Shown here: positions 1 through 44,996 of the stretch, one piece after another
Layout of the letters: each line of letters starts with the position of its first letter
How positions within the stretch are numbered: position 1 is the stretch's first letter
Source: an uncultured bacterium
GTDB taxonomy: Bacteria > T1Sed10-126 > CAZEBV01
NCBI GenBank assembly: GCA_964510695.1
Contig: CAZEBV010000001.1
Span: forward strand, 1-44,996
Direction of reading: 5' to 3'
DNA length: 44,996 nt
The notes under the pieces: model-generated
What the model saw: the letters and a program-made list of their open reading frames with translations, nothing else
Told to the model about the DNA's origin: nothing
Database searches by the model: none
Translations under genes and position numbers: made by a program

Positions 1-268
1 GGGAGACCGTCAGCAGGACGTCCTTTTTGTAGAGGACCTCGACGTCCTCCTCGAAGTCCGGGTCCTCGGATTCCACCGCGGTGATCTCGAAGGGGTACCG
101 TCTCGGGGACTCCCACGGGGCCACCCCGTTCCCCCGGACCGACCAGGACAGGTAGGGCGTCTCCGGCCGGTCGCCCTCCACGTTCTTCTTGATGCACCGG
201 GTGAGCCGGTCCTCGAAGCTGAGGATCCCCGGCACGAATATCGTCACCAGCGGGGCCCGGTCCGTCAC
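1..268 (-). CDS. N-terminal part of a neck/tail-completion protein cut by the window edge (continues at 44996..44713)
   Basis: GTG at 268 overlaps the stop of 265..648 (GTGA). Frame is open to nt 1 (VTDRAPLVTIFVPGILSFEDRLTRCIKKNVEG...). Lies between the head-tail joining genes and the sheath once the ends are joined. Confidence 0.6.
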   Translation of the reverse strand, partial: MTDRAPLVTIFVPGILSFEDRLTRCIKKNVEGDRPETPYLSWSVRGNGVAPWESPRRYPFEITAVESEDPDFEEDVEVLYKKDVLLTVS

Positions 269-648
269 GGCCGATCCCTCAGTTCCACGCGCCAGACGTC
301 CGCGGCGTCGTCCACGTCCCCCACCTCGTAGTCCCCCTCACCCGGGACGCTCACGATGTCCCCGCCGGTGATGTCCCATTCGGGGCGACGCTGAAGCCTC
401 CGGACGGACCGCTGGGGCACGTGCATCATGCGATCGGCCTGCACCTCGACGTTCGCGTCCTCCCGGCTCTGGTAGCGTTTGTCCGGTTCGTACAGCTCCG
501 CCTCGAGCTCGAAGGGGTCCGGGTCCTCCCCCACGAGGGGCTCCCCGGTCTTTTGACTCCAGTCCCGGTCGGCCGTGTGGTCAATCGTGACGGTCCTGGT
601 GTCCCCCAGCTTGGCGGAGCCGGCGGACATCCGGCTGCCGGGTTTCAT
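265..648 (-). CDS. Head-tail joining/adaptor protein (call is positional)
   Basis: 127-aa ORF with a TGATG overlap to the upstream gene and a GTGA overlap to the downstream gene. Follows the HK97 gp10-like gene. Confidence 0.5.
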   Translation of the reverse strand: MKPGSRMSAGSAKLGDTRTVTIDHTADRDWSQKTGEPLVGEDPDPFELEAELYEPDKRYQSREDANVEVQADRMMHVPQRSVRRLQRRPEWDITGGDIVSVPGEGDYEVGDVDDAADVWRVELRDRP

Positions 649-1181
649 CAGACCGGCTCCCAGGCGATGGCCTGAAACAGGCGGCCCTCGTCCCGAAGGG
701 GGACGGCATTACCGCCCCCACCATCCCCACCGCGCCGGAGCATCAGGGTCATGTCGGAGAGCGGCGGGCCGTTCTCGCCCATCTGTTGCTGCATGAAGGA
801 CTTGACCGTCTCCCCCACCAGGGGCATCAGGCTTTCGGGGGCGGCGTTCCCCTCGGCGATCTGGACCATCCGGGACCGGACGAGCGTGCGGATCTCGGCC
901 TCGTTGTCGTCCAAAGCCGGCCGGATGAACTGGCGCTCCGGGATGTGGATGTGGGTCTTCTCCTCCCGGAACCAGATCCCATGCACGAAGGCAAAGTAGT
1001 TGCGCATCTTCTCGGTGATGCGGATGGTGGCCCCGAACTCGTGAACGGACGCCTTGATCTGCTGGGTGCTTCCTCCTTTACCCATGACACCCACACGAAT
1101 CCCCGCCCCCTGGACCTCGCCGATCGCATCGACCAGCTGGGGCACGTTGTTCTCGTGGTCGGTGACCTTGACGGTGGCCAT
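648..1181 (-). CDS. HK97 gp10-like head-tail connector / tail-completion protein
   Basis: IHIPERQFIRPAL motif is typical of the HK97 gp10 family. Coupled 1-nt overlaps at both ends. Confidence 0.7.
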   Translation of the reverse strand: MATVKVTDHENNVPQLVDAIGEVQGAGIRVGVMGKGGSTQQIKASVHEFGATIRITEKMRNYFAFVHGIWFREEKTHIHIPERQFIRPALDDNEAEIRTLVRSRMVQIAEGNAAPESLMPLVGETVKSFMQQQMGENGPPLSDMTLMLRRGGDGGGGNAVPLRDEGRLFQAIAWEPV

Positions 1182-1576
1182 CAGCTAAAGACCCGGGGGG
1201 AGGTACGCCGGTCCTGCTGGACGGTGATGCCGACCTGACTCAAAAAGCCCTTGAGTGTCCGGCCGTGGCTCGTGTTCTCCAGCCACTTCTCGAGGTTCTG
1301 TTTCGGGATGGTCCAGGTGGCCGATCGGCCCTCCCGGCTGGCGCTCTGGGTTTCGGGCTCGGCGTCGTGCATCAGGTGGCAGGTGAGCAGTCGCTCCACG
1401 CGCTCCAGGACGTCGGCGGGGTCCGGATCCTTGCCGGAGCGGGCGCTTTCGATCGCATCCTTCCAGCGCAGGTCGACCTCGAGGGCGGCGTCGTCGAGGA
1501 TCTGCTGGATCTGGGGGTCGGTCAGGCCGGTCTCGCCGTAGGTGTTCAGGATGGCCTCTACGGAGGTCCGGGCCAT
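1181..1576 (-). CDS. Head-tail connector (gp6-like head-completion) protein
   Basis: 131 aa, helical N-terminal region. Placed between the capsid genes and the gp10-like gene; coupled overlaps at both ends. Confidence 0.5.
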   Translation of the reverse strand: MARTSVEAILNTYGETGLTDPQIQQILDDAALEVDLRWKDAIESARSGKDPDPADVLERVERLLTCHLMHDAEPETQSASREGRSATWTIPKQNLEKWLENTSHGRTLKGFLSQVGITVQQDRRTSPRVFS

Positions 1577-2223
1577 CAGCTACCGTCCTCGAGCGCCTCG
1601 ATCCTCTCCCGGATGGCCTCGTGGGCGCCGTCACGGTCCCGATTCTCGGCCTCGAGATCGCGCAGGGACTGCAGGGTGACCGCGTCGTCGATCTCGGCCA
1701 GGACGTCCTCGAGCTCCCCGATGGTGCCCTCCTCCCGGATGAGCTCATTTGCCCGCTGGGCGGGATCGTCCTGCACCTCCTCCTCGGACTCCTCGGCGTC
1801 CTCAGGGTCCTCCGGGTCGTCCTGATCGTCCTCGGGGGTTTCGGACGCCTCCTCGTCCTCGGCGTCCGCCTCGAGCGCCTCGAGACGTTCCCGGGCGGCC
1901 TCGACGACGGAGTCCTCGCGGTGGTCCTCCTCGATGATGAGCTCGAGGTCCTCGTCGTGCTGCCCGTCGCGGATCTGGCTCACGAGGGTCTGCCAGTTCT
2001 CGTCGTCGTAGGGGTACGAGCTTCCGGCCTCGCCGGACTCGGGCTCGTCGGCCTCCACCGGCTCGGGGATAAGCTCCTCGTCCCAGAGCTCGGGCCATTC
2101 GCGCTTGTAGCGATGGGCCTCCGACTCGGTGAGGGTGACGGTCTCGTCGGGGTAGATCCCGGAGTGACCGGTGGCGCATCGCTTCTGGTCGCCGGTGTTG
2201 GTGATCTGGATGGCGTCGGGCAT
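1576..2223 (-). CDS. Extremely acidic head-module protein, function unknown
   Basis: 215 aa, about 75 D/E against about 16 K/R by my count. GGGAGG SD 7 nt before the ATG. Preceded by a TTTACGCGCGTAAA palindrome. Confidence 0.7.
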   Translation of the reverse strand: MPDAIQITNTGDQKRCATGHSGIYPDETVTLTESEAHRYKREWPELWDEELIPEPVEADEPESGEAGSSYPYDDENWQTLVSQIRDGQHDEDLELIIEEDHREDSVVEAARERLEALEADAEDEEASETPEDDQDDPEDPEDAEESEEEVQDDPAQRANELIREEGTIGELEDVLAEIDDAVTLQSLRDLEAENRDRDGAHEAIRERIEALEDGS

Positions 2224-2243
2224 GGGTCGCCTCCCGGAGGAGA

Positions 2244-2257
2244 TTTACGCGCGTAAA
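2244..2257. repeat. Palindrome TTTACGCGCGTAAA, copy 1 (perfect)
   Basis: Lies in the 44-bp gap between the capsid stop (2268) and the next ATG (2223). Confidence 0.8.
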
Positions 2258-2267
2258 CGCGGGCCGA

Positions 2268-3281
2268 TCAGACCCCGTCCATCTGGACGATGGCGTCGGC
2301 GTCGAAGATCCGAAGCCCGGCCGTGGTGATCCGGCTCCTGAGCAGGACGTTGTCGTTGCGCAGGGTCTGCGGATCCAGCATCCGGGCGATGTCGGAGGTG
2401 AGGACGTCGAAGTTGGGCTCCTCGGCGTCCTCGTTCTCGTCGGGGTTCGCGTCCGGGGCGAGCGCCAGGAGCGTGTGCTGCCCGGCGCCGTCCGTGTCCT
2501 CGAGCTGGCTGACGGGGACGACCTGCCCCACGTTCTCCTTGTTTTCGATGATCTCCAGGAGCGTGCGGGTGTCGCCCTGGGTCGGCGCGATCCGGGTGCG
2601 GTTCAGCAGCGCGTACCGGTCGCGGGGAATGCCCAGGTCCCAGGGGGGCATCATGCCGACCTGGTTCTCCAGCTGCTCGACGGCCCGGTCGACGTCCGCG
2701 AGGATGTCCTCGGGGTTGCCGTTGGCCAGCTTCGTGGGCCAGTCGTTGGCGTTCAGGGGGGCGACGGTCTGCGCGTTGCCGGTGGTGGCCAGCCCGGGGA
2801 TCCCGTAGGCGGTCGACCCGAGGAAGATCAGCCGGTCCTCGAACCGGAAGTGCGCCCGGCGCATGACCCGCGTGCCGCGAGTGCGAATCGGCCGGTCGTT
2901 CTCCCGGGCGGCGGCGACCTCCTGGGCCTTCAGCTCGTAGCCCAGCACGCGGTACAGCTGGGCGTTCGTCCGGGGTTCGATGTCCTCCTCCACCTGCATG
3001 AACTCGGTGGCCTGCTCGGCGGTGAACTCGTCGTTCTCCTCGTTCTCCTCGTCGCGGTAGACGCGGTCCACGACCTCGTCGTGCTGGACTTCCTTGGCCC
3101 ACCAGGGCGCGTCGCTGGTGACCGGCACGAGCAGCCGTCCCGTGAGCTCCTCCTCGCGGAAGCTGACCAGCCGGTTCTCCAGGTAACGCAGGTCCTCCTC
3201 GCGCAGCCCGGACGCCGAAGCGTCGGACGTGGCCACGCTGGTGTCACTGGAGCTCAGGTCGATAAGGTTGCGCACGGTCAT
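2268..3281 (-). CDS. Major capsid protein (HK97-fold type)
   Basis: 337 aa. Sits after the scaffold and decoration genes and before the connector genes. Sequence character resembles phage/encapsulin-type capsid proteins. Confidence 0.8.
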   Translation of the reverse strand: MTVRNLIDLSSSDTSVATSDASASGLREEDLRYLENRLVSFREEELTGRLLVPVTSDAPWWAKEVQHDEVVDRVYRDEENEENDEFTAEQATEFMQVEEDIEPRTNAQLYRVLGYELKAQEVAAARENDRPIRTRGTRVMRRAHFRFEDRLIFLGSTAYGIPGLATTGNAQTVAPLNANDWPTKLANGNPEDILADVDRAVEQLENQVGMMPPWDLGIPRDRYALLNRTRIAPTQGDTRTLLEIIENKENVGQVVPVSQLEDTDGAGQHTLLALAPDANPDENEDAEEPNFDVLTSDIARMLDPQTLRNDNVLLRSRITTAGLRIFDADAIVQMDGV

Positions 3282-3318
3282 GGACCTCCCATGTCCAGGG
3301 TCTACCGCGTCTCAGTTA

Positions 3319-3777
3319 TCAGGTCTCCGTGGGCCGCAGCCGGATGGCCCCGTTGTCCTGGGCGCCCCCGGGCGGCACCGCGATCTCGGCGTTCGTCAGA
3401 GCCACCACGGGCGTCGTGGCGGTCGACTCGGGCCGGAACGTGGAGGTGGCGGGGTCGATGACCACGCCCTCACCCTTGGCCCCGTCCTCCTCGAAGGGCA
3501 CGACGGGTTGGCCGAGGCTCCCGGGCCGAAGCACGGGCACGGGGTCGTTCTCGGCGTAGGTGTGAGGCGGCCCGGCGTCCTGGTCGGCCCGCATGCTGTC
3601 CAGGGCGATGCCCACGAACTCCTCACCGGTGTCGTCGAAGACCTCCACCTCGTCCTCGTCGGCGGTGGCTCGCTGGAGGGGATCACCGGCGCTGATTGCT
3701 TCGGCGGCGCGGAACGTGTCGACCTCGGTCTCCGCGCTCTTGTGCAGGTTTCCGAGCATGTGATCCGGAAAAGGCAT
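3319..3777 (-). CDS. Capsid accessory/decoration protein (DUF2190-like)
   Basis: 152 aa, directly upstream of the major capsid gene. Gly/Pro-rich beta-type sequence as in DUF2190 head proteins. Confidence 0.5.
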   Translation of the reverse strand: MPFPDHMLGNLHKSAETEVDTFRAAEAISAGDPLQRATADEDEVEVFDDTGEEFVGIALDSMRADQDAGPPHTYAENDPVPVLRPGSLGQPVVPFEEDGAKGEGVVIDPATSTFRPESTATTPVVALTNAEIAVPPGGAQDNGAIRLRPTET

Positions 3778-3815
3778 CGCTCAGGCCTCCCTGAAAGTGC
3801 GGGCGATCGTCAGCG

Positions 3816-5636
3816 TCACGATCCGACGTGCGCCCGGGGGTTATCCAGCTTCTGTCGCTTCTCCTCGGTGTCCTTTTGCAGGTCCTCGACGTCCTGGACC
3901 TCCTGGACCTCCTCGTCCTCGGTGCCTTCGTCGGGGTCTTCGACTTCCTCACCGTCTTCGTCGGGGGTGTCCCCGGAGGGCACGCCGTCCAGCACCGAAT
4001 CCAGCCGCGCCCGGAGGTAGGTGTCCTCGTCCATGTCCTCGGGGAGCCCGTCGGTGGCTGCCTCGACGTCGACGTCCGCGAGGATCTGAAGGGCGTCCTT
4101 CATGACCTCCTGCAGGGACTTCACGTTCCCCTGCTCGTCGGTGAAGGAGTAGTCCTCCTGCTCCTCCTGGATGGCCATGATGAGCTGGATCTTGAAGTTT
4201 TCGTCCTCCTCGGAGCCGCCTTCCTCGGGGCCCTCCGGCCCGGGCTGTTCCTGGAGCTGTTCCAGCTGATCCTCGATCCCGTCGAGGCGGCCCTGGAGGT
4301 CGCTTCGCTCCTCGCGGAGGTCCTCCAGTTCGGCGTCGGCGCACCGCAGAAGATAGACCGCTCGCTCGATCTCGTCGGAGCACTCCTCGCAGTCGACGTC
4401 GCTGAGGTCGACCTCGTGTTCTTGCCCGTCGATCGTCACGGTCACTTTCACGGCGGCAGCGCCTCCTCGGTCGGTGGTCTCGCTTTTTTCGCCTGGTTCG
4501 CCCCCATTGTCACGCCCTGCAAAATCGGGCGCAATCATATCCGCGATCCTATCCAGGGTGTCCGTGGACTCCCCCTCCTGGTCGGGCAGCATTTCCTCCA
4601 GGCGGGACCGGGACACGCCCAAAGTCTGGGCGATGGCGCTTCGAACCGCGTCCGACGGGATGATGGCCCCGGCCACCTGGGCCCGGACTTCCTCGACGGT
4701 GCGGTTTGACAGCCCCGCGATCGACTCGAGGACCTCCTCGCGGTCCTTTTCCATGTTCTGGATGCGGCTGGTGACGAACTCCCCGAAGGACTGGTCGAGC
4801 ACGGCCTGAAGCTCATCGAGGTCCTCGGGGAGGGCGTCCTCGTTGTTCTCTGAGAAGTGCTCGACCTCCCGCAGCCGCTGGACGGCTTCCTCGCGGGTCT
4901 CGAAGCACCCGAACTCCCGGTCCCCATCCTCGGACACCACGCACCACTCGTCGTCGCGCTCGACGATGCGGTCGTTGACGTTCAGGGCGTCCGTGGCGTC
5001 GATGCCCACCCCCACCACCCGGGCGTCCTGGGTCTCCTCGATCGAGCAGGTGGGCCCGCATCGCCCCTGGTCGACGACGGCCGAGTGCCAGAAACGAAGG
5101 TTGCGCTGGGTGGCCTCGTAGTCCTGACCGCGGAAGGTGCCCGGTTCGTCGTGGATGTCCACCAGGCGGGCCGTCGAAATCTGGGCCCGGCCCTCCTCGA
5201 TCGACTCGGCGAGGCCGGCGTCCGTGATGACCATGGCCGTCGCCAGAGCCGCCACCTCGCCGTAGATGTCGTCCTCCACGGTGACGAGGTAGACCTGCTC
5301 CCCGTTCATGCCCTCCGCGTACTGGTCCACCTGGTCGGCCTGCTCGGCGGTGATGGGGGGGTGTCCGTCCGTGACGGCGGCGCCGGCCAGCGTCGTTCGC
5401 GCGACGTCGCTGGTGAGCTCCTCCCGGGGGACGTGCTCCCACTGCAGGCGGGTCTCCCCGGGCTGCATGTCCTCGGGCGGGTCCACCAGGGCGTCGATGC
5501 CGCGGTTGTAGGGCATCGGCCCCTCTCGAATCTGCACCACCCGCTCGACGACCAGCTCGCCGTCCTCGCGGCGTACGTCCAGCGTCGCGCTTGGCATCCA
5601 GTCGATTCGCACCTGGTCAGACTGCAACGGCACCAC
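3816..5636 (-). CDS. Prohead protease/scaffold fusion (DUF2213-like N-domain plus acidic coiled-coil C-domain)
   Basis: 606 aa. The N-terminal ~200 aa resemble DUF2213 head-maturation proteins. The C-terminal half is acidic coiled coil. Lies between the MuF-like and capsid genes. The exact start (GTG 5636 or TTG 5627) is uncertain. Confidence 0.6.
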   Translation of the reverse strand: MVPLQSDQVRIDWMPSATLDVRREDGELVVERVVQIREGPMPYNRGIDALVDPPEDMQPGETRLQWEHVPREELTSDVARTTLAGAAVTDGHPPITAEQADQVDQYAEGMNGEQVYLVTVEDDIYGEVAALATAMVITDAGLAESIEEGRAQISTARLVDIHDEPGTFRGQDYEATQRNLRFWHSAVVDQGRCGPTCSIEETQDARVVGVGIDATDALNVNDRIVERDDEWCVVSEDGDREFGCFETREEAVQRLREVEHFSENNEDALPEDLDELQAVLDQSFGEFVTSRIQNMEKDREEVLESIAGLSNRTVEEVRAQVAGAIIPSDAVRSAIAQTLGVSRSRLEEMLPDQEGESTDTLDRIADMIAPDFAGRDNGGEPGEKSETTDRGGAAAVKVTVTIDGQEHEVDLSDVDCEECSDEIERAVYLLRCADAELEDLREERSDLQGRLDGIEDQLEQLQEQPGPEGPEEGGSEEDENFKIQLIMAIQEEQEDYSFTDEQGNVKSLQEVMKDALQILADVDVEAATDGLPEDMDEDTYLRARLDSVLDGVPSGDTPDEDGEEVEDPDEGTEDEEVQEVQDVEDLQKDTEEKRQKLDNPRAHVGS

Positions 5637-6417
5637 CTCCTCGAAATTCGGCCTGCGCGTCCTCGGCCACCACGTTCGCCCCGCATCGACACTGAATGTC
5701 CCGCCCGGGGTAGCCGGACTCGGACATCGAGGACGGGGCCCCTTCCTGCCAGGTGAATATCTGGCCGTTCGCCCGGCGGTGCCCGTCCCGCGTCCGAGAG
5801 TCGCCCACGGCGTTCCACATAAACTTCCGAAGGCCCGCGTCCCGGTGGCGACGCTCGGTAAGCTGCCCGGAGACCTTCCCGACCTGGTCGCGGGCGATGC
5901 GTTCGGCGTTGAACCGGGCCTTCGCCCCGCCCCGGGGGATCACCTTCTCCAGCTGCTCCCGGGACCACCCTTCATTGATGGCCCGCTTCGTCAGCTGCTC
6001 GATGCGATCGTAGTGCCGCTCGGGCAGCGTCCGGATCAGCTCCACGTTCTCGTCGACCTGACGCGCCAGGAACCGCTCCATCTCCCGGGAGCGCCGGAAG
6101 GGCTGGACGCCGGCCACGGCTTCAAGCTCCCGCTCGAAACTGGCGTTGACCGTCTCGATGACCGGCCGCAGGGACTCCTCCGCGATGTCCTCCCACGCGA
6201 TCGACGTGGCAAACCCGTTCAGCTCGGCCCGAAGGTCCTCGAGGACCGTTCGCATTACGGGGTCGCGCACCTGGTCCTGGGCCTCCTCGGGCGGGATGAT
6301 CGACTCGAGGACGGACACGATCCGGTCCGCGTGGTCCTGGACGATCTCCTCCTGCTTGGCGGTCGTCTTCCACAGCGCCCGGCGGTAGGTGTCGAAACTG
6401 GACTGCGGGAAGATCAC
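5617..6417 (-). CDS. Minor head protein, Mu F / SPP1 gp7 family
   Basis: DSRTRDGHRRANGQIF ... PGRDIQCRC motif. GTGA overlap with the portal stop. Confidence 0.8.
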   Translation of the reverse strand: MIFPQSSFDTYRRALWKTTAKQEEIVQDHADRIVSVLESIIPPEEAQDQVRDPVMRTVLEDLRAELNGFATSIAWEDIAEESLRPVIETVNASFERELEAVAGVQPFRRSREMERFLARQVDENVELIRTLPERHYDRIEQLTKRAINEGWSREQLEKVIPRGGAKARFNAERIARDQVGKVSGQLTERRHRDAGLRKFMWNAVGDSRTRDGHRRANGQIFTWQEGAPSSMSESGYPGRDIQCRCGANVVAEDAQAEFRGGGAVAV

Positions 6418-7955
6418 GCCGGCACACTATCCTCGAGGCCTTCGTCCTCGGTGCCGTGTTCGTACTCCCCGATCGACCGCTCGGCCGCCGAGGCCGCGCT
6501 GCCCTCGTCGGGCAGGTCGATGTCGTCCAGGGTCTCCCCCCGGTTGATGCGCTGAAGCATCTCGGTGGCCTCGGGGATGCCGATGGCCCCGCGGGAGGCC
6601 ATCTCGACGACCCGCTGGGTCTGGATGCGCTGGGTCTCGGCCTCCAGCTTGGCCACCTGGGCCTTGCGCTTCTCGTCGGGCTCGAAAATCGGGTTCCACT
6701 CGATCGCATACTCCACCGCCGAGGGCGGGATGACCGGCCCGCCGGTCGAGTCGGTCGGGATGATCTCCCCGTAGGTCCGAAGCGCCACGTCGATCATGAA
6801 GCGAAGCGCGGGGGACAGATACCGGTCCCGGTAGCTTCCGATGCGGGAAAAATAGACCTGCGTGTCCTTCTCGGCCCCGCTGACTTCGCCCTGCTGCTGG
6901 CCGAACAACACGGACTTGGGCGTCTGGGTCGCGGCGGCCAGCATCTCTTTGAGGAATTCGAGATAGGCCGCCATCCCACCGGTGGCCTGACCGGACCCGG
7001 CGAACTCGAGCTCCTCGTCGTTCTTGTCGATCATGGCCAGGCTGAGGGCGTTCATGTGCTCCTGGAGCATGTTCTGGGCGACCTCGAGCTGCCGGCGGGA
7101 GTCCATCGAGGACAGGTCGGTCTTCAGGATCTTCAAAACCGACTGGTAGACGGCCTGCCCGGCGGCCCACTCGGCGTTCATAAAGGCCTTGAGAGTGGTG
7201 GTCATCCGGCGGTAGACCGACAGGCCCCGACCGTCCCGATCGGCGCTGGCGGACTTGGACTCCCGGGGGCGCACGAAGTGGAAGCGGGAGGGGTGGACCT
7301 TCACCCGCTTGTAGGTGTCCTCCCGGGTCCGATACTGCACCTTGATCCAGTCGAACCCCCCGTAGTCGGCGGTGAAGGGGTTGGAATTGATCTCCCACTC
7401 GTGCAGGTCATCCCCGCCGACCACGTTGAAGGTGTGCAGGGCCGTCGGGCGCTCCGACAGCGGGTCCTTCCAGCGCTGGTCGCCGGCCTCCTCGGTCACG
7501 GGCCACACGAAGCCCACGCCCTCATGGCGCTCGGTCTCCACCAGCTTTTCGAGGGTCTCGAAAACGGGGTTGCGCTCGTCCTCGAGCCAGTCGTTGATCC
7601 AGCCCTCGATCTGCGCCGCGTTCTCCTCGGAGATACGGTCGTTCTCGGCGACGCTGACCGTGGCGCCGTTGCGGGTGGCGTACTCGGCGTGCTGGTCGAT
7701 GATGCGGTCGGTGATCCAGGAGGTGTCGTGGATGGCGTCGCGTTCCCGCTCGGAGAGGTCCTCCACCCGGGATCGCACGAAGGTCTGCCCGGAGAGCGGG
7801 TCTTTGTCGGGGTCGCCCTTGGCGGACATGCCCAGCGACCCCAGAAGCTCGTCCTGGACGGGCGCCTCGTCGGGGTTGTCCTGGGTGGTGAGGCCGCGGG
7901 CTTTCGGTACGGAGAGGCTGGAGCCGCCGCCGACGTCGCGGGTCTCGAAGCGCAT
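6414..7955 (-). CDS. Portal protein
   Basis: 513 aa between TerL and the MuF-like gene. Start set at ATG 7955 (MRFETRD), directly preceded by the CTTGGGGGAGTAGGC leader. The longer 549-aa ORF in the track has an Arg/Pro/Ser-rich, implausible N-terminus. Confidence 0.8.
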   Translation of the reverse strand: MRFETRDVGGGSSLSVPKARGLTTQDNPDEAPVQDELLGSLGMSAKGDPDKDPLSGQTFVRSRVEDLSERERDAIHDTSWITDRIIDQHAEYATRNGATVSVAENDRISEENAAQIEGWINDWLEDERNPVFETLEKLVETERHEGVGFVWPVTEEAGDQRWKDPLSERPTALHTFNVVGGDDLHEWEINSNPFTADYGGFDWIKVQYRTREDTYKRVKVHPSRFHFVRPRESKSASADRDGRGLSVYRRMTTTLKAFMNAEWAAGQAVYQSVLKILKTDLSSMDSRRQLEVAQNMLQEHMNALSLAMIDKNDEELEFAGSGQATGGMAAYLEFLKEMLAAATQTPKSVLFGQQQGEVSGAEKDTQVYFSRIGSYRDRYLSPALRFMIDVALRTYGEIIPTDSTGGPVIPPSAVEYAIEWNPIFEPDEKRKAQVAKLEAETQRIQTQRVVEMASRGAIGIPEATEMLQRINRGETLDDIDLPDEGSAASAAERSIGEYEHGTEDEGLEDSVPA

Positions 7956-8102
7956 GCCTACTCCCCCAAGTCCGGAGGGTCCGGTGGTCGATCTCACCCC
8001 CGAGGGTGGCGGAAAGGAAGGGCGGGCGCAATCATAGGAGGCGCTCTCGTCAAACTGGCGCACGGCCGGCGGGGTGCGGGGCCTGCGGTCGGGCTGAGCG
8101 GA

Positions 8103-9551
8103 TCAGTCCCCGAATCGGAGGTCCGACACGTGCGACCCTTCCCCGGATCCGAACATCTCGATCAGCTTTTTGACGGCGTAGACGTGGGCGTCCAGCCGAT
8201 CGGGGGACCAGTCCGAGCCCTGGGTCCACTTGATGAGCTGCTCCTCGAGCTCCTCCAGGACGCCGACGTGGTGCAGCCGTTCGTGACGGTTGTAGAGCAC
8301 GTCCACGTCCCCCGCCCGCAGCAGCTTCCCGCGTTTCGCGTTCACGTCGTCAAAAGCCACGTTCGGGTCAATCGAGAGGATGGTCGATGCCACCATGTCC
8401 CCGCCGAAGTTTGTCTCCCCGACGATCCAGTCGGCCTCCAGGTCGTGATATAGCTCCACCGCCGCCGACCCCCACACGGAGGGCTTGCCCTTCAGGGAGT
8501 AGTCCTCGGGGGTGTAAAATTCGCCGTCGAAGCCGAAGGCGTCCGCCACGATGCCGGCCTCGGCCCCCTCCTCGGATCCAGGCGGATCCACGCCCACCAC
8601 CACGCCTCGGTAGGCGGGGGTCTCTGAGGTCTTCACTCGCAGCTCGTCGATTTGCTCCTGGGTGGTGATGGCGTTCTCGCCGGCGTCCTTCGGCGGGTCC
8701 TGCTGGTACTTCGACAGCCAGACGCGCCGGGGGATGTCCTGTCGGGTCTCGACCAGCTCCTCGAGGGGCATCAGGGTCGGGTTCAGCGCCTCCCCCGGAT
8801 CCCGCGGGTCGTGGACGTTCTGGCGAGCGTTCTCCTCGGTCTGGATGGCCGGGAAGTTGAGGACCTCCCACTTCTCGCCCTCCTCCTCCAGGAGCCAGCC
8901 CGCCAGGTCGTTCACGTCCCACCGCTGCATGAGGAGGATCACCGTCGCCCCCTTCTTGCGGCGGTCCCACAGTGTCCCGTTCCACCAGCGCCGGCGGCGT
9001 TCCCGTTTGACCCGGCTCATGGCGTCCTGCTCGTTCTTGATCGGGTCGTCGACAATGATGACGTCCCCGTGGAAGCCGGTGATGCCGCCCTTCATGCCGG
9101 TCGAAAGCATCCCGCCCCCCTCGACGGTGCGAAACTCGGACACGCCGGCGGCGTCGGGGTTCAGCTGGACGTCGATGTCGGGGTTGTCCCTCAGCTCGTC
9201 GCGCACCTTGCGGCCGTAGTGGTGGGCCAGGTCGTCCGAGTACGAGGTCCCGATGATCTCCCAGTCCGGCCAGGTGTCCAAAATCCAGCACGGCGTGCGG
9301 TGAAAGATCAGCTCGCTTTTGCCGTGGACGGGGGGCATGTTCAGCATGAGCCGGCGACCGCCCTCGAGGATCGCGTCCTGGACGATCCGGGCGATGCGCT
9401 TCAAATAGGCAAAGTCCCCGTCGGCCCGCCAGACGCCCCCGGAGGTTCGCTCGGCGTGGTTCGATAGGTCGTCCGGGCCGAACTGGGAGGGGTCGGTGGG
9501 TTCGACGCGGGAGCGAAACAGGCTCGCCCCGCGCTCTTTCAGATCATCCAT
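8103..9551 (-). CDS. terL: Terminase large subunit
   Basis: Walker A-like MPPVHGKSE, Walker B VIIVDDP, and a C-terminal nuclease-type VVGVDPPGS segment. Sits upstream of the portal gene. Confidence 0.9.
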   Translation of the reverse strand: MDDLKERGASLFRSRVEPTDPSQFGPDDLSNHAERTSGGVWRADGDFAYLKRIARIVQDAILEGGRRLMLNMPPVHGKSELIFHRTPCWILDTWPDWEIIGTSYSDDLAHHYGRKVRDELRDNPDIDVQLNPDAAGVSEFRTVEGGGMLSTGMKGGITGFHGDVIIVDDPIKNEQDAMSRVKRERRRRWWNGTLWDRRKKGATVILLMQRWDVNDLAGWLLEEEGEKWEVLNFPAIQTEENARQNVHDPRDPGEALNPTLMPLEELVETRQDIPRRVWLSKYQQDPPKDAGENAITTQEQIDELRVKTSETPAYRGVVVGVDPPGSEEGAEAGIVADAFGFDGEFYTPEDYSLKGKPSVWGSAAVELYHDLEADWIVGETNFGGDMVASTILSIDPNVAFDDVNAKRGKLLRAGDVDVLYNRHERLHHVGVLEELEEQLIKWTQGSDWSPDRLDAHVYAVKKLIEMFGSGEGSHVSDLRFGD

Positions 9552-10263
9552 CGAAGATCGTCTCGACCTCGTTGGTCAGCTCGGACAGGACGGCCCGGCG
9601 CTTCTTGTCGTCGTCGATGTGTTTCTCGAGGGCGTTCTTGACGGTCAGCCCGAGCCGGTCCACGATGCCCAAAAACTGATCGCGCTGAAGGAACTGCGCC
9701 AGCATCTCGGCTCGCCGGCGCTCCTTGTCCACCAGCCGGCCACGCAGGTCGATCAGATCCTCCAGCTGGGACCAGGTGGCGCGGTGACTGCGCAAGGCCT
9801 GGGCGCCCTCCATGATCTTGCGGACGCCTTCCCGCTTCAGCTCGGGGTCCTCGGCGTCCTGGCCGGCCTCGAACTTCTGGACCCCCTCCTCGAGGGTCTC
9901 GATCGAGGCGGCCACGCCCCCCTCGCCCAGCTGCTCCAAAAGCTCGGACATCCGGGCCTGGGTGAGCCCGATCTCATCGCGCAGGGACATATACTCCTCG
10001 TCCTCGAGGGCGGCCTCGAAGCGTTCGCGCAGGTCGCTGGGGAGGACCTTCGAGTAGCGGCCGTGCTTATGGTTCGGGTGGGCCAGCCCCTTCGCCGCGT
10101 TGCCGCCGTGGTGCTTGCAGCGCCCATCGACGCGCTGCTTGCAGTAACCGGGGCCCGCCCAGGGGCCGGGCGGTTGCTTGGGGAGGTCGGATCGGCCCTT
10201 CTTGCGTCCGTTGCACCGGGTGCCCTTGGTGTCGTCCTCGCCGACGACGGGCTCCTCGCTCAT
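9544..10263 (-). CDS. Terminase small subunit (putative)
   Basis: Overlaps terL by 8 nt. N-terminal Cys/His cluster and an HPNHKHGRYS-type motif seen in some small terminases, followed by coiled coil. Confidence 0.6.
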   Translation of the reverse strand: MSEEPVVGEDDTKGTRCNGRKKGRSDLPKQPPGPWAGPGYCKQRVDGRCKHHGGNAAKGLAHPNHKHGRYSKVLPSDLRERFEAALEDEEYMSLRDEIGLTQARMSELLEQLGEGGVAASIETLEEGVQKFEAGQDAEDPELKREGVRKIMEGAQALRSHRATWSQLEDLIDLRGRLVDKERRRAEMLAQFLQRDQFLGIVDRLGLTVKNALEKHIDDDKKRRAVLSELTNEVETIFDG

Positions 10264-10302
10264 GGGCTTACCGGCGGTTCATGGGCTACTCGAGGGATCG
10301 GA

Positions 10303-10500
10303 TCAGACGTCCAGCCGGCGTTCGCGGTCCTCGAGGGCACCCAGGGCGGTACCGTCGGCAGGGTTTGTGCGTCGGAGGTTGGCGACCAAACTATCCCGGA
10401 GTTTCTCGAGCCCCGGTTCGACCTCTCGGCCGTTCCCCATGCTGTCGAGCATCTCCTGCATGTCTCCCGCGGGATCAGCGCCTTCCTCGTCCCAGCTCAT
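10303..10500 (-). CDS. Hypothetical small acidic protein
   Basis: 65 aa. ATGA overlap with the upstream ORF. Confidence 0.5.
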   Translation of the reverse strand: MSWDEEGADPAGDMQEMLDSMGNGREVEPGLEKLRDSLVANLRRTNPADGTALGALEDRERRLDV

Positions 10501-10733
10501 GCCCGGTCACCCTCCTGGAGCCACTCAGGGGGTTCTTGTGCGTAGCATCCGACGGGATCGTGGTTTTTGCAGTCGGGGTTGGCGCAGAACCAGGTGTAGT
10601 CGTAGCCGGCGCCCCGTTGTTCATCGGGGTATAGTCGGGGGGTTTCGACCGCTTCGGTGTGGCCGGTGACGACCGCGGGATAGCCGCAGTTATCACACCA
10701 GCCTTTCAGCCAGGCGTCATCGCTCGTGGCCAC
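10497..10733 (-). CDS. Small Cys-rich (zinc-finger-like) protein
   Basis: CDNCG ... CANPDCKNHDPVGC. GTG start preceded by CTTGGGGAGTAGG and by the palindrome at 10756. Confidence 0.6.
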   Translation of the reverse strand: MATSDDAWLKGWCDNCGYPAVVTGHTEAVETPRLYPDEQRGAGYDYTWFCANPDCKNHDPVGCYAQEPPEWLQEGDRA

Positions 10734-10755
10734 GGCAGCCTACTCCCCAAGCAGG

Positions 10756-10769
10756 TTTACGCGCATAAA
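10756..10769. repeat. Palindrome copy 2, TTTACGCGCATAAA (one mismatch)
   Basis: Abuts the stop codon at 10770. Sits upstream of the small-gene/terminase block. Confidence 0.7.
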
Positions 10770-11150
10770 TCAGACCAAGGTCGCCCCGGGTCTGTTCAGG
10801 TGAGGCGGGGCGGCGTCATAGAAATGGAGCCAGTGGTTCTTGAGCTTGAATCGACGCATCACCAAAAAGAAGTCGGCGGGCGGACACATCACGAACCGCA
10901 AAAAATACCACGGCGGCATCAGCGCAAGCAGGTTCCCGGCGGCGTGATCGTCCATCTCGCACTCCATGGTGACCGTGACTTCCTGATCGACCGCGAAGTG
11001 ACCCTCGGGGATGGGCTCGAAGTCCGGGTCGGCCTCGGGCTCAAATCGTTCCCGATCGGCCTCGAGGACAAACGAATCCACCTCGGCGACGTTATCCATT
11101 CCGTCTCGGCCACCCATCCCGATCGGATCGAAACGGGGCCGCCCGCTCAA
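10770..11150 (-). CDS. Hypothetical protein
   Basis: 126-aa ORF. Start is uncertain (internal ATGs at 11117 and 11099). Stop abuts the palindrome at 10756. Confidence 0.45.
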   Translation of the reverse strand: MSGRPRFDPIGMGGRDGMDNVAEVDSFVLEADRERFEPEADPDFEPIPEGHFAVDQEVTVTMECEMDDHAAGNLLALMPPWYFLRFVMCPPADFFLVMRRFKLKNHWLHFYDAAPPHLNRPGATLV

Positions 11151-11262
11151 GCGCGCCGTACCGACCGAAGGTCATCCAATAGAGAAGTCGGCGGGGCAGA
11201 GGGGCCGGCACAGCCACGACCACGTCCCCGGCTTCGAGGTCCTCGGCGGCCTCCATTTTCAT
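11092..11262 (-). CDS. Hypothetical 56-aa ORF
   Basis: Strong GGAAGGAG SD 7 nt before the ATG. Overlaps the start of 10770..11150, so this could be one gene with a frameshift. Confidence 0.3.
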   Translation of the reverse strand: MKMEAAEDLEAGDVVVAVPAPLPRRLLYWMTFGRYGALERAAPFRSDRDGWPRRNG

Positions 11263-11473
11263 CGGGCATCTCCTTCCGGGTCGAGGGTTAGGATGGCGCA
11301 ACGACAGTTTACGTGACGCGGGGGCGTTAGGGGACCGAAAAGACGTCCTGACCGGTGGGCAGGCGCGGTGATGGTCAGGCTTCGGAACGTCTTGCAATCG
11401 ACCAGGCCTCCACGGTACTGCTGGGCGTAGATTTGCCCCCGGATGGAGAGCTTCCGGGTCAAAAACGGCGATC

Positions 11474-11779
11474 TCACGACCGGTCCCTCGTGCGGGCCTT
11501 CTCCGGGATGCGCCACTCGGCGTCCGCGCCCCCACCGTCGACGTCCGCCGTCACCACGACCACGTAGTGCTCGCCCACCTGGAGCGTCCCGTCAATCCCG
11601 AAGGTGCCGGAGTAGTCGCCCTTCTCAGCCGCGTCGTCCAGCGTGATGGGGCCCTTCAGCTGGTTGCCGTCCCGGTCCTCGATCGTGGCCTGGACCGTGG
11701 CCCCGTCCAGTCGCTCCCCGGTGGCCGCGTCCCGCAGGTCCGAGACCACAACCAGGATCTCGTTGTCCACGTACAGCAT
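11474..11779 (-). CDS. Small beta-sandwich (Ig-like) protein, probably a virion accessory
   Basis: 101 aa with alternating beta-strand pattern (ILVVVSD..ATVQATIED..HYVVVVTADV). TGATG coupling with the upstream mini-ORF. Confidence 0.6.
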   Translation of the reverse strand: MLYVDNEILVVVSDLRDAATGERLDGATVQATIEDRDGNQLKGPITLDDAAEKGDYSGTFGIDGTLQVGEHYVVVVTADVDGGGADAEWRIPEKARTRDRS

Positions 11780-11943
11780 CAGCCCATCGCCTCCAGCGGT
11801 ACGTCCGGGTCGATGTGGACGGACGCGCGGTATCGAGGCCCGATCGTAATGTCGGCGTCGACCGGGCCCTGAACGCCCCCGGCCAGCGTCTCCTGGTCGG
11901 CGGTCACGGTGCCCCGGACGTCCCCGTGCTGATCGCGGCTCAT
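11779..11943 (-). CDS. Hypothetical 54-aa protein (below the ORF-track length cut-off)
   Basis: ATG 11943 with GAGGGG SD. Its stop TGA overlaps the ATG of the next gene. High GC at third codon positions. Confidence 0.45.
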   Translation of the reverse strand: MSRDQHGDVRGTVTADQETLAGGVQGPVDADITIGPRYRASVHIDPDVPLEAMG

Positions 11944-11956
11944 TCAGGCCATCCCC

Positions 11957-13171
11957 TCAGAAGTTTTGCTCGAAGATCGGCTCGTAGGAGAACGTTCCCG
12001 TCGACGTCGACTTCAGCAGGACGACCACGATGTCCCGAGGGCTCACGAACCGCTTTCGGTCCCGCGCCGAGCCCTCCCCGGCCCCGATGCTTTTGCCCTG
12101 GCCGGCCGGGTAGAGCGCCTGTCCGCCCACCTGGAAGCCGCCAGGGTCGTCCTGGGTGCCGGCCACGGTGCCATCGCCGCCGGGGATGCCGTCCACGTCG
12201 GTGCGGGTCTCGATCACGTTGTTCTGGGCGTTCCACTCCGGGGGCACACTCCAGGAGTCCGTACCGGCAAAGGTGACCTTGTCGGGGCTCATCGCCTGCA
12301 CCGTCACCTTGACCCGATCGGAGACGGTGTATTGCAGGGGCGTGATCGAAAGCAGCTGCACATCGGTCATCTTGCGCCCGGGGTCCACCCGGAACGCCCG
12401 TACCGGCACGTAGGTGTTCGCCGTGCCGAGGTCATCGTCGAAGGGGGCTCGCTTCAGCCGGGACCGGCCGGTGGCATCCCCGTTGACGAAAAAGCCCACC
12501 GAGCCAAGCTCGAGGGTAAGCCCCGACGTCCCGGCGTCCGCCTTGACCTCGAACCGGATGGGGACGTTGCCGGTCCGGGGCCCGCGGGTGCCATCGTCGA
12601 CGCTCACCGACCCCAGCACCCCGTTGATCTGCTCGTGGCCGCGGGTGTAGGTCTGGCGGGCCTTGCTGACGCCGGTGTTGTACCAGTTCCAGGCCATCTC
12701 GTAGCGGGCGAACACCGTGAGGGCCACCTGCAGGTCGATGTTGCGGGTGACCTTGACCGAGCCCCCGCGAAGGATCTGGAGATCGGCCTGTTCCGGGTCG
12801 TGGGACCCGGTGTGCTCGATGCGCCATCCGTCCTCGCCGTCGTTGGGCCCCATTCGGACGTGATCGCCGGGGTTCAGCGCCTGGTTGATGGCGAGCGCCC
12901 AGGTCGTCACCGCCTCATACCCCACCACGTAACGGGGCCGCTCGGTGGTCTCCATCACCACCGACTCCCCGGCGGCCGGCGACAGCGCGTGGACGTCGTC
13001 CTGATGGGCATACTGGTCCACGGTGCCATACTCCGGAAACTGTCGGACCCCATCCACGAACAACCGCCATCGCTCGGGGTTGTAGGGGTAGTGGCTGGGG
13101 ATGTCCAGCCGATGGGTGGTCCCGTCCGCGATCAGCTTCCCGAAAGCGTCCTCGTACTCGGGCATGGACAC
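11957..13171 (-). CDS. Putative virion/receptor-binding protein of unrecognised family
   Basis: 404 aa, beta-rich, directly downstream of the tailspike gene. I recognise no motif. Confidence 0.65.
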   Translation of the reverse strand: MSMPEYEDAFGKLIADGTTHRLDIPSHYPYNPERWRLFVDGVRQFPEYGTVDQYAHQDDVHALSPAAGESVVMETTERPRYVVGYEAVTTWALAINQALNPGDHVRMGPNDGEDGWRIEHTGSHDPEQADLQILRGGSVKVTRNIDLQVALTVFARYEMAWNWYNTGVSKARQTYTRGHEQINGVLGSVSVDDGTRGPRTGNVPIRFEVKADAGTSGLTLELGSVGFFVNGDATGRSRLKRAPFDDDLGTANTYVPVRAFRVDPGRKMTDVQLLSITPLQYTVSDRVKVTVQAMSPDKVTFAGTDSWSVPPEWNAQNNVIETRTDVDGIPGGDGTVAGTQDDPGGFQVGGQALYPAGQGKSIGAGEGSARDRKRFVSPRDIVVVLLKSTSTGTFSYEPIFEQNF

Positions 13172-13208
13172 GGTTATCGAGCCTCGCGGTTCCGGTCGGG
13201 CGGTCCCA

Positions 13209-15152
13209 TCAGTACGCGATCGTCACGGAATTGTCCTCGACCCGGACGTACTGGCTGTTCCCCGGGTCCGATCGGTAGAGCCCCGCGGCGGGGGTGCCGG
13301 ACCCGTCGTGATGGTAGTAGCGGACCTCGGAGGGGTCGTCGGACTTGCTCGTGAGATCAACCGGCACCAGCCGGGTGGCGGTGAACTCGGCGGAACGGTC
13401 GCGCTCGTCAATCATCTTCGCACCGGTCCGGTCGGCGATCACTCCACGTACCAACGCCACCGAGGTGCTGAACGGGTTTAAGCTGTGGTCCGGATGCCAG
13501 ACCAAGAACGGCCTGTTGCCGTCCTTGTCAACCAGCTCGATGTTGATGTTCAGGTTCGAGTCGGGGCGCAACTTGACGTCGCCTCCCCGGATCTCCGCCC
13601 CGCCCGTCGACAGGATCTCCCCGTCCATGTCGAGGTCGTCCGAGAGCACCACGCCCCCGGTCGTGTTCCCCACACGATTCATTCCCCGCCAGTTCGGCAC
13701 CGACAGGGACGGGTGCCATCGGTTGCCGACGATGAGCCAATCCCCCAGACCGCCGCCGAGTCTTAGGGGGTCGCCCGTGTTGCCGTCCAGCGCGATCGTG
13801 TTGGAGGCGATCAGGCCGTCGCCCCCGCCGGCAACCTCAACCCCCACGTCCAAAACGTCTACCTGGTTCCCGACGAACTGGACACGATCGCAGTTGATGT
13901 AGGCCGCATGCGTCCACTGACCCCGGATGTCGTTCCCCACGATCAGCACGTCCCGACCGCTCCCTCCGGAGCTATTCAGACGGATGTCGATGGCTTCGCC
14001 GAGGGTCAGACCGGCATCCGTCTGGACCATCTCGTTGCCCCGGATCAGGACGTCGACGTAATTGTTCTCGTTGAGACCCCGGCCGAGGATGATGAAATTG
14101 TTGCAGTTCGCGTCGGGCAGGGCGCGGTTGTTCTCGATGATCCAGTGGCCGTTCACCGCCCCGGGATTATCCCTGGTCGCCCCGACGTGGGAACCGTTTA
14201 CGTGTGTGCCAAAAACGCAGTTCCGGACGGTCACGTAGTCGCCCAGTCGAGTGTCGTTCGGCTCGGTCACCTGGAAGGCGACGTGCCGGTCGTAGCCGTG
14301 CGTGAACCGGCACCCGAGGACCTGCACACGCTCCCCGGAGACCCCGACCCCCCGGTCTCCCACGTCGTCAAAGTGGCAGTCAATCACGTCCACGTACTTC
14401 GACTCGCGCAGGATGATCACGGCGGACCCGCCGCTGTTGTGCTCGTGATAGGGGTGGGTCCGTGTGAAGTAGCACCGCCGGATCTGGACGTCCTCGGCGC
14501 GGCGGATGTAGCAGCCGTGTAGCCGCTTCACGGTGTCGTCCTGATTGTCCGTGTTCCCATGGTAGCCCAGGTCCTCGATCGTCACACGATTCGCCCGGGT
14601 CCCGCCCAGCTCCCCCAGCCGGAAGCCCCCGACGTCAGCCCCGTCCTCGGGCTTTATGATCGTGTTCTGGCGGCCCGCGCCGCGGATCGTGACGTCGTCG
14701 GCGGTGATGTCCAGCCACTGCGAGGTGCGAAACGTCCCCGGGAAAAGGCGGATCGTCTCGCCGTCGGAGAGCTTGCCGATGGCGTCCTCCAGGGAGGGGC
14801 CATCGTAGACCACGTAGTCCGCCTCGGGGAACAGCTGGGCGGGGATCTCCGTGGTCACGACCTTCGAGCCCTCGGAGAAGTCGATCAGGCTGCCGGTCGT
14901 GGACCGATAGACCCGATCCCGGACCAGGTGCCCGTTAACGTCCAGGTGGCACCGGCTGATCTCCCACTCGTCGGCGGCGTTCGGGTTGCGAATGTACGCC
15001 CAGAACGCCTCGGCGACCGTCGGGTCGTCCCCGGCCGTGTTCGCCGCCTCCTGGAAGGTACGATACGACTTGTCCGTGACGGCCGTGAGCGGAAGCGAGC
15101 CGGTCCCGGTTTCCTTGGTGCGCTCATAGACGTTGTCGTAGAACGCGGTCAC
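13209..15152 (-). CDS. Tailspike / depolymerase with a right-handed parallel beta-helix (pectate-lyase fold)
   Basis: Repeated beta-helix rungs (VTIRGAG, VTIEDLGYHGN, VQIRRCYF, VDVIDCHF, VQVLGCRF, VTVRNCVF, WIIENN, VLIRGNE, VLIVGNDI, VQFVGNQV, LIASNTI). Confidence 0.8.
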   Translation of the reverse strand: MTAFYDNVYERTKETGTGSLPLTAVTDKSYRTFQEAANTAGDDPTVAEAFWAYIRNPNAADEWEISRCHLDVNGHLVRDRVYRSTTGSLIDFSEGSKVVTTEIPAQLFPEADYVVYDGPSLEDAIGKLSDGETIRLFPGTFRTSQWLDITADDVTIRGAGRQNTIIKPEDGADVGGFRLGELGGTRANRVTIEDLGYHGNTDNQDDTVKRLHGCYIRRAEDVQIRRCYFTRTHPYHEHNSGGSAVIILRESKYVDVIDCHFDDVGDRGVGVSGERVQVLGCRFTHGYDRHVAFQVTEPNDTRLGDYVTVRNCVFGTHVNGSHVGATRDNPGAVNGHWIIENNRALPDANCNNFIILGRGLNENNYVDVLIRGNEMVQTDAGLTLGEAIDIRLNSSGGSGRDVLIVGNDIRGQWTHAAYINCDRVQFVGNQVDVLDVGVEVAGGGDGLIASNTIALDGNTGDPLRLGGGLGDWLIVGNRWHPSLSVPNWRGMNRVGNTTGGVVLSDDLDMDGEILSTGGAEIRGGDVKLRPDSNLNINIELVDKDGNRPFLVWHPDHSLNPFSTSVALVRGVIADRTGAKMIDERDRSAEFTATRLVPVDLTSKSDDPSEVRYYHHDGSGTPAAGLYRSDPGNSQYVRVEDNSVTIAY

Positions 15153-15265
15153 GTCAGTCGGCCTCCCCGCGGGTCTCGACGTCCTCGATCACGTCGTCGG
15201 TGTCGTCGTCAGAGTCCCCTTCATCGTCCGAATCTTCGGAGGGCTCGTCCATCCTATCGGGGGTG

Positions 15266-15652
15266 TCAGGCACCACGGTCGGCCTCCTCCTGGGATTTCA
15301 GGGCCGCCACGACCGCGGCCCGTTCTCGAGATTCCGACCAGTGATACGTGCCACCAAAAACGTAGGCGTAGTAGACGTCCCCGAGTTCTGGATCAGGCCT
15401 TTGTTGCCAGCCCCAGCCGTCCCCGTAGCGCCCGGCGGCCGTCTCCAGCACGTCCAGCGCCTTGTCCGCGTCCTCGGTGGGATCGTAGGCCCCCTGCGGG
15501 AAATAGGCCTCGACGCGCTCGCCATCCTCGTATCGCTCCCAACCCAGCACGCCGCCCTCCTCGAAGGGCTCGAAGCCCATGAACTCGGCCGCCCGCCGGT
15601 CCAGGGTCTCGTCGACGACCTCGCGCCAGTCGGTGTCAGGCATGGTCCTCAT
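15266..15652 (-). CDS. Hypothetical protein
   Basis: 128-aa ORF with normal amino-acid composition. Overlaps the upstream gene by 17 nt. Confidence 0.6.
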   Translation of the reverse strand: MRTMPDTDWREVVDETLDRRAAEFMGFEPFEEGGVLGWERYEDGERVEAYFPQGAYDPTEDADKALDVLETAAGRYGDGWGWQQRPDPELGDVYYAYVFGGTYHWSESRERAAVVAALKSQEEADRGA

Positions 15653-16157
15653 CCCCCGACCCCAGCGGCATCCGTCCGGTCTCCAGGATCTCGCCCAGCG
15701 TGGCGGTGCCGTCCGGGGCCAGCATGTAGGGGAGAAGCGGCTGGGAGCCCGGCGCGAGCATCCGGAGGTTGTGCTGGTTCTCCAGGCACTCCCTCACCGT
15801 GTAGAGGGCCTGTTTTCGGGCCTTCTTCCGCTGATTCTCCGAGGGATCCTTCCGGTCCGGGTCGAAGGGCAGGGCCGCGACCGTCAGCTCCCCCGGGTTT
15901 CCGTGGATGGTGAACTCAATCACGTAGCCCTCTCGGGGCGGGTCGAAGGCGTTAAACGTGCCTCGCCGGATGGCCGAGACCACCCCGCCCAGCTTCTCGA
16001 CGGCCCGGCGGATGTCCGCCTTGAGCTGGCTTTCCGTTTTTTTGGTCTCGTGTCCGCGGACCCCGTGCTCCTGGGTGCTGGCCTCGCGGAAGAAGGGCAC
16101 ATCGACGCCGTTGGGGCCGTCCGTCTGCTCATCGTTGGGCTCGAAGCCAAACGCCAT
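15636..16157 (-). CDS. Hypothetical protein (first gene after the parB-adjacent palindrome)
   Basis: 173 aa. GAGAGGAGG SD before ATG 16157. Confidence 0.6.
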   Translation of the reverse strand: MAFGFEPNDEQTDGPNGVDVPFFREASTQEHGVRGHETKKTESQLKADIRRAVEKLGGVVSAIRRGTFNAFDPPREGYVIEFTIHGNPGELTVAALPFDPDRKDPSENQRKKARKQALYTVRECLENQHNLRMLAPGSQPLLPYMLAPDGTATLGEILETGRMPLGSGDEDHA

Positions 16158-16178
16158 CAGGCAACCGCCTCCTCTCGG

Positions 16179-16196
16179 GATTTACGCGCGTAAATC
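16179..16196. repeat. Palindrome copy 3, an 18-bp perfect GATTTACGCGCGTAAATC
   Basis: Overlaps the parB TGA (16195..16197). Lies 22 nt upstream of ATG 16157. Confidence 0.85.
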
Positions 16197-17778
16197 AAAG
16201 GTGTTCGAGGACGTAGTCGCGGATCGTCTCGTGGTCCTCCGGGTGTTCGGCCGGGGCGTGGTCTGTTTCGGCCACGTCGGGGACGTCCTCCTGACCGGGC
16301 TCGAGCTCTTTCGCCTCGAGGTACTCCGTCCAGTCGCCCCGGGTCGCCTCCAGGGCCGCCTCGTGAATGGAGCGAAGGTCGGCCGCATCCAGGCTCATCG
16401 TGAACAGGGCCCGGACGCTGTCGTTGCGACTCGACAGGCCAAGGGCCGGGCCCCGGAAGGTCAACACGCGGTTCAGCAGCTGCTCGGGGTCGTAGTGCTC
16501 CTCGGCCCATTGGGTCAGGGTCTCGAAGACGGCCTCGGGGTCCTCCCCGTGATTGTTCTGGTTCATGATCGAGAACTTGTTGTAGCCCCTGTCGTTGTCC
16601 TCGGGTTCCCAGCCGATCGCGCCGGCCAGAAGCTCCTCGTAGAGGGGCTTGGTGAAGTGCGTGCTGTCCAGGGCGGCCACCAGCCGCTCCCACAGCGTGA
16701 TGCCGACCTCGCCGACGTTGACCCGATCGGCCAGCACCTCGGCGAAGTGATCCACGTAGTTGCCCTTGATCTTGGTCCGACAGTCGGCCACCCGTTCCGC
16801 GACGGTGCGCTCGGATTGGCCGACGGACTCATCATCGTCGCTGCTCATGTAGTCCTCGTAGAGCTGGCGGGTCTTTTGCCACTCCTGCTCGAGCTCGCCG
16901 TCGAACTGACCCGACTCGAGCATCTTGAACGCCCGCTCGATCCGAAAGGACACAAGCTCATCCGCCTTGATGGCCTCCCGCACTGCGTTGGCCTGCCGGC
17001 GATGCCAGCGCTGGACCTGGTCCGATCGGTCCGCGTTCGTGATCCATTCGTAGTCGGCGACCTCGTGGCGGTGCTCATCCTCGAAGGCCCGGACGTCGTC
17101 GGGGTCGAACAGGATCTCGTGGTCGAAGTCGACCGACTCGAGGGGCATGACCCGCGGATCCTCCACCAGAAACCGCCGGGTGTGCCGATCGAGGATCCGC
17201 GTCGGCACCTCCTCCTCCACGATCGACTCGGCCAGGTCCCCGACCAAATCCTTCCCCAGCGGCACGACCTCGAGCAGTTCCCGGGCGTGGGTCGAGGTCA
17301 GCTTCCCCTCGTTGACCAGCTGCCGGACGCGCCCCGGCAGATCCAGGAGGCTCATCCGCTGGGAGATGTACCCGGGGCTGTAGCCGACCTCCTCGGCGAG
17401 TGCTTCCTGGGTCTCATACCACTCGAGCAGCCCGGAGAGGGACTGCGCCTCCTCGATCGGGGAAAGATCGTCCCGTTCCACGTTCTCCAACAGCGCCAGC
17501 TTCGCGGCTTCCTCGTCGGAGAGGTCCCGCACGGTCGCCGGGACGGCCTCGAGGCCAACGGCGGCCGAAGCTCGGTAGCGACGCTCGCCGGCGACGATCT
17601 GGTACTCGGCGGATCCGTTGGGGGCCGGGCGCACCAGAAGCGGCTGCAGGATCCCGTGCTCCCGGATGCTCTCGACGAGCTCCTCGTGGGCCTGTTCCCC
17701 GAAGTGCTGGCGGGGCTGGTACGGGTTGGGCTCGAGGGCCTCGATCGGGACGTCCTTAATGGTGGTCTCGTTGCTCAT
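16195..17778 (-). CDS. parB: ParB/Spo0J-family protein (CTPase-type N-domain plus HTH) with a ~330-aa unrecognised C-terminal extension
   Basis: Box I LVESIREHGILQPLLVR, Box II GERRYRA, Box III LLENVERDDLSPIEEA, HTH TQEALAEEVGYSPGYISQRMSLLDLP. Stop codon abuts an 18-bp perfect palindrome. Confidence 0.85.
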   Translation of the reverse strand: MSNETTIKDVPIEALEPNPYQPRQHFGEQAHEELVESIREHGILQPLLVRPAPNGSAEYQIVAGERRYRASAAVGLEAVPATVRDLSDEEAAKLALLENVERDDLSPIEEAQSLSGLLEWYETQEALAEEVGYSPGYISQRMSLLDLPGRVRQLVNEGKLTSTHARELLEVVPLGKDLVGDLAESIVEEEVPTRILDRHTRRFLVEDPRVMPLESVDFDHEILFDPDDVRAFEDEHRHEVADYEWITNADRSDQVQRWHRRQANAVREAIKADELVSFRIERAFKMLESGQFDGELEQEWQKTRQLYEDYMSSDDDESVGQSERTVAERVADCRTKIKGNYVDHFAEVLADRVNVGEVGITLWERLVAALDSTHFTKPLYEELLAGAIGWEPEDNDRGYNKFSIMNQNNHGEDPEAVFETLTQWAEEHYDPEQLLNRVLTFRGPALGLSSRNDSVRALFTMSLDAADLRSIHEAALEATRGDWTEYLEAKELEPGQEDVPDVAETDHAPAEHPEDHETIRDYVLEHL

Positions 17779-17825
17779 GGGTCCATCGCCTCCGGTGGCA
17801 GGGTTTTCATCGGGTCAATCTCAGA

Positions 17826-18449
17826 TCAGGCCGCGGCCGGTTCCGGGTCGGGGTCCCCTTCGGCCGAGACGTCCGTGAACAAATCCAGCTGGCGCAGGGT
17901 CTCGCCGAAGTCCTCCTGGTCCGGATCCAGCCCCCAGCGCCGGACGATCTCGTTGAACTCCTCGATGTCGTGGTTGCGGCCGGCCGGCTCGTCATCGTCG
18001 TCGAGGGTCAAATGGCAAAGCTCGTGGTCGATCGTGCGGATTTTCCGGTGGGGGGGGAGGTACTGATACAGCGGGTGGTTGATCTGCACCAGAAACTCGA
18101 CGTCCGCGATCTCCCGCCACTTCGTGCCGACCTTCGAGGCCTTGCCCAGGACCGTCTGACCGGAGGATTTCATGCCGTCCCGGTAGACGTAGCGGATCTT
18201 GCGGTGCCGGAGGGGCAGATGCGTCCCGATCGCATCCATCAGGACCTCGGCGATCCGCCGGACCTGCGTGGCCTCGGGGTAGTTTTCGGTCTCGAAGGGC
18301 TCCTCGGGCACCTCCACCATCGTGATGATTTCCTGCAGCTGCTCGTAGTCCTCCTCCAGCTGGGCCGGCAGCCGGTCGCGCTTCAGATTGACGTCGACGC
18401 CGTGCTCCTGGCCGTTCGAGGCCGCGTCCGGAAAAGGCTCATCGTTCAT
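17826..18449 (-). CDS. Putative phage metallopeptidase (HExxH)
   Basis: IDHELCHL motif. Start set at ATG 18449 (MNDEPF). Confidence 0.55.
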   Translation of the reverse strand: MNDEPFPDAASNGQEHGVDVNLKRDRLPAQLEEDYEQLQEIITMVEVPEEPFETENYPEATQVRRIAEVLMDAIGTHLPLRHRKIRYVYRDGMKSSGQTVLGKASKVGTKWREIADVEFLVQINHPLYQYLPPHRKIRTIDHELCHLTLDDDDEPAGRNHDIEEFNEIVRRWGLDPDQEDFGETLRQLDLFTDVSAEGDPDPEPAAA

Positions 18450-18476
18450 CGGGACAACCCCCAAGTAGGAAGATGG

Positions 18477-18926
18477 TCACGCCACGGCTTCGCTTCGATC
18501 CATCGGTTCGACCCGGGTGCCGATGCCGTTGGCCTCCCCGGGTACCTTCCGCGAGCAGACCTTCAAAATCTGCGTGTCGTCCTCGTACAGCACGCCCTCC
18601 AGGGCATCGTGCAGGACCTTGATCGGGTTCCCGACGTCCGCCATCGGGACCCCGGCCAGCGCCTCGCGGCTTCGGTGGCATCGCTTCAGGACGACCGTGT
18701 GCCACAGCGCCACCGGGTCCGGCGTCGGCTCGGTGATGCCACCCTGGTACGTCACGATCTCGGCCACCTGCTCCTTGTAGGTCTCGAACTCGGAGCTCGG
18801 ATACATCCACGTCCGCCCGTCCTGGTGGGTCATCCGATACGCCGCGTTCTGGCTCAGGTAGGGGAAGGAAAACTCGGCCGGCTGGAGGACGTCCCCGTCA
18901 GGCACGGACCGACCCCTCCCCATCAA
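18477..18926 (-). CDS. rusA: RusA-family Holliday junction resolvase
   Basis: DVGNPIKVLHDALEGVLYEDDTQI matches the RusA D-x2-N-x2-K-x3-DAL-x6-DD-x-Q signature. Confidence 0.8.
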   Translation of the reverse strand: MMGRGRSVPDGDVLQPAEFSFPYLSQNAAYRMTHQDGRTWMYPSSEFETYKEQVAEIVTYQGGITEPTPDPVALWHTVVLKRCHRSREALAGVPMADVGNPIKVLHDALEGVLYEDDTQILKVCSRKVPGEANGIGTRVEPMDRSEAVA

Positions 18927-19464
18927 CCAGGGCGAAGGCCCCGTCGCGCTTCACGACGTCGTCCTGCTGGTCGGCCATCGCCTCCAGGACGCGGGCCACC
19001 CGGTCGGCTTCGTCGTTCATGGCCAGCCGGTCCGCGACCGCCCGGGCCGTGGTCATCTCCTGCCCGTTGATGATGAGCATGTCAGACAGCCACGCCCGGA
19101 TCCGCCGGGCGAGCCGTTCGTTGTCCTCGAGGATCTCGCCCGACCCGTTCATCGAGGCAGAAACCCCACGGTCTCGGGGGGGGGCGTCCTCCTGGTCCGT
19201 TTCGGGGTCGCCGTCCGCGTCGTCGAGGTCGACGTCCTCCTGGTCCCACATGAGAAGCTCGTTCGGGCTGACCTCGAGGGCGAAGCACAGCCGGACAAAC
19301 GAGTCCAGGGCCGGGGAGTACCGGCCACCCTCATACTGCGAAATGCTCGGGCCGCTCGTGCCGGCCACCGTCGCCAGCTCCCGTTGGCTCATTCCCAGGT
19401 CATCCCGGCGCTGTTTGAGCATCCTGGACACACGCCCCCGGGCGTCGAAATCGGGCGGGATCAT
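18898..19464 (-). CDS. XRE-family HTH transcriptional regulator with an acidic linker and a C-terminal domain
   Basis: LGMSQRELATVAGTSGPSISQYEGG HTH. Start placed at ATG 19464 (ATGA overlap with the SLT stop); GTG 19509 is an alternative. Confidence 0.75.
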   Translation of the reverse strand: MIPPDFDARGRVSRMLKQRRDDLGMSQRELATVAGTSGPSISQYEGGRYSPALDSFVRLCFALEVSPNELLMWDQEDVDLDDADGDPETDQEDAPPRDRGVSASMNGSGEILEDNERLARRIRAWLSDMLIINGQEMTTARAVADRLAMNDEADRVARVLEAMADQQDDVVKRDGAFALVDGEGSVRA

Positions 19465-20030
19465 CGACGAACCACCCTCCGCGTCCCTCGAAGTCGGGTC
19501 CTCAGCCACTCGATCCGCTCGGCGATCTGATGCTCATACCACGCCCCGGCCGGGCTGGGCCCACCGGCATACCAGCACCGAAGCGCATAGGCCCCGCACC
19601 ACTCCATGCAGTAGCGCAGATACCGCACCCCCTGACGGAGGGCGTAGGCGTCGTCGGTGTTGTAGCGATTCGACCGGTACGGGTGCCGGCTGACCGTCCG
19701 GTGGGCGATGGGTGTCACCTGCAGGACCCCGGCGGCGCCGGCATGGGACGTGCGGGGGTTGTAGCTGGACTCCTGCCCGGCCATCGCCACGATCAGAAGC
19801 GGGTCGAGGTCGTGCTTCTCGGCCACGTCTCTGATCATCCGCGACCACCGCAGGCTGTGGCGGGGCGTAAAGCCGGGGCGCTCGACTCGGACGGCCCGGG
19901 CGATGCGGTGGGTCTCACGGAAGCTCTCCCAGCCGTGCGGGTGGCCCTCCGACGGACTCGCCAGCCACGACGCGATCAGGAAAGCGACCGCGAGGGCCAG
20001 CATCACGTAGATCGACCAGTGTGTTCTCAT
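19461..20030 (-). CDS. Membrane-anchored lytic transglycosylase (SLT domain)
   Basis: N-terminal TM (IYVMLALAVAFLIASWLA) and GQESSYNP ... AGAAGVLQVTP catalytic motif. Start at ATG 20030 with GGGGAGG leader. The upstream part of the 353-aa track ORF is Arg/Gly/Pro-rich and implausible. Confidence 0.8.
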   Translation of the reverse strand: MRTHWSIYVMLALAVAFLIASWLASPSEGHPHGWESFRETHRIARAVRVERPGFTPRHSLRWSRMIRDVAEKHDLDPLLIVAMAGQESSYNPRTSHAGAAGVLQVTPIAHRTVSRHPYRSNRYNTDDAYALRQGVRYLRYCMEWCGAYALRCWYAGGPSPAGAWYEHQIAERIEWLRTRLRGTRRVVRR

Positions 20031-20347
20031 CGTGCTCCTACCTCCCCAAGTAGATTCCCCTGTTCGAAGTCCTCCGGGTCCGCGTTCGCCAGCGGATCGT
20101 CCTCCCAGTAGAAGACCTTGTAGGCGGTGCCGTCCGGCGTGTGCTCCGTGCGGGCCTTGATCTCGGGGTACTCCCGGCGTATCTCCGACATCCGCGCCCG
20201 GGCCCCGCTGATCTCGTGGTAGAGCATCTGAAGTTCCTTGTAGCTGGCCTCCCCGATCTCCCGCAGATGACGGACGAGGGCCTGCTTCTGGCCGTACTCC
20301 CGCACGTCCTCCTCGGGGATGCGGTCGGGGTGGCGGTTCATTCCCAC
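20027..20347 (-). CDS. Winged-helix DNA-binding protein (putative)
   Basis: 106 aa. The ALVRHLREIGEASYKELQ ... RARMSEIRREY pattern looks wHTH-like. ATGA overlap with the SLT start. Confidence 0.5.
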   Translation of the reverse strand: MGMNRHPDRIPEEDVREYGQKQALVRHLREIGEASYKELQMLYHEISGARARMSEIRREYPEIKARTEHTPDGTAYKVFYWEDDPLANADPEDFEQGNLLGEVGAR

Positions 20348-20685
20348 TTCGGCCTCCCATCGGCGTCTTTGGTGTCGATGTGCTCAAACTCGTGGAGCCA
20401 GATTTCCTGATCCGGGACCCATCCTTTACGCGGGTGAATTTCCCGCCAGACCTCGCGGAATTCCTCAGGCGAATCCAGCCCCTCCTCGTGGTAGTGCTCC
20501 TGAGCCACGGTCTCAATCTCACACTTCCGCACGTCGAGCAACCGGACGAAACCAGCCGGTGTCCAGAGGATGTCCCCGGCCTTCCCGTATCGGCTGTTCC
20601 GGCTCGTCATGGTCTTTCGTCCGCTCTGGATCGCGTCGACGAAGCGGTCGTGAAACGGCAGGTCAGGGGGTTCGTGGTCGTCCAT
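20338..20685 (-). CDS. ASCH (PUA-like) domain protein
   Basis: FHDRFVDAIQSGRKTMTSRNSRYGKAGDIL resembles the ASCH N-terminal signature. Confidence 0.6.
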   Translation of the reverse strand: MDDHEPPDLPFHDRFVDAIQSGRKTMTSRNSRYGKAGDILWTPAGFVRLLDVRKCEIETVAQEHYHEEGLDSPEEFREVWREIHPRKGWVPDQEIWLHEFEHIDTKDADGRPKWE

Positions 20686-20870
20686 CAGCCCGCGTCCCCC
20701 GTCGTGTTCGACGTCGGGCGTCCCGGGTCGGGGTAGGTCCGGGCCGTCGGCGCTCGACCCAGCTGGCGGACGTCATCCATCGCTTCCAGGGACTCCCAGG
20801 CCCCGCACTGGACACAGCGGCCCACCTTGAGTCGGTGGCCGTCCCTCTCGCAGTCGGTCAGGTCTGCCAT
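20685..20870 (-). CDS. Small Cys-containing protein (61 aa)
   Basis: Internal ATG 20870 with TGATG overlaps at both ends. Contains CERDGH..CVQCG. Confidence 0.45.
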   Translation of the reverse strand: MADLTDCERDGHRLKVGRCVQCGAWESLEAMDDVRQLGRAPTARTYPDPGRPTSNTTGDAG

Positions 20871-21109
20871 CACGCCTCCACCCCGTGCTCGTTCGGGCTC
20901 AGGTCGATCTCGTCGGCGCTGTGCGGAAAGACCGGCGTCGCGTGGTCGAACGACGTCCGGCCGTTGGGCTCCCCGGAGGCCCTGCGAGCGAACGATGCCA
21001 GCACCCGCCCGGCCAGATCGGAGACGTCCATGTCCCACGCCTCGGCGATCTGTCGAAGCTGATCCCGGCGGCTCTCCGGCAGGTCCGCCCACATCCCCGT
21101 CCAGTCCAT
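20870..21109 (-). CDS. Hypothetical protein
   Basis: 79 aa with coupled overlaps at both ends. Confidence 0.55.
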   Translation of the reverse strand: MDWTGMWADLPESRRDQLRQIAEAWDMDVSDLAGRVLASFARRASGEPNGRTSFDHATPVFPHSADEIDLSPNEHGVEA

Positions 21110-21672
21110 CAGGCCGTCTTACCTCCGTGTCGTCCGTAGAGGAGTTTGCACAGCTTGATAAGGAAACGACGGTTGACGGTTTGCCGGTGAATCAGGTCCG
21201 CCCGCTTGACCTTGTCGACCCTGTCCCGTGGATGATCCTCGTCGGGGTAGACCTCATACATTCCCCACGGGTCCGGTAGCTCATCGGGTTCGGCCATCCC
21301 CGAGGGGGTCACGAGGTAATAGCGGTTCGGCACGCGGCCCGTATTCATCTTTTGGCGTCTGTCGCTCCCCGGCTCGACCTCAAACCGTTCGGGGATCTCA
21401 TCCGCATCTAAAAGGACTTGTATCGCTCTGTGCTTTTTACGCTTTGACCGGCTGTATATACCGTCCCCCTCGAATGCCCGCACCTCCGAGAGAAGGTCCC
21501 CGCGGTCGGTTTTTATCTCGTAGTCGAACCAGTAGTCCGAGCTGGATATGACCATCATGTCAGCCTCGGAATAGGCGTAACTGCTCCAATTCTCCACGAT
21601 GATCCTGTACTGCTTCCGTCGTAACTCCGACCGAAGGAGCCCTTGGACCTCGTGCTCAGATAGCCCCATCAC
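21109..21672 (-). CDS. PD-(D/E)XK nuclease-like protein (MmcB-like)
   Basis: SEADMMVI ... FDYEIKTDRGD fits a D...ExK nuclease core. GC looks lower than the surroundings by eye. Confidence 0.5.
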   Translation of the reverse strand: MMGLSEHEVQGLLRSELRRKQYRIIVENWSSYAYSEADMMVISSSDYWFDYEIKTDRGDLLSEVRAFEGDGIYSRSKRKKHRAIQVLLDADEIPERFEVEPGSDRRQKMNTGRVPNRYYLVTPSGMAEPDELPDPWGMYEVYPDEDHPRDRVDKVKRADLIHRQTVNRRFLIKLCKLLYGRHGGKTA

Positions 21673-21833
21673 ACCACCCCTCCACTGCTCTCAAGGTGCG
21701 GGACTTCGACGTCGATCACCCGATACCAGCTCGGAAGGTCCTGCACGATGGGGTCACGGAAGCCGCGATCCCGGGCGTCGATGAGGACGTCGGACCGGCT
21801 CCACTTAGCCCGGGGGTAGTTGAGGGGCTTCAT
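21669..21833 (-). CDS. Hypothetical 54-aa protein
   Basis: Internal ATG 21833 forms an ATGA overlap with the ATPase stop. Its stop overlaps the next start. Confidence 0.45.
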   Translation of the reverse strand: MKPLNYPRAKWSRSDVLIDARDRGFRDPIVQDLPSWYRVIDVEVPHLESSGGVV

Positions 21834-23101
21834 GCTTCCGATCCCTCCTCGACCGGCTGGTGGCCGTCGTTGTAGTCGGCGGCCTCGCCTTCCTCGATCA
21901 CGACGCCCAGGTCGCCGGACTCGTCCACGACCTCGACCCACGCCTGAGCGCCGTATTGCTGGCACAGATCGTCGATGAGCCGGAGGTTCTCCCGGTCCCA
22001 ACGCGAGCCGTCCTTGATTCGGAGGACGCGGATGTCGGGGTTTTGGGCCATGGCGATGGCGACGGCGGCCCGCAGCTGTTCGGAGTCGGCCGCCTGCTCC
22101 AGGGGCTCGCCCTCGAAGGTCAAACCGTCCTCGGTGATCCCCAGGCCCTCCAGGGGAAGGTCGGCCGCCTCAATCGCGTCCTGCTTGGTCTGATCGAGGG
22201 ACTCGAGGTCCTCATCCAAGGACTGATGGCGCTGGCGGGCTGTCTCGAGTTCGGAGCGTTTCTCCTCGTAGGACTGGCGGGCCCGAACCTTCTCGTTGAT
22301 GTCCTCGGCCTGGTCGATCTGGTCCCGGATCTCACGGGCCTCCTCGCGGGTGGATTCGAGATTCGAGTCTGAAACCTTTTGCTCTCGAAGCTCTTTCAGA
22401 CGCTCCTCGAGCTCCCGGATCTCCTCACGGACGGCCTCCTGCTTCTTGATTTTCTTCTGAACCTCGTTGAGCTCATGGGAAAGCTCGGAGACCTTCACCG
22501 GCTCGTCGGGAAGGTCCTCCTCGTCGGGCGGGTCCATCTCCTCCAGGGCGCCCTCGAGTTTCTTGACGTCCCGGCCGGCGTCCCAACGCTTCTGGTAGAG
22601 CTCGTGCCGCTCGGTTTCGATGCGCTCCAGGTCGATCGGGAGGTCGATCGTCTGCAGCAGGGCCTCGCGCTTTTCGGCGGGGGTCATCCGCAAAAACGCC
22701 CCGGGGTCGAACATCAGGTCCCCGAGCTTGTCGTTCAACCAGGACTGCTCGGTGTCCTCGATCGGCGGGGTGTCTCCGACCGGCTCGATCGTAAGGCTCC
22801 CGTTGCCCTGGGTGCGCCACCGGCGGATGATCTTGTAGCGTCGCTGGCCGTTGCCGATCTCGACCTCGGTCTCGGCGGACGTCTCGCCCTCCCGGACCGG
22901 ACGATCGGGCACGGCCCGGCCCCCTCCCAGGGCGTAGTAGATCGCGTCCAGGACGGAGGATTTCCCTTGGCCGTTTCCGCCTGAGATCACCACGGCGCCG
23001 CTGTCGGGGTCCGGTTCGATCCCGATGGCCTTCACTCGCTTCACGTTTCGGATCTTGGTTCGGATCACTCGCATGCCGTCAACCTCTCCGTTCTCACTCA
23101 T
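21830..23101 (-). CDS. SMC/RecN-like coiled-coil AAA ATPase (recombination/replication accessory)
   Basis: Walker A GGNGQGKSSVLDAI, a long acidic coiled coil, and a C-terminal VLRIKDG Walker-B-like segment. Confidence 0.7.
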   Translation of the reverse strand: MSENGEVDGMRVIRTKIRNVKRVKAIGIEPDPDSGAVVISGGNGQGKSSVLDAIYYALGGGRAVPDRPVREGETSAETEVEIGNGQRRYKIIRRWRTQGNGSLTIEPVGDTPPIEDTEQSWLNDKLGDLMFDPGAFLRMTPAEKREALLQTIDLPIDLERIETERHELYQKRWDAGRDVKKLEGALEEMDPPDEEDLPDEPVKVSELSHELNEVQKKIKKQEAVREEIRELEERLKELREQKVSDSNLESTREEAREIRDQIDQAEDINEKVRARQSYEEKRSELETARQRHQSLDEDLESLDQTKQDAIEAADLPLEGLGITEDGLTFEGEPLEQAADSEQLRAAVAIAMAQNPDIRVLRIKDGSRWDRENLRLIDDLCQQYGAQAWVEVVDESGDLGVVIEEGEAADYNDGHQPVEEGSEA

Positions 23102-23131
23102 GGCGCGTCCCTCCGAGTCGTGCGGATTGGG

Positions 23132-23635
23132 TTACTCCTCATCGCTAAAGTCCAACCCCAGCTGCTCGCGGATGGACCGTTTGCTCTCATCGGCCGGTGG
23201 GGGGTCGGCGCTGTCGTCTTCCCCCTCATCGGGTGAAACCCCCTTTTCTGTATCTGTAGTACTTCTAGTACCTCCCCCGGACATCTGTGTCCGGGGGGTA
23301 TGGACATCTGTGTCCCCACCCCCCCGGACATGAGTGTCCGTCTGCCGCCAATCGGGCCGTGCGGGGTATATTCGGCGTTCATCGACCGCGCCTTCCCCAT
23401 CACGAAGGTAGGTCCGGTCCAGGTAGCCGAGCGACTCCATGTGCTCGATGTCCCGACGGATCGTCCGGACGCTGACGCCGAACTCCTCGGCGAAGGTTTC
23501 GTTGCCAACCCAGCAGTAACCTTCCTTCCGTGAGAGCGCCTCGATTCGGCCCCATAGCATCTTCTGTCGATCATTGAGGTCCTCCGCGTGATAGATCGGG
23601 GGTGATACCCAGCATCCGTATTGCTCGTCAGACAT
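23132..23635 (-). CDS. Putative replication initiator (N-terminal wHTH, low-complexity linker carrying iterons, acidic tail)
   Basis: wHTH ETFAEEFGVSVRTIRRDIEHMESLGYL. Three GGACA-N4-TGTCC repeats and an AT-rich tract lie inside the linker-coding part, the same layout as lambda O. Confidence 0.55.
   Translation of the reverse strand: MSDEQYGCWVSPPIYHAEDLNDRQKMLWGRIEALSRKEGYCWVGNETFAEEFGVSVRTIRRDIEHMESLGYLDRTYLRDGEGAVDERRIYPARPDWRQTDTHVRGGGDTDVHTPRTQMSGGGTRSTTDTEKGVSPDEGEDDSADPPPADESKRSIREQLGLDFSDEE
23244..23271. other. AT-rich tract flanking the iterons (candidate unwinding element)
   Basis: TTTTCTGTATCTGTAGTACTTCTAGTAC has 9 G/C of 28 nt by my count, in an otherwise GC-rich genome. Contains TAGTAC twice. 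Confidence 0.5.
23279..23339. repeat. Three iterons GGACA-N4-TGTCC (candidate replication origin)
   Basis: GGACATCTGTGTCC at 23279..23292 (extended to the 24-bp dyad CCCCCGGACATCTGTGTCCGGGGG) and at 23302..23315; GGACATGAGTGTCC at 23326..23339. Spacing is 23 and 24 bp. Confidence 0.65.
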
Positions 23636-23808
23636 CGGGTCCCTCCCGCAGCGCCCACAGTGAAAAACCGCTCATTTCCGGCTCCTTTCTACCCCACGTG
23701 TTGATCGACCGACCCACCCACAGGTCGGCTTTTCAGAGATCGAACATCCGGCCTGACCCCCTCTCAGGGGCCAGGTTGGACGCTCGCACGCCCACTCGGA
23801 GGAATGGA

Positions 23809-25230
23809 TCATGTGTCTTTGAGCTGGATCACCCCGTCCTCCGTCTGATACCCCACGTCCCCCTCGACCACGGCGTGAAGCGTGTCCGAGAGCCGCGAGA
23901 GGGCCGAATCCTTCATGTCGTGGGCTTCCATCGTTCGCCGGATGTCGACGATGCTGATGACGTCCGACTTGTCGATGTAGACCCCGACCGCCTGGAGGAC
24001 CGTGTTCATGTCCACGGTCTCGGGATCCTCGGAGGGTTCCTCGGGGGTTTCGCCCTCGACTTCCTGCTCTCCCGTGGGTTCCTCGGGGGTCCCTCCCGCC
24101 CCCTCCTGGGAGGTCAGGTGGTAGTGGCCGCACTCGCCGCACTCGTAATACCGGGTCTCCTGGCGGGCCTCGTTCCCACGATCGCGGGCCTCTTTCGCCC
24201 GTTCGAGGGCCTTCTCAGCGTCTTCCTCGTACTCGAAGGGGACCTTGCCGGTGGGGCAGGTGGCCTCACCGGACACGATCTCCGAGAGGCGTTCCTCGAT
24301 GGCCTTAATGACGGTCTTGCGCTGCTTGCTGGTCTGCTCGATCGACAGCGCCCGATACAGAAGCGTGGGATCGTCGGCGAGTCCGATTTCTTCCCGTGCG
24401 GGACCGGCGTTCTGGTCGACGATCTCGCGGGCCTGTTCCTCGAACAGATCGGGGGCGCTGGTGGAGGACTCCTCCTCGTCCGGGGCCTCGGCGTCCCCGT
24501 CGGACGCATCCTCCTCAGCGGCGTCCTCGTCGGTCTCAGACCCCATGTTTTTGAGGTCCTCGATCTGGCTCTCGACGCCGTTCCCGGAGGGCTCGTATTC
24601 AACGTCCCCCTCGTCGACCTCCTCCACGTCGTCGGGAACCATCGACTGTGCTTCGTCCGGGGTGTATAGGCCCTGGAGGACGTCCGGGAAGGCCTGGCGG
24701 AAAGCCCCGCCGATCGAGCGCCACTCAAGCATCTTGAGCGGATCCTGCCGCCAGTTGTATTTCTCAGTGAGGGGGATCACGCTCCCGTCCTGCTTGGTCT
24801 TGTACTTCTTCGCCCGGTTCAGGGTCCATGTTTCCGTGATCTCACTGAAACCGGCCCGCTTGACGTAGCAGGTGACCCGCATCGGGTCCCTCTCTCGCTC
24901 GATTCGCCAGTCCTCCAGCTCGCCCGTTTGAAGGGCCAGGGCGACCATCGTGCGCGGTTTCGTGGTGGGGTTTCCATTGATGGCGTCGATGCTCTGGAAA
25001 GCCTGCATGGGCGGAATCCCAAGCTCGCGGCCCTCCAGCATGATGACGATGGCCTGGGAGGCGTTTTTGATGCTGTCCGGGAGAAACCCCGACTGCACCA
25101 GGACGTCGCCGAACTTCTTGAGCTCGCCGACGCGGTCCGCCAGCTCGAAGACGTCGTGACTGTCGGGGAGCGCCAGTCCGGTTTCGTCGCCGGCTTCTTG
25201 CTGGATGGCCTTTGTGTTCTTGTTGCTCAT
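23809..25230 (-). CDS. RecT-like single-strand annealing protein fused to an acidic linker, a C4 zinc ribbon and a C-terminal domain
   Basis: The N-terminal ~200 aa (IVIMLEGRELGIPPMQAFQSIDAINGNPT...) resemble RecT-type annealases. Sits immediately after the YqaJ exonuclease. CPTGK...CGECGHYH cluster. Start at ATG 25230 with GAGGAG SD. Confidence 0.6.
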   Translation of the reverse strand: MSNKNTKAIQQEAGDETGLALPDSHDVFELADRVGELKKFGDVLVQSGFLPDSIKNASQAIVIMLEGRELGIPPMQAFQSIDAINGNPTTKPRTMVALALQTGELEDWRIERERDPMRVTCYVKRAGFSEITETWTLNRAKKYKTKQDGSVIPLTEKYNWRQDPLKMLEWRSIGGAFRQAFPDVLQGLYTPDEAQSMVPDDVEEVDEGDVEYEPSGNGVESQIEDLKNMGSETDEDAAEEDASDGDAEAPDEEESSTSAPDLFEEQAREIVDQNAGPAREEIGLADDPTLLYRALSIEQTSKQRKTVIKAIEERLSEIVSGEATCPTGKVPFEYEEDAEKALERAKEARDRGNEARQETRYYECGECGHYHLTSQEGAGGTPEEPTGEQEVEGETPEEPSEDPETVDMNTVLQAVGVYIDKSDVISIVDIRRTMEAHDMKDSALSRLSDTLHAVVEGDVGYQTEDGVIQLKDT

Positions 25231-25244
25231 GCCGATCACTCCTC

Positions 25245-26243
25245 TCAGTAGATGCGCGGATAGCGGGACTCGGTGGGCTCCTGCAGGTACTCCTCGTAGA
25301 GGTCGGGGTAATCCTGCTCGAATTGCTTGCTGTCGAATCGCTCATAGACGCGATGCACCTGGGTCACCTTTCGGGTTTCCCCGCGGACGTCCACGGCGAC
25401 TTTTTTGTCCTCGCCCGCGACCTCCATGATCCGGTTTTTGATGGCGTCCAGCTCATCCTCGGCCTCGTCCTTTTGCTCCTTGGCGTCGTCGTATCGCTGG
25501 ATCAACTCCGCCATCTCCCCGGCCTCCTCACCCTCCATTTTCCGCGGTTCGTCGCGGCTGGTGAGGTCGGGGAACCGATCCATGATGTGCTCGCGGGCCG
25601 CATCCGATCCGTCGACGTCGGGGGGCTCTCGGTCGATCACGCTCTGGACGAACGCCTGTTCCTCCCGCTCGATTCGTTCAATCAGCTCGTCGTCGATGGG
25701 GACTCGCCGGATCTGCAGGTCGTGGGACCCGATCAGCGCGGCCACCCAGGCGTGGTCGTAGCCCTTGACGGCACACTGGTGATGCACCTGGACGATCGTT
25801 CGGGCGGGTACGATTTCGGATCCCTCGGACCCGAACCACTCATCCTTCAGCCGGACGCTGGTGTTCTTGACCTCCAGGACCCCCACGCCGTCGGGGTGGT
25901 CGATGATTTCCCGGTCGACGTTGGCGGTCATCCAGTCATGCTCCTCGTGCTGGAGGACCTGGTGGCGGTTCTGGATCGTCCAGCCCATCTCCTCCGCGGC
26001 CAGCCGGGCGATAACATCCTCGATCTCGGTGCCGACGCGAACGGCCATGTTGTCGCTGAGGTCCTCGGGCTCCAGCTCGCCCGTCTTTTCGAGCCAAAGC
26101 TGGTACTCGGACTTCCAGGGGTTCACCCCGAGGACCGCGCTGGCGTCCGACGACCCGATGCGCGGATTGTCGGGGGACCCGGAACGGGCCCTGAGCCATT
26201 CGTCGTGAGTCATCTCCTGCCGGTTTCCGAGGGTGCGAGTCAT
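25245..26243 (-). CDS. YqaJ/lambda-Exo-type recombination exonuclease
   Basis: IGSSDASAVLGVNPWKSEYQLWLEKTG ... GVLEVKN matches the YqaJ family. Confidence 0.8.
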   Translation of the reverse strand: MTRTLGNRQEMTHDEWLRARSGSPDNPRIGSSDASAVLGVNPWKSEYQLWLEKTGELEPEDLSDNMAVRVGTEIEDVIARLAAEEMGWTIQNRHQVLQHEEHDWMTANVDREIIDHPDGVGVLEVKNTSVRLKDEWFGSEGSEIVPARTIVQVHHQCAVKGYDHAWVAALIGSHDLQIRRVPIDDELIERIEREEQAFVQSVIDREPPDVDGSDAAREHIMDRFPDLTSRDEPRKMEGEEAGEMAELIQRYDDAKEQKDEAEDELDAIKNRIMEVAGEDKKVAVDVRGETRKVTQVHRVYERFDSKQFEQDYPDLYEEYLQEPTESRYPRIY

Positions 26244-26524
26244 GACCGAACCCTCCTCTGGATTCGGGCCTTGCGCTCACGGAGCCGATACAGGTGGGTG
26301 TGTGTCTCGGCGATCTCGGTGGTGAGGGTCTCCATCTGGCGCTTGATCGCCTTGAGCTTCTGGCGGCTCCCGGGGACGTACTGGTAGAGGCGATACTGCC
26401 GCAGAAGCCGCTTGTGCTCGTCCTCCAGCTCGGCCAGGTGATCGGCCCGCTGGCGAATCTGGCGGTCGAGCTCGTCGAAGTAGGCGTCGAGCATCTGGCG
26501 GGCGATTCGGCGTCGGCGACTCAT
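26240..26524 (-). CDS. Hypothetical basic coiled-coil protein
   Basis: 94 aa with coupled overlaps at both ends. Confidence 0.5.
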   Translation of the reverse strand: MSRRRRIARQMLDAYFDELDRQIRQRADHLAELEDEHKRLLRQYRLYQYVPGSRQKLKAIKRQMETLTTEIAETHTHLYRLRERKARIQRRVRS

Positions 26525-26766
26525 GCCGTCCCACCCACCCGATCGGCCGGGTCCTCGTCCTCGTGGTCGTCTCCCAGCACGATCCGCTCGGCTTCCCGGG
26601 CGGCCTGGTCCAGTCCTTTCGCATGGCCATGGCCGCGGCCACGGTCCACATGCTTCGCGGCTTCCTTGGCCCCCTCGGCCAGCCCCCGGAGTCGGTTCAA
26701 AAGCCGGGCGACCTCGTGGCGCTCAAGCTCGCGGACGTCGTCGGGGTAGTAGGCGTCGGTGGTCAT
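26521..26766 (-). CDS. Hypothetical protein (81 aa)
   Basis: Internal ATG 26766 forms an ATGA overlap with the upstream stop. The longer track ORF has an Arg/Gly-rich, implausible N-terminus. Confidence 0.5.
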   Translation of the reverse strand: MTTDAYYPDDVRELERHEVARLLNRLRGLAEGAKEAAKHVDRGRGHGHAKGLDQAAREAERIVLGDDHEDEDPADRVGGTA

Positions 26767-27059
26767 GCCGGAACACCCGCCAGCCGCCGGCGTTCTTCCT
26801 CGCGGCGAAGGGCCTTGTCCCGTGCTTCCTCCAGGAAGCCCTCCCCGACGTCCTCGGTGACGTCCTTGCGTTCGAGGCCGGAGCACTCCCCGGTGCGAAC
26901 AACCGAGTGAATCTCGACCTCGGGGTACTGCGCGGGGTGGGCCTTGCCCGGTGGGTTCTTGCGGGCGGGCTTGTAGCGGCCCGAAACGGAATAGTCGACC
27001 TCGTACTCCAGCTCCAGTTCCTCACCGGGCAGGAGTCGAGATCGGTAGATGGTGAGCAT
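26763..27059 (-). CDS. Hypothetical protein
   Basis: 98 aa. GGAGGGA SD before ATG 27059. Confidence 0.55.
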   Translation of the reverse strand: MLTIYRSRLLPGEELELEYEVDYSVSGRYKPARKNPPGKAHPAQYPEVEIHSVVRTGECSGLERKDVTEDVGEGFLEEARDKALRREEERRRLAGVPA

Positions 27060-27078
27060 GGCGCGTCCCTCCGAGTGG

Positions 27079-27618
27079 TTAAGCTACGCTTCTCGAACCG
27101 TTCCTACTCCCCAAAGCGGCCTCCTTTTCAGGAGCCGAGCCGGACGTGTCACATTCCGTCACGAGCGAGTCCTTGTAGCGGTGGGTGCCCCGGAAGACGC
27201 CGACCACGTGATCGCCCTCGATCGAGCCCCCGCTTCCGGCACACGACCGGGAGCAGTAGGTGTGTTTGTTGGGCTTGACGAGGTGGGTCTGTCGGCGGCG
27301 TCGGATGAAGATGGCCTCGCAGGAGGGGCACCGAAGCACGGCCCACGTGATGCCCGTGGACTTGTGCTCCCGGCAGTGGACGCTGTCGGTGACGACTTCC
27401 AGGTTCTCGATTCGGTTGTCGGACTTGTCTTCGTTCAGGTGGTGAACATGCTCGTTAGGGCGAAGATAACGGCCTAACTCGGCCTCCATGACCAGGCGGT
27501 GCTCGTAGACGTACCCGCCATGCTTGGAAGCCTGGGGATGGTCGGGGACCTTGCACCGGATGTAGCCGCAACCGTTCGTCGACCGGCCCCGAATGTCCCA
27601 CTTGCCGATGGTGTCCAC
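27079..27618 (-). CDS. HNH endonuclease with a C-terminal Cys cluster
   Basis: VHHLNEDKSDNRIENLE HNH core; CPSCE...CSRSC. GTG start with GGAGGGG SD. First gene after attP. Confidence 0.8.
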   Translation of the reverse strand: MDTIGKWDIRGRSTNGCGYIRCKVPDHPQASKHGGYVYEHRLVMEAELGRYLRPNEHVHHLNEDKSDNRIENLEVVTDSVHCREHKSTGITWAVLRCPSCEAIFIRRRRQTHLVKPNKHTYCSRSCAGSGGSIEGDHVVGVFRGTHRYKDSLVTECDTSGSAPEKEAALGSRNGSRSVA

Positions 27619-27718
27619 CAGGTGCCCCTCCAGGACGGAAGGGCGCTTGAAGGGAAAACGTCAGCGGGGTAGGATTATCCTCCTGATTTCACGAGAAGGA
27701 ACGATCAACACACGGCCG

Positions 27719-27768
27719 TCTCGTTGCCAACGAGAAGGTCGGGGGTTCAAATCCCCTCACCCGCTCCA
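27719..27768 (+). other. attP core: 3' 50 nt of a tRNA-Gly(GCC), from the anticodon stem to CCA
   Basis: TCTCG-TTGCCAA-CGAGA anticodon arm (GCC), AGGTC variable loop, GGGGG-TTCAAAT-CCCCT T-arm, CACCCGC-T-CCA acceptor end. No D-arm or 5' acceptor strand upstream. Integrase lies 450 bp away. Confidence 0.75.
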
Positions 27769-27803
27769 TTCAAACGCCCTATCCGCTTTTCAAAGAATCC
27801 TGC

Positions 27804-27822
27804 CTGTCACGATCTGTCACGA
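27804..27822. repeat. Tandem direct repeat CTGTCACGA-T-CTGTCACGA (candidate integrase arm-type or accessory sites)
   Basis: Two identical 9-mers 10 bp apart, 36 bp from the tRNA-derived core, followed by GACTTC-N4-GACTTC. Confidence 0.4.
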
Positions 27823-27842
27823 CTTCCTCTGACTTCAACCCT

Positions 27843-27871
27843 TATTATTCCTACCAGAATAGGAATGTCAA
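27843..27871 (-). promoter_or_regulatory. Candidate sigma70-type early promoter with an embedded dyad operator
   Basis: On the - strand: TTGACA (27871..27866), 17 bp, ATAATA (27848..27843). The perfect dyad ATTCCTA-N6-TAGGAAT (27847..27866) fills the spacer. Points toward attP and the HNH/early operon. Confidence 0.45.
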
Positions 27872-27878
27872 GGGGGTT

Positions 27879-28085
27879 CTACCCCTGGAGTTCAAGCTCC
27901 TGTTTCAGGATTCGTTGCCAGGGCTTCGAGGGGGTGGCGTATCCGGTGAGCCACTTGCTAATTCGAGGCTGGTCTGTGTCGAGCTGGTCGGCAAGCTCCT
28001 CCTGGGTGAGACCGTTTTCGTCCATGTAATCTTGGATGGCTTCGCTCCAGTCGATCTCGTCGGCCATCGTGGACTCCGTTGACAT
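27879..28085 (-). CDS. Cro/CI-type HTH protein (Cro-like regulator or excision factor)
   Basis: NGLTQEELADQLDTDQPRISKWLTG HTH. GGGAGG SD. Divergent from the integrase gene. Confidence 0.7.
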   Translation of the reverse strand: MSTESTMADEIDWSEAIQDYMDENGLTQEELADQLDTDQPRISKWLTGYATPSKPWQRILKQELELQG

Positions 28086-28118
28086 GAGATTCCTCCCACA
28101 GTGATTTAGGTTGCTCCT

Positions 28119-28147
28119 ATTCTTAACCGAATATCCCTTGACGTCAA
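28119..28147 (-). promoter_or_regulatory. Candidate promoter for the Cro-like gene
   Basis: On the - strand: TTGACG (28147..28142), 17 bp, AAGAAT (or 16 bp, TAAGAA). Shares the palindrome TTGACGTCAA with P-int. Confidence 0.35.
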
Positions 28148-28166
28148 CCGGGGGACCGCCTATACA
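28138..28166 (+). promoter_or_regulatory. Candidate integrase-cassette promoter
   Basis: TTGACG (28138..28143), 17 bp, TATACA (28161..28166). Followed by the half-site TTTACGCGC (28169..28177). Confidence 0.45.
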
Positions 28167-28216
28167 CTTTTACGCGCTGTTTTGTGGGGGTTTCCGGGTG
28201 GGACTCGGTGATCGCC

Positions 28217-29338
28217 ATGAAGGGAAGCATCCAGCAGATCGAGCGTAAGACCAAGACCGTCCACCGTGCCCGCATCGACGTCCCGTCGCCGGACGAGGAC
28301 CGAAAGCAGATCAGCAAGACCTTCGACGAGGAGGGGGATGCGACGACGTGGCTGATCCAGAAGAACCACGAGATCAGCACGGGGACGCTGGTGACGCCCT
28401 CCGAGATGTCGATGAAGCAGTACCTCCAGAAGTGGATGGAGGATGAGAGGGACGCGATTCGCCCCAAGACCCACCAGAAGCGCCAGTGGGCCATGAACCA
28501 CATCCTGCCCGCCCTGGGGCACGTGGAGGTCGGGGATCTTACGCCCTACCACCTACAGACGCTTTACCAGGACAGGCTGGAGGACCTCGCGCCCAGCTCG
28601 GTGAAGAACCTGCACGAGATCCTGCACAACGCCCTGCGAAACGCCTGCCGGCTGGAGATCATCGCGGACAACCCGGCGAAGAACGTGTCCCCGCCCGCGA
28701 AGCCGGACCCGGATTTCACGGTCCTCGACGGCGAGCAGATCGAACGCTACCTGTCAGCCGCCCGGGGCCGGCGGTACTACCCCGTGCTTCTGACGCTCGT
28801 GATGACCGGCCTCCGGCGCGGCGAGGCGCTGGGGCTACGGTGGGAGGACGTCTCGCTGGATGAGGCGAGCCTGAGCGTGCGTAAGACGCTGGGGCGCACC
28901 GACGAGGGGCTGGGGTTGGGCGATGTGAAGACCGCCTCCAGCCGGCGCTCTGTGGCGCTCATGGAGGCCAACGTAAAGGCGCTTCGGGACTGGAAACAGC
29001 GCCAGCTTCAGGAGCGTTTGAACCACCCGGACCTGGCCGGGCGCTCCGAGCTGGTCTATACGACCTCGGAGGGTAATCCCGTCCACCCTCGAAGCCTGCT
29101 GAGGTCCCACAACAAGGTCGTCGATCAGGCCGACGTCCCCGACGTCACGATCCACGACCTGCGCCACACGCACGCCACGCAGATGCTCCGGAATGGGACC
29201 CACCCGAAGGTCGTCCAGGAGCGGCTGGGACACTCCCGGATCGAGGTCACGATGGACACCTACAGCCACGTTTTGCCCGGGATGCAGGAGGACGCGGTGG
29301 AGGCGCTTGAACAGTCGATGGGGGCGGATACGGTATGA
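28217..29338 (+). CDS. int: Tyrosine integrase
   Basis: Catalytic-region motifs LLTLVMTGLRRGE, HDLRHTHAT, LGHSRIEVTMDTYSH. Start set at ATG 28217 (MKGSIQQIERK). Confidence 0.9.
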   Translation: MKGSIQQIERKTKTVHRARIDVPSPDEDRKQISKTFDEEGDATTWLIQKNHEISTGTLVTPSEMSMKQYLQKWMEDERDAIRPKTHQKRQWAMNHILPALGHVEVGDLTPYHLQTLYQDRLEDLAPSSVKNLHEILHNALRNACRLEIIADNPAKNVSPPAKPDPDFTVLDGEQIERYLSAARGRRYYPVLLTLVMTGLRRGEALGLRWEDVSLDEASLSVRKTLGRTDEGLGLGDVKTASSRRSVALMEANVKALRDWKQRQLQERLNHPDLAGRSELVYTTSEGNPVHPRSLLRSHNKVVDQADVPDVTIHDLRHTHATQMLRNGTHPKVVQERLGHSRIEVTMDTYSHVLPGMQEDAVEALEQSMGADTV

Positions 29339-29565
29339 TGGCCCCGTTCAATCCCGAGGATCCGGACCCCGAAACCATCCTGGAGCAGATGGGGCTCACC
29401 GAGGAGGATTTGGCGTTCACGATCACCACGAACCCCTGGTACGTGAAGGCCCAGAAGGACGCCGAACGGCCGAGGTCCTACGGATGGGAGGAGGGCATCA
29501 TCTTTTGCTGTCGGTTCGTGAGCATGACGGGTGGGACGAAAATCACCCGGATGTACATCAACTGA
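29335..29565 (+). CDS. Hypothetical protein
   Basis: 76 aa. ATGA overlap with the integrase stop. Confidence 0.5.
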   Translation: MMAPFNPEDPDPETILEQMGLTEEDLAFTITTNPWYVKAQKDAERPRSYGWEEGIIFCCRFVSMTGGTKITRMYIN

Positions 29566-29575
29566 GGGGGACGGG

Positions 29576-30034
29576 ATGGCCCTGATCCAGTGTCCGGAGT
29601 GCGGCGAGGACGTCTCGGAGAATGCGGAGGCCTGCCCAAACTGCGGGGAGCCCATTAACGGCGGATCGGATGGGCCAAGTGCCGGCCAGGCCATCGGCGC
29701 CTGCGGATGCATCGTCGCCCTGGCCTGTGCCGGCCTGGTCTTTGTGCTCTGGATGGTTTCTGTGGCCGACCGCGTCGATCTGGGAGCTGACGCCGACGGG
29801 GCCGCGGATGTCTGCCGGCAATTCGTGGACGACTGGTTCAAAGATGGCTACCAGACCTCGTACCCCGACGGGATGGAAGACGATGCTTCGAGAGTGGGGA
29901 AGGGCCGGTACCGTGTTAGCTCATCGGTCGAGGCCGTCACCGAGGGCGGCCGCAGGCTACAGAAACGGTTTGACTGCGTCGTTCAGCACCAAGAAGGCAA
30001 GACCTGGAACCTGGTGGATCTCGACGTAAATTAA
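29576..30034 (+). CDS. Zinc-ribbon / single-TM / extracytoplasmic-domain protein
   Basis: CPECG..CPNCG ribbon, TM AIGACGCIVALACAGLVFVLWMV, then a ~90-aa C-domain. Start at ATG 29576 with GAGGGGGA SD. Confidence 0.7.
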   Translation: MALIQCPECGEDVSENAEACPNCGEPINGGSDGPSAGQAIGACGCIVALACAGLVFVLWMVSVADRVDLGADADGAADVCRQFVDDWFKDGYQTSYPDGMEDDASRVGKGRYRVSSSVEAVTEGGRRLQKRFDCVVQHQEGKTWNLVDLDVN

Positions 30035-30047
30035 GGGGGGCAGAATC

Positions 30048-30452
30048 GTGGAGAACAACGCCGCCGCACTCATAGCGCTCATTTACCTTATGGGCATCTT
30101 CGGGATGTATGTGCTCTTTTCGATCCTCGCCGGGGTCTACTACAGCAGCAAGGAAGGCGCCTTCTGGCGGGCCTTTCTGATCTCGCTGTTGTTCTCGCCG
30201 CTCATCGGGTTCGTCTTTGCCCTGGCATCGGACCCGGTCGATCGGAAACCATGCCCCGCCTGTGCTGAGAAAATCCGGGCGGAGGCCTCGAAGTGCAAAC
30301 ACTGCGGGGAGCAGCTCGAGGCGGCGCCGGCCGAGGAGGAGCCCGAAACGAAGACGCTATCGGAGAGTCAGGCCAGAACCAGCACCGTGGCGATGGTCTT
30401 CTGGGGGGTCGGGGGCGTTATTGTTCTCCTCTTGATCCTGTCGTCTCTCTGA
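30048..30452 (+). CDS. Multi-TM membrane protein with an internal zinc ribbon
   Basis: Two to three N-terminal TM segments, CPACAEKI..CKHCG, and a C-terminal TM. GTG start after GGGGGG. Confidence 0.7.
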   Translation: MENNAAALIALIYLMGIFGMYVLFSILAGVYYSSKEGAFWRAFLISLLFSPLIGFVFALASDPVDRKPCPACAEKIRAEASKCKHCGEQLEAAPAEEEPETKTLSESQARTSTVAMVFWGVGGVIVLLLILSSL

Positions 30453-30504
30453 GGTTAGCCCCTCCGGCACCGATTAAAGGCGACCTCGACGCGCACCTGG
30501 TGGG

Positions 30505-30975
30505 TCATCGGTTCTTGTTGACGCCCTTCCCCTTCTCCCAGCTGCGCATGCCCCCCAGCCCGAGCATCCCGAGCAGGACGGGCATCAGGGTCTCCATCTT
30601 CGGCTGCGGGAGCTGCTCGAGGGGGATCTCCACGCCGCCCACCTTCACAGCGAACAGCAGGAACGGGTACAGGACGGTCCCGTAGGCCAGCGCGGTCCCG
30701 CAGATCCACCCGATCGCCGGCCGCCATCCGGCGATGAACATGGACTCGCTCTTGGCCTCCTGGAGGTTGATGTCCGTTTGGGCCATCGCCTCGGCGTGGG
30801 TCTTGGCGAGTCGCTCGAGCTCCCCCTTCTGGCGAAGCTCGGCCAGCTTCCGCTTCGCCTCGCGCTTGGCCTCCGGATCCTCTGGAAGCACCCGCTCGAG
30901 GACTTCATCCACGGGCCCCCCTTCCCCGACGAACGCCTCCACGACGCCGCCGGTCAGCATGCTGGCGATGTTCAT
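30505..30975 (-). CDS. Holin (3-TM, GTA-release-type family)
   Basis: SMFIAGWRPAIGWICGTALAYGTVLYPFLL signature plus further TM segments. Start at ATG 30975 with GGAGG SD. Confidence 0.6.
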   Translation of the reverse strand: MNIASMLTGGVVEAFVGEGGPVDEVLERVLPEDPEAKREAKRKLAELRQKGELERLAKTHAEAMAQTDINLQEAKSESMFIAGWRPAIGWICGTALAYGTVLYPFLLFAVKVGGVEIPLEQLPQPKMETLMPVLLGMLGLGGMRSWEKGKGVNKNR

Positions 30976-30979
30976 GGCG

Positions 30980-31120
30980 TCAGAACCTCCCCTCCCGGTC
31001 GTTCGGATCAAAGGACTTCATGAACCGATGAAACGCCCAGAGGCCCACGACAACACAGGCCGAGACCATCCCGATCGTCCCCAGCACGATCAGCGTCCAC
31101 TTCACGATCAGATGGACCAT
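30980..31120 (-). CDS. 46-aa single-TM protein (holin partner or spanin-like)
   Basis: MVHLIVKWTLIVLGTIGMVSACVVVGLWAF. GAGGGG SD directly after the palindrome at 31132. Below the ORF-track cut-off. Confidence 0.45.
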   Translation of the reverse strand: MVHLIVKWTLIVLGTIGMVSACVVVGLWAFHRFMKSFDPNDREGRF

Positions 31121-31131
31121 CTGGACCCCTC

Positions 31132-31145
31132 TTTACGCGCGTAAA
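31132..31145. repeat. Palindrome copy 4 (perfect)
   Basis: Lies between the stop at 31146 and the SD of the 46-aa TM gene, upstream of the holin. Confidence 0.8.
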
Positions 31146-31244
31146 TCACTGCCGGAACCGCCGCCAAACCCATCCGAGCCCGAAACTTACCGCGACGGTC
31201 CCGCCGATCAGCCCCCACAGTGGAGGAGGGATTTCTTTCACCAT
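31146..31244 (-). CDS. 32-aa single-TM mini-protein (tentative)
   Basis: MVKEIPPPLWGLIGGTVAVSFGLGWVWRRFRQ. Stop abuts the palindrome. No clear SD. Confidence 0.3.
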   Translation of the reverse strand: MVKEIPPPLWGLIGGTVAVSFGLGWVWRRFRQ

Positions 31245-31290
31245 GCGCCAGGTCGTCGTGGTCTGCAGGTAACCGGGGCGGCGGTCCGGG

Positions 31291-31824
31291 TCAGCCATCC
31301 GTGCCCAGCTCCACGTTGACCACCTGGAGGTCGAACTCGGATCCCGTGATGCGCCCCATGATGCGCTCGTGAGCCTTGCGGGAGTTCCACACGGCCGCCT
31401 CGCCGGTGTCGGGGTGATGTCCGGCCCCCATGCCGGGGGCGATGCACCCAGACAACTCGCTGGGGTAGTTGGCGACGTGAATCAAAATCCAGGTTCGGTC
31501 CTCGACGTCCTCGAGGTGGATGTGGCGGTAGGGGTAGTTCTCGGACTCGCCGGCCGGCCGGATCCGGGCGGGATAGACCCCCCGCGGGATGCAGCTGGCC
31601 ATGCGCTGGTTGTCCTTCCAGGGGTTCTCGATGGTGTGGTAGACGTGGGGGTGCTCACCGGCCAGCCGCGAGGCTCGCTCGAGGGAGCCGGCGGCGTCGG
31701 TGGGCCCGCCGTCCAGGAAGGACAGGGACCGGCCCAGCTGGGGCCCGACGTCCCCGCCAAAAAAGAGCAGGCCCCTCGTATGGGAGGAGCCATACTGATA
31801 CCTCGCAACCGTGATCCGGAGCAT
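31291..31824 (-). CDS. Putative endolysin with a YkuD-like L,D-peptidase fold (DUF5675-like)
   Basis: SCIPRGVY ... ILIHVANYPSELSGCIAPG resembles the H-x-N...S-x-GC active-site motif. Sits upstream of the holin genes. Preceded by two tandem CTTGGGGA(A)GTAGG leaders. Confidence 0.55.
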   Translation of the reverse strand: MLRITVARYQYGSSHTRGLLFFGGDVGPQLGRSLSFLDGGPTDAAGSLERASRLAGEHPHVYHTIENPWKDNQRMASCIPRGVYPARIRPAGESENYPYRHIHLEDVEDRTWILIHVANYPSELSGCIAPGMGAGHHPDTGEAAVWNSRKAHERIMGRITGSEFDLQVVNVELGTDG

Positions 31825-31826
31825 GG

Positions 31827-31862
31827 CCTACTCCCCAAGCAGCAGGTTCCTACTTCCCCAAG
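31827..31862 (-). repeat. Tandem pair of the recurrent leader motif CTTGGGG(A)AGTAGG
   Basis: + strand CCTACTCCCCAAG (31827..31839) and CCTACTTCCCCAAG (31849..31862). Related copies at 7957..7970, 10739..10751, 18455..18469, 20037..20053 and 27103..27116. Confidence 0.6.
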
Positions 31863-31874
31863 CCGGCGGGTGCC

Positions 31875-32303
31875 TCACGCCCCATCTAACAAAACCGCCG
31901 TGTCGCTGTCGATCCTAACGCGCCCCTCCGCCTCGAGCTCCCAGAGAGACTGGCGGACGGCCGCCTCGTGGGCCCCGGTGCGCTCGACGAGCTCCTCGAC
32001 GTCGATGGCGCCCTCCCCGTCCCGGGTGGCCGCCGTGACGATCCCCCAGATGCGCCGCGTGAACCAGTCGGCGTCCAGGTCCTGCCCGATCTGCTGGGCG
32101 ATCTGTTGGACCTCGTCCGGCAGGGTCTCTTTGTGCCCGTTCTCGTGGAACTCCCCCAGGCCGGCCGCCTCGATCACCGTGCCCATGATGGTCCGAACGA
32201 ACACCGAGCGCTGCAGGCCGCACTCGTCGGCAGCACGGTCCATCGCGTTGCGCTCATACTCGTAGCAGGCGACCGAGAGCACCTTGTCCCGGGTCGAGGA
32301 CAC
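31875..32303 (-). CDS. Putative DNA-binding protein (RHH-like N-terminus plus winged-helix C-terminus)
   Basis: KVLSVACYEYERNAMDRAADECGLQRSVFVRTI looks RHH-like. IDVEELVERTGAHEAAVRQSLWELEAEGRV looks wHTH-like. Start inferred at GTG 32303. Confidence 0.45.
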   Translation of the reverse strand: MSSTRDKVLSVACYEYERNAMDRAADECGLQRSVFVRTIMGTVIEAAGLGEFHENGHKETLPDEVQQIAQQIGQDLDADWFTRRIWGIVTAATRDGEGAIDVEELVERTGAHEAAVRQSLWELEAEGRVRIDSDTAVLLDGA

Positions 32304-32305
32304 GG

Positions 32306-32740
32306 TCAGGTGATCCCCCCGATGAACTCCATGAAGGCCCGCACGGACTCCATGTCGACCGGCGCCAGCCAGACCAGCAGGTAGATCACGCCCGCGGCCG
32401 CCATCAGGGCGGTCAGCCGCTTCATCCACTTCAGCACGTCGGCGACCCACCCCCGGAAGTGCCGCGGGACCGTCTCGAAGACGAGCTCATGGAAGTCGCT
32501 GGCCATCTCGTAGGTGCGGTAAATGGGCTGCAGGTCCACGTACTCCTCGCCGCCGTCGGCGGTCTCCACGACCAGCACCCCCCGGTGACGGTCGACCTTC
32601 CGTTCGATGCGCGTGGCCCATCGGCACAACCGGACGATGGCGCTGTACATGTGCATCTGAAGCTCGCCTTGCTCGCACTCCTCCGGGTCGACGTCCTCGA
32701 TCTTCGGCTCGTCGTGGGTGGCGGCCTGACCGTTGCCCAT
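32306..32740 (-). CDS. C-terminally membrane-anchored protein, function unknown
   Basis: 144 aa with TM LTALMAAAGVIYLLVWLAPV. GAGGTG SD. Confidence 0.55.
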   Translation of the reverse strand: MGNGQAATHDEPKIEDVDPEECEQGELQMHMYSAIVRLCRWATRIERKVDRHRGVLVVETADGGEEYVDLQPIYRTYEMASDFHELVFETVPRHFRGWVADVLKWMKRLTALMAAAGVIYLLVWLAPVDMESVRAFMEFIGGIT

Positions 32741-32817
32741 CAGCCGGTCACCTCATACAGGCGAAGCTCTCCTGAAAGCTCGGTGTTTCCAATCGTGCCG
32801 ACCTCGACGCCGCCCAA

Positions 32818-34059
32818 TCAGACCACCTCGTAGAGTCGAACGAGACCGGTGAACCCCGCGCCGCCCCCATCGAAGCTGAACCGGAACCCGTCAGCAGCAA
32901 CCAGCTGGTCCAGAATTCCGATGCCGCGGTAATGCATGCTAAACTTCGGGAGGTTTTCGTTAATCGAGAGGAAATGCCCCATGTCCGACCGGAGCCGCGG
33001 GCGGTGGGTGGCATCGTGAAACTTGACCAAGTAAAACCCGAACTCGAAAGGGACATTTCCAGAGACGTCGATGTCTGTGATGTCAATCCGGGAGGCCGTC
33101 CCCCCGTTGACCTCCTCGTTGGTGGCGCCGTTCAGGACGTCCCGTTCCATCTCGTAGGCGTAGTCCGCGGTAATGTACGAGGCCCCCCCGTCGCTGCTGA
33201 ACTGGATGTAGGGGTCGGCATCCCCCGCGAATTGCTCACCGTCGATCCGGAGGTAATAGAGCCGCGCCCCGGTCAGGGCGATCCCACTGGCGCTGTTGGC
33301 CCCGAACTCGACCGCGGAAACCCCGCTCACGTCCCGTTCCCCCACCTTCGTGAGCCCCGCGCCGGTCTGCCCGATCGTCGCCACGTCGCCGGCCTGTGTC
33401 CCGTCGGCCACGTTTGAGATCCGCCCGTCCTGCCGGATGAGGATGGGCGAGGCGAAGTCGGGGTGGTCGACCTCAAGCTCGCCGGTGCCGGGGTCCTCGC
33501 GCATCGTCCACTGGCTGCCGTCGCCGCTTCGGTCCTCGAACTGGAGGAGGTGGACGGCCTGGGACGTGAAAAGCCCGACCTCCGATCCGGCCAGCTGCCA
33601 CGTGATGACCCCCGACGCGATCGAGGCGGCCTCGAGCTTCAGGTACTGGGTCTCATGCTCGAGGTCCGACGCGGACAGACCCGTGATGCCCGACAGCGAG
33701 GGGTTGCGGACGATGAGGGAAGGGGTCGCGGCATTCGAGTCGATCTCGAGCCACTCGTCGTTCGCCGCGTCGAACTCTGCGTTGTAGGCGATGGCGAAGT
33801 CCCCGACGCCGGACTCGCGGTAGACCCGGCTGAGGCCGCCCGTGGCGATCTCGACGGGGTTTTTCAGGCGGCCCGTATCAGCCCCCGAGTCTACGAAGAT
33901 GGCGTTGATGAGGTCACCGAGGTCCAGTACGACCGACTCGAAGAACCAGTTGAACCAGCTGGCGGGGGGTTTTTGGTCGACGTCCCAGTCCTTGTCGGCA
34001 TCGGCCGGCTCGTTGACGTTGTCAGGCTGCCAGTCCGATCGCTGGTTTCCGGTGGGCAT
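32818..34059 (-). CDS. Tail fibre protein
   Basis: 413 aa, Gly/Ser/Thr/Asp-rich beta-type sequence. Last gene of the baseplate operon, after the gpI-like gene. Confidence 0.6.
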   Translation of the reverse strand: MPTGNQRSDWQPDNVNEPADADKDWDVDQKPPASWFNWFFESVVLDLGDLINAIFVDSGADTGRLKNPVEIATGGLSRVYRESGVGDFAIAYNAEFDAANDEWLEIDSNAATPSLIVRNPSLSGITGLSASDLEHETQYLKLEAASIASGVITWQLAGSEVGLFTSQAVHLLQFEDRSGDGSQWTMREDPGTGELEVDHPDFASPILIRQDGRISNVADGTQAGDVATIGQTGAGLTKVGERDVSGVSAVEFGANSASGIALTGARLYYLRIDGEQFAGDADPYIQFSSDGGASYITADYAYEMERDVLNGATNEEVNGGTASRIDITDIDVSGNVPFEFGFYLVKFHDATHRPRLRSDMGHFLSINENLPKFSMHYRGIGILDQLVAADGFRFSFDGGGAGFTGLVRLYEVV

Positions 34060-34062
34060 CAG

Positions 34063-34668
34063 TTAGAAGGTGCCTCCTCCGACGAACCCGCTAAACCGGC
34101 CGTCGTTGAAACCCTTGATGGTGGGGTCCGACGTCTCCCCATTAACATCGGCAAAGCCGAACTCGCCCTCCGACACAAGCTCCGTGGAGACCCCGACCGG
34201 GCGGATTCGAGAGATAAGATCCTTGATTTCGGCAATACTTAGTACGTTTCCGATGAAATACGTGTCCACTCGAAGCAAGAAGTGCGCAAAAAGTCCGATA
34301 TTGTGTTTCTCCACGACCTCGGTTTTTTGCCCGTCCCAGTCCGGGCTCGAGGCGGGGTAGTGCTTCGGAAGGAAGGCCCGCTGGACGTCGTCGATGGTGT
34401 CCTCCGAGCTCAAAATCAGGATCTCTAGGATGATTCGCTGGCGAAGCGAGCTGTCGGCCTCCCCGCTCTCCCGGGCGATGTTGACGTTGCCGGCGTGGCG
34501 GTCCAGGGCGTCCCGGGCGGCGTTGTCGATGTGCCGGGCGTTCTCGAGCTCGTCCATGACGTCCTCGAGGCGGTCGACCTCGTTCTCGAAGACCGTGGAC
34601 AGATTTCGGATAAAATCCGACTGGCGCACGAAGCCGATGAGCTCGTCGAACCAGCTTGGGAAGGCCAT
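34063..34668 (-). CDS. Baseplate/tail protein, gpI / XkdU-like (DUF2313)
   Basis: N-terminal PSWFDE...NLSTVFENEVDRLEDVMDELENARHIDNA pattern. Follows baseplate J. Confidence 0.65.
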   Translation of the reverse strand: MAFPSWFDELIGFVRQSDFIRNLSTVFENEVDRLEDVMDELENARHIDNAARDALDRHAGNVNIARESGEADSSLRQRIILEILILSSEDTIDDVQRAFLPKHYPASSPDWDGQKTEVVEKHNIGLFAHFLLRVDTYFIGNVLSIAEIKDLISRIRPVGVSTELVSEGEFGFADVNGETSDPTIKGFNDGRFSGFVGGGTF

Positions 34669-36336
34669 TTAGGACACCGTCACGGAGATCCGGCCCGGGG
34701 ACGTCCGGGCGACCTCGTCCGAGGCGATCGTGATGTCCTGCTCGGATTTCGAGTTCCCTTCCTTCGCCACCGTGACGGCGGCGTCGACCACCCCGGGCGG
34801 CGCCACGGCGGCCCCCACGAGCCGGGACAGCCAGACGTCGTCCCCGATCGAGAGCCCGGGCTGTTCGTCCCCGTCGACGTCCGTGCCCCCGACGTACTCG
34901 ATGAGGTTGTTTTTCACCTGGGTTTGCCCGTCCCCCGGAAACAGCCGGTCGGTGGTGAGGGTGACGTCGATCTCGATAAAGACTTTCGTGGGCCGTTCCC
35001 AGTGGCCGATCCGGGCGTTGTCGTTTTCGTCCAGCACCTGCTCGGTGGTGGTCCCGACGTCCTCGATGCCGGCGGGCTTGGTGTTCACGATGGCCTGGGC
35101 GACCTCGACGTCGGCGCCGCCCAGCACGGTGGCCTCGAAGCTCTTGGGGGGGAGACCGTTCACGGTCGAATCCGAGGTGTTCTCCCGCAGAAGCACCGTC
35201 CGCACGCCGTCCACGTCCAACAGCGCCGACTCGATCGCCGGGAGGGTGCCGGCGCCGGACGTCGCCAGCGCATCGAAGTAGCGGCGGCGAAGCTGAGCGT
35301 CCGTCTCCCGGTCCCGCCCGTCCCGGGTGTCGCCGAGGGTCTCGTTTCGGATGTCCAGCACGAGGTCCTCGCCGGTCTGCTCGGTGCCCCCCTCGTGCCA
35401 GGCCCCGTTCGCGTAATTGTCGGTGGTGTCGACCACGAACTCGAGGGCTCCGTCCGAGTCGGCCTCCAGGAAGAACTCCACGCGGACGGTGGTCACGTCG
35501 TGGACGTCGGCCTCGAAGTTCCCGAAAGTCAAATCGTGCGTCCCGGCCGCGATCGTGTAGGAGCGGTTCCCGAGGTTCTGGATGACCTCGCCGGTGTCGT
35601 CATCGAGCAGGCGGACCCGGATGCGGTAGGACTGCTCGCCCCCGGAGGGGTTGTTCACCAGGAAGACCAGCTGGTTCAGCAGGATCTCATGCTCCAGGTC
35701 CGCCACCGAGACCGTCTGGTACGCCCCCGACTCCCCCACGGCGATCGACTTGTTCGAGGTCGTGTTCGCATCGTCCCCGATCGTGAGGGTCTGGGTGCGC
35801 TTCGTGTTGTCCGCCGAGTCCACACCGGAGACGGTGGTGAGCAGGTCGGTGATCGCCCCGGCGCCGACGTTCCCCTGGGCGCCGGCCTCGAGGGCGTCCA
35901 CGAAGACGTCCACGAAGCCCGACGACTTGATGGTGCGCTCGCGGCGGGTCTCGAAGATGGGGAAGTCCGGGTCGTCGGCCTGGCCCACCCGCTCCCCGGC
36001 CGGGATCGTGGTGCCGGCCGTCCCGTGGATGGTCACGATCCCCTCGGCCCGGGCGGCGTCGAATCGGTCGATGCCCGCGTAGTCGGTCGCAAGGTCCAGC
36101 GCGGCGCCGCCCGCCAGCCGGATGTACGCGGACTGGTAGACGTCGGCCATCCGGTCCCAGACCCGGGAGAACACGAAGGCCCCCGCCCGGATGAACATGC
36201 CCACGACCGACCGCTCGGTGAGGTTCCAGTCGGAGCCAAAGATCGAGCGGGCGTCCTCGAGCATGCGGTCCCGGATCTGGTTGTAGCGTTTGCGCACGAA
36301 GCCCTCGTCGGTCACCCCCACGTCCTCGTCGGCCAT
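34669..36336 (-). CDS. Baseplate J-like wedge protein
   Basis: N-terminal FVRKRYNQIRDRMLEDARSIFG...GAALDLATDYAGIDRFDAARAEGIVTI is typical of the Baseplate_J family. Confidence 0.8.
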   Translation of the reverse strand: MADEDVGVTDEGFVRKRYNQIRDRMLEDARSIFGSDWNLTERSVVGMFIRAGAFVFSRVWDRMADVYQSAYIRLAGGAALDLATDYAGIDRFDAARAEGIVTIHGTAGTTIPAGERVGQADDPDFPIFETRRERTIKSSGFVDVFVDALEAGAQGNVGAGAITDLLTTVSGVDSADNTKRTQTLTIGDDANTTSNKSIAVGESGAYQTVSVADLEHEILLNQLVFLVNNPSGGEQSYRIRVRLLDDDTGEVIQNLGNRSYTIAAGTHDLTFGNFEADVHDVTTVRVEFFLEADSDGALEFVVDTTDNYANGAWHEGGTEQTGEDLVLDIRNETLGDTRDGRDRETDAQLRRRYFDALATSGAGTLPAIESALLDVDGVRTVLLRENTSDSTVNGLPPKSFEATVLGGADVEVAQAIVNTKPAGIEDVGTTTEQVLDENDNARIGHWERPTKVFIEIDVTLTTDRLFPGDGQTQVKNNLIEYVGGTDVDGDEQPGLSIGDDVWLSRLVGAAVAPPGVVDAAVTVAKEGNSKSEQDITIASDEVARTSPGRISVTVS

Positions 36337-36701
36337 CAGAGGGTCACCTCCTGGGCGAGCACGACTTCCTCATCGTCCACCGTCAGGGCCGAGCCCTCGA
36401 TCGAGACGGCCCGGTTCTCCCGGTCAAACGCCAGGTCGAACTCACCGGTCCGGATCACGGCCGGGTCCGCCTCGACGTTGCGCACGACCTCCGATCGAAG
36501 CAGGTCCAGGTCGGGCGGCTTGACCCCCAGGACCTCCCGGTAGGGGATCCCGATGGACGGGTTGCCCCGCCACTCCTCGAGATGCCACATCAGCACCAGC
36601 CGAAGCCGATGGCGGGTGGCCTCCCGACCGGTGGCTACGTGGGCGTCCTGGTCCTCGTGGACGATGTGTCCGTTTGGATCCAGGAAGATGTCGTGGGCCA
36701 T
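36336..36701 (-). CDS. Baseplate wedge protein, gpW/gp25-like
   Basis: 121 aa directly upstream of baseplate J. GIPYREVLG...LLRSEVVRNVEADPAV pattern. Confidence 0.55.
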   Translation of the reverse strand: MAHDIFLDPNGHIVHEDQDAHVATGREATRHRLRLVLMWHLEEWRGNPSIGIPYREVLGVKPPDLDLLRSEVVRNVEADPAVIRTGEFDLAFDRENRAVSIEGSALTVDDEEVVLAQEVTL

Positions 36702-37843
36702 CAGGATCCCACCCGTGAGACGAGCGTATCGACCAGGTCCTCGCGGGACGTGGCCCGGACCGCGTCCAGGAGGCGCTGGCGTTGGAACTCGTGGCCGGCC
36801 TCCCGGTTCAGATACCGGTCGATCCAGGCGTATCGGGCGTCAAAGACGGCCTCGGTGTCCGAATCGTCGTTAAAATCATTCACAATCTGGTCAATCTCGT
36901 CGATCCTACCCTGCACCTCGGCGTCGGTGGTGTAGGTGACGTCAGTTTCAGCCGTCTCGTCGTAGACGGTCATGGTTTCGTTCGCGGGGTCGGTGAAGTC
37001 CGTGGTCGACCGTTTGTTCTGAAGCTCCTGCTTTTCGGACGTGTCCCCGGGGCCTCGGCTACCGCCCGGGGAATTGAAAAAAAGCACGGTCCCCGAGGAC
37101 GTCGACCAGGTCCCGAACGGGTCGACCCATTGGTCCGTGATCGGGGAGTCCCCGGCATGCGAGCTCGGGTACAGAGCCGTGTCCCCGTCGTCCACCGCCG
37201 CCGTGACGTCCCCGTCCTTCAGCGGGTCCCGGCCGTACGCCAGCCCCACGATCAGGTCGATGTGACGCTCGATGTTCCGGCAGACGGACTCCCCCTCCGA
37301 CCCCGCGTGATGGCCCCGGTACAGGTCCCACACGATGCCGGCCAGCTGATCCAGGCGGGCGGTTCGCTCGTCGAAGCGTTCGTCCTCAATGAGGGCCCGG
37401 TCCAGGTCGGAGCGGGGTTCGCCATACGACGGGAGGCTGGGGTGCGGCTCGAGGTCGCCCACCGTGAGCGGCCGCTCAGCCCGTTCAGAGACCCGATTGT
37501 TCGACCCGTTCTCCACCCAGGCCCGAACGAAGGCGGCCGTCGTGTCGACGTTCGTAAACGTGAGGGTTGCGTCGGTTGACTGGGTGGTCTGCTGATGCAG
37601 CTGGGCGAGGGTCGAGTCCACGATCTCGACGACGACCGTGGTGCCAAAATCCAGGCCGGCCGTGACGGTGACGTCCAGGTCCGCGCCCGACGCGATGGTG
37701 GGGGAGTGGTCGATGTCGACCCGATCGGCCGGCGGGTTCTCGTAAAGGATCCGCATGGCGGCCCGTTCGACCTCGAGGCGATCGGAGCCGACGATCGAGG
37801 CCCCCGACTTCGGGGACACATCGGCCGGCATCAGCAGGGTCAC
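36701..37843 (-). CDS. Baseplate-associated protein of unknown family
   Basis: 380 aa, inserted between the spike and wedge genes with coupled overlaps. Confidence 0.55.
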   Translation of the reverse strand: MTLLMPADVSPKSGASIVGSDRLEVERAAMRILYENPPADRVDIDHSPTIASGADLDVTVTAGLDFGTTVVVEIVDSTLAQLHQQTTQSTDATLTFTNVDTTAAFVRAWVENGSNNRVSERAERPLTVGDLEPHPSLPSYGEPRSDLDRALIEDERFDERTARLDQLAGIVWDLYRGHHAGSEGESVCRNIERHIDLIVGLAYGRDPLKDGDVTAAVDDGDTALYPSSHAGDSPITDQWVDPFGTWSTSSGTVLFFNSPGGSRGPGDTSEKQELQNKRSTTDFTDPANETMTVYDETAETDVTYTTDAEVQGRIDEIDQIVNDFNDDSDTEAVFDARYAWIDRYLNREAGHEFQRQRLLDAVRATSREDLVDTLVSRVGS

Positions 37844-38493
37844 GAGGCTTCCGTCTCCGTGGTGACGTCGGATCCGGTGATGATCTGCTGGTTGGGCGGG
37901 CCGGTCGTCCCGCCCGAATCGCCCGGGTGGGTGTGGCTGTTCAGCGCGTCCTTCACGGATTCCTGCACGAGCGCCTCGAGGGACCCGGAGCCAAGCTCCA
38001 CCCGGTCGGCGTCGATAATGGCGGTGTCGACGTTGACTTCAGCCTCTCCGGAGGGGGCCAGCTGGACGTACTGGTCTGTGCCTTCGATCGCCAGGCAGGC
38101 CGCGGCCGCGCTGCCCCCGACGGACAGGGTCGTGGAGTGATCCACCAGCCCGTGGATGACCACGGCGTCGTCCAGGGCGTGCCGGCGGTTGATTTCGACG
38201 TCCCGGGGCGTCCCGTCGTGCAGCTGAGACTCGAGGGATTCGTCGGAGAACACCAGCAGGACCTCGTCGCCCGTCTGGTAGGGCGGCGTCAGGACGATTC
38301 CGCCGGCCCGGAACGTGGCCACCGGGCAGTCCACGATGATCGGGGCCCGATCGGTCTCATCCCGGGCCAGAAGCTCGACATCCGCCCGCTGGTTGTCCCG
38401 GTCGTAGGCATCAATGCGGGCTGGGCGGACCACGTGCGTCTCCGAGAGCATCGCATGGACGACCTCCCGCACGTCCACGCCGGGCCCGCCCAT
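37840..38493 (-). CDS. Baseplate central spike (gpV / Mu gp45-like)
   Basis: OB-fold-like N-terminus (ARIDAYD...VDCPVATFRAGGIVLTPPYQTGDEVLLVF) and a C-terminal NSHTHPGDSGGTTGPP tip motif. Confidence 0.65.
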   Translation of the reverse strand: MGGPGVDVREVVHAMLSETHVVRPARIDAYDRDNQRADVELLARDETDRAPIIVDCPVATFRAGGIVLTPPYQTGDEVLLVFSDESLESQLHDGTPRDVEINRRHALDDAVVIHGLVDHSTTLSVGGSAAAACLAIEGTDQYVQLAPSGEAEVNVDTAIIDADRVELGSGSLEALVQESVKDALNSHTHPGDSGGTTGPPNQQIITGSDVTTETEAS

Positions 38494-39288
38494 TCAGGCT
38501 ACCTCCCGCAGCTTCGCGGTCGTCTGGAACTCGTCGAGGTCGTGCTTGCCCATAACGGCCCGGAAGGTGCCCTCGACGGAGGGATGGTTCAGCTCGACCC
38601 GGGCGCCGGTCCGGATGGGGTGGGTCAGCACGGAGCGGGCGGTGTAGCCGTCGATCTGGAAGCGCGGGTCGATGCGCTTGGGCACCCCGACCAGCCCGGA
38701 GCCGGGGTTCAGGTAGACCAGCCGGTCGGACGGGGCGTGCTCCTCGTCCTCCACGTGCAGCGTCAGGTTGTCCAGGTAGACCGTGCGGTCCCAGTCCCGG
38801 CCGACCTGCAGAAGCGCCCGAAAGACGGTGGTCGAAAGCGCCAGAGAGGGGTAGTCGGCCTCCCGGGGGAAGCGGATCGTGCCCCCCTCCACGGCCGGCA
38901 CACGATCCAGCAGGTCCTCGACCACCTGGCGGGGGCGCACCTGGCCGCGGTAGGTGCGGGAGACCCGGGTGTCCTGAAGGTCCCGGATCCCCGTGCCGGC
39001 GAGGATGCTGACCGTCCGATCACCTTGGGTCTCGGTGGTCCGGATGGTGCGGATCACGCCCTGGTGGACCACCCCGATGTCGTCCCGGTAGCCGGCCTCG
39101 ACCGTGACGGTGCCCGCCTCGGCCAGCTGGGAGATCACCGAGTCCTTTAGGTTCTGGAGGGTGATGATCGTCAAATCATCGTCCCAGCTTTCGCTGAAGC
39201 GCACGACCCCTCCCATCGTGATCTCGGGGTGGGTCAACTCGACGTCTCCGGCCGACAGACGGATCCTGTGCTGCCACTTCTGGCTCAT
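38494..39288 (-). CDS. Baseplate hub protein (gpD / XkdQ-like)
   Basis: 264 aa, placed between the tape-measure-distal genes and the spike. Confidence 0.55.
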   Translation of the reverse strand: MSQKWQHRIRLSAGDVELTHPEITMGGVVRFSESWDDDLTIITLQNLKDSVISQLAEAGTVTVEAGYRDDIGVVHQGVIRTIRTTETQGDRTVSILAGTGIRDLQDTRVSRTYRGQVRPRQVVEDLLDRVPAVEGGTIRFPREADYPSLALSTTVFRALLQVGRDWDRTVYLDNLTLHVEDEEHAPSDRLVYLNPGSGLVGVPKRIDPRFQIDGYTARSVLTHPIRTGARVELNHPSVEGTFRAVMGKHDLDEFQTTAKLREVA

Positions 39289-39623
39289 TTGGGAAGCACC
39301 TTGACCCGTACGATGCCGTCCCGAAGGTTCGCCTCATTCACGGGCCGGGGTTCGCCGTCCTTCGTGTCCGCCCAGTAGAGGTAGTCGCTCTCGGTGAAGG
39401 AAGCCCCGATCGCCGACCGGTGGCGAAGCGGCAGCCCCCGGAAGACCGGGATGGGCCCCTCCTCGTCGCGGGACCCGGGCCGGAAGACCGACAGCTCGGC
39501 GGTGTCCGAGTGTTTGTTCTCGGAGAGCTCGAAAATTCGGGTCGTCTCCCCGAACAGCCGCTGGCGAAAGCGCACGGGAAACGCGATCCGGGGCGGAAGG
39601 TTCAGCACCGAAACCGTGGCCAT
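39285..39623 (-). CDS. Hypothetical tail/baseplate protein
   Basis: 112 aa with coupled overlaps at both ends. Confidence 0.5.
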   Translation of the reverse strand: MATVSVLNLPPRIAFPVRFRQRLFGETTRIFELSENKHSDTAELSVFRPGSRDEEGPIPVFRGLPLRHRSAIGASFTESDYLYWADTKDGEPRPVNEANLRDGIVRVKVLPK

Positions 39624-39772
39624 CAGTTCATCACCGGCCGGAAGGTCGTGTGGGGAACGTCATCCCAGGGGGCGTCGAGTTTACGCACGTAAACCGTGCG
39701 GGGCGTGTTGCGAAACTCCATAAAGCCATGCCCCTCCCCGCACTGGGCCCGGGCGATGGGAAGGTCCTGCAT
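39623..39772 (-). CDS. Hypothetical 49-aa protein (below the ORF-track cut-off)
   Basis: ATG 39772 and TGA 39623 both form 1-nt TGATG overlaps with their neighbours. GC-rich third codon positions. Confidence 0.5.
   Translation of the reverse strand: MQDLPIARAQCGEGHGFMEFRNTPRTVYVRKLDAPWDDVPHTTFRPVMN
39680..39693. repeat. Palindrome-like copy 5, TTTACGCACGTAAA (one mismatch, inside a small ORF)
   Basis: Lies inside the 49-aa ORF 39623..39772. Confidence 0.4.
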
Positions 39773-40290
39773 CAGAGGCCGCCCCCCGAGATCGTGCCCT
39801 CTGAGAAGATGTTGGATCCGAGGATTTCGAGGAGGTTCTGATCGTCCTCCTCCTCGGACTGGTCCGGGCGCTGCCCGCCGTCCTTCGTGGCCTCCTCGAC
39901 GCCCTCGGCGCCGTTGCGCGACTCCTCGGAATTGCCCGCGTCGGTGCGGATGATCTCCTGGATCTTCAGCCGGACGTCGTACTTCCGCTTCCGGCCCCGG
40001 GTGTCCTGCATCGAGAGGACCACGGCCTCGGGCACCACGTCCTCCGGGGACGTAAAGCGCACGGGCTCTTTCGACTGGCGAAGCTGCTTGAGGCGAGCCA
40101 GCTTGGCCCGAGTCTGTTCCTCGGTGTCCTCGGCGAACACGACACGAAGGTCAAAGATTCGGGGCTTGGTGTTGACGTCGTCAGAGAGGTCCTTGCCTTC
40201 CTGAACCGGCTGGTCGGGGATCTCGTTGTCCCGCTGGACCACCTTTTCGATCGTGTGGAGGCGCATGTCCCCCAGGCGAACTTCGGGCAT
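39772..40290 (-). CDS. Tail protein downstream of the tape measure (Mu gpN / XkdP position)
   Basis: 172 aa immediately after the tape-measure stop. Acidic C-terminus. Confidence 0.5.
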   Translation of the reverse strand: MPEVRLGDMRLHTIEKVVQRDNEIPDQPVQEGKDLSDDVNTKPRIFDLRVVFAEDTEEQTRAKLARLKQLRQSKEPVRFTSPEDVVPEAVVLSMQDTRGRKRKYDVRLKIQEIIRTDAGNSEESRNGAEGVEEATKDGGQRPDQSEEEDDQNLLEILGSNIFSEGTISGGGL

Positions 40291-41853
40291 TCAGAACGCC
40301 CCCGCCAGTGAACTGCCCCAGCGATCCTCGAGCTCATCGGCCAGGTCCTCGGCCAGGCTGCGGCTTTCCTCGGGGGTCCGCTGCCCGTTGGAGCGGTCCT
40401 CGACGGTGATGTTGAAGGTCGGGGATCCGCCCAGACCAACATCGCCCGAGGTCTCCTGCAGGATCTCCCGGGTTTCCGTGGATCGGCTGACCGACTCCCG
40501 CTGCTGAATGCTGCGGATCGTCTTGGAGGCCGCGGTGGACGTGCCATCGGAGGCGCCGTCGGTGGCGAACGAGAGCATCCCCTGGAACACGCTCTCGCCC
40601 AGGCCGGTCGAGAAAAACGACGCCACGGTCTCAAGGGGCAAGAAATCCAGGGACAAAAGGCGATCAAGCGTGGTGAGCCAGCCGCCCGTCCACTCATCGA
40701 GGTCCTGAAATAGACCCCCCCAGTCGACCAGTAGCGGCTTCCCGGTGATGAGCCAGCTGATGAGGTCGGCCGCCGCGGGGATGAGAAGGAAAAGGGCCGC
40801 CGCCCATCCCAGCGAGACCCCACTGACGGCCCCCAGCGCGGTGGTCACGGAGCCGATGGCGCTGGGCAAATAGGCGATGATGGAAACAACGGCCGCTGAG
40901 ATGCCGGCGAGGGACGCCATGTTGCCCGCAGCGGTCACGGTCTCGGGGTTTTGCTCGCTGAGCGACGAAAGCCAGGAGCGCCCGGCCTCCGTGGATCGCT
41001 TGTAGGCTTCCGAGACGTCCCGTCCGAGCAGGCCCGCGAACCGCTGAAAGGCGTTGTTGGCCGCCTGGGTCCGTCCGGTCACGGTCCCCTGGATCTCAGC
41101 GGCGGCGCGGCGCCGGTTGTTCGCCTCGATCCGGATGGCGTTGGCCAGGGCCTGCCGGGCGATCGACTCGTCCATCTCGTCGTTAAAATCCTGGAGGGTA
41201 TTGACGTTCAGCCCCAGCGCCTGAGCCTGCTCGAGGAAAACCTCCTTGCTGATCGGCCCGGCGTTGATGATTTCCTCAAAGCCGCCCACGGCCTCTTTCA
41301 GCGGGTCTCCGAACCGGTCGAAGACCGTCATCAGGTCGTCTTCCATCGTGGTGGCGATCGTGGCGAGGGCGGGCGTGACCTGCTCGATCGTCTGGACCGG
41401 GATCCCCCGGGAAAGAAGCTCCGCCTGCCCTCGCAGGGCCTGCTCGGCCGAGACGTAGTCGTCGGTGATCTGGCTGACCCGTTCCGCCTGGGTCACCAGC
41501 TCATCGCCGAGGCGCCCCCCGAGGGCGCTCACCCGCGTTTCGGCCTCCTCGAGCTGGGCCCGCTGGGTCACCGCGAAGGTCTGTGCCGCCGCAACGCCGG
41601 CGAATAACCCGCCAGAAACCGTCCCGATGGTCTGCAGCTGGCCCTCGAGGTCGCCAAGCGAGGCGGCGGTGTCCTGAAAGGCCCGCTCACCGCGTTCGCC
41701 GGCCTGCTCCATCTCCCCGCCGGCTTCTTCGGCCTCGTCTCCCATCTCCTGCGCGGATCCGGCGGTTCGTTCGATTTCCTCGTCCAGGTCCCGGACCTGC
41801 TTTTCGCCGTCGACGTCGAAGAAGATGGCGACCGTCGTGTCTCTCAGCGCCAT
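40291..41853 (-). CDS. Tail tape measure protein
   Basis: 520 aa, Ala/Gly/Leu-rich helical sequence with hydrophobic segments. Sits after the chaperone pair. Confidence 0.8.
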   Translation of the reverse strand: MALRDTTVAIFFDVDGEKQVRDLDEEIERTAGSAQEMGDEAEEAGGEMEQAGERGERAFQDTAASLGDLEGQLQTIGTVSGGLFAGVAAAQTFAVTQRAQLEEAETRVSALGGRLGDELVTQAERVSQITDDYVSAEQALRGQAELLSRGIPVQTIEQVTPALATIATTMEDDLMTVFDRFGDPLKEAVGGFEEIINAGPISKEVFLEQAQALGLNVNTLQDFNDEMDESIARQALANAIRIEANNRRRAAAEIQGTVTGRTQAANNAFQRFAGLLGRDVSEAYKRSTEAGRSWLSSLSEQNPETVTAAGNMASLAGISAAVVSIIAYLPSAIGSVTTALGAVSGVSLGWAAALFLLIPAAADLISWLITGKPLLVDWGGLFQDLDEWTGGWLTTLDRLLSLDFLPLETVASFFSTGLGESVFQGMLSFATDGASDGTSTAASKTIRSIQQRESVSRSTETREILQETSGDVGLGGSPTFNITVEDRSNGQRTPEESRSLAEDLADELEDRWGSSLAGAF

Positions 41854-41860
41854 GGCTGGC

Positions 41861-42100
41861 TCATCCCTCGGCGATCTGTTTTAGAACGGCCTGCACCGAC
41901 TCCGTCTCGAGAAAGTGGTCAATCACCACGTTCGCCCGCACGATCTCCTTAAGAGAGGCCCCGCCGGGGGCGGTGATACGCTCCCCGTCGATGAGTCCGA
42001 AAAGCGCCGGTCTGTAAAGCCGATACCAGGCCTGCTTTTCCTTCCGGAGTTCCCTTCGGAGTCGGTCTACCCCCTCCCGCTGTTCCCTTGCATCAAAGGG
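41861..42100 (-). CDS. -1 frame extension of the tail assembly chaperone (G-T type product)
   Basis: The frame is open from 42178. It is entered from 42067..42405 by a -1 slip at C_CCT_TTG (42100..42094). Confidence 0.5.
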   Translation of the reverse strand, partial: PFDAREQREGVDRLRRELRKEKQAWYRLYRPALFGLIDGERITAPGGASLKEIVRANVVIDHFLETESVQAVLKQIAEG

Positions 42101-42405
42101 CGAAGGAAGTGCGTCCCCACGAACGTCTGGATGAAGTTGTAGTACTCCCAAGACTCATCGTCGTTCGCGCCACGTAAATCAGGTGTGTCGTTCTCAGGGC
42201 CCTCCCTGGGCACCACGAGCTGGTCGTAAAGATCCTGCACCAGCGCCGCCGTCTGAAGGCCTCCCCCGGGCCCCCGGTGCTGGTCCAGTCGCTCGTGAAG
42301 CCACCCGGGCGAGGGCCGCTGTATCTGGTAGGTGCTGCCCTTCCAGTCGAACTCGTAGGGCCACTCGTCGACCTGCTCGGGTACAGTCGGAAGCTCATCC
42401 GCCAT
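42067..42405 (-). CDS. Tail assembly chaperone (gpG-like)
   Basis: 112 aa between the tube-proximal genes and the tape measure. An overlapping -1 ORF follows. Confidence 0.6.
   Translation of the reverse strand: MADELPTVPEQVDEWPYEFDWKGSTYQIQRPSPGWLHERLDQHRGPGGGLQTAALVQDLYDQLVVPREGPENDTPDLRGANDDESWEYYNFIQTFVGTHFLRPLMQGNSGRG
42094..42100 (-). promoter_or_regulatory. Candidate -1 ribosomal frameshift heptamer CCCTTTG
   Basis: X_XXY_YYZ in the zero frame (cgC CCT TTG). The -1 frame then reads CCC TTT GAT and continues for 79 codons. Confidence 0.45.
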
Positions 42406-42441
42406 GAGAAGAACCTCCAGGGGAAAGTAGGGGTGGGTGGA

Positions 42442-42789
42442 TCAGTAGTCCTGGACCCGGTAGCCGAAAAGGGTGACGCGCCCGAGGTTGTCCGCGGCGC
42501 CGGAGGCCTCCAGCTGGGCGCTGGGGTCCTCGCCCTTGGGCACTTCGACCGGGCACGGGAAGGCCACGTGCTCGAAGTCGGTGATTTCGTGCTCCCAGAG
42601 CGTCGTGCCCGACGCCGTGACGATCGAAAGGGTGCCGGTGGCCCCGGCCGAGTAGGAGGCGGTGAAGGCGGTGACGTAGAAGGTCTCATCCTCGGCGACG
42701 CTGAAGGGCCCGGCCTCGGCCTGGGCGTTGTTCGCCTCATCGTGGCGCGGTTCGTCAGAGATGCGATCGTATCGGGTGCCCTGGGACAT
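42442..42789 (-). CDS. Hypothetical tail-module protein
   Basis: 115 aa, beta-rich, between the tube and chaperone genes. Confidence 0.5.
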   Translation of the reverse strand: MSQGTRYDRISDEPRHDEANNAQAEAGPFSVAEDETFYVTAFTASYSAGATGTLSIVTASGTTLWEHEITDFEHVAFPCPVEVPKGEDPSAQLEASGAADNLGRVTLFGYRVQDY

Positions 42790-42805
42790 CGGCGGTCAGC
42801 CTCCG

Positions 42806-43204
42806 TTAGGCCGGCTCGATCTTCGTGGCCTTCAGCACGACTTCCTGGGTCTCGTGGTCGGCGCCGCGGGTGAAGTCGGGAAGCTCCACGGACGCATCCC
42901 GACCGACCCGGCCGCTGGGGCGCCCCGGGGAGAGGTCGTTGACGCTGACGGGCACCTGGGCGCCGGATTTGTTCAGGCCGACCAGGTAGGCCAGGGACGG
43001 GCTGTCCTGCTTGAGGGTGAGGCTGATCTCGCCGGTTTTGTTGTGGGACTGTACGCGGGTGACGTCCTCGCCGTAGGCGTCGGGGACGTTCTCCCACTCC
43101 TCCTCGTTTCGGACGACCTCCACGAAGGAGCCCTCGGCGAATCCGGTGATGCGCTGGCCCCCGACGGTCACGACGACCTGGTCGGGACGGTATTTTTTGC
43201 TCAT
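42806..43204 (-). CDS. Tail tube protein
   Basis: 132 aa directly after the sheath gene. VVVTVGGQRITGFAEGSFVEV...GEISLTLKQDSPS resembles DUF3277/XkdM-type tube proteins. Confidence 0.7.
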   Translation of the reverse strand: MSKKYRPDQVVVTVGGQRITGFAEGSFVEVVRNEEEWENVPDAYGEDVTRVQSHNKTGEISLTLKQDSPSLAYLVGLNKSGAQVPVSVNDLSPGRPSGRVGRDASVELPDFTRGADHETQEVVLKATKIEPA

Positions 43205-43220
43205 GAATCAACCCTCCTCA

Positions 43221-44312
43221 TCAGGCTCGAAGGACGACGGTGTAGTCGACCTGGTCCACGGCGCCGGCGAGCCGGGTGTTGATCTCGACGTCCGGAAGCA
43301 CCCGGTTGGTGCGATCGCTCTCCGAGATGTCCGCGATGTCGGGGATGTTGATGGAGTAGTCGGGAATGCCCTCCGCGTCCCGGGCCACCAGATGCTCCTC
43401 GACGCCCTCCTGGAGAACATCCTCGATGGTCTGGCGGACCTGCTCGGCGCCCTGGGCGGTGTAGGGGATCTTGTCCTGGGCCAGGGCGACGGAGAAAAAC
43501 GACTCGGTGAACCGGGCGTTCATCCACAGCTTGATGATGGCGATGTCGGCGTAGCCGCCCGTGGGCTCGAAGCCCTGGGACGTCTGGGGCTCGCCCAGCT
43601 TCGACAGATAGACGGCCCCGTTTGCCCCCTCGATCGTGCTGATTTCCGTGGCCGTGTAGTCGCTGGCCCCCACGCCCTCCAGCTGCTGGAACTTGAAGTT
43701 GAGGGAGCCGGGAAAGTTGCTGGCCAGACGCCCGGCCATCGCGGCGTCCACCGGCCGGTCGATCGAGTCCAGGCTAGCCCCCGCGTTCTCGAAGGCCAGA
43801 AAATAAAGCTGGTCGAACTGGAGGTTGTTGTTCAGGTCGGACTCGATGCTGGTGGCGGTCTCGCCGGCGTTCGAGGTCGCCAGGAAGAAACGGTCGTTGC
43901 TGTCGCACCATCCGGCCACGTCGGCCCGGTCGCCCGCCACGCCTTCGGGCGTGGACCCGGTGCCCTCCCGGCTGGTCATGCACACGTAGAAGAAATCCTC
44001 GCCGGCGATGTTGTCCAGGGCCGTCGAAAGTTCCCCGTTGGAGGGCGCCCGCCCGCTGACCTTCAGCACGGCCACCCGGGAGGCCCCGTTCGAGAACATG
44101 TACTCCGCCCAGCGGACGATGCGGGGGTTGTTCGTGCGATCGTAGGCCGCCGTGAGGGCGGTCACGCTGTTGTAGACGTTGTATTCGTCGGTGGGACCGT
44201 TGCCGGTGCCGCCCTGACCCACGATCAGGGGGATGCGGAAGTTCGCCTGCCCGATCGGGATCTGGTTCTGCTCGAACTCGATGACGACATCGTCGGAGGC
44301 CTGGGAGCTCAC
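43221..44312 (-). CDS. Contractile tail sheath protein
   Basis: 363 aa. Size, position upstream of the tube, and sequence character (PLIVGQGG.., FFYVCMTS.., ADIAIIKLWM) fit small sheath proteins. Confidence 0.75.
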   Translation of the reverse strand: MSSQASDDVVIEFEQNQIPIGQANFRIPLIVGQGGTGNGPTDEYNVYNSVTALTAAYDRTNNPRIVRWAEYMFSNGASRVAVLKVSGRAPSNGELSTALDNIAGEDFFYVCMTSREGTGSTPEGVAGDRADVAGWCDSNDRFFLATSNAGETATSIESDLNNNLQFDQLYFLAFENAGASLDSIDRPVDAAMAGRLASNFPGSLNFKFQQLEGVGASDYTATEISTIEGANGAVYLSKLGEPQTSQGFEPTGGYADIAIIKLWMNARFTESFFSVALAQDKIPYTAQGAEQVRQTIEDVLQEGVEEHLVARDAEGIPDYSINIPDIADISESDRTNRVLPDVEINTRLAGAVDQVDYTVVLRA

Positions 44313-44317
44313 TCAGA

Positions 44318-44716
44318 TCAACCCTCCTCGAGGGCTTCGCGCCGCCGTTGGACGGCGTTCAGAACGGAGTCCCGATCGCTTTTCTGCTCGATCGTGTCCA
44401 GGGCGTCGTCGTGCTCCCCGTTTTCGATCTGTTTCACCGCTGTCTGCCACGGTAACGAGTCCACGGGGTTGGCGCTATCATATCCGCCCTCATCCTCCTC
44501 GGAGCGGGCCCCTCGGCGCTCCTCGAGGGCGTCCTCGAACCAGTCCGTCGGCTCAGAGACCTCAAGGACCTCGGCCCGATCGTCCAGGATCGCGTCCAGC
44601 ACCCTTGGATCCCGGGCCCGCCGAAGCGTCAGCGTGCGGGTCTGGCCGGCGAGGATGACCTCGCCCGTGGCCATCTGGAGGTCCTCGTCGTCGGTCACGC
44701 TCACTTTGAGCATCAT
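44318..44716 (-). CDS. Hypothetical neck/tail protein
   Basis: 132 aa. ATGA overlap with the upstream gene. Directly upstream of the sheath. Confidence 0.5.
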   Translation of the reverse strand: MMLKVSVTDDEDLQMATGEVILAGQTRTLTLRRARDPRVLDAILDDRAEVLEVSEPTDWFEDALEERRGARSEEDEGGYDSANPVDSLPWQTAVKQIENGEHDDALDTIEQKSDRDSVLNAVQRRREALEEG

Positions 44717-44996
44717 GGCACCGTCTCCCCTGCGGCGATGTCGGACGAATCGGCGAATTCAAGCTGCTCGATCGTCGCCAACGTGTGCGTGTCCCGGAGG
44801 TCCGCCACCAGCTGCACGTCCAAACCCTCAGAGACCTCCCGTTCGCCCTCCAGGTCCTGCCCCGATCGGCCGGTGTCGCTGAAGTCCCGGTAGGTGATGG
44901 CAAGGCCCTGATCGCAGGCCTCCTCGTCGAACCGATACAGCCAGTAGCGCCGCACGTTCCGGGCGATCTCCCCCAGCGGCTGGGTGCCCAGGCCCT
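44713..44996 (-). CDS. C-terminal part of the edge-split neck/tail-completion protein (see 1..268)
   Basis: The frame stays open upstream of the GTG listed at 44955, through to the window end (..GLGTQPLGEIARNVRRYW..). Confidence 0.6.
   Translation of the reverse strand, partial: GLGTQPLGEIARNVRRYWLYRFDEEACDQGLAITYRDFSDTGRSGQDLEGEREVSEGLDVQLVADLRDTHTLATIEQLEFADSSDIAAGETVP

Follow-up and report, generated by a model that had tools for sequence, protein, structure and literature searches.

Introduction

The neck-tail region of Pseudomonas phage E217 consists of the collar protein gp28 (132 aa), the gateway or tail terminator gp29 (183 aa), the sheath gp31 and the tube gp32 (PMC10329688). E217 and its relative Pa193 (Pbunavirus; PDB 8FVH and 9B42) are virulent phages of 65 kb. 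Terminators are also described from other tails, such as lambda gpU, T4 gp15, T5 p142, the Mu terminator and the pyocin R2 collar, and their genes lie immediately before the sheath or tube genes. At the level of assemblies, the closest described cases are complete phages with a circular map recovered from metagenomes, in which one contig carries all tailed temperate modules, its ends are neighbours in the map and linearisation cuts through a gene. Such genomes are usually identified from a direct terminal repeat or an overlap of terminal k-mers.

The window analysed here, i.e. the whole stretch of 44,996 nucleotides, is the entire longest contig (C1) of a metagenome-assembled genome (MAG) with 251 contigs. 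Like the circular-map phages, it combines all these modules on one contig whose ends appear adjacent; unlike them, it has no terminal overlap, an independent assembly ends at the same positions, and about 9 nt appear to be missing between the ends. For these reasons its closure is deduced from a split gene and from synteny rather than from the assembly graph. The order and sizes of its 127-, 183- and 132-aa products, its sheath of the DUF3383/E217_gp31_N type and its tube match those of E217 and Pa193, whereas the window phage is only 45 kb, appears temperate (integrase, candidate attP) and has a sheath of 363 aa. From the model of a homologue, the 183-aa product may belong to the fold class of the terminators listed above (Foldseek), with a structural-alignment identity to gpU-type terminators of only 9–17%, and the window protein is longer than gpU (about 130 aa).

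Results

The contig ends carry two halves of one tail terminator gene

The gene lies on the minus strand and runs from GTG 268 to nt 1 and then from nt 44996 to a TGA at 44713–44715. Its start codon (CAC at 266–268 on the forward strand) overlaps the TGA (265–267) of the gene at 265–648. The minus-strand ORF 2..268 comprises 89 codons and leaves the window at its edge, while at the other end the frame 44713..44994 is open at the edge and shares its frame with the ORF 44713..44955. Joining the ends gives 268 + 284 = 552 nt, or 183 codons plus TGA, without an internal stop; a CAG (Q) codon spans the junction, and the translation over the join reads ...KKDVLLTVS-Q-GLGTQPLGEIARNVRRYW.... The GTGA overlap at the start codon, the open frame entering at nt 44996, the 184 codons including the stop and the junction text had all been put forward in the original prediction, and each was reproduced. 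Its statement that there is no terminal duplication also held, as a search for exact terminal repeats of 8–400 nt at the contig ends found none. Neither direct repeats of at least 7 nt within 60 nt of both ends nor 21-mers or longer words common to the window ends and other MAG contigs were found, and the junction pattern (20 nt + N{0,30} + 20 nt) gave 0 matches in IMG/VR and the JGI metagenomes. The terminal k-mer overlap that usually marks a circular de Bruijn contig is absent here.

Both halves bear a coding signature in the joined frame, with GC1/2/3 of 0.63/0.42/0.96 in the 5' half and 0.70/0.45/0.86 in the 3' half. The open join is nevertheless weak evidence by itself, because all six frames are stop-free over the join (26–206 codons) in this 66% GC DNA and the minus strand holds about 95% of the coding bases; a join on the same strand, in phase and without a stop would occur by chance in roughly 1/3 of cases. 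The case for the join thus rests on homologues.

When the C-terminal half (93 aa) was used as the lone query in a phmmer search of 1.84 billion representatives, three proteins of 187–188 aa (P0001–P0003) were found, matched at residues 97–186. For the N-terminal half, the alignment to P0001 (187 aa) covered residues 4–90, with 40% identity and an E-value of 4e-23. The joined protein matched the profile of six homologues (36–43% identical to it) end to end, at positions 2–186, with 190 bits and an E-value of 1.9e-60. It had been set beforehand as a check that homologues should hold both halves in one protein, and proteins of 187–190 aa do match both halves end to end. PF23961 (Phage_tail_terminator_9) was reached above its Pfam gathering cut-off of 27 bits in four of five homologues (P0001, P0003, P0006 and P0007, at 27.7–37.8 bits). 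The joined 183-aa protein gave no match to this family even at E ≤ 10 and reached no Pfam or PHROG threshold; its putative membership would follow by transitivity only, via the profile of its homologues.

The homologue P0001, rather than the window protein, was modelled with AF2. The model is weak overall (pLDDT 58), and its top Foldseek matches (TM 0.3–0.46) are almost all tail terminators. They include the necks of P74-26, Sf14 and Bas63, lambda gpU, the gateway proteins of Pa193 (9b42_G) and E217 (8fvh_M), the pyocin R2 collar and the Mu terminator. This possible likeness to E217 and Pa193 would lie in the fold, whereas the terminator profile matched no chain among the PDB sequences. The sub-family has been found in metagenome assemblies only, and the window adds a member to it. 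A word-indexed search with the joined protein and a tblastn search of 50,697 phage records returned no match, no full-length copy of this exact gene was present in a collection of 5.8 billion protein clusters, and among the 12 genomes of the MAG's phylum the window itself was the sole match. Searches with the terminator alignments found no related locus in IMG/VR or the GTDB genomes.

On this sequence homology, we assign the contig ends as the two halves of one predicted phage tail or neck terminator gene, the putative counterpart of E217 gp29. Nucleotides 268 to 1 would encode the N-terminal half of the protein and nucleotides 44996 to 44713 its C-terminal half. The product would form a hexameric tube cap that ends tail polymerisation and joins the neck to the sheath. 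It also carries a C-terminal extension like the sheath-binding one of gp29, which may play the same role here, judging from E217 (PMC10329688).

Gene order over the join is shared with related contigs

In all three related contigs examined (L005, L006 and L007), the terminator is a single gene at the equivalent place. Their order is the major capsid protein (MCP), four ORFs of 130–184 aa, the terminator of 187/188 aa, an ORF of 112 aa, the sheath and the tube, and they carry the families Pa193_gp24, Phage_cement and Major_capside. Once joined, the window reads MCP, products of 215, 131, 177, 127, 183 and 132 aa, sheath and tube, so that it is collinear with its relatives over the join, with at most about three codons absent (Table 1). 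The join had been predicted to restore the order of connector genes followed by the sheath; this order is the same in the related contigs and matches gp27–gp32 of E217 (PMC10329688). In the light of the E217 order given there, the product of 265..648 may be the counterpart of the collar protein gp28, by position only. A sheath-based search for related loci in IMG/VR returned none.

Table 1. Features of the window that bear on the join, the packaging genes and integration
Feature	Position	Strand	Evidence or remark
Tail-terminator gene, 5' half	1..268	-	GTG start at 268; codons 1–89, with nt 1 as the first base of codon 90
127-aa neck protein upstream of terminator	265..648	-	no family match; relatives have a 130–131-aa ORF in place
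Tail completion / Neck1 protein, 177 aa	648..1181	-	phrog_222, E 2.1e-26
DUF4054-like head-tail connector, 131 aa	1181..1576	-	phrog_302, E 1.9e-5; PF13262, E 1.6e-4, just under cut-off
Major capsid protein, 337 aa	2268..3281	-	phrog_264, E 6e-31
Portal protein	6414..8063	-	phrog_146, E 1.9e-52; PF06381, E 3.4e-45
Terminase large subunit (TerL)	8103..9551	-	phrog_38, E 2e-73
Putative terminase small subunit	9544–10263		
HNH endonuclease	27079–27618		
tRNA-like fragment, anticodon GCC, candidate attP core	27695..27758	+	Rfam tRNA 24.4 bits, E 0.017, below gathering
Tyrosine integrase	28184..29338	+	phrog_1, E 1.2e-72
Tape measure protein	40291..41853	-	phrog_28, E 8.5e-13
Tail tube-position protein, 132 aa	42806..43204	-	phrog_280, E 2.9e-22; directly after sheath gene
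Tail sheath, 363 aa, DUF3383 / E217_gp31_N type	43221..44312	-	phrog_205, E 4e-47; PF11863, E 1e-15
132-aa ORF between terminator and sheath	44318..44716	-	weak phrog_17946; synteny, by position the relatives' 112-aa ORF
Tail-terminator gene, 3' half	44713..44996	-	last two bases of codon 90, codons 91–183, TGA 44713–44715

About nine nucleotides are probably absent at the join

When the two halves were aligned separately to the family profile, the N-terminal half ended at column 91 and the C-terminal half began at column 96, and the join fills one of the four columns between them. Between the TVS motif and the following invariant G, six of six homologues have four residues and the window protein has one. 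HMMER places the resulting 3-residue deletion right after the junction Q, with a posterior of about 0.7–0.8. In the P0001 model, the region of the missing residues is a strand (residues 85–95, local pLDDT 65–82). The in-frame join is real but probably inexact, because three residues conserved in the family are missing precisely at it: the contig probably lacks about 9 nt there, three codons of a conserved beta-strand that would read x-[V/I/A]-[I/V/K] on the minus strand.

The same break was found in an independent assembly. Among the Logan contigs of run SRR9010616, L008 corresponds to window positions 1–1053 and L009 to 43499–44996, both at 100% identity, and both stop exactly at the window ends. 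Since an independent assembly ends on the same bases, the break stems from the read data and not from an arbitrary opening of a closed circle. At internal breaks, adjacent Logan contigs overlap by just 2 and 26 nt. These overlaps are below k-1, with the Logan k taken to be 31, as expected of coverage-limited breaks. The two Logan contigs retrieved for other parts of the MAG, L014 and L015, fall short of the ends of MAG contigs C7 and C3. The most likely cause of the break is a small coverage gap in a data set of roughly 10x, a depth that we estimated from the Logan contig sizes. The Logan and MAG sequences differ at 5929 and 15615–15616, i.e. by 3 mismatches in 13 kb.

Origin of the break

We consider it highly probable that the window holds essentially the whole genome, about 45.0 kb with a circular map, of a temperate phage with a contractile tail, and that the map was opened in the terminator gene by a limit of the data, most likely a coverage gap, with about 9 nt probably absent. 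The assembly would have been left open within the terminator gene where the read data end, and the DNA itself may have been a circle, a concatemer or permuted virion DNA. A gene split at the contig ends is an ordinary property of assemblies. Of the original prediction of a whole circular or circularly permuted phage genome, the essential completeness and the circular map stand, and the exact join probably does not, as the window seems about 9 nt short. Likewise, the ends are adjacent in the map, as the prediction had it, but they are no arbitrary opening of a closed circle. If the join were exact, the closed genome would measure 44,996 bp and the three-residue shortening would be a natural deletion located by chance where the contig was opened. 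The joined frame with its normal coding signature is compatible with this, indels occur in the terminator family at one or more other sites (alignment column 68–69), and a hand alignment can place the gap in the loop that precedes helix 101–123, six residues further downstream, at a cost of about 9–15 BLOSUM62 units by hand count. Against it, all six homologues keep the residues in question, the deletion is set by HMMER at the junction codon, and a natural 3-residue deletion within one residue of the contig end, out of about 185 positions, would be a coincidence of roughly 1–2%. Shared breakpoints between a trimmed closed circle and an independent assembly would not be expected either, and we therefore regard an exact join as possible but unlikely. 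An in-frame join is thus no proof of an exact one, while a split gene with contiguous homologues can establish completeness without a terminal overlap.

Three other explanations of the ends were considered. If the terminator gene held a short stretch of about 9 nt that was polymorphic or carried an indel, and the assemblers emitted only the flanks of the resulting bubble, the ends would lie at the same bases for any k and without overlap, as seen in Logan, and some microdiversity is present in the differences noted above. Such a population variant is nonetheless improbable: those mismatches are few, the other Logan breaks look coverage-limited rather than branch-type, and the segment falls in a conserved strand and not in a variable loop. 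The ends could alternatively be the true physical termini of a linear DNA, e.g. a cos site whose 3' overhang of roughly 9 nt was removed by end-repair; the essential late terminator gene would then be intact only once the injected DNA circularises. In its favour, both assemblies stop at identical bases on either side and neither overlap nor extend, the size of the deficit equals that of a common 3' cos overhang (about 9 nt, as in actinophage and HK97-type ends), and the window encodes an HNH endonuclease. However, cos sites, to our knowledge, adjoin the terminase genes and do not lie inside a late structural gene 9 kb off, whereas the window ends are about 8–10 kb from TerL and the putative small subunit, and the HNH gene, too, lies away from the terminase genes. 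The head module (MuF-like, Phage_portal_3, with a weak Terminase_6N in a relative) is of a kind usually tied to headful packaging, and a related phage in the same run was assembled straight across the homologous site. Identical ends would also arise from a plain coverage gap, provided that each assembler discards k-mers that occur only once. Terminal redundancy and circular permutation are described for the 65-kb Pseudomonas phages, the nearest studied phages in structure (PMC12345254). Physical termini thus seem very improbable. The idea that the window is only part of a larger genome or integrated prophage, with unrelated ends and a frame open by chance, can be practically dismissed. Open frames over any join are common in DNA of 66% GC and there is no terminal overlap, but the ends are halves of one conserved protein that is contiguous in relatives, which effectively refutes this reading; in addition, the window is without host genes, the candidate attP is internal with phage genes on both sides, and a relative's contig is of similar size (41.6 kb).

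Gene content and possible host lineage

The genes found make up a full temperate myovirus set. Integrase, HNH, RecE/RecT, RusA, ParB, TerL, portal, MuF, protease, decoration protein, MCP, neck, sheath, tube, tape measure, baseplate, fibre and holin genes are all present. The closest annotated phage TerL proteins share only about 30% identity with that of the window. Neither host genes nor host flanks were found in the window, and family searches returned nothing host-like, in agreement with the original prediction. A search of the MAG for CRISPR arrays found none. A protelomerase-type or linear-plasmid prophage was also considered and rejected: the join yields only a 6-bp inverted repeat, an integrase and a candidate attP are present, and the subset of window ORFs scanned contained no match to a protelomerase family.

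The candidate attP core is intact within the contig, between the HNH and integrase genes. ARAGORN called no tRNA gene in the window. In the MAG, tRNA-Gly(GCC) was sought and found absent, and no attB-like match was detected, the matches of 22–26 nt being at chance level. The window offers a complete or near-complete temperate myovirus genome binned with a MAG of a very sparsely sampled phylum (12 species genomes in the collection searched). Its GC content (65.9%) equals the MAG mean and the candidate attP resembles tRNA-Gly(GCC), and the phage could be a useful reference in studies of phages and hosts of this lineage.

The split gene at the contig ends

The evidence supports the window as a temperate myovirus genome that is whole save for about 9 nt at most and whose circular map was opened in the tail-terminator gene; opening of a contig inside a gene is an ordinary property of assembly. 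The original prediction, a whole circular or circularly permuted phage genome, is upheld in its wholeness and circular map, while its exact join is probably about 9 nt short. The coordinates on which it was built hold upon recomputation (see table): the minus-strand gene that runs off nt 1 continues in the open frame entering from nt 44996, and the joined halves form 552 nt with no stop, encoding 183 aa, with CAG as the junction codon and the translation ...KKDVLLTVS-Q-GLGTQPLGEIARNVRRYW.... Both halves carry the coding signature of the genome in this frame (GC3 of 0.96 and 0.86, GC2 of 0.42 and 0.45). The predicted lack of a terminal duplication was borne out, as a repeat search of the window ends found none.

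The open join itself carries almost no information, because all six frames are stop-free for 26–206 codons over it in this 66% GC DNA and approximately 95% of the coding bases of the window lie on the minus strand; a match in phase has a one-in-three chance. An independent test was therefore required. An exact join would also form a 6-bp inverted repeat across the junction, which is at chance level at this GC content and absent if 9 nt are missing.

Positions of features and Logan contigs on the window
Feature	Position (nt)	Strand	Remark
N-terminal half, split gene	268..1	-	GTG at 268 overlaps TGA of upstream gene (GTGA); 89-codon frame
C-terminal half, split gene	44996..44713	-	open to TGA 44713-44715
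ORF in the same frame as C-terminal half	44713..44955	-	
Inverted repeat of exact join	44987-44996 + 1-3		CCCAGG-C-CCTGGG
tRNA-like fragment	27695-27758		anticodon GCC; between HNH and integrase genes; candidate attP core
Gene of 647-aa protein	13209-15152	-	
353-aa ORF	19461-20522	-	early region
Shorter ORF	20027-20347		choice of GC3-based gene picker
Logan contig L008	1-1053		
Logan contig L009	43499-44996		
Other Logan contigs	1336-2849; 2848-15934; 15909-19184		
Logan contig L011	24098-27770		
Base differences, Logan contig L010 and MAG contig	5929; 15615-15616		three in 13 kb

The two halves belong to a tail terminator

The joined protein had no match in PHROGs, Pfam, a word-indexed protein search or tblastn of phage records. 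When 1.84 billion representatives were searched exhaustively with phmmer, using the C-terminal half alone (window 44716-44994, minus strand), three proteins of 187–188 aa came back, aligned at their residues 97–186, and the N-terminal halves of these homologues matched window nt 2-268 (minus strand) at 40% identity (E = 4e-23). Three further homologues, of 187–190 aa, came from a search with a profile, and the six-homologue profile aligned with the joined protein over positions 2–186 (190 bits, E = 1.9e-60). Since the homologues of the C-terminal half also match the N-terminal half and the profile aligns end to end, sequence comparison assigns both halves to one protein family, contiguous in every relative, which answers in the negative the question, posed with the original prediction, of whether they belong to different proteins. 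A separate protein of 1531 aa (P0004) aligns at six distinct places with residues 16–53 of the C-terminal half, where the long helix lies (E = 1.5e-5); it is perhaps a repeat or coiled-coil protein unrelated to terminators.

PF23961 (Phage_tail_terminator_9, 'phage neck terminator') was reached by four of five homologues, and the joined protein of the window itself did not reach it. The AlphaFold2 model of P0001, a 187-aa homologue, is weak overall (pLDDT 58); almost all of its Foldseek matches were tail terminators, including those of the P74-26, Sf14, NF5 and Bas63 necks, lambda gpU, the Pa193 and E217 gateways, the pyocin R2 collar and the Mu terminator. The neck of Pseudomonas phage E217 consists of the adaptor gp27, the collar gp28 (132 aa) and the gateway gp29 (183 aa, gpU-like), whose C-terminal arm binds the sheath, and the sheath gp31 and tube gp32 come after (PMC10329688). 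The terminator sub-family to which the window protein belongs is known from metagenome assemblies only.

Three related Logan contigs (L005, L006 and L007) share the order TerL, portal, MuF, a Pa193_gp24-type protein, cement protein, MCP, four ORFs (130–184 aa), a 187/188-aa terminator, a 112-aa ORF, an E217_gp31_N sheath and tube. Read through the join on the minus strand, the window runs TerL, portal, MuF, protease/scaffold, decoration protein, MCP, ORFs of 215, 131, 177 and 127 aa, the 183-aa terminator, a 132-aa ORF, sheath and tube, so the claim that joining restores the order from connector genes to sheath agrees with all three. Judged from the sequences, loss at the join is limited to a few codons at most. 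L005 is part of the 41,582-bp Logan contig SRR9010616_13247; run SRR9010616 also contains a second, distantly related phage, with a 39% identical terminator and the same head-neck-tail order.

Residues probably missing at the join and the origin of the break

Six of six homologues have four residues separating a conserved T-V-S from an invariant G, against a single one in the window (the junction Q). Aligned separately, the N-terminal half ends at column 91 and the C-terminal half begins at column 96, and HMMER places a 3-residue deletion directly after the junction codon (posterior ~0.7–0.8). In the P0001 model the missing residues fall within strand 85–95 (local pLDDT 65–82), before helix 101–123. 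A natural deletion in the terminator would have to coincide exactly with the contig ends, a coincidence put at roughly 1–2%, which favours the reading that about 9 nt are probably absent from the assembly. Nine being divisible by 3, the in-frame join holds with or without them.

Exact-protein look-ups found Logan contigs identical with the window, two of which (L008 and L009, run SRR9010616) end at its exact terminal bases; the break originates in the data. Where adjacent Logan contigs meet at internal breaks, they share 2 and 26 nt, less than k-1 for a Logan k that we take to be 31, as is typical of breaks limited by coverage rather than of graph branches. No sequence spanning the junction was found in IMG/VR or JGI metagenomes. 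At a depth of perhaps 10x, both assemblers would halt where k-mers seen at least twice run out, and a gap of about 9 nt at this one place would be bridged by no read. A short polymorphism left unassembled is compatible with the same facts as such a coverage gap, and is less likely. So are true DNA termini inside the gene, for example with a 9-nt 3' overhang lost in end repair, which would account both for two assemblies ending at identical bases and for the codons that seem to be lost; this is quite improbable, however, as the site lies within a late structural gene, 8–10 kb distant from the genes of the terminase, the head module belongs to the MuF/Phage_portal_3 type, the studied phages nearest in structure are described as circularly permuted and terminally redundant (PMC12345254), and the related phage of L005 was assembled in the same run straight across the homologous site. 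The base differences between L010 and the MAG contig stem either from errors of assembly or from slight microdiversity in the population.

Source and gene content

The window is all of the longest of 251 contigs of a 2.26-Mb MAG (completeness 89.6%), and its GC content of 65.9% equals the MAG mean. Only 12 species genomes represent the phylum, all MAG-like (1.4–3.8 Mb, 110–290 contigs), and the other 11 hold no relatives of the terminator gene. By exact-protein look-ups, proteins of this phage were seen only in this MAG and run SRR9010616; the phage is a singleton tied to a rarely sampled phylum.

Further tail genes encode tape measure, baseplate hub, wedge and J-type proteins and a fibre, and other genes encode a holin, DUF5675, tyrosine integrase, HNH endonuclease, RecE, RecT, RusA, a metallopeptidase, ParB and regulators; as predicted, no host-type gene appeared in the window. 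Phage genes flank the tRNA-like core on both sides, and the contig therefore has the topology of an excised phage, not an integrated prophage. The MAG has the CCC and TCC isoacceptors of tRNA-Gly and lacks GCC, and L011 stops shortly past the 3' end of the core. Together these may reflect an assembly graph that branches between attP and attB/attL/attR forms, in which case free and integrated phage were both in the sample.

At its C-terminus the 353-aa ORF has a domain resembling a transglycosylase/endolysin (phrog_669, E = 5e-9), and the ORF overlaps the shorter one, leaving the gene model uncertain. The 647-aa protein has a weak Beta_helix match only (precomputed Pfam); its gene and that of a 404-aa structural-type protein lie between the parB and terminase genes, outside the tail operon.

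Follow-up and report, generated by a model that had tools for sequence, protein, structure and literature searches.

Most of what is known of ParB-family CTP switches concerns the partition of chromosomes and plasmids, and a few of them, namely KorB, VirB and Noc, have been re-purposed as regulators. The parS sites of the Bsr family and of chromosomes share a format of contiguous inverted arms that are T-rich at their outer ends and meet in a central CG (PMC5450999). KorB is a ParB-family CTPase and global regulator, which forms a sliding clamp, uses dispersed palindromic sites and can work at a distance (PMC11790492). The phage-plasmid N15 has four separate palindromic SopB sites, IR1-IR4, instead of one array (PMC7205306). 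Orphan ParB-like genes are common in phages, as in PHROG families and Gordonia phages, and their targets are mostly unknown. Scattered repressor sites that silence lytic genes, many of them in short gaps between co-directional genes, are typified by the conserved inverted repeats of Streptomyces phage phiC31 and by the stoperators of cluster A mycobacteriophages, which occur in 20-30 copies, are asymmetric 13-mers oriented with transcription and are bound by the immunity repressor (L5 gp71).

The window analyzed here, namely the whole stretch of 44,996 nucleotides, represents a roughly 45-kb tailed phage of a bacterial host, with a very acidic proteome of the halophile type. It contains repeated copies of TTTACGCGCGTAAA, a perfect 14-bp palindrome with contiguous 7+7 arms (arm TTTACGC), a central CG and T-rich ends; no other palindrome of at least 12 bp repeats within the window. 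The three exact and two one-mismatch copies listed in the original prediction were all recovered (Table 1), and the exact copy at 16181 extends with its flanks to a 16-bp palindrome, ATTTACGCGCGTAAAT. The same prediction held the three exact copies to be beyond chance, and this was corroborated by 100 dinucleotide-preserving shuffles of the window, which gave a mean of 0.03 matches at up to two mismatches (maximum 1) as against 6 in the window itself. Composition alone predicts about 4e-5 exact and about 2e-3 one-mismatch copies, values so low that the five main copies must be regarded as non-random. The isolated half-site at 28169 that had also been flagged does lie in the int/cro promoter region; however, half-sites show no genome-wide enrichment (4 extra TTTACGC/GCGTAAA half-sites versus about 2.7 expected), and this 9-mer is distinguished by its position only.

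Table 1. Copies of the palindrome and candidate DNA-binding proteins in the window
Feature	Coordinates	Strand	Remarks
Exact palindrome copy	2244..2257	.	In 44-nt gap after major capsid gene (2268-3281 -); 8 nt before RBS GGGAGG of gene 1576-2223(-)
One-mismatch copy	10756..10769	.	Minus strand TTTATGCGCGTAAA; directly after TGA; heads block of small genes, small terminase and large terminase
Exact palindrome copy	16181..16194	.	Directly after TGA of ParB-like gene; 23 nt before ATG of gene 15636-16157(-)
Two-mismatch copy	20425-20438		Inside ASCH-domain gene; borderline
Isolated 9-nt half-site TTTACGCGC	28169..28177	.	Divergent integrase/Cro-like promoter region; possible weak site, statistically not secure
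Exact palindrome copy	31132..31145	.	Directly after TGA of gene 31146-31298(-); upstream of 46-aa membrane ORF (30980-31120 -) and holin gene (30505-31011 -)
One-mismatch copy	39680..39693	.	Central C-to-T on minus strand; inside 49-aa ORF 39623-39772(-)
Orphan ParB-family protein, 527 aa	16195..17778	-	ParB_N CTPase domain and ParB-type HTH; last gene of early operon; proposed binder
XRE-family HTH protein, 203 aa	18898..19509	-	Rival candidate binder
Cro-like HTH protein, 68 aa	27879..28085	-	Rival candidate binder; adjoining early promoters share another repeated 9-mer, AGAATAGGA

The placement of the copies is equally non-random. Four of them take up short gaps that separate co-directional genes of the minus strand, and the motif thereby occupies 4 of the approximately 16 short gaps (16-47 nt) of the window; if 5-10% of the DNA is non-coding, 4 or more of 5 copies would land in gaps by chance with a probability of 3e-5 to 5e-4. 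On the coding strand the copies at 10756, 16181 and 31132 directly follow a TGA, and the four gap copies end 8, 7, 6 and 1 nt before GGGAGG, GGGGAG, GAGGAGG and AGGGG, respectively, so that both the three abutting stop codons and the spacing of 1-9 nt to the Shine-Dalgarno sequence stand as first described, as do the assignments of the neighboring major capsid, large terminase, holin and ParB genes. The fifth copy was correctly placed within the 49-aa ORF, which moreover looks like a real gene, having a GC3 of 0.80 and TGATG overlaps with both neighbors. Strict placement just upstream of a ribosome-binding site is not needed by a clamp-loading site, and counts against the loading of a ParB clamp.

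Among the closest known counterparts of the motif is the parS of Burkholderia cenocepacia chromosome 2, GTTTATGCGCATAAAC (also given as gTTTATGCGCATAAAc), which, with the two anchored at the dyad, is one symmetric transition away: the arms agree at 6 of 7 positions, and the variant arm TTTATGC of the 10756 copy is identical to the chromosomal one. Both are contiguous palindromes present in a few copies, T-rich at the 5' end and with CG in the center. The chromosomal site is experimentally recognized by an HTH-bearing ParB, whereas the window ParB is a candidate binder only. Furthermore, the B. cenocepacia sites have a ParA partner, cluster near parAB on the chromid and drive partition, whereas those of the window extend across about 37 kb of an integrating phage and lie at module boundaries, with no ParA found. 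The operator OB of KorB in plasmid RK2, TTTAGCGGCTAAA, also resembles the motif, both having TTTA...TAAA ends. However, OB is 13 bp long, its RK2 sites are tied to recognizable promoters, and KorB has as partners KorA or TrbA plus IncC, a ParA-type protein; the window sites are dispersed, yet have no sigma-70-like promoter at or near them, and no KorA-like partner was identified in the window phage, in which KorA, TrbA and IncC were not found. The SopB sites of N15 have the form GTGCGACC-NN-GGTCGCAC and belong to a linear plasmid prophage with SopA, as opposed to a phage with an integrase and no ParA found. The N15 Sop system reportedly has a role in late gene expression.

As in ParB-parS systems, a ParB-family protein is encoded in cis, the inverted arms are contiguous over 14-16 bp, and one of the several copies lies beside the par gene, its contact with the parB stop codon reproducing the arrangement in cis that par cassettes usually have. 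In contrast to such systems, canonical parS, TGTTTCACGTGAAACA, has no match in the window at up to 3 mismatches, and the early-region proteins scanned yielded no member of a ParA-type family, the sole ATPase there being of the AAA_23/SMC type. Given the lack of a detected ParA and the presence of an integrase, classical partition is unlikely.

The phage ParB matches the Pfam families ParB_N (3.7e-34) and HTH_ParB (2.5e-17), and its N-terminal 200 residues match Spo0J, ParB and Noc structures in the PDB (E 4e-44 to 2e-37); the KorB structures are recovered at E 5e-17, the chromosomal Spo0J/ParB proteins being nearer (E 4e-44). The CTP motifs GERRYRA and ENVER are retained. The HTH, in contrast, has GYSPGYISQRM where GKSRSHVAN is usual, with changes at the DNA-contact positions K171Y, R173P, N178Q and G201T. 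The G[KR]SR...N pattern is kept in 119 of 119 nearest homologs, and the phage recognition helix is unique in this set. Among the DNA-contact positions defined in ParB, 173 reads base 1 of the half-site and 201 reads base 6 (PMC7383237). Relative to the parS half-site the motif differs at bases 1, 4 and 6, and keeps T2, T3, C5 and C7. Given the four changed contacts, a different DNA specificity is to be expected. The C-terminal region of 330 residues, where dimerization would be expected, yielded neither a homolog nor a usable model, which counts against the ParB as binder.

At least two exact copies of the motif occur in only 2 of 2.9 million viral contigs, and the 17-mer formed by TGA plus the motif is found in JGI metagenomes as singletons only. 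Three observations weigh against a ParB binder. Related palindromes (TTTATGCGCATAAA) recur beside promoters in viral contigs, with no ParB detectable in the parts examined, and no palindrome is repeated in the genome of Gordonia phage Schnabeltier, whose orphan ParB is similar to that of the window. The only relative, L045, shows 40-57% protein identity and is syntenic from the small terminase to the baseplate in the 21 kb examined, in which the motif was not found. It lacks the 49-aa ORF. The original prediction had proposed looking for the motif at junctions shared with relatives; the post-capsid junction of L045 is syntenic and carries no copy.

Of the roles envisaged in that prediction, an operator for a dimeric regulator (ParB, XRE or RHH) emerges as the best supported option, favored by the perfect 7+7 palindrome, the ParB-site format, the lack of a shared RNA structure and an operator-like occurrence in the unrelated viral contig L006. 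There the 14-mer is present twice within a CI/Cro switch, overlapping the spacer and -10 of two sigma-70 promoters (TTGACT-16-TAAACT) on either side of a CI-like XRE gene, and the Cro-like protein of L006 has its best match in the window Cro-like protein (E 3e-4). This makes an XRE-type binder possible for the window sites too: the 203-aa or the 68-aa protein would act as a roadblock in the long operon in a stoperator-like manner, silencing or delaying the late modules and touching the int/cro promoters through the half-site at 28169. The location of sites in short gaps within transcribed operons and of this half-site in the int/cro regulatory region fits such a role, and 14-bp palindromes are typical XRE operators, for example in phage 434. 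Nevertheless, we consider an XRE repressor an unlikely binder, as the immunity/early-promoter region has no full copy, and its promoters at 27871 and 28147 (sigma-70 scores 11 and 9 of 12) instead share AGAATAGGA, suggesting that the Cro-like protein binds there and not at the palindrome. Moreover, of all proteins encoded in the window, the L006 CI-like protein best matches the ParB, in its HTH (E 8e-4; 3e-5 pairwise), far ahead of the window XRE proteins (E 6.5). Against the ParB, in turn, the HTH signature that it shares with L006 failed to predict the palindrome in L049, the only other true HTH with this signature. The likeness to stoperators is confined to placement in short co-directional gaps; being perfectly symmetric and five in number, the window sites fall outside that asymmetric, orientation-biased and far more numerous class. 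A role as late-promoter cores or activator sites, one per late unit, with a -10-like TAAA(nn) at the 3' end of the motif and transcripts starting just upstream of the ribosome-binding site, would account for the constant geometry (also seen in the unrelated phage contig L023, where the same 14-mer follows the capsid gene and ends 7 nt before GGGAGG), for the position of the sites at the heads of functional modules and for the lack of sigma-70-like promoters elsewhere in the late region. The use of TAAACT as a -10 with a TTGACT -35 in L006 is in line with this, and P2 and Mu provide a precedent with four late promoters having dyad-symmetric activator sites. The late-promoter element of the original prediction did not hold in the sigma-70 sense: the best -35 match at 16-18 nt upstream of TAAAnn is 0-3 of 6, and a scan that readily detects the early promoters finds nothing at the sites. 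A -10-only, factor-dependent promoter may be present. However, the final conserved T of the -10 is missing at 4 of 5 window sites (TAAATC, TAAACC, TAAAGA), neither a sigma factor nor a known late activator was detected among the phage proteins scanned, one copy lies inside an ORF, and with a class II activator centered on the motif transcription would begin within the downstream gene, the start codon of which is conserved in L045. We therefore regard late promoters as distinctly improbable.

The position behind a stop codon and ahead of the following ribosome-binding site could alternatively point to a small RNA hairpin tuning translational coupling, mRNA processing or stability, and both variants fit a sense-strand hairpin (the C-to-U change gives a G-U pair and the other lies in the loop), as about 40% of random single changes would. 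Such an element is very unlikely, given that the sites share no fold (z-scores -1.0 to +1.3), that the motif self-pairs in 1 of 5 contexts, and that Rfam yields no family match; additionally, the loop of a hairpin need not be palindromic, the transcript inferred in L006 starts downstream of the motif, and no gene follows the copy at L033:1241. No intrinsic terminator was detected at the sites and terminator-like matches were no commoner than in shuffles, so that terminators were likewise discarded. For the module-boundary recombination site of the original prediction the evidence is circumstantial: the copies at 10756, 16181 and 39680 coincide with synteny breaks relative to a single distant relative, L045, against which the 49-aa ORF appears as an insertion. 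The motif would then be a linker or scar of modular exchange, serving as boundary sequence for module recombination or left by small inserted cassettes; its occurrence behind the capsid gene of L023 and the RecT/YqaJ recombination pair encoded in the window could be taken in the same sense. In contrast, its extreme rarity among viral contigs speaks against a linker in wide use, recombination would have to act on a very short stretch of 14 bp, perfect dyad symmetry is unneeded in a linker, and the post-capsid junction of L045 is maintained without it, making this explanation highly improbable.

Taken as a whole, the palindrome is best read as a putative parS/operator-type DNA site, and we tentatively favor, at somewhat below even chances, the five copies being double-stranded DNA sites for a dimeric HTH protein, most likely the phage's own ParB/KorB-family protein. 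Under this ParB reading, we infer the identity of the binder, the loading of a clamp and the regulatory outcome alike. A ParB dimer would recognize the two 7-bp arms, bind CTP via its conserved N-terminal domain, close into a clamp and spread from each site. The sites lie at the early-to-late boundary and where the packaging/head, connector/tail and lysis modules begin; with such positions, ParB complexes would control or insulate late read-through, or organize the late half of the genome.

The phage thus offers a defined candidate pair, namely a ParB with four changed DNA-contact residues and a 14-bp palindrome one transition from a known centromere, and with the sites placed exactly at late-module boundaries the role of phage orphan ParBs becomes directly testable. 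Should the binder be an XRE repressor, the result would be of narrower interest, as a symmetric stoperator-like system in a very different phage lineage. Should it be the ParB, plasmid-style control of the KorB/ParB kind would extend to phage late genes, with a mode of action that might be likened to that of KorB at the OB sites of RK2 or of SopB at the dispersed N15 centromeres. In its most specific and more doubtful form, the orphan ParB-CTPase of this halophile phage, with its reprogrammed recognition helix, would load as a sliding clamp at the five parS-like sites and switch or insulate late transcription, with no ParA and no role in partition. Such a phage sliding-clamp regulator would have its equivalents in KorB or VirB and, in concept, in the gp45 clamp of T4.

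A pattern search of the window recovers the 14-bp perfect palindrome TTTACGCGCGTAAA, with its 7-bp arms TTTACGC, in three exact and two one-mismatch copies, in agreement with the recurrence noted in the original prediction, together with a borderline copy with two mismatches. Dinucleotide-preserving shuffles yield a mean of 0.03 matches at up to two mismatches, and chance at 66% G+C is estimated to provide about 4e-5 exact and 2e-3 one-mismatch copies, from which it follows that the five main copies are real. The motif is the only repeated palindrome of at least 12 bp in the window, and at 16181 it extends with its flanks to the 16-bp palindrome ATTTACGCGCGTAAAT. Isolated half-sites are not enriched across the window (4 extra versus approximately 2.7 expected).

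Motif copies, gene modules and early promoters of the window, with the coding-strand context of each intergenic motif copy
Feature	Position	Strand	Details
Motif, exact	2244		TGAtcggcccgcg-MOTIF-tctcctccGGGAGGcgacccATG; 3' of capsid gene
Motif, one mismatch, TTTACGCGCATAAA (plus strand)	10756		TGA-MOTIF-cctgcttGGGGAGtaggctgccGTG; ahead of terminase block
Motif, exact	16181		TGA-MOTIF-tcccgaGAGGAGGcggttgcctgATG; immediately 3' of parB
Motif, two mismatches	20425		borderline
Motif, exact	31132		TGA-MOTIF-gAGGGGtccagATG; ahead of 46-aa membrane ORF and holin
Motif, one mismatch, TTTACGCACGTAAA	39680		
Sigma-70-type early promoter, TTGACG-17-AAGAAT	28147	minus	strong
Cro-like gene	28085-27879	minus	
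Sigma-70-type early promoter, TTGACA-16-AATAAT	27871	minus	strong
Early operon	27618 to 16195	minus	3' end: XRE, RusA, metallopeptidase, ParB
Putative tail-fibre and virion gene block	after early operon, before small-gene/terminase block	minus	
Small genes, small and large terminase, portal, capsid	10733 to 2268	minus	
Connector, sheath, tube, tape measure, baseplate	2223 to 1, then 44996 to ~32800	minus	
DUF5675 and holin	to 30505	minus	
Integrase	28184-29338	plus	

The motif occupies 4 of the approximately 16 short gaps, and the probability of at least four of five copies falling in gaps is 3e-5 to 5e-4, assuming 5-10% non-coding DNA. The TGA predicted directly 5' of three intergenic copies on the coding strand is indeed seen at 10756, 16181 and 31132. 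The remaining main copy, at 39680, is internal to a 49-aa ORF of the baseplate module (39623-39772, minus strand), which, with a GC3 of 0.80 and TGATG overlaps with both neighbouring genes, looks like a genuine gene. L045, a relative with the same gene order, lacks this ORF, which is thus a small insertion among the baseplate genes and contains one palindrome copy. The 78-aa gene at 10733 and the DUF5675 gene at 31824 are each preceded by a copy of an 18-nt leader/ribosome-binding-site segment, (C/G)CTGCTTGGGGAGTAGGC (10738-10755 and 31826-31843 respectively, minus strand), and the palindrome precedes only the former copy.

The suggestion that the motif is a late-promoter element does not hold in the sigma-70 sense, given that no -35 is found 16-18 nt upstream of its TAAAnn end (0-3 of 6 matches) and that a promoter scan is empty throughout the late region. 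A terminator or common RNA element was likewise rejected, as no structure is common to the folds predicted for the five contexts (z-scores -1.0 to +1.3); an Rfam search gave no family match at the sites. Nor is the motif conserved at matching junctions in a relative: L045, whose small-terminase-to-baseplate region is syntenic with the window (21 kb compared, 40-57% protein identity), contains neither the motif nor an analogous repeated palindrome, the post-capsid junction included; the fragment L046 likewise has neither motif nor such a palindrome. L045 has an exact 23-nt direct repeat, CGGGAGCTCATCCGGACGTCCCG, at 311-333 and 15566-15588, 15 kb apart.

Among 2.9 million IMG/VR contigs the exact 14-mer occurs in 43 stretches, almost all with single copies and at a chance-like level, and only two viral contigs possess more than one copy. 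In the first of these, L006 (67% G+C), a CI-like XRE gene lies between two copies, each part of a unit TTGACTTCTnnG-TTTACGCGCGTAAA-CT in which 16 nt separate a -35 from a -10 (TAAACT); judged from this arrangement, the palindrome in L006 is clearly a DNA operator overlapping promoters. The second, L023/L033 (60% G+C), has one copy 3' of an unrelated HK97-type capsid gene, ending 7 nt before GGGAGG in the same geometry as the window site at 2244, another between a stop codon and an intrinsic terminator, and a third, with one mismatch, within a gene. Neither contig has an acidic proteome or protein homology to the window detectable at E 1e-3, and hence a common host does not explain the recurrence of the motif; the common denominator of the three is DNA-level recognition. 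The 17-mer of TGA plus motif recovered 42 singletons and no relatives from JGI metagenomes, and no occurrence of the motif string turned up in the literature searched. Taken as a whole, we consider it probable that the motif is the binding site of a dimeric DNA-binding protein.

A further viral contig, IMGVR_UViG_3300044633_001177, contains TTTATGCGCATAAA, exact or in near variants, six times (L051 2689-9343 and L109 273-286). Five of these (L051 2689, 4589, 5459 and 6990, and L109 273) are followed 3' by a unit CTTGCGC...GCTTGCGC, which is lacking at the sixth (L051 9330), and the units at 4589 and 5459 carry an ATAAT-type -10 ahead of an ATG. The arrangement represents a dispersed operator/promoter system of its own, in a contig unrelated to the window.

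Almost all genes of the window lie on the minus strand, as seen in a GC3 analysis, and the encoded proteins are very acidic (D+E 17%, K+R 10%). A haloarchaeal virus with TATA/BRE promoters was considered in view of this acidity, and was rejected because the genes and promoters are of bacterial type. The SLT lytic transglycosylase, DUF5675, holin, RusA, the RecT/YqaJ pair, two sigma-70-type promoters and a ParB approximately 50% identical to bacterial chromosomal versions speak for a bacterium with a "salt-in" type proteome as the host. The phage itself is highly isolated: a megablast of 25 kb of the window against a phage collection gave no match, the large terminase finds only distant matches in INPHARED (at most 34% identity) and one in IMG/VR (40%), and a search of 5.8 billion proteins recovers only two homologues of the capsid protein, both of them from SRR9010616, a run in which this virus itself is present as well. 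This pattern suggests a phage lineage, infecting halophilic bacteria, that has hardly been sampled.

A tRNA-Gly(GCC)-like fragment (27695-27758, plus strand; Rfam tRNA 24.4 bits, model positions 7-64) is situated between the 27871 promoter and the first gene of the early operon (HNH, 27618). This fragment probably represents the core of attP, in which case integration would separate the early operon from its promoter. Two plus-strand ORFs adjoining the integrase (29577-30032 and 30048-30452) encode membrane proteins with zinc-ribbon (CxxC...CxxC) motifs, and are possibly expressed in the lysogen.

The protein encoded at 16195-17778 (minus strand) combines ParB_N and HTH_ParB domains; over residues 1-200 it aligns with structures of Spo0J, ParB and Noc (E 4e-44 to 2e-37), and it has both CTP-binding motifs, GERRYRA and ENVER. 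The C-terminal region (16198-17181, minus strand; about 328-330 aa) has no homologue among 5.8 billion proteins, and a single-sequence AlphaFold2 model is all-helical and of too low confidence to be usable (mean pLDDT 41). When the DNA-contacting positions of Caulobacter ParB (PMC7383237) are mapped by alignment, Q162, G170, S172 and R204 are retained, and K171, R173, N178 and G201 are altered to Y, P, Q and T respectively; in Caulobacter ParB, bases 1 and 6 of the half-site are read by positions 173 and 201 respectively (Jalal et al., PMC7383237). The G[KR]SR...N signature is kept in 119 of the 119 closest ParB homologues. Since these contact residues are altered and canonical parS is absent from the window, any specific target of this ParB must be a non-parS sequence. 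A scan of IMG/VR for the ParB-type HTH signature gave no match.

Whether the palindrome is this target can be assessed from several lines of evidence. One exact copy adjoins the stop codon of parB, and a site next to the par gene is the usual cis layout of par cassettes. The motif also conforms to the format of ParB sites, namely two arms that directly abut, CG at the centre and ends rich in T (PMC5450999). Anchored at the dyad, its arm has T2, T3, C5 and C7 in common with the parS arm GTTTCAC, and it differs by one transition per arm from the chromosome-2 parS of B. cenocepacia, gTTTATGCGCATAAAc (PMC7022226), the arm of which is found in the window copy at 10756; it further resembles the KorB operator OB, TTTAGCGGCTAAA (PMC11790492). 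The L006 CI-like repressor finds its best match in the whole window proteome in the ParB HTH (EALAKAVGYTKGGLSQIIS versus EALAEEVGYSPGYISQRMS; E 8e-4 in the proteome, 3e-5 pairwise), a likeness compared after the fact and supportive only. An HTH-signature scan of IMG/VR recovered L006 only, and one of GTDB genomes gave three matches, one of them a true HTH (L049), with no motif nearby, a result that counts against the assignment to ParB. A tblastn of plasmids with the ParB HTH region revealed no Burkholderia-type ParB for comparison.

Against ParB as the binder, the L006 Cro-like protein resembles the Cro-like protein of the window (E 3e-4), and CI and Cro use common operators in lambda-type switches. 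However, the 9-mer AGAATAGGA, common to both early promoters in inverted orientation (27856-27864, plus; 28115-28123, minus), would be a more natural operator for the Cro-like protein, which is accordingly less favoured as the motif binder. The spacer of the promoter at 27871 also has an inverted repeat, TTCCTA-N6-TAGGAA; it and the 9-mer are candidate binding sites for the Cro-like or an immunity regulator, distinct from the 14-mer. Also against ParB, chromosome-2-type palindromes recur beside promoters in other viral contigs, with no ParB detectable in the parts examined, and the orphan C-terminal region makes the assignment less secure. A general rule linking orphan ParBs to repeated palindromes fails in Gordonia phage Schnabeltier, which encodes an integrase as well as an orphan ParB of 505 aa but lacks a repeated palindrome. 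On balance, ParB is a tentative assignment for the binding protein. A role in classical partition is unlikely, as no ParA was found among the early-region proteins scanned and the phage has an integrase with a probable attP.

If ParB is the binder, it would be made last from the early operon, and its dimer would bind the five palindromes and, by analogy with ParB, Noc and KorB, undergo CTP-dependent clamp closure and spreading. The complexes would form where early genes give way to late ones and would head the packaging/head, connector/tail and lysis modules. The late genes are all co-directional with the early operon and have no recognisable promoters; the complexes might gate read-through into the late modules, silence these in the lysogen, or act positively like VirB. 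The system would gain in interest were a ParB clamp shown to control phage late transcription.

Among the known systems that come closest, the parS-c2 and Bsr centromeres are similar to the motif in both sequence and format, KorB-OB represents a ParB-family regulator with dispersed sites, and N15 has dispersed inverted-repeat centromeres within a phage genome. Stoperators and the phiC31 inverted repeats are operators scattered in phage operons. The window is set apart from all of these by an orphan ParB, with a seemingly reprogrammed recognition helix, in an integrating phage, and is further distinguished by having only five sites, which lie, unusually regularly, in the interval from a stop codon to the ribosome-binding site that follows.

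Follow-up and report, generated by a model that had tools for sequence, protein, structure and literature searches.

An orphan ParB-family protein and its candidate parS-like sites in the genome of an integrase-bearing halophage

The window, by which we mean the whole 44,996-nucleotide stretch of DNA analysed here, is the entire contig, and an ORF runs across its joined ends, bearing out the proposal of an earlier sequence-only reading that it represents a whole genome. Its G+C content is 66% and it is the genome of a phage of a salt-loving bacterium, hence halophage. The TerL, capsid and baseplate proteins share no more than 37% identity with those of cultured phages, and a megablast search with 14-20 kb against 50,697 phage records gave no match. 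A haloarchaeal host, with the palindromes described below as possible TATA-like promoters, was considered and then rejected on account of an SLT lytic transglycosylase domain encoded in the window. The integrase noticed earlier is a tyrosine integrase encoded on the plus strand (28184..29338; phrog_1, E = 1.2e-72). Two XRE-type HTH proteins (HTH_3) are encoded at 18898..19509 and 27879..28085.

An orphan parB gene (16195..17778, minus strand), transcribed in the long lytic direction, closes the replication/recombination block just ahead of the late genes; it is a 527-aa ORF whose TGA stop codon occupies 16195-16197. The encoded protein, designated P0001, has an N-terminal CTP-binding domain at residues 6-100 (17479..17763, minus strand; Pfam ParB_N, E = 3.7e-34), with a QPR motif at residues 21-23, the GERRYRA motif at residues 64-70 (17569-17589, minus strand) and ENVERDDLSPIEEA at residues 98-111 (17446-17487, minus strand). 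This is followed at residues 104-201 by an HTH_ParB DNA-binding domain (17176..17469, minus strand; Pfam, E = 2.5e-17) that includes the sequence STHARELL (17272-17295, minus strand). With the TIGR00180 model P0001 scores 170.6 bits and so passes the cut-off of 58.45. Its closest PDB sequence is Spo0J 6sdk (E = 3.9e-44), with which the GERRYRA and ENVER sequences align at the GxxR and ENxxR nucleotide-binding motifs. AF2 models residues 11-210 with pLDDT >90, and the top Foldseek matches of the model are ParB-CDP, Noc and KorB, the HTH matching the DNA-binding domains of ParB and Noc. The Pfam searches found HTH_ParB and no nuclease or methylase domain; P0001 is not of the nuclease or sulfiredoxin type, a possibility the earlier reading had raised against itself. 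The ParB signature boxes and HTH which that reading picked out are genuine: judged by its domains and motifs, P0001 is a canonical ParB-family protein with CTP-binding motifs and a parS-type HTH, and with these motifs conserved it may bind CTP and hydrolyse it under stimulation by parS.

The claim that the phage lacks a ParA/Walker partner also held. No deviant Walker A motif (KGGxxK[ST]) is present in any of the six frames of the window, and a tblastn search of the window with a ParA sequence returned nothing better than E = 1.7. The protein itself tells a similar story. The ParA-activating N-terminal peptide LG[KR]GL, found in all 30 aligned canonical ParBs, is absent from P0001 and from P0122, a homologue described below; of the 122 ParB sequences stored, 92 have the strict pattern [LFI]G[KR]G[LFI], which these two long ParBs lack. 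P0001 also gives no match to PF23552, the canonical C-terminal dimerisation/DNA-binding domain. In its place stands an acidic region of ~325 aa (residues 202-527; 16198..17175, minus strand) for which an all-alpha fold is predicted, albeit with low AF2 confidence (pLDDT 30-70, and 46). The sequence-only reading could recognise nothing in this extension, and we fared no better: residues 201-527 have no match in Pfam (E up to 10), NCBIfam or PDB sequences, and a Foldseek search of the PDB with the full model matched the N-terminal parts of ParB-family proteins and nothing C-terminal. When 1.84 billion representative proteins were searched exhaustively with phmmer, P0122 emerged as the only homologue of the C-terminal region; a second match, P0121, is a repeat protein and was set aside as spurious. 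A profile search with the region returned P0001 and P0122 and no others, and its alignment found no related loci in IMG/VR, GTDB genomes or JGI metagenomes. Comparative depth is thus thin, the long C-terminal region being present in two proteins only.

The recognition helix of P0001, GYSPGYISQRMSLLDLP (17335-17385, minus strand), is rewired relative to canonical ParB. The positions that determine specificity, 173, 179, 184 and 201, have been defined experimentally (PMC7383237). ParB carries RTAG at these positions and Noc QKKR, whilst P0001 and P0122 both carry PRDT; viewed from canonical ParB, residues of the R173/N178/G201 type correspond to P, Q and T in P0001. At the DNA-contacting positions of the 120 closest ParBs, ~98 have [KR]SR and 106 have GH, with xSPG and T[HD] being confined to P0001 and P0122. 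A search for plasmid ParBs with the HTH region returned canonical types only.

The second component of the system is a set of palindromes built around the 14-bp core TTTACGCGCGTAAA. Site 1 is a perfect 18-bp palindrome, GATTTACGCGCGTAAATC (16179..16196; exact core from 16181), which overlaps the parB TGA by two bases, just as first noticed, and lies 23 nt upstream of the next start codon. In P1 and F, parS is likewise found directly downstream of parB. The further copies mentioned in the earlier reading were also recovered, giving five good sites in all. Site 2 (2242..2259) has an exact core at 2244-2257 and is flanked by the major head gene (2268..3281) on one side and a gene for a 215-aa protein (1576..2223) on the other. 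Site 3 (10754..10771) has a core with one mismatch, TTTACGCGCATAAA (10756-10769), and adjoins the stop of the gene at 10770..11150, upstream of the terminase block. Site 4 (31130..31147), with an exact core at 31132-31145, adjoins the stop of a DUF5675 gene upstream of a holin-like gene, and site 5 (39680..39693; core TTTACGCACGTAAA, one mismatch) lies between a Dit-like tail gene (39772..40290) and a gene for a 112-aa protein.

These sites are far more frequent than expected. With up to three mismatches allowed, the 18-mer has four matches in the window against 0.01 expected from shuffled sequences, and the 14-mer core has six against 0.35: three exact (2244, 16181 and 31132), two with one mismatch (10756 and 39680) and a doubtful sixth at 20425 that has two mismatches and lies inside a gene. 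All five good sites are intergenic, in short gaps between minus-strand genes; three directly adjoin a TGA stop, and at four a start codon follows 11-23 nt downstream. Five intergenic gaps picked at random would be less evenly spaced (P = 0.025). TTTACGC heptamers at 19865, 21436 and 28169 were dropped as sites, as they are not palindromic. The canonical 16-bp parS, TGTTNCACGTGAAACA, has no match in the window even when three mismatches are allowed.

What links palindrome to protein comes from two further elements. P0122, encoded at locus L001, is 33% identical to P0001; a search of 5.8 billion protein clusters brought up no other member of the family. At L001 the sequence TAATTTACGCACGTAATCC sits on the P0122 stop codon, with the next gene ~100 nt away, and by tblastx parB is the sole homology between this locus and the window. 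The second is an unrelated 180-kb phage (IMGVR_UViG_3300024243_000005, 180,179 bp; our loci L046 and L051), of which we sampled 48 kb, comprising a replication module with its own polymerase and primase. It encodes an orphan 315-aa ParB with the helix CSAGYISQRLSLLDLP, identical at 13 of 15 positions to SPGYISQRMSLLDLP, and ParB, with its best HSP in the HTH region, is the sole protein it has in common with the window. Five exact TTTAC-NNN-GTAAA sites are found in 20 kb of this phage, where 0.02 would be expected, and 11 across the 48 kb. At least three of the five examined lie inside genes, which suggests that the placement at operon junctions in the window may reflect coding constraint rather than the purpose of the system. 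No lysogeny genes were seen among the annotated ORFs of the 48-kb module, part of whose ORFs are annotated.

Related big phages that have a different ParB-like protein in the same position carry no TTTAC-NNN-GTAAA sites, which speaks for the pairing of ParB and site. Three observations were counted against it: such sites are absent at two loci (L047 and L048) whose orphan ParBs resemble P0001 in part of the helix; they are present at loci L072-L079, in phages that may or may not encode the same type of ParB; and the spacer between half-sites is 4 bp in the window but 3 bp in the clade of the 180-kb phage. A scan of IMG/VR for the exact 14-mer gave 43 loci, none with a ParB of the P0001 type; at one locus (L004) an ordinary ParB is encoded 8 kb from a single copy of the 14-mer, and this was judged to be chance. 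As far as sequence can tell, the site family co-occurs with this type of helix in three unrelated elements. Taken together, the site on the stop codon of a homologue only 33% identical, the same rewiring of the helix and the pairing in the 180-kb phage make the palindrome a credible cognate site of P0001.

We propose, with a probability of roughly 0.6, that P0001 is a ParA-independent CTP clamp of the ParB family and that it loads at the TTTACGCGCGTAAA palindromes, which would make these a phage 'parS'. DNA binding, CTP dependence, sliding and output are what we infer for P0001; its dimerisation, which a closed clamp requires, is assumed. Each HTH of the dimer would read one TTTACG half-site by means of a helix altered at the base-contacting positions. 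CTP bound in the GERRxRA and ENxxR pocket would then close the N-terminal gate, allowing the clamp to slide off the site, and with five sites 5-15 kb apart on a 45-kb circle, loading could take place across the whole phage chromosome. By analogy with BisD, the acidic, all-alpha C-terminal region would probably provide a second dimer interface and an effector surface. Since the replication/recombination block ends with this gene and the late genes follow, the clamp would probably be made in mid-infection and act in cis on replicating phage DNA. Our best guess at its output is that it controls or co-ordinates the blocks of late genes, a regulatory role like that of KorB or BisD being plausible by analogy, with organisation or compaction of the genome before packaging a close second. 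Silencing in a lysogen is not favoured: the gene is read in the lytic direction at the end of the replication block, and no lysogeny genes were seen among the annotated ORFs of the 180-kb phage module.

The palindromes might instead be bound by another regulator, for example an XRE-type HTH protein (that of 18898..19509 or that of 27879..28085), and serve as dispersed operators or roadblocks, with ParB playing no part. The stoperators of Cluster A mycobacteriophages are dispersed roadblocks of this type, located at gene junctions. The confinement of all five sites to short intergenic gaps, four of them 11-23 nt upstream of a start codon, would suit such a regulator, and the window offers two HTH_3 proteins as candidates. 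Stoperators are asymmetric, however, whereas the sites here are palindromic and parS-like, and at least three of the five examined in the 180-kb phage are inside genes. Nor would an XRE-type regulator explain why a site is kept on the parB stop codon when the proteins are 33% identical, or why ParB is the one protein that the window shares with L001 and with the 180-kb phage, both of which carry the half-site. We regard this explanation as unlikely.

Slightly less likely still is a true partition module of a plasmid-like prophage in the manner of N15, in which a host ParA or some motor not recognised here would move ParB on dispersed centromeres. N15 is a linear plasmid prophage with a SopA, and its SopB is a type Ia plasmid ParB. 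Ravin, Rech and Lane are said to have described in J Bacteriol in 2008 how the dispersed SopB sites IR1-IR4, some of them near late-gene control elements, aid late expression. That P0001 is a ParB of the canonical partition type, with a centromere-like site just downstream of its gene, fits such a module, and the dispersed centromeres of N15 provide a precedent. Against this, the window has neither a ParA gene nor a ParA-activating peptide in its ParB and it encodes a tyrosine integrase, whilst the same helix and site recur in a 180-kb phage that has its own polymerase and primase (in the 48 kb sampled). A promoter reading of the palindromes found no support. Finally, that they act in RNA, as terminators or as hairpins between cistrons that serve in processing, attenuation or the coupling of translation, is most improbable despite their location between cistrons and near ribosome-binding sites, given folding z-scores of -2.6 to +1.3, minimum-energy folds that omit the palindrome at two of the five sites, the lack of a T-tract or terminator-like match at the sites and of any Rfam match, A/U-rich stems of 5-7 bp that are weak for a genome of 66% G+C, and a next gene at L001 that starts ~100 nt away.

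A more general possibility we put forward tentatively and think rather less likely than its specific counterpart. Unrelated phages, here a 45-kb integrase-bearing halophage and a 180-kb clade, may share a ParA-less ParB-CTP clamp with a recognition code of its own, in which an ISQR-type helix reads TTTAC half-sites. Loading at sites 5-10 kb apart, it could coat or mark the viral chromosome as a whole, for purposes other than partition. If true, this would amount to a form of viral chromatin or self-marking that might co-ordinate late transcription, individualise or condense genomes for packaging, or shield the DNA.

ParB-CTP clamps with roles outside segregation are a young field in which Noc, KorB, VirB and BisD are the worked examples. 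A 2025 survey found orphan ParBs to be numerous in phages and mobile elements but did not assign sites or functions to them (PMC12704722). The present system offers a testable pair, a ParB that is ~40-50% identical to chromosomal ParB over its first 200 residues, with distinct specificity residues, and a 14-18-bp site at five places in 45 kb; the 180-kb phage, with its 3-bp spacer and 11 sites in 48 kb, provides a natural variant for comparison. Work on this pair could extend the ParB/Noc specificity code, show what use a ParA-less clamp is to a virus and add an orthogonal ParB/parS pair to those used for labelling DNA, and a new effector domain may lie in the ~325-aa C-terminal region.

How does the system compare with those already known? 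The closest relatives in sequence are the chromosomal ParB/Spo0J proteins (~40-50% identity over residues 1-200), which share all the CTP motifs and a palindromic site near the gene but differ in having a ParA, the ParA-binding peptide, PF23552 and the residues RTAG where P0001 has PRDT. In the design of its site, the phage is almost the same as secondary replicons. Validated parS sites are available for chromosome II of B. cenocepacia (gTTTATGCGCATAAAc) and of V. cholerae (NTTTACANTGTAAAN) (PMC7022226; PMC11109969). The B. cenocepacia chromosome II site is a 14-bp palindrome identical to the window core at 12 of 14 positions; one half of the site at 10756 is identical to the Burkholderia half-site, and the V. 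cholerae site also resembles the core. Unlike the phage protein, however, the ParBs of these secondary replicons have a cognate ParA and their sites are clustered near the origin.

KorB of the IncP plasmid RK2 loads with CTP at its operator OB (TTTAGCGGCTAAA), slides and regulates distant genes, and has 12 dispersed operators with TTTA/TAAA arms on 60 kb (PMC11790492). It too combines a ParB N-domain and HTH with a short palindrome at dispersed sites. Of the KorB-like regulator suggested at the outset, what stands is an orphan CTPase-type ParB with dispersed candidate sites; in sequence, P0001 is much closer to chromosomal ParB and Noc than to KorB (E = 5e-17 for KorB 8qa8 vs 3.9e-44 for Spo0J). 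KorB also differs in having a ParA partner, IncC, together with an IncC-binding peptide, in its need of KorA or TrbA for locking and in its C-terminal domain, which is unrelated to that of P0001, and OB (TTTAGCSGCTAAA), which resembles the window core, differs from it both in length (13 vs 14 bp) and in its centre. N15 resembles the window in being a phage genome with dispersed sites for a ParB-family protein, although N15 has SopA and the window has no ParA.

Noc is a ParA-independent paralogue of ParB whose specificity is changed at the same four positions and whose sites are dispersed over the chromosome. P0001 differs in lacking QKKR and in scoring 179 bits against the 315-bit cut-off of the Noc model (TIGR04285), and membrane targeting is not implied. 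With the NCBIfam models for ICE and PRTRC ParBs, P0001 scores below the cut-offs, and the match is confined to its N-terminal part. BisD, a 550-aa orphan ParB-like CTPase of the integrating element ICEclc of Pseudomonas, has a ParB N-terminal part joined by a linker to an all-alpha C-terminal domain. That domain, whose origin is unknown, dimerises, and promoter activation depends on it; from the palindromic sites at which it is loaded, BisD spreads across ~50 kb (PMC12409273). In architecture the two proteins may be alike, at 527 and 550 aa and each with an all-alpha C-terminal region, that of P0001 being predicted by a low-confidence model. BisD differs in that its bisS sites, two in number and 23 bp long, are 2 kb from each other rather than dispersed, and in requiring BisC.

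The only ORF (16195..17778, minus strand) in the interval singled out by the sequence-only reading encodes a 527 amino acid protein, P0001, in which Pfam identifies a ParB_N domain (residues 6-100, E = 3.7e-34) followed by an HTH_ParB domain (residues 104-201, E = 2.5e-17). The protein passes the general ParB model TIGR00180 with 170.6 bits (cut-off 58.45); the NCBIfam models for Noc, PRTRC-ParB and RepB match its N-terminal part only, all below their cut-offs. A PDB sequence search places chromosomal ParB/Spo0J and Noc nearest among solved structures (6sdk, E = 3.9e-44; 1vz0, E = 1.9e-42), with KorB much more distant (E = 5e-17). AlphaFold2 pLDDT exceeds 90 across residues 11-210 and a Foldseek search of the PDB with the full model matched ParB-CDP, Noc and KorB, again through the N-terminal part only, whilst the nucleotide-pocket motifs quoted in the sequence-only reading are present and align with those of B. 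subtilis ParB. Judged by domains and motifs, the protein is therefore a bona fide CTPase-type ParB with a parS-binding HTH, as had been proposed, and lies outside the KorB and Noc families; the alternative of a ParB-like nuclease or sulfiredoxin type is ruled out by the profile match to HTH_ParB.

Although its domains place it in the ParB/Spo0J family, none of the defining features of a ParABS partition system was found. The N-terminal ParA-activating peptide LG[KR]GL, present in all 30 canonical ParBs aligned, is absent, and Pfam finds no match to the C-terminal dimerisation domain PF23552. Neither a six-frame scan for deviant Walker A motifs nor tblastn with a ParA query (best E = 1.7) revealed a ParA in the window, in agreement with the earlier claim, and the only Walker A proteins found were an SbcC/AAA_23-like ATPase and the terminase. 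Residues 202-527 are acidic and predicted, with low confidence, to be all-alpha. This region had been described as matching nothing recognisable, and indeed neither Pfam (E up to 10) nor NCBIfam gives a match to it, while the PDB sequence search gives none beyond approximately residue 220. When 1.84 billion representative proteins were searched exhaustively with phmmer, a single relative emerged, the 542 amino acid P0122, which can be aligned over its full length at 33% identity; a profile search covering 5.8 billion clusters recovered these two proteins and nothing more.

The window covers the contig in full (44,996 bp), and a minus-strand ORF crosses its joined ends (1..264 + 44956..44996) without a stop, running from ...KKDVLLTVS into QGLGTQPL... 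This continuity fits a complete genome, circular or circularly permuted, and is consistent with the view that the window is the whole genome. Nearly all genes lie on the minus strand. Transcription order begins with the tail, baseplate and lysis genes, in a run broken by the tyrosine integrase already claimed for this phage (28184..29338, plus strand), and continues with an HNH gene, a recombination block encoding a RecE-like exonuclease, a RecT-like annealing protein and the SbcC/AAA_23-like ATPase (21830..26243), and an ASCH gene. An ORF with an SLT lytic transglycosylase domain (19464..20522) and genes for an XRE-type HTH protein, RusA and a metallopeptidase lead up to parB, beyond which lie unknowns and the terminase, portal and capsid genes. 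This order makes parB the final gene of the replication/recombination block. At 476 amino acids, the RecT-like protein is unusually long. Immediately beyond the parB site lie three genes (13209..16157) for proteins of 173, 128 and 647 amino acids, none with a Pfam or PHROG match; the product of the first, 173 amino acids long, is a candidate partner. Adjoining the divergently oriented integrase gene is that for a 68 amino acid Cro-like HTH_3 protein (27879..28085) with a weak HTH_ParB score (E = 3.8e-5), which probably belongs to the lysogeny switch.

The encoded proteins are strongly acidic overall (examples are those of 13209..15152 and 16195..17778): their median pI is 4.6, and 34 of the 53 have values below 5. 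Together with the SLT domain, given which an archaeal host was set aside, this indicates that the host is probably a 'salt-in' halophilic bacterium. No close relative was found among cultured phages.

As first reported, the 18 bp at 16179-16196 (GATTTACGCGCGTAAATC), which overlap the parB stop codon, form a perfect palindrome. Three exact copies of its 14-bp core lie at 2244, 16181 and 31132, and two copies with one mismatch each at 10756 and 39680. With up to three mismatches allowed, six core matches are observed against 0.35 expected from shuffles; the sixth (20425), with two mismatches and inside a gene, is probably due to chance. All five good copies occupy short gaps separating minus-strand genes, three of them abutting a TGA stop, in line with the first report of further copies at operon junctions. 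Distances between sites round the circle are 8.5, 5.4, 15.0, 8.5 and 7.6 kb, a spacing more even than that of five random intergenic gaps (P = 0.025, minimum gap). A role for these elements at the RNA level is disfavoured: folding stability is inconsistent (z-scores from -2.6 to +1.3), the palindrome is unused in two of the five minimum-energy folds, no terminator-like or sigma-70-like signals were found at the sites and the elements have no Rfam match. Action at the DNA level is the better reading.

Besides adjacency, four lines of evidence suggest that ParB reads these sites: synteny, a rewired recognition helix, independent co-occurrence and a likeness to validated centromeres. The first comes from L001, the 4.4-kb phage-like contig encoding P0122, where TAATTTACGCACGTAATCC overlaps the P0122 stop codon. 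At 13 of 14 positions its core agrees with the window's degenerate consensus TTTACGCRCGTAAA; from base composition, we calculate a chance of ~7e-5 that a match to TTTACGCGCGTAAA, the window core, differing at no more than two positions, would fall within 10 bp of a fixed point. By tblastx, parB is the only sequence homologous between L001 and the window, and at the sequence level gene and stop-codon site form one conserved unit. Experiments by Jalal et al. showed that Caulobacter positions 173, 179, 184 and 201 (RTAG in ParB, QKKR in Noc) decide between parS and NBS specificity, K171, S172, N178 and R204 being conserved DNA contacts (PMC7383237). The 120 closest ParBs carry [KR]SR...N...RLL and GH[AG]R nearly without exception. 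P0001 instead has the helix GYSPGYISQRMSLL with STHAR and P0122 has GCSPGKITQRLKLL with ATDAR; in both, the four specificity positions read P-R-D-T, K171 is replaced by Y or C and N178 by Q. In keeping with this rewired helix, the window contains no canonical parS, even with up to three mismatches.

Searching public contigs with patterns derived from the P0001 recognition helix identified an orphan 315 amino acid ParB on a 180-kb viral contig (IMGVR_UViG_3300024243_000005; L046 and L051, identical). It has ParB_N and HTH_ParB domains and GERRWRA, lacks LGRGL, and its helix (CSAGYISQRLSLLDLP) is identical to that of P0001 (SPGYISQRMSLLDLP) at 13 of 15 positions. The locus, a big-phage replication module, also encodes an SNF2 helicase, a PD-(D/E)XK nuclease, a DnaG-type primase, a PolA-UDG fusion and a sigma-70 region-4 protein, the gene for the last lying tail-to-tail with that for ParB. 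ParB is the only protein common to this stretch and the window, and the top tblastx segment is the HTH region (57% identity over 35 amino acids). A pattern fixed beforehand, TTTAC-N(0-8)-GTAAA, has five exact matches in 20 kb of this phage against 0.02 expected, all with a 3-bp G+C-rich centre, and no one-mismatch copies in the same 20 kb; 48 kb (contig 33175-81145; L046/L051/L054/L057/L071) contains 11 TTTAC-NNN-GTAAA sites. Relatives of the phage encode, at the equivalent position, a different ParB-like protein (L058 4110..5138, L060 4188..5186, L068 4021..5106, L067 1..846) with YGFCRFKA for GERRxRA and the helix ...PQSWVSYHYK..., and these stretches have neither TTTAC palindromes nor any other over-represented palindrome. 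TTTAC-type sites are likewise absent from L047 and L048, loci whose orphan ParBs have only partly similar helices. L048 has a perfect 18-bp palindrome, CCTACAAAATTTTGTAGG (9310..9327), ~220 bp upstream of an orphan ParB-like gene (helix GKSQQYVSQRLKLLDLP); the 20 kb examined contains no second copy. Other large phage contigs (L072-L079, 16-198 kb), sharing a 372 amino acid protein with the 180-kb phage, have one to four TTTAC-NNN-GTAAA sites each per 11-20 kb; no ParB gene was found within the stretches examined and, being of the same clade, they are independent evidence neither for nor against the pairing.

In ParB-parS structures, each HTH binds its half-site independently. The half-site spacer is 4 bp in the window and L001 but 3 bp in the 180-kb clade, a difference that could be tolerated if the same holds here. 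Of the five sites examined in the 180-kb phage, at least three fall within probable genes. The sites of the window may be strictly intergenic because an A/T-armed palindrome is hard to accommodate in coding sequence of 66% G+C, rather than because operon junctions are needed.

Our reading, to which we give a probability of about 0.6, is of a ParA-independent clamp with the palindromes as its loading sites. ParB-CTP would nucleate on TTTACG half-sites, close upon CTP and slide over adjacent phage DNA, and loading sites 5-15 kb apart would let the clamp cover the whole genome. By analogy with BisD of ICEclc, the C-terminal region would probably supply a second dimer interface and an effector surface. 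Taken by itself, binding of ParB to these candidate sites is likely. As to the output, our first choice would be control of late gene blocks in the manner of KorB or BisD, a specifically regulatory role that is suggested by analogy and to which we give less than even odds; our second would be the condensing or individualising of replicated genomes prior to packaging. Action in lytic development is favoured over silencing in the lysogen, because parB shares the direction of lytic transcription and sits just ahead of the late genes, and because the related system belongs to a 180-kb phage with its own polymerase and primase (48 kb sampled).

The likeness to validated centromeres is closest for the parS of B. 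cenocepacia chromosome II, gTTTATGCGCATAAAc, with which the window core agrees at 12 of 14 positions and whose half-site is reproduced exactly by one half of the window site at 10756; TTTA/TAAA arms recur in both the V. cholerae chromosome II site NTTTACANTGTAAAN and the KorB operator TTTAGCGGCTAAA. In P1 and F, the classical layout places a site immediately downstream of parB. Orphan ParB-fold proteins are common on mobile elements and phages, the known phage cases being mainly methylase/DUF fusions, P1 ParAB and a thymine dioxygenase activator without a DNA-binding domain (PMC12704722, PMC13229309). We found no literature report of a phage-encoded, ParA-less ParB of canonical type with its own specificity code and sites spread round the genome. 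Gene-regulating ParB-family clamps with dispersed sites are known from a plasmid (KorB) and an ICE (BisD), the latter a 550 amino acid protein in which a ParB N-terminal part is joined by a linker to an all-alpha, dimeric activation domain of unknown origin.

Follow-up and report, generated by a model that had tools for sequence, protein, structure and literature searches.

The minus-strand open reading frame at 23132..23635 of the window (the window being the entire contig of 44,996 bp) encodes a 167-aa protein, which we annotate as a lambda-O-like replication initiator (replisome organizer) of a short form. Three iterons occupy codons 99-120 of this gene, and an AT-rich tract occupies codons 122-131. 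The contig looks like the genome of a temperate tailed phage that is otherwise complete. Genes for RecT (23809-25239) and a RecE/YqaJ exonuclease (25245-26243) lie on one side of the initiator gene, and a gene for a Rad50/SMC-like ATPase (phrog_1499; 21830..23101, minus strand) lies downstream of it on the other. Farther along the contig are a tyrosine integrase (28184-29338, plus strand), a Cro-like HTH protein (27879-28085, minus strand) recognized from its sequence only, with no family matched, and a ParB-like protein without a ParA partner (16195-17778), encoded 5.5 kb from the repeat array. The phage also encodes an HNH endonuclease, RusA, a metallopeptidase, a large terminase, a portal protein and baseplate J. 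A terminal overlap of the contig ends, which would be a sign of circularity, is absent.

The phage is linked to its host by binning only, and the phylum concerned is represented by 12 genomes in the reference set. That the binned host is a bacterium follows from the full-length DnaB (329 bits) encoded in the assembly. No host link comes from the candidate attP, as the 91-nt stretch surrounding it occurs only once in the assembly.

Domain structure of the initiator protein

Annotation with Pfam profiles matched the 167-aa protein to HTH_36 (PF13730; E=1.2e-11; score 44.6 bits, cut-off 25), and the only other matches at E<=0.01 were HTH_DeoR and HTH_11; the Phage_rep_O profile (PF04492) had no match at this threshold. 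PHROG replication-initiation and 'O-like' families (270, 428, 678 and 391) were also matched, the alignments covering the N-terminal part of profiles that are 300-450 positions long. At the level of sequence, the protein is tied to lambda O only through HTH_36 and the PHROG O-like families.

The AlphaFold2 model places a wHTH DNA-binding domain at about residues 10-91 with pLDDT >95 (coding region 23363..23608, minus strand) and predicts the remainder to be disordered. The modeled domain comprises helices at 22-38, 45-52 and 56-69 and wing strands at 72-78 and 84-91; the third helix (56-69) is the recognition helix and contains R57, its second residue, and R61. A disordered linker rich in Gly, Thr and Asp follows, and then a disordered acidic C-terminal tail (about residues 132-167; coding region 23135..23243, minus strand) with pLDDT 53-61 and a short helix at 155-158. 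Because everything after the wHTH is predicted to be disordered, the iterons and AT-rich tract sit in a linker that tolerates constraint on its coding sequence.

A fold search returned the N-domain of DnaD, the N-domains of entries named 'initiator' and 'Rep-DNA complex', and MarR/TFE wHTH proteins, all of them generic wHTH neighbors at E about 1e-3; a PDB search with the sequence of the 167-aa protein gave nothing meaningful. The 'initiator' and 'Rep-DNA complex' entries (4pt7, 4pql and 5kbj; TM about 0.5 by target length) we take to be RepA of staphylococcal plasmids. In RepA_N initiators, for example RepA of the staphylococcal plasmid pSK41, the iterons lie centrally within the rep gene and are bound by an N-terminal DnaD-like wHTH, and the C-terminal domain recruits host primosome proteins. 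The present protein differs from this group in having no match to its sequence family, and RepA_N initiators belong to plasmid replicons, not to phages.

The first-pass annotation had described the protein as a wHTH followed by a linker and an acidic tail, with the same shape as lambda O. The wHTH and the linker stand, but the tail cannot be equated with the C-terminal domain of lambda O, which is missing. Of the C-terminal domain found in relatives, only the first helix has an aligned counterpart, KRSIREQLGLDF, which is the last structured stretch of the protein; the remainder of that domain is absent. Phg_2220_C (PF09524), the part of lambda O that binds P, had no match in the 167-aa protein or anywhere in the assembly. 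The tail contains the peptide QLGLDF (23147-23164), whose sequence conforms to the bacterial beta-clamp-binding pattern QLxLx[LF]; among 150 relatives, QLxLxF was found in this protein alone. The family has other short members, 145-178 aa in length, with C-terminal peptide motifs of their own, so that short organizers are not unique to the present phage.

Repeat array and AT-rich tract

Three copies of GGACA-N4-TGTCC had been noticed inside the gene at first reading. All three are exact, beginning at 23279, 23302 and 23326 and lying within 61 bp with start-to-start spacings of 23 and 24 bp. The first in gene order is iteron 3 (23326..23339), which reads GGACATGAGTGTCC on the plus strand, is preceded by a C6 tract and is translated in frame as D-T-H-V. 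Iteron 2 (23302..23315; GGACATCTGTGTCC) is translated in frame as D-T-D-V. Iteron 1 (core 23279-23292; GGACATCTGTGTCC) is the copy nearest the AT-rich tract and is read in the other frame, as R-T-Q-M-S. Its core does extend to a 24-bp dyad as first described, and this dyad is perfect (CCCCCGGACA-TCTG-TGTCCGGGGG, 23274-23297). With a G6 tract after copy 1 and the C6 tract before copy 3, the array as a whole (23278-23340) forms an imperfect palindrome centered on copy 2. Since the frame of copy 1 differs from that of copies 2 and 3, the repeat is a feature of the DNA and not of the protein.

The 2.26-Mb assembly, the 44,996-bp contig included, has no further exact copy of GGACA-N4-TGTCC; the reversed pattern, used as a control, occurs in it twice. 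The sole copy with one mismatch, at 19293, is intragenic and within chance expectation. GGACA/TGTCC half-sites, which average 0.3 per 100 bp over the contig, reach their highest density at the array, 6 per 100 bp, and as single-stranded DNA the segment 23236-23345 is predicted to fold far more strongly than shuffled sequence (z = -6.7). Searches for other signals returned no promoter-like hexamers in 22800-24000, no terminator-like site or credible Rfam match in the region and no DnaA boxes near the array; GC skew along the contig has no turning point at 23 kb and gives no origin signal.

The AT-rich tract (23244..23271), a candidate DNA-unwinding element, lies 7 nt from iteron 1. The first-pass count of 9 G/C in 28 nt is correct and corresponds to 32% GC in a contig of 65% GC. 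This places the tract among the three lowest 28-nt windows of the contig (lowest 0.04% of windows); it is short (~30 nt), and in windows of 60-100 nt the GC content is unexceptional. GC3 falls to 0.30 in codons 121-140, which cover the tract, compared with 0.85 on either side and a phage gene average of ~0.86. This drop indicates that synonymous sites are held AT-rich, contrary to the codon bias of the genome.

Relatives of the initiator gene

Searches for close relatives were negative throughout. A word-indexed search among 5.8 billion proteins gave no close homologue of the 167-aa protein; IMG/VR, searched with the single protein, and metagenome contigs, searched both with the query and with P0006, gave no close relatives; genome contigs searched with P0006 gave one weak, unrelated match. 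Outside the present assembly, no copy turned up among the genomes of its order and phylum (12 in total), and megablast of the module against phage records returned no match. Conservation was therefore judged on family-level anatomy only. A full HMMER scan yielded 3077 distant relatives at E<=0.001, the nearest with 42% identity and most with lengths of 200-310 aa. In addition, tblastn against annotated phages matched genes labeled 'replication initiation protein' in Flavonifractor phage Cormatin, Erysipelothrix SE-1 and the Staphylococcus phages 77, 85 and phiSa2wa. The gene after the initiator encodes a DnaC-like loader in 77 and phiSa2wa, a DnaB-like helicase in Cormatin and a hypothetical protein in SE-1. 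A 187-aa 'replication initiation protein' of Arthrobacter phage Vibaki was considered as a further relative and rejected, being unrelated and without repeats.

Repeat arrays at the equivalent position are a general property of these genes. In 77 of 78 IMG/VR loci, 9-mers recur at distances of 10-60 nt within +200 to +520 nt of the gene, compared with 9% of 1150 control windows, and those annotated phages that were inspected (of Staphylococcus, Flavonifractor and Erysipelothrix) likewise have arrays at the equivalent gene position; in Staphylococcus phage 77 and Flavonifractor phage Cormatin, the repeats have a period of 24 nt. The core itself varies, other clades carrying different sequences such as TATTGAC in staphylococcal phages. 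Counted from the start of the gene, 20 of 80 IMG/VR homologues have the GACA-N4-TGTC core between +240 and +480 nt; in the present gene, the copies begin at +297, +321 and +344. All but one of these 20 loci have at least two copies, mostly 22-24 nt apart and otherwise 33, 39 or 45 nt apart, and the other 443 kb of the IMG/VR loci contain only 4 copies.

The resemblance extends beyond the core. The spacer of relative L022 is identical to that of the present phage (TGACACAGATGTCA), and the gene-strand flank of iteron 2, TGTCCATACCCC, recurs in relatives L024 and L057. Just past the wHTH, the peptides of relatives contain repeated DKNV, GQKCP and TKMS, which are the three reading frames of GGACAAAAATGTCC, a sequence with the same half-sites as those of the present phage. 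G/C tracts stand beside the sites, and an AT-rich run (ATAATA...) begins 5-9 nt past the last site, as it does here. Across 50 non-redundant genes, the mean GC deviation drops by 0.10-0.12 (about 6 SE) at +375 to +405, and the GC minimum of the present gene falls at +377. The shared positions, cores, flanks and AT dip indicate that the anatomy is homologous and not a chance resemblance.

The first-pass annotation had suggested looking for co-variation between the iterons and the DNA-binding domain. An Arg occupies the column of R57 in 16 of 16 non-redundant GACA-type genes and in 8 of 37 others (Fisher 5e-8, uncorrected for relatedness), and all 16 GACA-type genes also have Arg in the column of R61. 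The GACA label requires about 11 changes on the tree. Independent pairs were drawn from the best tree at any branch support (n=11): 9 go in the expected direction, none in the opposite one and 2 are ties (sign test p=0.004), on a tree that is poorly resolved, has only 3 pairs on well-supported branches, too few for adequate power, and includes column 57 in its alignment. Co-variation of Arg57 with the GACA core across relatives is thus suggested by these alignments with moderate strength.

Gene neighborhoods set the present phage apart. The gene directly downstream of the initiator in 44 non-redundant relatives matches DnaB_C in 18, IstB in 8, G39P in 2 and Toprim_2 in 2 (tallies which may overlap). 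On the contig, no DnaB-like (DnaB_C), DnaC/IstB-like, lambda-P-like or Toprim gene was found, in agreement with the earlier remark that no helicase, primase or loader gene is recognizable, and the other early ORFs that were scanned yielded no replication enzyme. The slot where relatives have a helicase or loader is held by the Rad50/SMC-like ATPase. A homologue of this ATPase occurs in Glutamicibacter phage BIM BV-113 within an exonuclease-RecT-ATPase-SSB recombination module; the relatives of the ATPase in annotated phages show no linkage to O-like genes, and a neighbor-based IMG/VR search with it returned nothing. Given the absent Phg_2220_C domain and helicase or loader genes, the replication module might be incomplete.

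A candidate origin of replication inside the initiator gene

From the sequence evidence, we consider it likely that the array and the AT-rich tract constitute the replication origin of the phage, embedded in its own initiator gene. The lambda O/ori layout proposed at first reading is borne out by the HTH_36 domain, the PHROG O-like families, and the arrays and AT dip of relatives. The origin would be of the lambda O / SPP1 G38P type, and that layout is already well known. What is unusual is an initiator without the usual helicase-recruiting half in a phage without a loader.

The lambda origin, made up of iterons and an AT-rich tract, is found midway along gene O; lambda can do with three iterons, and unwinding needs at least two together with the AT tract (PMC7466680). 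Lambda O was resolved by HHpred into HTH_36, ori-lambda and Phg_2220_C (PMC5509034), and lambda P, encoded by the gene after O, brings host DnaB to the origin (PMC5499656). The present locus is like lambda ori in that the candidate origin is placed inside the initiator gene, after the part coding for the N-terminal DNA-binding domain and ahead of the remainder, and in that an AT-rich tract comes next to the dyad-symmetric iterons and their G/C tracts, on the downstream side as the gene is read; the N-domain family, HTH_36, is shared as well, and PHROG 'O-like' families are matched. It is unlike lambda in having three iterons instead of four, a host that is not an enterobacterium, an initiator without Phg_2220_C and no P-like gene.

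A second comparison is with Firmicutes phages such as SPP1 and 80alpha. SPP1 G38P binds oriL inside gene 38, and 80alpha ORF20 is not complementable in trans (PMC5499656); the 80alpha origin is probably within the initiator gene, like those of lambda and SPP1 (PMC7466680, PMC5499656, PMC5509034). As in these systems, the organizer gene described here would hold the origin in its own sequence, and two of the relatives have a G39P-like loader downstream. Staphylococcus phages 77, 85 and phiSa2wa, which were matched directly by tblastn, have repeats with a 24-nt period at this position of the gene. The differences are that phages of this group encode a DnaC-like loader, or a loader and a helicase, beside the organizer, that their iterons are of another sequence (TATTGAC type) and that their organizers, which include a C-terminal domain, reach 250-300 aa. 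DopC, a domesticated O-like protein of Cellvibrionales, has kept HTH_36 and lost the iterons (PMC5509034). The present protein is like DopC in combining an HTH_36 N-domain with the absence of Phg_2220_C; unlike that of DopC, which is not an origin, its gene retains perfect iterons and an AT tract.

We propose that the wHTH would bind the three dyads as dimers and that two residues of its recognition helix, Arg57 and Arg61, would read the GACA half-sites. The bound dimers would build a nucleoprotein complex resembling an O-some, and strain from this complex, probably aided by early-operon transcription through the gene, would melt the adjacent AT-rich tract. As no gene for a helicase, loader or primase was recognized in the phage and its initiator has no Phg_2220_C, host DnaB must reach the origin by a different route. 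One candidate for bringing it in is the acidic tail; alternatively, replication may be quickly handed over to the recombination machinery of the phage (RecE, RecT, the Rad50-like ATPase and RusA). A bolder version, which we regard as unlikely, is that the protein is a stand-alone minimal organizer made of the wHTH, the origin linker and the acidic tail, in which QLGLDF would bring the host replisome straight to the melted origin and so replace both Phg_2220_C and a phage loader or helicase. The initiator TrfA of the iteron plasmid RK2 does something similar. Binding of the clamp by QLGLDF is speculation.

The most serious rival, to which we give a small chance, is that the origin is vestigial. 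According to this explanation, the gene is the remnant of a truncated organizer that has lost its helicase-recruiting domain and the partner gene, and its iterons persist without firing; replication of the phage would start elsewhere or depend on recombination through RecE/RecT, the Rad50-like ATPase and RusA. Such decay would account for a C-terminal domain of which only the first helix can be aligned and for the lack of the helicase or loader gene that most relatives have, and a full recombination module flanks the initiator gene. Decay is harder to reconcile with three perfect dyads and with an AT tract that retains strongly non-optimal codons. The ORF is also intact, its C-terminal tail has a GC3 of 0.85 that is typical of the phage, and the next gene follows at a tidy distance. 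Moreover, other members of 145-178 aa exist, and the contig otherwise resembles a complete temperate phage.

A purely regulatory function is still less probable. The dyads would then be operators, for the wHTH protein or for another regulator of the phage, forming an intragenic roadblock, or an autoregulatory or titration site for the downstream genes, with no role as an origin. Palindromes of 14 bp at 23-24 bp intervals do look like an operator array, and wHTH proteins are often repressors, MarR-type regulators being among those returned by the fold search. Yet the array is intragenic, nothing promoter-like lies near it and no further copy is found at the phage promoters. The genes downstream in relatives are helicases or loaders and not regulated cargo, and the conserved offset of the AT tract, like the PHROG initiator assignments, would be left unexplained. 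We give even less weight to the idea that the dyads are centromere or docking sites for the orphan ParB-like protein or another DNA-binding protein: the ParB gene lies nearby without ParA and parS sites are palindromes, but the GACA core co-varies with the recognition helix of the wHTH that the enclosing gene itself encodes. Lastly, a protein-level repeat or low-complexity linker without DNA function, which the Gly/Thr/Asp-rich composition might suggest, is effectively refuted by frame analysis, as the three copies fall in two frames (DTHV and DTDV versus RTQMS), the family-wide motif appears as DKNV, GQKCP and TKMS, one per frame, and GC3 in the AT tract opposes the codon bias of the genome.

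With an origin inside the initiator gene as the preferred reading, a probable origin is located for a phage that is attributed, by binning only, to a phylum with 12 reference genomes, and the lambda-O-type design would extend to a genome of 65% GC. The case raises the question of the route by which short organizers load the host helicase. Relatives whose loci range from 24% to 63% GC have conserved the GACA-N4-TGTC core together with its G/C flanks and the AT tract downstream of it, and the peptide footprints DKNV, GQKCP and TKMS may be of use in the automatic annotation of phage origins.

Recombination and structural gene neighbours

Two genes adjoin that of the lambda-O-like initiator (23132-23635, minus strand), both encoded on the minus strand as well. 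A RecT-like protein of 476 aa is found at 23809-25239. Its residues 275-326 match phrog_1983 and residues 326-381 match phrog_3424, two separate PHROGs of unknown function, and these distinct matches in the middle and C-terminal parts of the sequence suggest that the protein is a fusion. On the other side, the gene at 21830-23101 encodes a Rad50/SMC-like ATPase (phrog_1499). This ATPase is widespread among phages of Arthrobacter, Gordonia, Corynebacterium and Streptococcus, and in Glutamicibacter phage BIM BV-113 it is flanked by RecT and SSB. The ATPase is probably part of a recombination module and not of the origin module.

A minus-strand gene at 13209-15152, with the ParB-like gene on one side and the structural genes on the other, encodes a 647-aa protein for which no Pfam or PHROG family was matched. 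Its sole match is a weak, below cut-off parallel beta-helix domain (TIGR03805, E=8e-9), and its gene may code for a depolymerase or something tailspike-like, sited apart from the tail genes.

Host assignment

In a reference set of 199,900 species, the entire phylum of the assembly consists of 12 genomes from a single order, and no initiator homologue was found in any of the 11 others. The window is a complete contig without host flanks, and the link between phage and host is therefore made by binning alone.

AT-rich tract and stray dyad copy

Read on the gene strand, the candidate unwinding tract (23244-23271) contains GTACTA twice, 9 nt apart, together with an ACAGAT/ACAGAA pair, 6 nt apart. 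ACAGAT recurs in iterons 1 and 2 (dyads at 23279 and 23302), where it makes up the spacer plus flank. Elsewhere in the contig, the only copy of the dyad with one mismatch (GGACAAACGAGTCC, 19293-19306) is located within the ORF of an HTH regulator (18898-19509) and is probably meaningless because it falls within chance expectation (2.4 copies expected).

Peptide footprints of probable embedded origins

Three short relatives of the initiator (P0043, P0045 and P0059; 145-178 aa) have a common C-terminal motif, F-x-Q-R-[DN]-Y-x(3-4)-[LM]-E, which may be a short linear motif standing in for the C-terminal domain.

Family-wide, across the IMG/VR loci with initiator homologues (L008-L087) and the protein relatives (P0002-P0150), the peptides DKNV, GQKCP and TKMS are found directly C-terminal to the wHTH and correspond to GGACAAAAATGTCC translated in its three frames. 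The footprints are the trace of putative origin iterons in the relatives' proteins. They are followed in relatives by an Asn/Thr-rich stretch, NNTSxNNT, which is the AT-rich tract in translation. Together, the iteron footprints and NNTSxNNT could act as a signature for annotating embedded phage origins.

Follow-up and report, generated by a model that had tools for sequence, protein, structure and literature searches.

In the phage genome described here, the best candidate for an early promoter seems to be located on one side of the attachment site, and the early genes which it would serve on the other. This putative promoter, which we call P, and its target genes are co-oriented, with no terminator between them, and integration of the phage at attP would be expected to pull the two apart. 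For the scheme as a whole, consisting of an early promoter, an operator and an uncoupling from the early operon that is caused by integration, we estimate a probability of about 0.5, on the grounds of the sequence. The features on which the argument is based are as follows (the window being the whole stretch of DNA that was analysed, 44,996 nt in length).

27618 to 2 and 44955 to 30505, minus strand: the minus-strand genes of the GC3-based gene map.
27079..27618, minus strand: HNH endonuclease gene with a GTG start, first in the early operon; Shine-Dalgarno sequence GGAGGGG at 27631..27625.
27640..27655: left arm of a 16-nt inverted repeat (14/16; repeat search).
27668..27677, plus strand: GGTAGGATTA, a lone 9/10 copy of the left operator half-site (repeat search).
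27717..27768, plus strand: attP core, corresponding to positions 25-76 of tRNA-Gly(GCC) (Rfam; 52/54 identity to relatives).
27724-27730, 27726-27728, 27741-27757 and 27766-27768: anticodon loop, anticodon, T arm and CCA, respectively, within the core.
27765..27780: right arm of the 16-nt inverted repeat (14/16; repeat search), overlapping the tRNA 3' TCCA.
27804..27822, plus strand: two tandem copies of CTGTCACGA, candidate arm-type sites of the integrase (repeat search).
27844..27871, minus strand: candidate early promoter P (promoter scan, 11/12).
27847..27866: operator-like dyad ATTCCTA-N6-TAGGAAT, perfect, sole copy in the window.
27879..28085, minus strand: gene of a 68-aa XRE/HTH_3 protein (Pfam HTH_3, E=7e-9).
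28119..28147, minus strand: weaker promoter-like site for the HTH gene, TTGACG-17-AAGAAT (promoter scan, 9/12).
28184..29338, plus strand: tyrosine integrase gene, starting with ATG at 28217 or GTG at 28184 (Phage_integrase, 9.6e-26; phrog_1, 1e-72).

The window is an entire contig, C1, from a bin of 2.26 Mb in 251 contigs (89.6% complete), which belongs to a phylum represented by only 12 genomes in the collection. It is a near-complete, circularly permuted genome of a temperate myovirus of about 45 kb in its attP form. Genes were mapped on the basis of GC3 and annotated with Pfam and PHROG. The minus-strand genes that run from 27618 to 2 encode HNH, three small proteins, YqaJ exonuclease, RecT, a wHTH initiator and an SbcC-like ATPase, followed by an SLT domain protein, a 203-aa XRE protein, RusA and a ParB-type protein, and finally by terminase, portal, protease and the major head protein. 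Those from 44955 to 30505 encode the tail sheath, tape measure, baseplate, fibre and lysis proteins, the last with a GTA-type holin. As the order of head, connector, sheath, tape measure, baseplate, fibre and lysis genes runs on across the contig ends, and one ORF stays in frame when these ends are joined, the contig must be a near-complete circular permutation. The first-pass annotation had described a minus-strand gene train of roughly 40 kb, which is correct, the two runs together amounting to about 42 kb. The plus strand carries the integrase gene and three small genes behind it, and none besides.

The core of attP comprises the anticodon arm, the T arm, the 3' acceptor strand and the CCA of a tRNA. 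No whole tRNA was detected by ARAGORN over the window, and the Rfam tRNA model matched 27695-27758 with 24.4 bits, which is below its gathering threshold. When compared with a tRNA-Gly(GCC) gene from the same family and order, the segment 27717-27770 is identical at 52 of 54 positions (96%). Homology sets in at tRNA position 25, immediately ahead of the anticodon stem's 5' strand, and extends to the CCA at 27768. The block departs from the tRNA-Gly of the relatives at two positions only, having G instead of T at 27742 and C instead of A at 27756. These bases face each other in T-stem pair 50:64, and the change is thus compensatory. Such a pair points to a fragment that may have been kept functional for regenerating the tRNA after integration. 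Anticodon-centred attP sites, a major class (PMC4383910), are recognised by carrying the tRNA from its anticodon stem up to its 3' end. Both the tRNA segment and the adjacent tyrosine integrase expected for this class (site A of Islander/Williams) are present here.

Repeats that could serve as arm sites accompany the core. The tandem CTGTCACGA is located on its promoter side, just downstream of the predicted start of P, and no tandem 9-mer arose by chance in 300 shuffles. The 16-nt inverted repeat brackets the core, and a repeat of 14/16 was reached in one of 300 shuffles; it is a candidate for attP arm sites or, alternatively, for pairing within the leader RNA. These arm repeats support a complex attP, of the kind that a heterobivalent integrase would use, and homologues of the integrase carry the arm-binding domain PF14657. 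The integrase itself has a SAM-like N-terminal domain and, as read from the sequence, the R...HxxR...Y catalytic motifs; its gene starts about 450 bp from the core and is divergent from the HTH gene.

P consists of a -35 hexamer TTGACA (27871..27866), a 16-nt spacer and a -10 hexamer AATAAT (27849..27844), which together gave 11/12 in the promoter scan. It had been reported that eight nucleotides after the stop of the Cro-like gene the minus strand carries TTGACA, 17 bp and ATAATA. The -35 hexamer was found in that place, starting at the eighth nucleotide past the HTH stop codon (27881..27879; 7 nt intervene), but the spacer and the -10 hexamer had been set off by one, and ATAATA read as a -10 hexamer scores 1/6. 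The orientation of P and the positions of the features agree with the claim that it points across the tRNA-derived core toward HNH. Its start is predicted near 27837, that is 219 nt upstream of the HNH start codon. Only four sites of at least 9/12 are present in the 45-kb contig, and P is the sole one above 9/12. Among these four, the second to fall in an intergenic region precedes the HTH gene (9/12), and no match of at least 9/12 was found in the other intergenic gaps of the minus-strand train. The gaps which flank the HTH gene have a GC content of 0.53 and 0.48, the lowest among the contig's intergenic gaps of at least 45 nt.

To judge such a match, it is useful to look at the whole 2.26-Mb bin, in which 17 sites of at least 11/12 were observed versus 2 in composition-preserving local shuffles. 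Scaled from these bin-wide shuffles, about 0.04 sites of this quality would be expected by chance per 45 kb. Most of the bin's 17 sites are located 14-130 nt upstream of long high-GC3 ORFs or adjoin tRNA genes, one of them lying directly upstream of a tRNA-Met gene, and most are found in locally AT-richer DNA. On account of both their number and their positions, we conclude that the presumed host uses canonical sigma-70 promoters; the phage was assigned to this host by binning and tRNA similarity. P is among the best consensus matches of the whole bin. Being near-consensus, unique in the contig, intergenic, co-oriented with the genes downstream and in line with the host consensus, it is very likely a real promoter.

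The dyad is superimposed on P, as it spans the full spacer plus one nucleotide of the -35 hexamer and three of the -10 hexamer. The layout of a repressible promoter with a perfect dyad in its spacer is therefore as the first-pass annotation described it, 27847-27866 covering the spacer and overlapping both hexamers. With up to 3 mismatches allowed, the dyad is still the single match in the window, and the contig has no further TAGGAAT. When the 260-nt intergenic region was shuffled, a perfect 7-bp dyad arose in 47 of 300 cases, and the weight therefore rests on the position of the dyad over the promoter rather than on its existence. Relative to the predicted hexamers, this placement is the classical geometry for repression by occlusion. 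The 68-aa HTH protein is a candidate for the binder of the dyad, either as a repressor or as a Cro-like regulator. Alternatively, the true operator binder could be the 203-aa XRE protein encoded inside the early operon. The spacing of the inner CCTA-N6-TAGG presumably matches that of 434-type XRE dimer sites. Operators of the 434 Cro/CI type have ACAA-N6-TTGT half-sites that overlap the promoter hexamers, and a small XRE-fold HTH protein is, as here, encoded beside a dyad whose inner 4-bp half-sites are N6 apart. On the other hand, 434 has a tripartite OR in place of the single candidate operator seen here, and its regulator gene is divergent, while here the gene is co-oriented with the target promoter and upstream of it.

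On the other side of attP, the Shine-Dalgarno sequence of HNH ends 6 nt ahead of the GTG. HNH is followed by genes for proteins of 98 aa (27059-26763), 81 aa (26766-26521) and 94 aa (26524-26240), YqaJ exonuclease and RecT; the successive genes overlap by ATGA and leave no internal gaps up to RecT, and are thus tightly coupled. From HNH onward the genes form one operon, and the sole non-coding DNA upstream of it is the attP region. Between P and the HNH start, the terminator scan revealed no terminator-like site, and no plausible coding ORF is present in the leader. An attenuator or antiterminator in the leader RNA was also considered, and as its predicted fold is no better than those of shuffles (z = -0.64), we make no claim of this kind.

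The phage is an orphan in a poorly sampled phylum. Its integrase had no match in IMG/VR, and its relatives are 30-36% identical in GTDB genomes and at most 43% identical among 5.8e9 proteins. Integrases 31-40% identical to it in the phylum's 12 genomes adjoin other, intact tRNA genes, with int convergent on the tRNA. In the database of 5.8e9 proteins the 68-aa HTH protein had no relative and found only itself, and a database search with the 76-aa protein, whose gene follows int, likewise returned itself only. Neither the portal nor the HTH protein had a match in the phylum, YqaJ exonuclease had none in IMG/VR, and TerL gave a single fragment of 40% identity in IMG/VR and matches of no more than 34% in INPHARED. 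None of the collections searched contained an integrated copy. The bin contained no tRNA-Gly(GCC), no attB, attL or attR, and no junction fragments; short BLAST matches in it that were considered as att candidates turned out to be other tRNAs or coding sequence. A 27-mer from the attP arm had no metagenome match. The operator/promoter pattern was found in six IMG/VR contigs, all of which represent one unrelated AT-rich sequence, and in one metagenome contig that is also unrelated and AT-rich, and we ascribe both to chance.

It is plausible to ask whether the early operon keeps a weak or activator-dependent promoter of its own within the 98 nt (27619-27716) that separate the core from HNH. In that case integration would not shut it off, the role of P would be no more than to raise early transcription from the circular genome, or mainly to extend transcription of the HTH gene, and lysogeny would depend on repression alone. 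The best promoter matches in this region are of 8/12 and 7/12, as compared to 11/12 for P, in agreement with the earlier observation that no comparably good promoter lies between the core and HNH. The former, TTGGCA-18-GATCGT (27730..27701), has as its -35 hexamer the antisense of the anticodon loop, and the latter combines a -10 hexamer GATAAT (27679..27674, minus strand) with a -35 hexamer of 2/6. Both are located on the operon side and speak for an own promoter, as does the fact that the region is AT-richer than coding sequence; moreover, GGTAGGATTA overlaps this GATAAT, which hints at repressor control there. However, matches of at least 7/12 occur at a background rate of 0.21 per 98 nt (0.03 for at least 8/12), so that the 7/12 match is at background level, the -35 partners of GATAAT remain at 2/6, no site is reported there under the criteria of the promoter scan, and the strong promoters of the host are far closer to the consensus. 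All in all, we regard a separate promoter of the operon as rather unlikely; either of the two matches could allow basal or activator-dependent transcription of the operon in the prophage.

A still less probable explanation, which we consider quite doubtful, is that the split never occurs in practice, the phage being mainly an episome or, in this sample, purely lytic, int-attP being little used or a relic, and P being an ordinary early promoter whose leader contains attP. The contig was assembled across attP and closes as a circle, junction contigs and tRNA-Gly(GCC) are missing from the bin, and the phage encodes a ParB-type protein, all of which would fit. Yet this protein has no reported ParA partner, and the excised or virion form is often recovered by metagenome assembly despite the presence of lysogens. 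Besides, the domains of the integrase are complete and its catalytic motifs present, the tRNA fragment shows no decay but is intact and has a compensatory pair, and the arm repeats around the core are non-random. About equally improbable is the idea that the promoter-like block is a coincidence, that it serves mainly to bind a directionality or architectural factor of the attP arm, or that it is an outward promoter acting on host sequence in the lysogen. With a distance of 79-98 bp to the core's 3' end, the dyad is within reach of an attP arm, and repeats resembling integrase arm sites are found just downstream of the predicted start of P. HTH proteins that double as regulator and excisionase do exist, P2 Cox and 186 Apl being examples. 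Against these points stands the expectation of only some 0.04 sites of 11/12 in the contig, and of far fewer in one gap and in the right orientation. No benefit is evident from a promoter that faces outward and reads antisense into an essential tRNA, and the block carries an operator-like dyad. The HTH protein matches HTH_3, not the Cox or Xis families.

We thus return to the reading in which integration separates P from the early operon. If the crossover occurs in the core, integration would put P at the end with the regenerated tRNA, facing outward, and the operon at the far end. We consider this prophage geometry to be right because the homology block starts at the 5' side of the anticodon stem, which is the anticodon-centred hallmark. 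The predicted prophage would read, from the left, as the 5' half of the host tRNA, the 3' half from the phage and P facing back into the tRNA, then the HTH gene, int, the three small genes and the late and then the early genes in reverse, and at its right end HNH as the last gene, a phage arm, the displaced 3' half of the host tRNA and host DNA. That the promoter would come to lie at the attL end, antisense into the tRNA, and the operon at attR had already been proposed, and granted integration at the core, the geometry agrees. The contig was assembled in its attP form, and integration is therefore something that we infer rather than see, as are the activity of the promoter, the binder of the dyad, the point of crossover and the silence of the operon in the prophage.

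The life cycle may then be pictured as follows. P would be the entry point of the host RNA polymerase into the phage's single long minus-strand transcription unit, and in the circular genome transcripts from P would run antisense through the attP core and on into genes for early recombination and replication. As its operator P would have the 20-bp dyad, most likely bound by the 68-aa XRE-type HTH protein, which may be expressed from a weaker promoter of its own. Recombination by the heterobivalent tyrosine integrase would take place at the anticodon loop of the host tRNA-Gly(GCC). In the resulting prophage, P, the HTH gene and int would adjoin the regenerated tRNA, with P directed outward, and the early operon would occupy the opposite end, beyond the displaced tRNA fragment, and would be preceded by weak promoter-like sequence at best. 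As P and the operon would be parted by integration, a physical lock on the lytic genes would thus be added to repression. Excision would rebuild the junction of P, attP and operon, and full early expression would return. If this is true, lytic genes may be controlled by DNA topology besides a repressor, which bears on how simple genetic switches work and evolve, and also on the order of excision and replication, hence on in situ replication of prophages and lateral transduction. For annotation it would mean that an "orphan" outward promoter at one end of a prophage may serve genes at the other end.

A stronger version of this idea is that of an excision-gated tailed phage, in which a unit of 42 kb has no usable promoter in the prophage, so that derepression is insufficient and integrase-mediated excision is required first. 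We consider this version possible, if somewhat doubtful. In such a phage, the rule to excise before replicating would be enforced and lysogeny would be robust to fluctuation of the repressor; the HTH repressor would be needed mainly for superinfection immunity and for stopping antisense transcription from P into tRNA-Gly. With excision coming first, the excision machinery would have to be encoded on the int side. Among the small proteins, on the int side or elsewhere, none matched the Xis, Cox or AlpA families in Pfam or PHROG, and sequence searches against the PDB in the course of this hunt were uninformative. The 76-aa gene is coupled to int, and a single-sequence AlphaFold model of its product reached a pLDDT of 44, which is unusable. 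A directionality factor seems to be dispensable for the integrase in phages of the BPs type (PMC3694055).

The first-pass annotation had linked the arrangement to the integration-dependent immunity of mycobacteriophages. In BPs, Brujita and Charlie, the repressor ORF itself contains attP, and the repressor loses a C-terminal degradation tag upon integration; rep shares its transcript with int and is divergent from the lytic promoter (PMC3694055). There is a conceptual likeness, in that both have a compact module of int, regulator and attP, and that integration alters the regulatory output while excision would restore the lytic-prone form. The defining feature, attP inside the repressor ORF, is nevertheless absent, as the core ends at 27768 on its 3' side and the HTH stop codon is at 27879-27881, with 110 nt of non-coding DNA between them. 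With the core 110 nt beyond its stop codon, the HTH protein would therefore be unchanged by integration. Moreover, int (plus strand) is divergent here from the HTH gene (minus strand), and P is co-oriented with this gene and downstream of it. What is split here would be a promoter from its operon, whereas in the BPs-type phages it is the repressor protein that is truncated. In lambda, sib is an RNA-processing site downstream of int which acts after transcription. Its attP also parts a cis-acting element from the gene concerned, and expression differs between the integrated and the free form, but the effect is post-transcriptional there, while here a promoter would be parted from an operon.

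Judged by analogy, Tn916, ICEclc and ICEKp1 are closer relatives of the proposed mechanism than integration-dependent immunity. The transfer genes of Tn916 are expressed only from transcripts that pass through the joined att site, according to the account of Celli and Trieu-Cuot 1998 that is given in PMC5812530. As proposed here, there is an outward promoter at one end, and in the circle the att site is read through into genes of the other end. Tn916 differs in being a conjugative transposon whose att site is not a tRNA fragment, and its transcripts are subject to tetracycline attenuation, in place of the operator that seems to occupy the promoter spacer here; its mechanism has been shown experimentally, whereas that of the phage is deduced. 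In ICEclc, the outward promoter Pcirc, described as constitutive, drives the integrase only after excision (PMC5812530), and the int promoters of ICEKp1 switch between the two states (PMC13023037). Both share with the layout proposed for our phage a strong promoter, at the 3' end in ICEKp1, which is directed outward in the integrated state and becomes fused across attP to genes of the other end upon excision, and integration into a tRNA gene. However, they switch on the integrase, which favours reintegration, while here it is the whole early and lytic train that lies across attP, and the integrase gene is on the promoter's own side and divergent from P. The constitutive Pcirc also contrasts with a promoter that carries an operator-like dyad. 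Experiments have thus already demonstrated such excision-gated logic in conjugative elements, namely for Tn916 and for the integrase genes of ICEs. A full-text search of the literature in one library did not find a tailed phage whose early operon is split from its promoter by attP.

The region between the divergent HTH and int genes may harbour promoters of both. The HTH gene is preceded by a Shine-Dalgarno sequence GGGAGG at 28097..28092 and, further upstream, by the 9/12 promoter-like site. A second copy of the operator was sought at these divergent promoters, and the only candidate, one half-site-like 10-mer which overlaps the Shine-Dalgarno sequence of the HTH gene, was judged insufficient. 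The -35 hexamer of the HTH-gene site lies inside the palindrome TTGACGTCAA (28138-28147). Direct reading of the sequence shows in the same palindrome, on the plus strand, a TTGACG-17-TATACA upstream of int.

The attP core (27717-27768), which consists of tRNA-Gly(GCC) positions 25-76, is bracketed by a tandem repeat and a 16-nt inverted repeat, and the sites on either side of it are as follows.

27640-27655 and 27765-27780: arms of the 16-nt inverted repeat
27686-27694: weaker copy of the tandem unit, ATTTCACGA, on the other arm from the tandem pair
27701-27730, - strand: promoter-like TTGGCA-18-GATCGT, 8/12 matches
27804-27822: tandem CTGTCACGA x2
within 28138-28166: palindrome TTGACGTCAA, common to the divergent int and HTH promoter candidates, whose overlapping -35 boxes it forms

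The tandem pair and the inverted repeat are probably arm-type or accessory sites of the integrase. Counted from the predicted start of the candidate early promoter P, the tandem pair occupies roughly +15 to +33, so an integrase sitting on it could block P as well. On the operon side, the 8/12 site would remain at the prophage's operon end after integration; its TTGGCA, a 5/6 match as a -35 box, is the anticodon loop of tRNA-Gly read in antisense.

When compared with tRNA-Gly(GCC) of seven related genomes, the attP fragment differs only at 27742 and 27756, the two partners of pair 50:64 in the T stem, where U:A of the relatives is G:C. This double difference is a compensatory change, and either the true host carries the variant, or the phage-borne tRNA half is kept foldable. 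Among the 36 tRNA genes of the presumed host bin there is no tRNA-Gly(GCC), and the bin's tRNA-Cys (C15:13168-13238) has no tRNA-Gly upstream, whereas relatives have a Gly-Cys pair. The attB locus in this bin is either unassembled or broken, possibly owing to coexistence of integrated and free forms.

The candidate -10 of int is TATACA, lacking the final T, and int may therefore need activation. [quoted passage not shown] In two genomes of the same phylum, four integrases 32-38% identical to that of the phage (L023, L024, L030 and L031) adjoin intact tRNA-Val, tRNA-Arg, tRNA-Tyr and tRNA-Ala genes. All four are convergent on the tRNA, while the phage int has the opposite orientation.

When the contig ends (1-400 with 44300-44996) are joined, a single ORF of roughly 200 aa reads in frame through the junction, and the gene order head-connector-sheath carries on over it. 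Because of these two features the contig appears to be a whole circular genome, although its ends do not overlap.

A longest-ORF reading overlooks two early-region genes:

19461-20009, - strand: SLT-domain transglycosylase, about 180 aa
26521-26766, - strand: 81-aa protein, coupled on both sides by ATGA overlaps

Follow-up and report, generated by a model that had tools for sequence, protein, structure and literature searches.

The DNA that we analysed (44,996 nt, referred to here as the window) carries a tyrosine integrase gene (int) followed on the same strand by three small genes, A76, B152 and C134, two of which encode membrane proteins with a zinc ribbon. The features of the locus are as follows:

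27719-27768, + strand: attP core, made up of the T-arm and acceptor end of a tRNA (its 3' part), read from the sequence
27879-28085, - strand: 68-aa HTH_3 (Cro/CI-type) gene, divergent from int (Pfam HTH_3, E 7e-9)
28138-28166, + strand: candidate int-operon promoter, TTGACG, 17 nt, TATACA, inferred from the sequence read
28217-29338, + strand: tyrosine integrase, first gene of the + unit (Pfam Phage_integrase E 9e-26, SAM-like N-terminal domains, GC3 0.89)
29335-29565, + strand: A76, a 76-aa acidic orphan (open reading frame, GC3)
29576-30034, + strand: B152, ribbon, transmembrane (TM) helix and predicted NTF2/cystatin-like domain (Pfam, HMMER relatives, AF2)
30048-30452, + strand: C134, TM hairpin, ribbon, acidic linker and third TM (hydropathy, ribbon Cys, homologues of the core)
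30453-30504, no strand: 52-nt spacer between the convergent units, no convincing intrinsic terminator
30505-31011, - strand: holin, last gene of the - strand train (GTA_holin_3TM E 5e-18; phrog_3427 holin E 4e-32)

A GC3-based gene call over the window left int and the three downstream genes as the only genes on the + strand, as the earlier note had described; two further + strand candidates proved to be shadows of - strand genes. GC3 was 0.86 for A76, 0.76 for B152 and 0.81 for C134, with a GC2 of 0.44-0.46 that matches the other genes of the phage, and the alternative frames overlapping the three genes had GC3 values of 0.48-0.68. The reported overlap of the int stop (TGA) with the A76 start (ATG) is present as ATGA at 29335-29338. 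B152 starts 10 nt past the A76 stop and is preceded by GGGGGA, and C134 starts with GTG 13 nt past the B152 stop and is preceded by GGGGGG, so that both gaps contain Shine-Dalgarno runs. A76, B152 and C134 are genuine genes that follow int in tight translational succession, leaving no space for an internal promoter, and a consensus scan gave no promoter-like site inside the unit. Upstream, int can start at the ATG at 28217, the GTG at 28184 being likewise open, and the consensus scan reported at the candidate int promoter only an overlapping site on the - strand. With this layout the four genes look like a single int operon, in which the cassette would be co-transcribed with int and expressed in the lysogen. 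Not every stable lysogen expresses its integrase operon. The convergence of the cassette on the lysis genes, also noted earlier, is real in that the adjoining - strand gene is the holin. The spacer between the two units gave fold z-scores of 0.37 and 0.05 and a single weak terminator-like site in the consensus scan, and is 84% identical over 38 nt to that of the closest relative of this phage (locus L002). The tRNA-derived attP core marks the phage as integrating. Within the MAG, the 32-nt tRNA 3' part was found on the phage contig only, with no attB elsewhere in the MAG, and the phage is therefore assigned to its host by binning alone.

The first gene of the cassette encodes an acidic protein (pI 4.5) that had no family match in the Pfam, PADLOC, PHROGs or NCBIfam scans. 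L002 carries the only homologue, a copy with a TAG stop; dN/dS against this single close relative is 0.20, indicating purifying selection. The AF2 model was uninformative (pLDDT 41). A role for A76 as an excisionase is unsupported, the protein being acidic and without an HTH match.

The architecture attributed to B152 by the earlier note is evident in its sequence. A ribbon (CPECG...CPNCG, residues 6-24, 29591-29647) is followed by a single hydrophobic stretch at about residues 39-64 (about 29690-29767) and an 88-aa C-terminal outside domain (residues 65-152, 29768-30031). The ribbon passes the cut-offs of both Zn_ribbon_3 (PF13248, 30.0 bits, cut-off 27) and Zn_Ribbon_1 (PF13240, 28.4 bits, cut-off 25), and its cysteines C6, C9, C20 and C23 are invariant in 58 aligned relatives. 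No signal peptide or lipobox was found, the N-terminus consisting of the ribbon and then the TM, and the outside domain is predicted to be periplasmic in a diderm host. The AF2 model (pLDDT 86) packs a helix (residues 73-87) on a five-stranded antiparallel sheet (strands within residues 93-151), and C81 and C135 match conserved cysteine columns of the family alignment. Foldseek searches of the PDB with this model returned only weak matches to generic NTF2/cystatin-like folds (best E 0.03), a fold class typical of many kinds of inhibitors and binding modules. Against BFVD, the model gave domain-level matches to phage lipoproteins and membrane proteins (E 8e-5 to 9e-4); the rank 1 match (E 2.5e-5) was to a RING finger, with a poor overlay.

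Word-based homologue searches recovered two matches for B152, two for C134 and none for A76 besides itself, and the B152 family was revealed only by an exhaustive HMMER search. Phmmer with B152 returned dozens of full-length matches of 146-172 aa, each aligned in a single stretch (E 1e-8 to 1e-18). Confirmed family loci numbered 418 in IMG/VR, and genomes from many phyla contributed 306. The PHROGs that match the family are all annotated as 'unknown function'; one of them, phrog_13160, matches residues 20-151 of B152 (E 3e-5) and 56 of the 58 relatives. Anchors vary: 48 sequences have a ribbon plus TM, 69 a TM or signal peptide and 18 a lipobox, and the ribbon is absent in about two thirds of the members. 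Judged from these sequences, what stays constant across the family is the outside domain, the ribbon being an optional, interchangeable anchor, as expected for an extracytoplasmic effector. No Pfam model fell over the outside domain in any of the 58 family members scanned. The domain carries the motif KAPSTAxFP...YVDAQNxFGAxIR, and within the signature VDAQNxFGAxxR the D, N, G and R are at least 90% conserved. At this position B152 reads VEAVTEGGRRLQ, retaining the G alone, with D, N and R replaced by E, T and Q; the L002 copy, its closest relative, retains VEAQNSFGATLR. Because B152 departs from the signature, its sequence places it as a divergent member of this large uncharacterised family. 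The MAG itself has three full-length B152 paralogues, which also lack the signature and are set among metabolic and transport genes. They are only 26-27% identical to B152, which was therefore not captured recently from a host paralogue. Neighbours unrelated to phages are likewise found at many of the 306 genome loci. The earlier note had counted clear homology to housekeeping membrane proteins against its own reading. The chromosomal homologues, three of them in the MAG, bear on this point, although they are not known to be housekeeping proteins.

The position of the cassette had been read as typical of morons and exclusion genes, and for B152 the comparison with viral relatives gives this positional argument support. 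In an integrase distance test on non-redundant viral loci with a tyrosine integrase within 7 kb (n = 11), the family gene lay within 1 kb of the integrase in 8 loci, about 1.6 being expected (binomial p 2e-5), and seven of these eight genes were co-oriented with it. Among 72 viral loci, the direct neighbours included HTH/CI-type regulators (8-11 loci), Peptidase_S24 (3) and recombinases (4), and tape-measure genes adjoined the family gene, directly downstream, in about 10-15 loci. Two isolated phages are examples: Leeuwenhoekiella phage vB_LaeS_Arctus_1 (host L. aequorea Arc30) carries the gene, at 81-536, within an S24-repressor operon, and Microcystis phage MinS1 carries it 4 nt upstream of the integrase. 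The family thus recurs in lysogeny modules and in the slot before the tape-measure gene. Members are also common in ordinary chromosomal contexts that lack phage genes.

C134 is polytopic with an internal ribbon, again as described earlier. Hydrophobic stretches span residues 4-32, 38-64 and 110-134, giving a TM hairpin (30057-30239), a ribbon (CPAC...CKHCG, residues 69-87, 30252-30308) and a third TM (30375-30449). The ribbon scores 24.2 bits against Zn_ribbon_3, under the 27-bit cut-off, with all four cysteines present. Homologues cover a core of residues 17-94, and dN/dS against L002 is 0.10, consistent with purifying selection. A metagenome scan with C134 found one distant relative only. 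A C-like gene in locus L200 lies in an operon of int, a CI-like HTH gene, a lipoprotein gene and the C-like gene; the lipoprotein, encoded before the C-like gene, was considered as a B152 relative and rejected (hhalign probability 0.2). Another C-like gene is a lone opposite-strand gene amid tail genes. C134 did not classify as a holin: its Phage_holin_3_6 match (17.7 bits) is under the 28.4-bit cut-off, the gene is not on the lytic strand, and its neighbour is a bona fide holin.

Comparison with L002 bears on how B152 and C134 relate to each other. Between the two loci, A76, C134 and the B152 ribbon diverge at a dN of about 0.07, whereas the TM and outside domain of B152 show a dN of 0.44-0.74 with saturated dS. 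In this single sequence pair, such values mean that the segment was replaced, a pattern seen at specificity determinants. Only a C-terminal stub of the integrase is left in L002, yet B152 and C134 are both retained, the latter without its third TM. B-like and C-like genes occur together only in the window phage and this one close relative, and no B-type domain was found near C-like genes elsewhere, which discards the two as an obligate pair. Clusters of ribbon-membrane genes do recur (three genes in L002, two in L120 and three in L192). Hence the earlier proposal that the two ribbon proteins form one module did not hold: the genes otherwise occur apart and the ribbon is optional in the B152 family. 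B152 and C134 are instead independent cargo, not parts of one machine.

Neither protein was recognised earlier as a described defence family, and our scans agree with this. PADLOC-DB 2.0 gave no match for A76 and no significant component match for the other two (best E 0.055 for B152 and 0.0024 for C134, both on the ribbon only), and Pfam and NCBIfam contained no fitting family beyond the ribbons for any of the three proteins. A blastn search of the region against phages gave no match, and tblastn of B152 and C134 against phages, like a profile search of PDB sequences, matched ribbons only. A literature search joining zinc ribbon, prophage and superinfection exclusion found no paper.

We also compared the cassette with membrane proteins described elsewhere, most of them from phages. 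In HK97, the YebO-like moron gp15 is encoded before the tape-measure gene; it has chromosomal homologues and acts in exclusion at the inner membrane (PMC3594210). It shares with the B152 family a small size, an inner-membrane anchor, carriage as phage cargo and chromosomal homologues outside prophages, and the gp15 slot directly before the tape-measure gene is the one taken by family members in the 10-15 viral loci described above. Unlike gp15, B152 is encoded behind int rather than in the tail operon and has a ribbon and a folded 88-aa outside domain; exclusion has been shown for gp15 and is putative for the B152 family. None of the searches showed a sequence relation to gp15, and Pfam and PHROGs scans revealed no YebO similarity in A76, B152 or C134. 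The Ltp protein of Streptococcus phage TP-J34 binds the tape-measure protein and thereby stops the injection of DNA (PMC3952083; PMC11480721). Ltp, and the lactococcal Sie2009 type, have in common with B152 their position and an 'anchor plus outside domain' design, but Ltp, from a Gram-positive host, is a lipoprotein whereas B152 has a ribbon plus TM anchor, a predicted NTF2/cystatin-like domain and a diderm host, and no Ltp-type family match or homology was detected for B152 in Pfam, PADLOC, PHROGs or NCBIfam. Another comparison is with gp41 of Cutibacterium acnes phages, a protein with an N-terminal TM anchor from which a helix leads to a C-terminal domain of helix plus sheet, nearest in structure to cystatin and VirB8, for which superinfection resistance is proposed, not proven (PMC11480721). 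The B152 model belongs to the same fold class; gp41 has no ribbon and no sequence similarity to B152. The best BFVD matches of B152 include a 177-aa protein from a C. acnes phage (PHL199M00; E 8.5e-4) that may correspond to gp41. TcaA of Staphylococcus aureus has the same order of zinc ribbon, TM and extracellular domain as B152, with an unrelated outside domain. In C134 the stretch from ribbon to TM matched the TcaA model of NCBIfam (E 7e-8), and B152 matched it weakly; the scores are far under the cut-off (31.7 vs 550 bits) and only the ribbon and TM are covered. For C134, the nearest comparison is with T4 Imm and P22 SieA, small polytopic inner-membrane phage proteins acting on incoming DNA (PMC10883804). 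C134 is likewise small and polytopic but has a ribbon, which Imm and SieA lack, and its TM hairpin had no match to Imm_superinfect of Pfam and no match of any other kind.

We propose that the cassette is cargo of the lysogeny operon whose most likely function is to block genome entry, a predicted function to which we assign a probability of about 35%. In this proposal, int, A76, B152 and C134 would be transcribed as one unit, the last three being accessory genes that travel with the lysogeny module. The cytoplasmic ribbon and TM helix of B152 would hold the NTF2/cystatin-like domain, the putative working part, in the periplasm. There the domain could act as a protein-binding module, most likely for a component used in phage DNA delivery across the envelope, with the tape-measure/ejection complex as one candidate target and an envelope protein needed by that complex as another. 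Such binding would exclude superinfecting relatives. C134 would be a separate inner-membrane protein, with its TM hairpin in the membrane and its ribbon on the cytoplasmic face, acting at the same barrier. In phages, genes of the B152 family recur at positions that are usual for exclusion genes, which makes the blocking of other phages a plausible function. A target in the tape-measure/ejection complex would explain both the swapping of the domain and the three homes of the family (beside int, in the repressor operon and before the tape-measure gene). The broader claim that the family is a large unrecognised superinfection-exclusion class, spread over many phyla, with a domain that binds the siphovirus tape-measure/ejection complex, is somewhat doubtful.

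The chromosomal side of the family invites a different reading, in which the genes are captured host genes that serve lysogenic conversion or envelope physiology and the B152 domain alters the envelope of the lysogen by binding or inhibiting one of its host components, such as an enzyme, a transporter or part of a secretion system or pilus. The three paralogues in non-phage contexts of the MAG, the many genome loci with non-phage neighbours, a fold typical of varied inhibitors and binding modules and the lack of a defence-family match are all consistent with it. We consider it unlikely, because it accounts neither for the strong tendency of family genes to cluster near integrase, repressor and tape-measure genes nor for an outside domain that is replaced between cassettes otherwise almost identical, and the low identity of B152 to the MAG paralogues does not fit a recent capture.

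Alternatively, genes expressed with int could serve the phage's own cycle, by aiding the establishment of lysogeny, excision or the timing of lysis, with A76 as a directionality factor and C134 as a holin-like protein or antiholin. Xis genes often overlap int, as A76 does, C134 has its weak, sub-threshold Phage_holin_3_6 match, and with no terminator before the holin gene any read-through would be antisense to it. Such a role is quite unlikely, since A76 is acidic and has neither an HTH match nor a confident fold, the lytic strand of the phage already encodes a holin and two small TM proteins, L002 retains B152 and C134 without an integrase and has lost the third TM of C134, and other phages carry the family in repressor operons. 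Abortive infection in the manner of RexB, with the ribbons of B152 and/or C134 sensing a phage component and the TMs oligomerising to depolarise the membrane, would suit the presence in a lysogeny operon of small proteins that combine several TMs with a cytoplasmic sensor domain, and the recurrence of ribbon-membrane gene clusters. It is very unlikely given that most family members dispense with the ribbon, that the closest relative lacks the third TM of C134 and that no similarity to PADLOC Abi components was found.

To our knowledge, injection-blocking exclusion proteins come from a handful of model phages, each forming its own small family. Zinc-ribbon membrane genes are common and heterogeneous in lysogeny modules, which calls for caution: in the case described here the ribbon is an accessory anchor rather than the conserved working part, and the two ribbon proteins do not form a system. 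If the B152 family does block injection, it would be an example that spans phyla and offers hundreds of natural variants as well as exchangeable anchors, and the rules of tape-measure or receptor recognition would become testable by comparison.

The integrase gene and the three genes downstream of it (A76, B152 and C134, named for the length of their products in amino acids) were the sole + strand genes in the window in a GC3-based gene call, and they run as one packed unit towards a convergent holin gene:

28217-29338, + strand: int, tyrosine integrase (Phage_integrase, E 9e-26)
29335-29565, + strand: A76, with its start within an ATGA overlap with the int stop
29576-30034, + strand: B152, starting 10 nt past A76, with GGGGGA ahead of the start
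30048-30452, + strand: C134, with a GTG start 13 nt past B152 and GGGGGG ahead of the start
30505-31011, - strand: holin, the next gene (GTA_holin_3TM, E 5e-18; phrog_3427, E 4e-32)

The three downstream genes are real: their GC3 (0.86, 0.76 and 0.81, respectively) and GC2 (0.44-0.46) resemble those of the other genes of this phage, and the competing frames have a GC3 of 0.48-0.68. Two further + strand candidates in the window proved to be shadows of - strand genes. The earlier note had described this cassette from the sequence, and every detail that we checked (coordinates, ATGA overlap, ribbons and transmembrane (TM) helices, sole + strand genes, convergence on the holin gene) was correct. 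A scan identified no promoter-like site inside the unit and no convincing intrinsic terminator between it and the holin gene (30453-30504; fold z-scores of ~0). We infer that the cassette is expressed in the lysogen. Transcripts running on past C134 would be antisense to the holin gene and could lower the expression of the lysis genes in lysogens.

The contig (44,996 bp, 66% G+C) is a phage genome with nearly all genes on the - strand, binned in a metagenome-assembled genome (MAG) of 2.26 Mb that is 89.6% complete. Its attP (27719-27768) consists of tRNA sequence, namely the 3′ part. When we searched the MAG for a second copy of the core (the 32-nt 3′ part), only the phage contig matched, so the link to the host rests on binning; the attB tRNA may be unassembled, or else the bin is not the host. 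The MAG encodes BamA and the presumed host is, therefore, a diderm.

The AlphaFold2 model of B152, built from 58 relatives (mean pLDDT 86), agrees in layout with hydropathy. A zinc ribbon (residues 3-24) is joined through a poorly ordered linker to a TM helix (~39-64 by hydropathy, 43-64 in the model), beyond which lies an outside domain, predicted to be periplasmic, whose single helix (73-87) packs on five strands (93-151). Word-based searches with B152 recovered one relative only; an exhaustive HMMER search of 1.84 billion representatives retrieved 2,472 proteins at E <= 1e-3, dozens of them matched full length in a single stretch (146-172 aa, 25-38% identity). The four ribbon cysteines are invariant in the family alignment, and the outside domain conserves the pattern A..C..FV..RLKAPSTAxFP...G.G.Y.V.SYVDAQNxFGAxIR..F.C.V...W.L..L. 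At the VDAQNxFGAxxR site B152 reads VEAVTEGGRRLQ, although its fold and Cys pair are those of the family; it is a divergent member of this very large and uncharacterised family, in which the extracytoplasmic part is the conserved one. No Pfam model or PDB sequence matches the outside domain, the matching PHROGs are all of "unknown function" (phrog_13160 leads, with 56 of 58 members), and we found no literature on the family, which has no name. The earlier note had proposed a Foldseek search, which returned only generic NTF2/cystatin-like folds from the PDB (best E 0.03), including the PBP2a N-terminal domain, the CaMKII hub and cystatin. In BFVD, a "RING finger family 1" protein of 476 aa ranked first (E 2.5e-5), but its overlay is poor (rmsd 20.7); at the domain level, the best matches were to a "lipoprotein" of a Gordonia phage (E 8e-5) and a Cutibacterium acnes phage protein of 177 aa (E 8.5e-4).

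With back-translated motifs we recovered 418 confirmed B-family loci from IMG/VR; contigs of a one-genome-per-species set gave another 306, from Gemmatimonadota, Acidobacteriota, Pseudomonadota, Actinomycetota, Chloroflexota, Planctomycetota and CPR among many phyla. Across the best 160 loci it is the anchor that varies (ribbon and TM in 48, plain TM or signal peptide in 69 and lipobox in 18 of 146 non-redundant sequences) and not the outside domain; this argues for the outside domain as the working part and the ribbon as an optional add-on. The family is enriched at integrase, repressor and tape-measure genes. A tyrosine integrase gene lies within 1 kb in 8 of the 11 non-redundant viral loci that have one within 7 kb (~1.6 expected; binomial p 2e-5), co-oriented in seven of the eight, including a window-like arrangement in which the B-like gene comes 80 nt downstream of int. 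Other members adjoin HTH/CI-type regulators and S24 repressors or, in ~10-15 of 72 viral loci, directly precede the tape-measure gene. The deposited annotations of two isolates bear out the placement in lysogeny modules: the B-family gene is the last of the S24-repressor operon (Leeuwenhoekiella phage Arctus_1) or lies 4 nt before the integrase gene and divergent from HTH genes (Microcystis phage MinS1). A two-TM, ribbonless subfamily (IMG/VR loci L039, L051, L057, L058, L062, L080 and L088) directly precedes a same-strand gene of ~1,100 aa, probably one of the tape-measure genes counted above and hence the moron slot of HK97 gp15.

A76 is acidic (pI 4.5), matched no family, gave an unusable structure model (pLDDT 41) and has one homologue that we could find, in the Logan contig L002 (SRR34348080; 1,738 bp), the one close relative of the cassette; the dN/dS of A76, 0.20, indicates that it is protein-coding. 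Hydropathy divides C134 into a TM hairpin (residues 4-64), a ribbon (CPxCAExI..A..C.HCG, 69-87), an acidic linker and a third TM (110-134); an N-terminus on the inside would place the ribbon in the cytoplasm. For the hairpin there is no Pfam model, and matches to holins and TcaA were far below threshold. Its few homologues (89-122 aa, 29-46% identity) cover core residues 17-94 only, and outside L002 such C-like genes had no B-type domain nearby. One is a lone gene on the opposite strand among tail genes (L189) and another ends an operon of int, CI-like HTH and lipoprotein genes (L200), the lipoprotein being unrelated to B. These settings point to C as lysogeny-module or moron-type cargo independent of B.

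In L002, a degraded relative, only the final ~20 codons of int remain, joined to unrelated DNA upstream. They are followed by an A gene 88% identical to A76 except that TAG replaces Trp35, by an additional ribbon-TM gene (68 aa), by homologues of B (50% identity) and C (89%), the latter stopping short of the third TM, and by a low-GC lipoprotein gene. L002 looks like a prophage remnant retaining its cargo, and it shows that such cargo persists after the integrase is lost. Between the window and L002, dN is ~0.07 (dS 0.4-1.1) for A, C and the B ribbon versus 0.44-0.74 for the B TM and outside domain, where dS is saturated and no nucleotide match is left, indicating that this segment was replaced rather than slowly diverged. 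Such a replacement, seen in a single pair, would be expected of a specificity determinant. Tandem ribbon-membrane gene arrays also occur in L002 itself, in L120 and in L192 (G007:C223:93-2522, 19-1755; a low G+C genome placed in the same order), where three consecutive zinc-ribbon genes encode proteins of 205 aa (a ribbon at either end), 302 aa (a ribbon and several TMs) and 89 aa (a C-like hairpin and ribbon). Loci L004-L006 (Logan SRR30756390-93; for example L004, 5531-6465), from another phage, hold a further ribbon-containing cargo island of three genes (109 aa, a 109-aa ribbon protein and 85 aa), which lies near an S24 repressor and runs counter to the genes around it.

Cargo genes for membrane proteins are familiar from lysogeny operons, and the B-family genes sit where genes for proven exclusion proteins are found. 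The gp15 gene of HK97 has the tail assembly chaperone gene on one side and the tape-measure gene on the other; its product is inserted in the inner membrane and has homologues on chromosomes (PMC3594210). Ltp of TP-J34, encoded in the lysogeny module, is tethered outside the membrane and blocks injection via the tape-measure protein (PMC3952083; PMC11480721). An exclusion role has also been proposed, without proof, for gp41 of a C. acnes phage, a TM-anchored cystatin/VirB8-like protein (PMC11480721). On these positional matches we rank first, tentatively and with a probability of about 0.35, that the cassette may block incoming phage genomes at the envelope. The earlier note's view of the site as typical for exclusion genes or morons holds insofar as B-family genes recur at lysogeny modules and a C-like gene lies in one elsewhere, but the B family is also chromosomal. 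The MAG itself carries three more full-length ribbon-TM-outside domain members (G000:C96:4023-4538, G000:C50:9166-9651 and G000:C9:9439-9930; 26-27% identity to B152) among transport and metabolic genes, and neighbours are unremarkable at many other genome loci. Envelope cargo unrelated to defence, which these contexts would suit and the phage slots less so, is somewhat less probable than the envelope-level block. One of the MAG paralogues is flanked by genes for an MFS transporter and a CpaF-type ATPase; the VDAQN..G..R signature is missing from all three, as it is from B152.

That the genes serve the cycle of the phage itself is improbable. Abortive infection sensed through the ribbons is more doubtful still, as the ribbon is optional in the B family. 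The earlier note's two-protein zinc-ribbon defence module survives as membrane cargo of the int unit and not as a pair, because B and C are independent; it had recognised neither protein as a described defence family, and no PADLOC model fits the cassette proteins. An outside domain on modular anchors that recurs in three phage slots is a concrete and testable lead.
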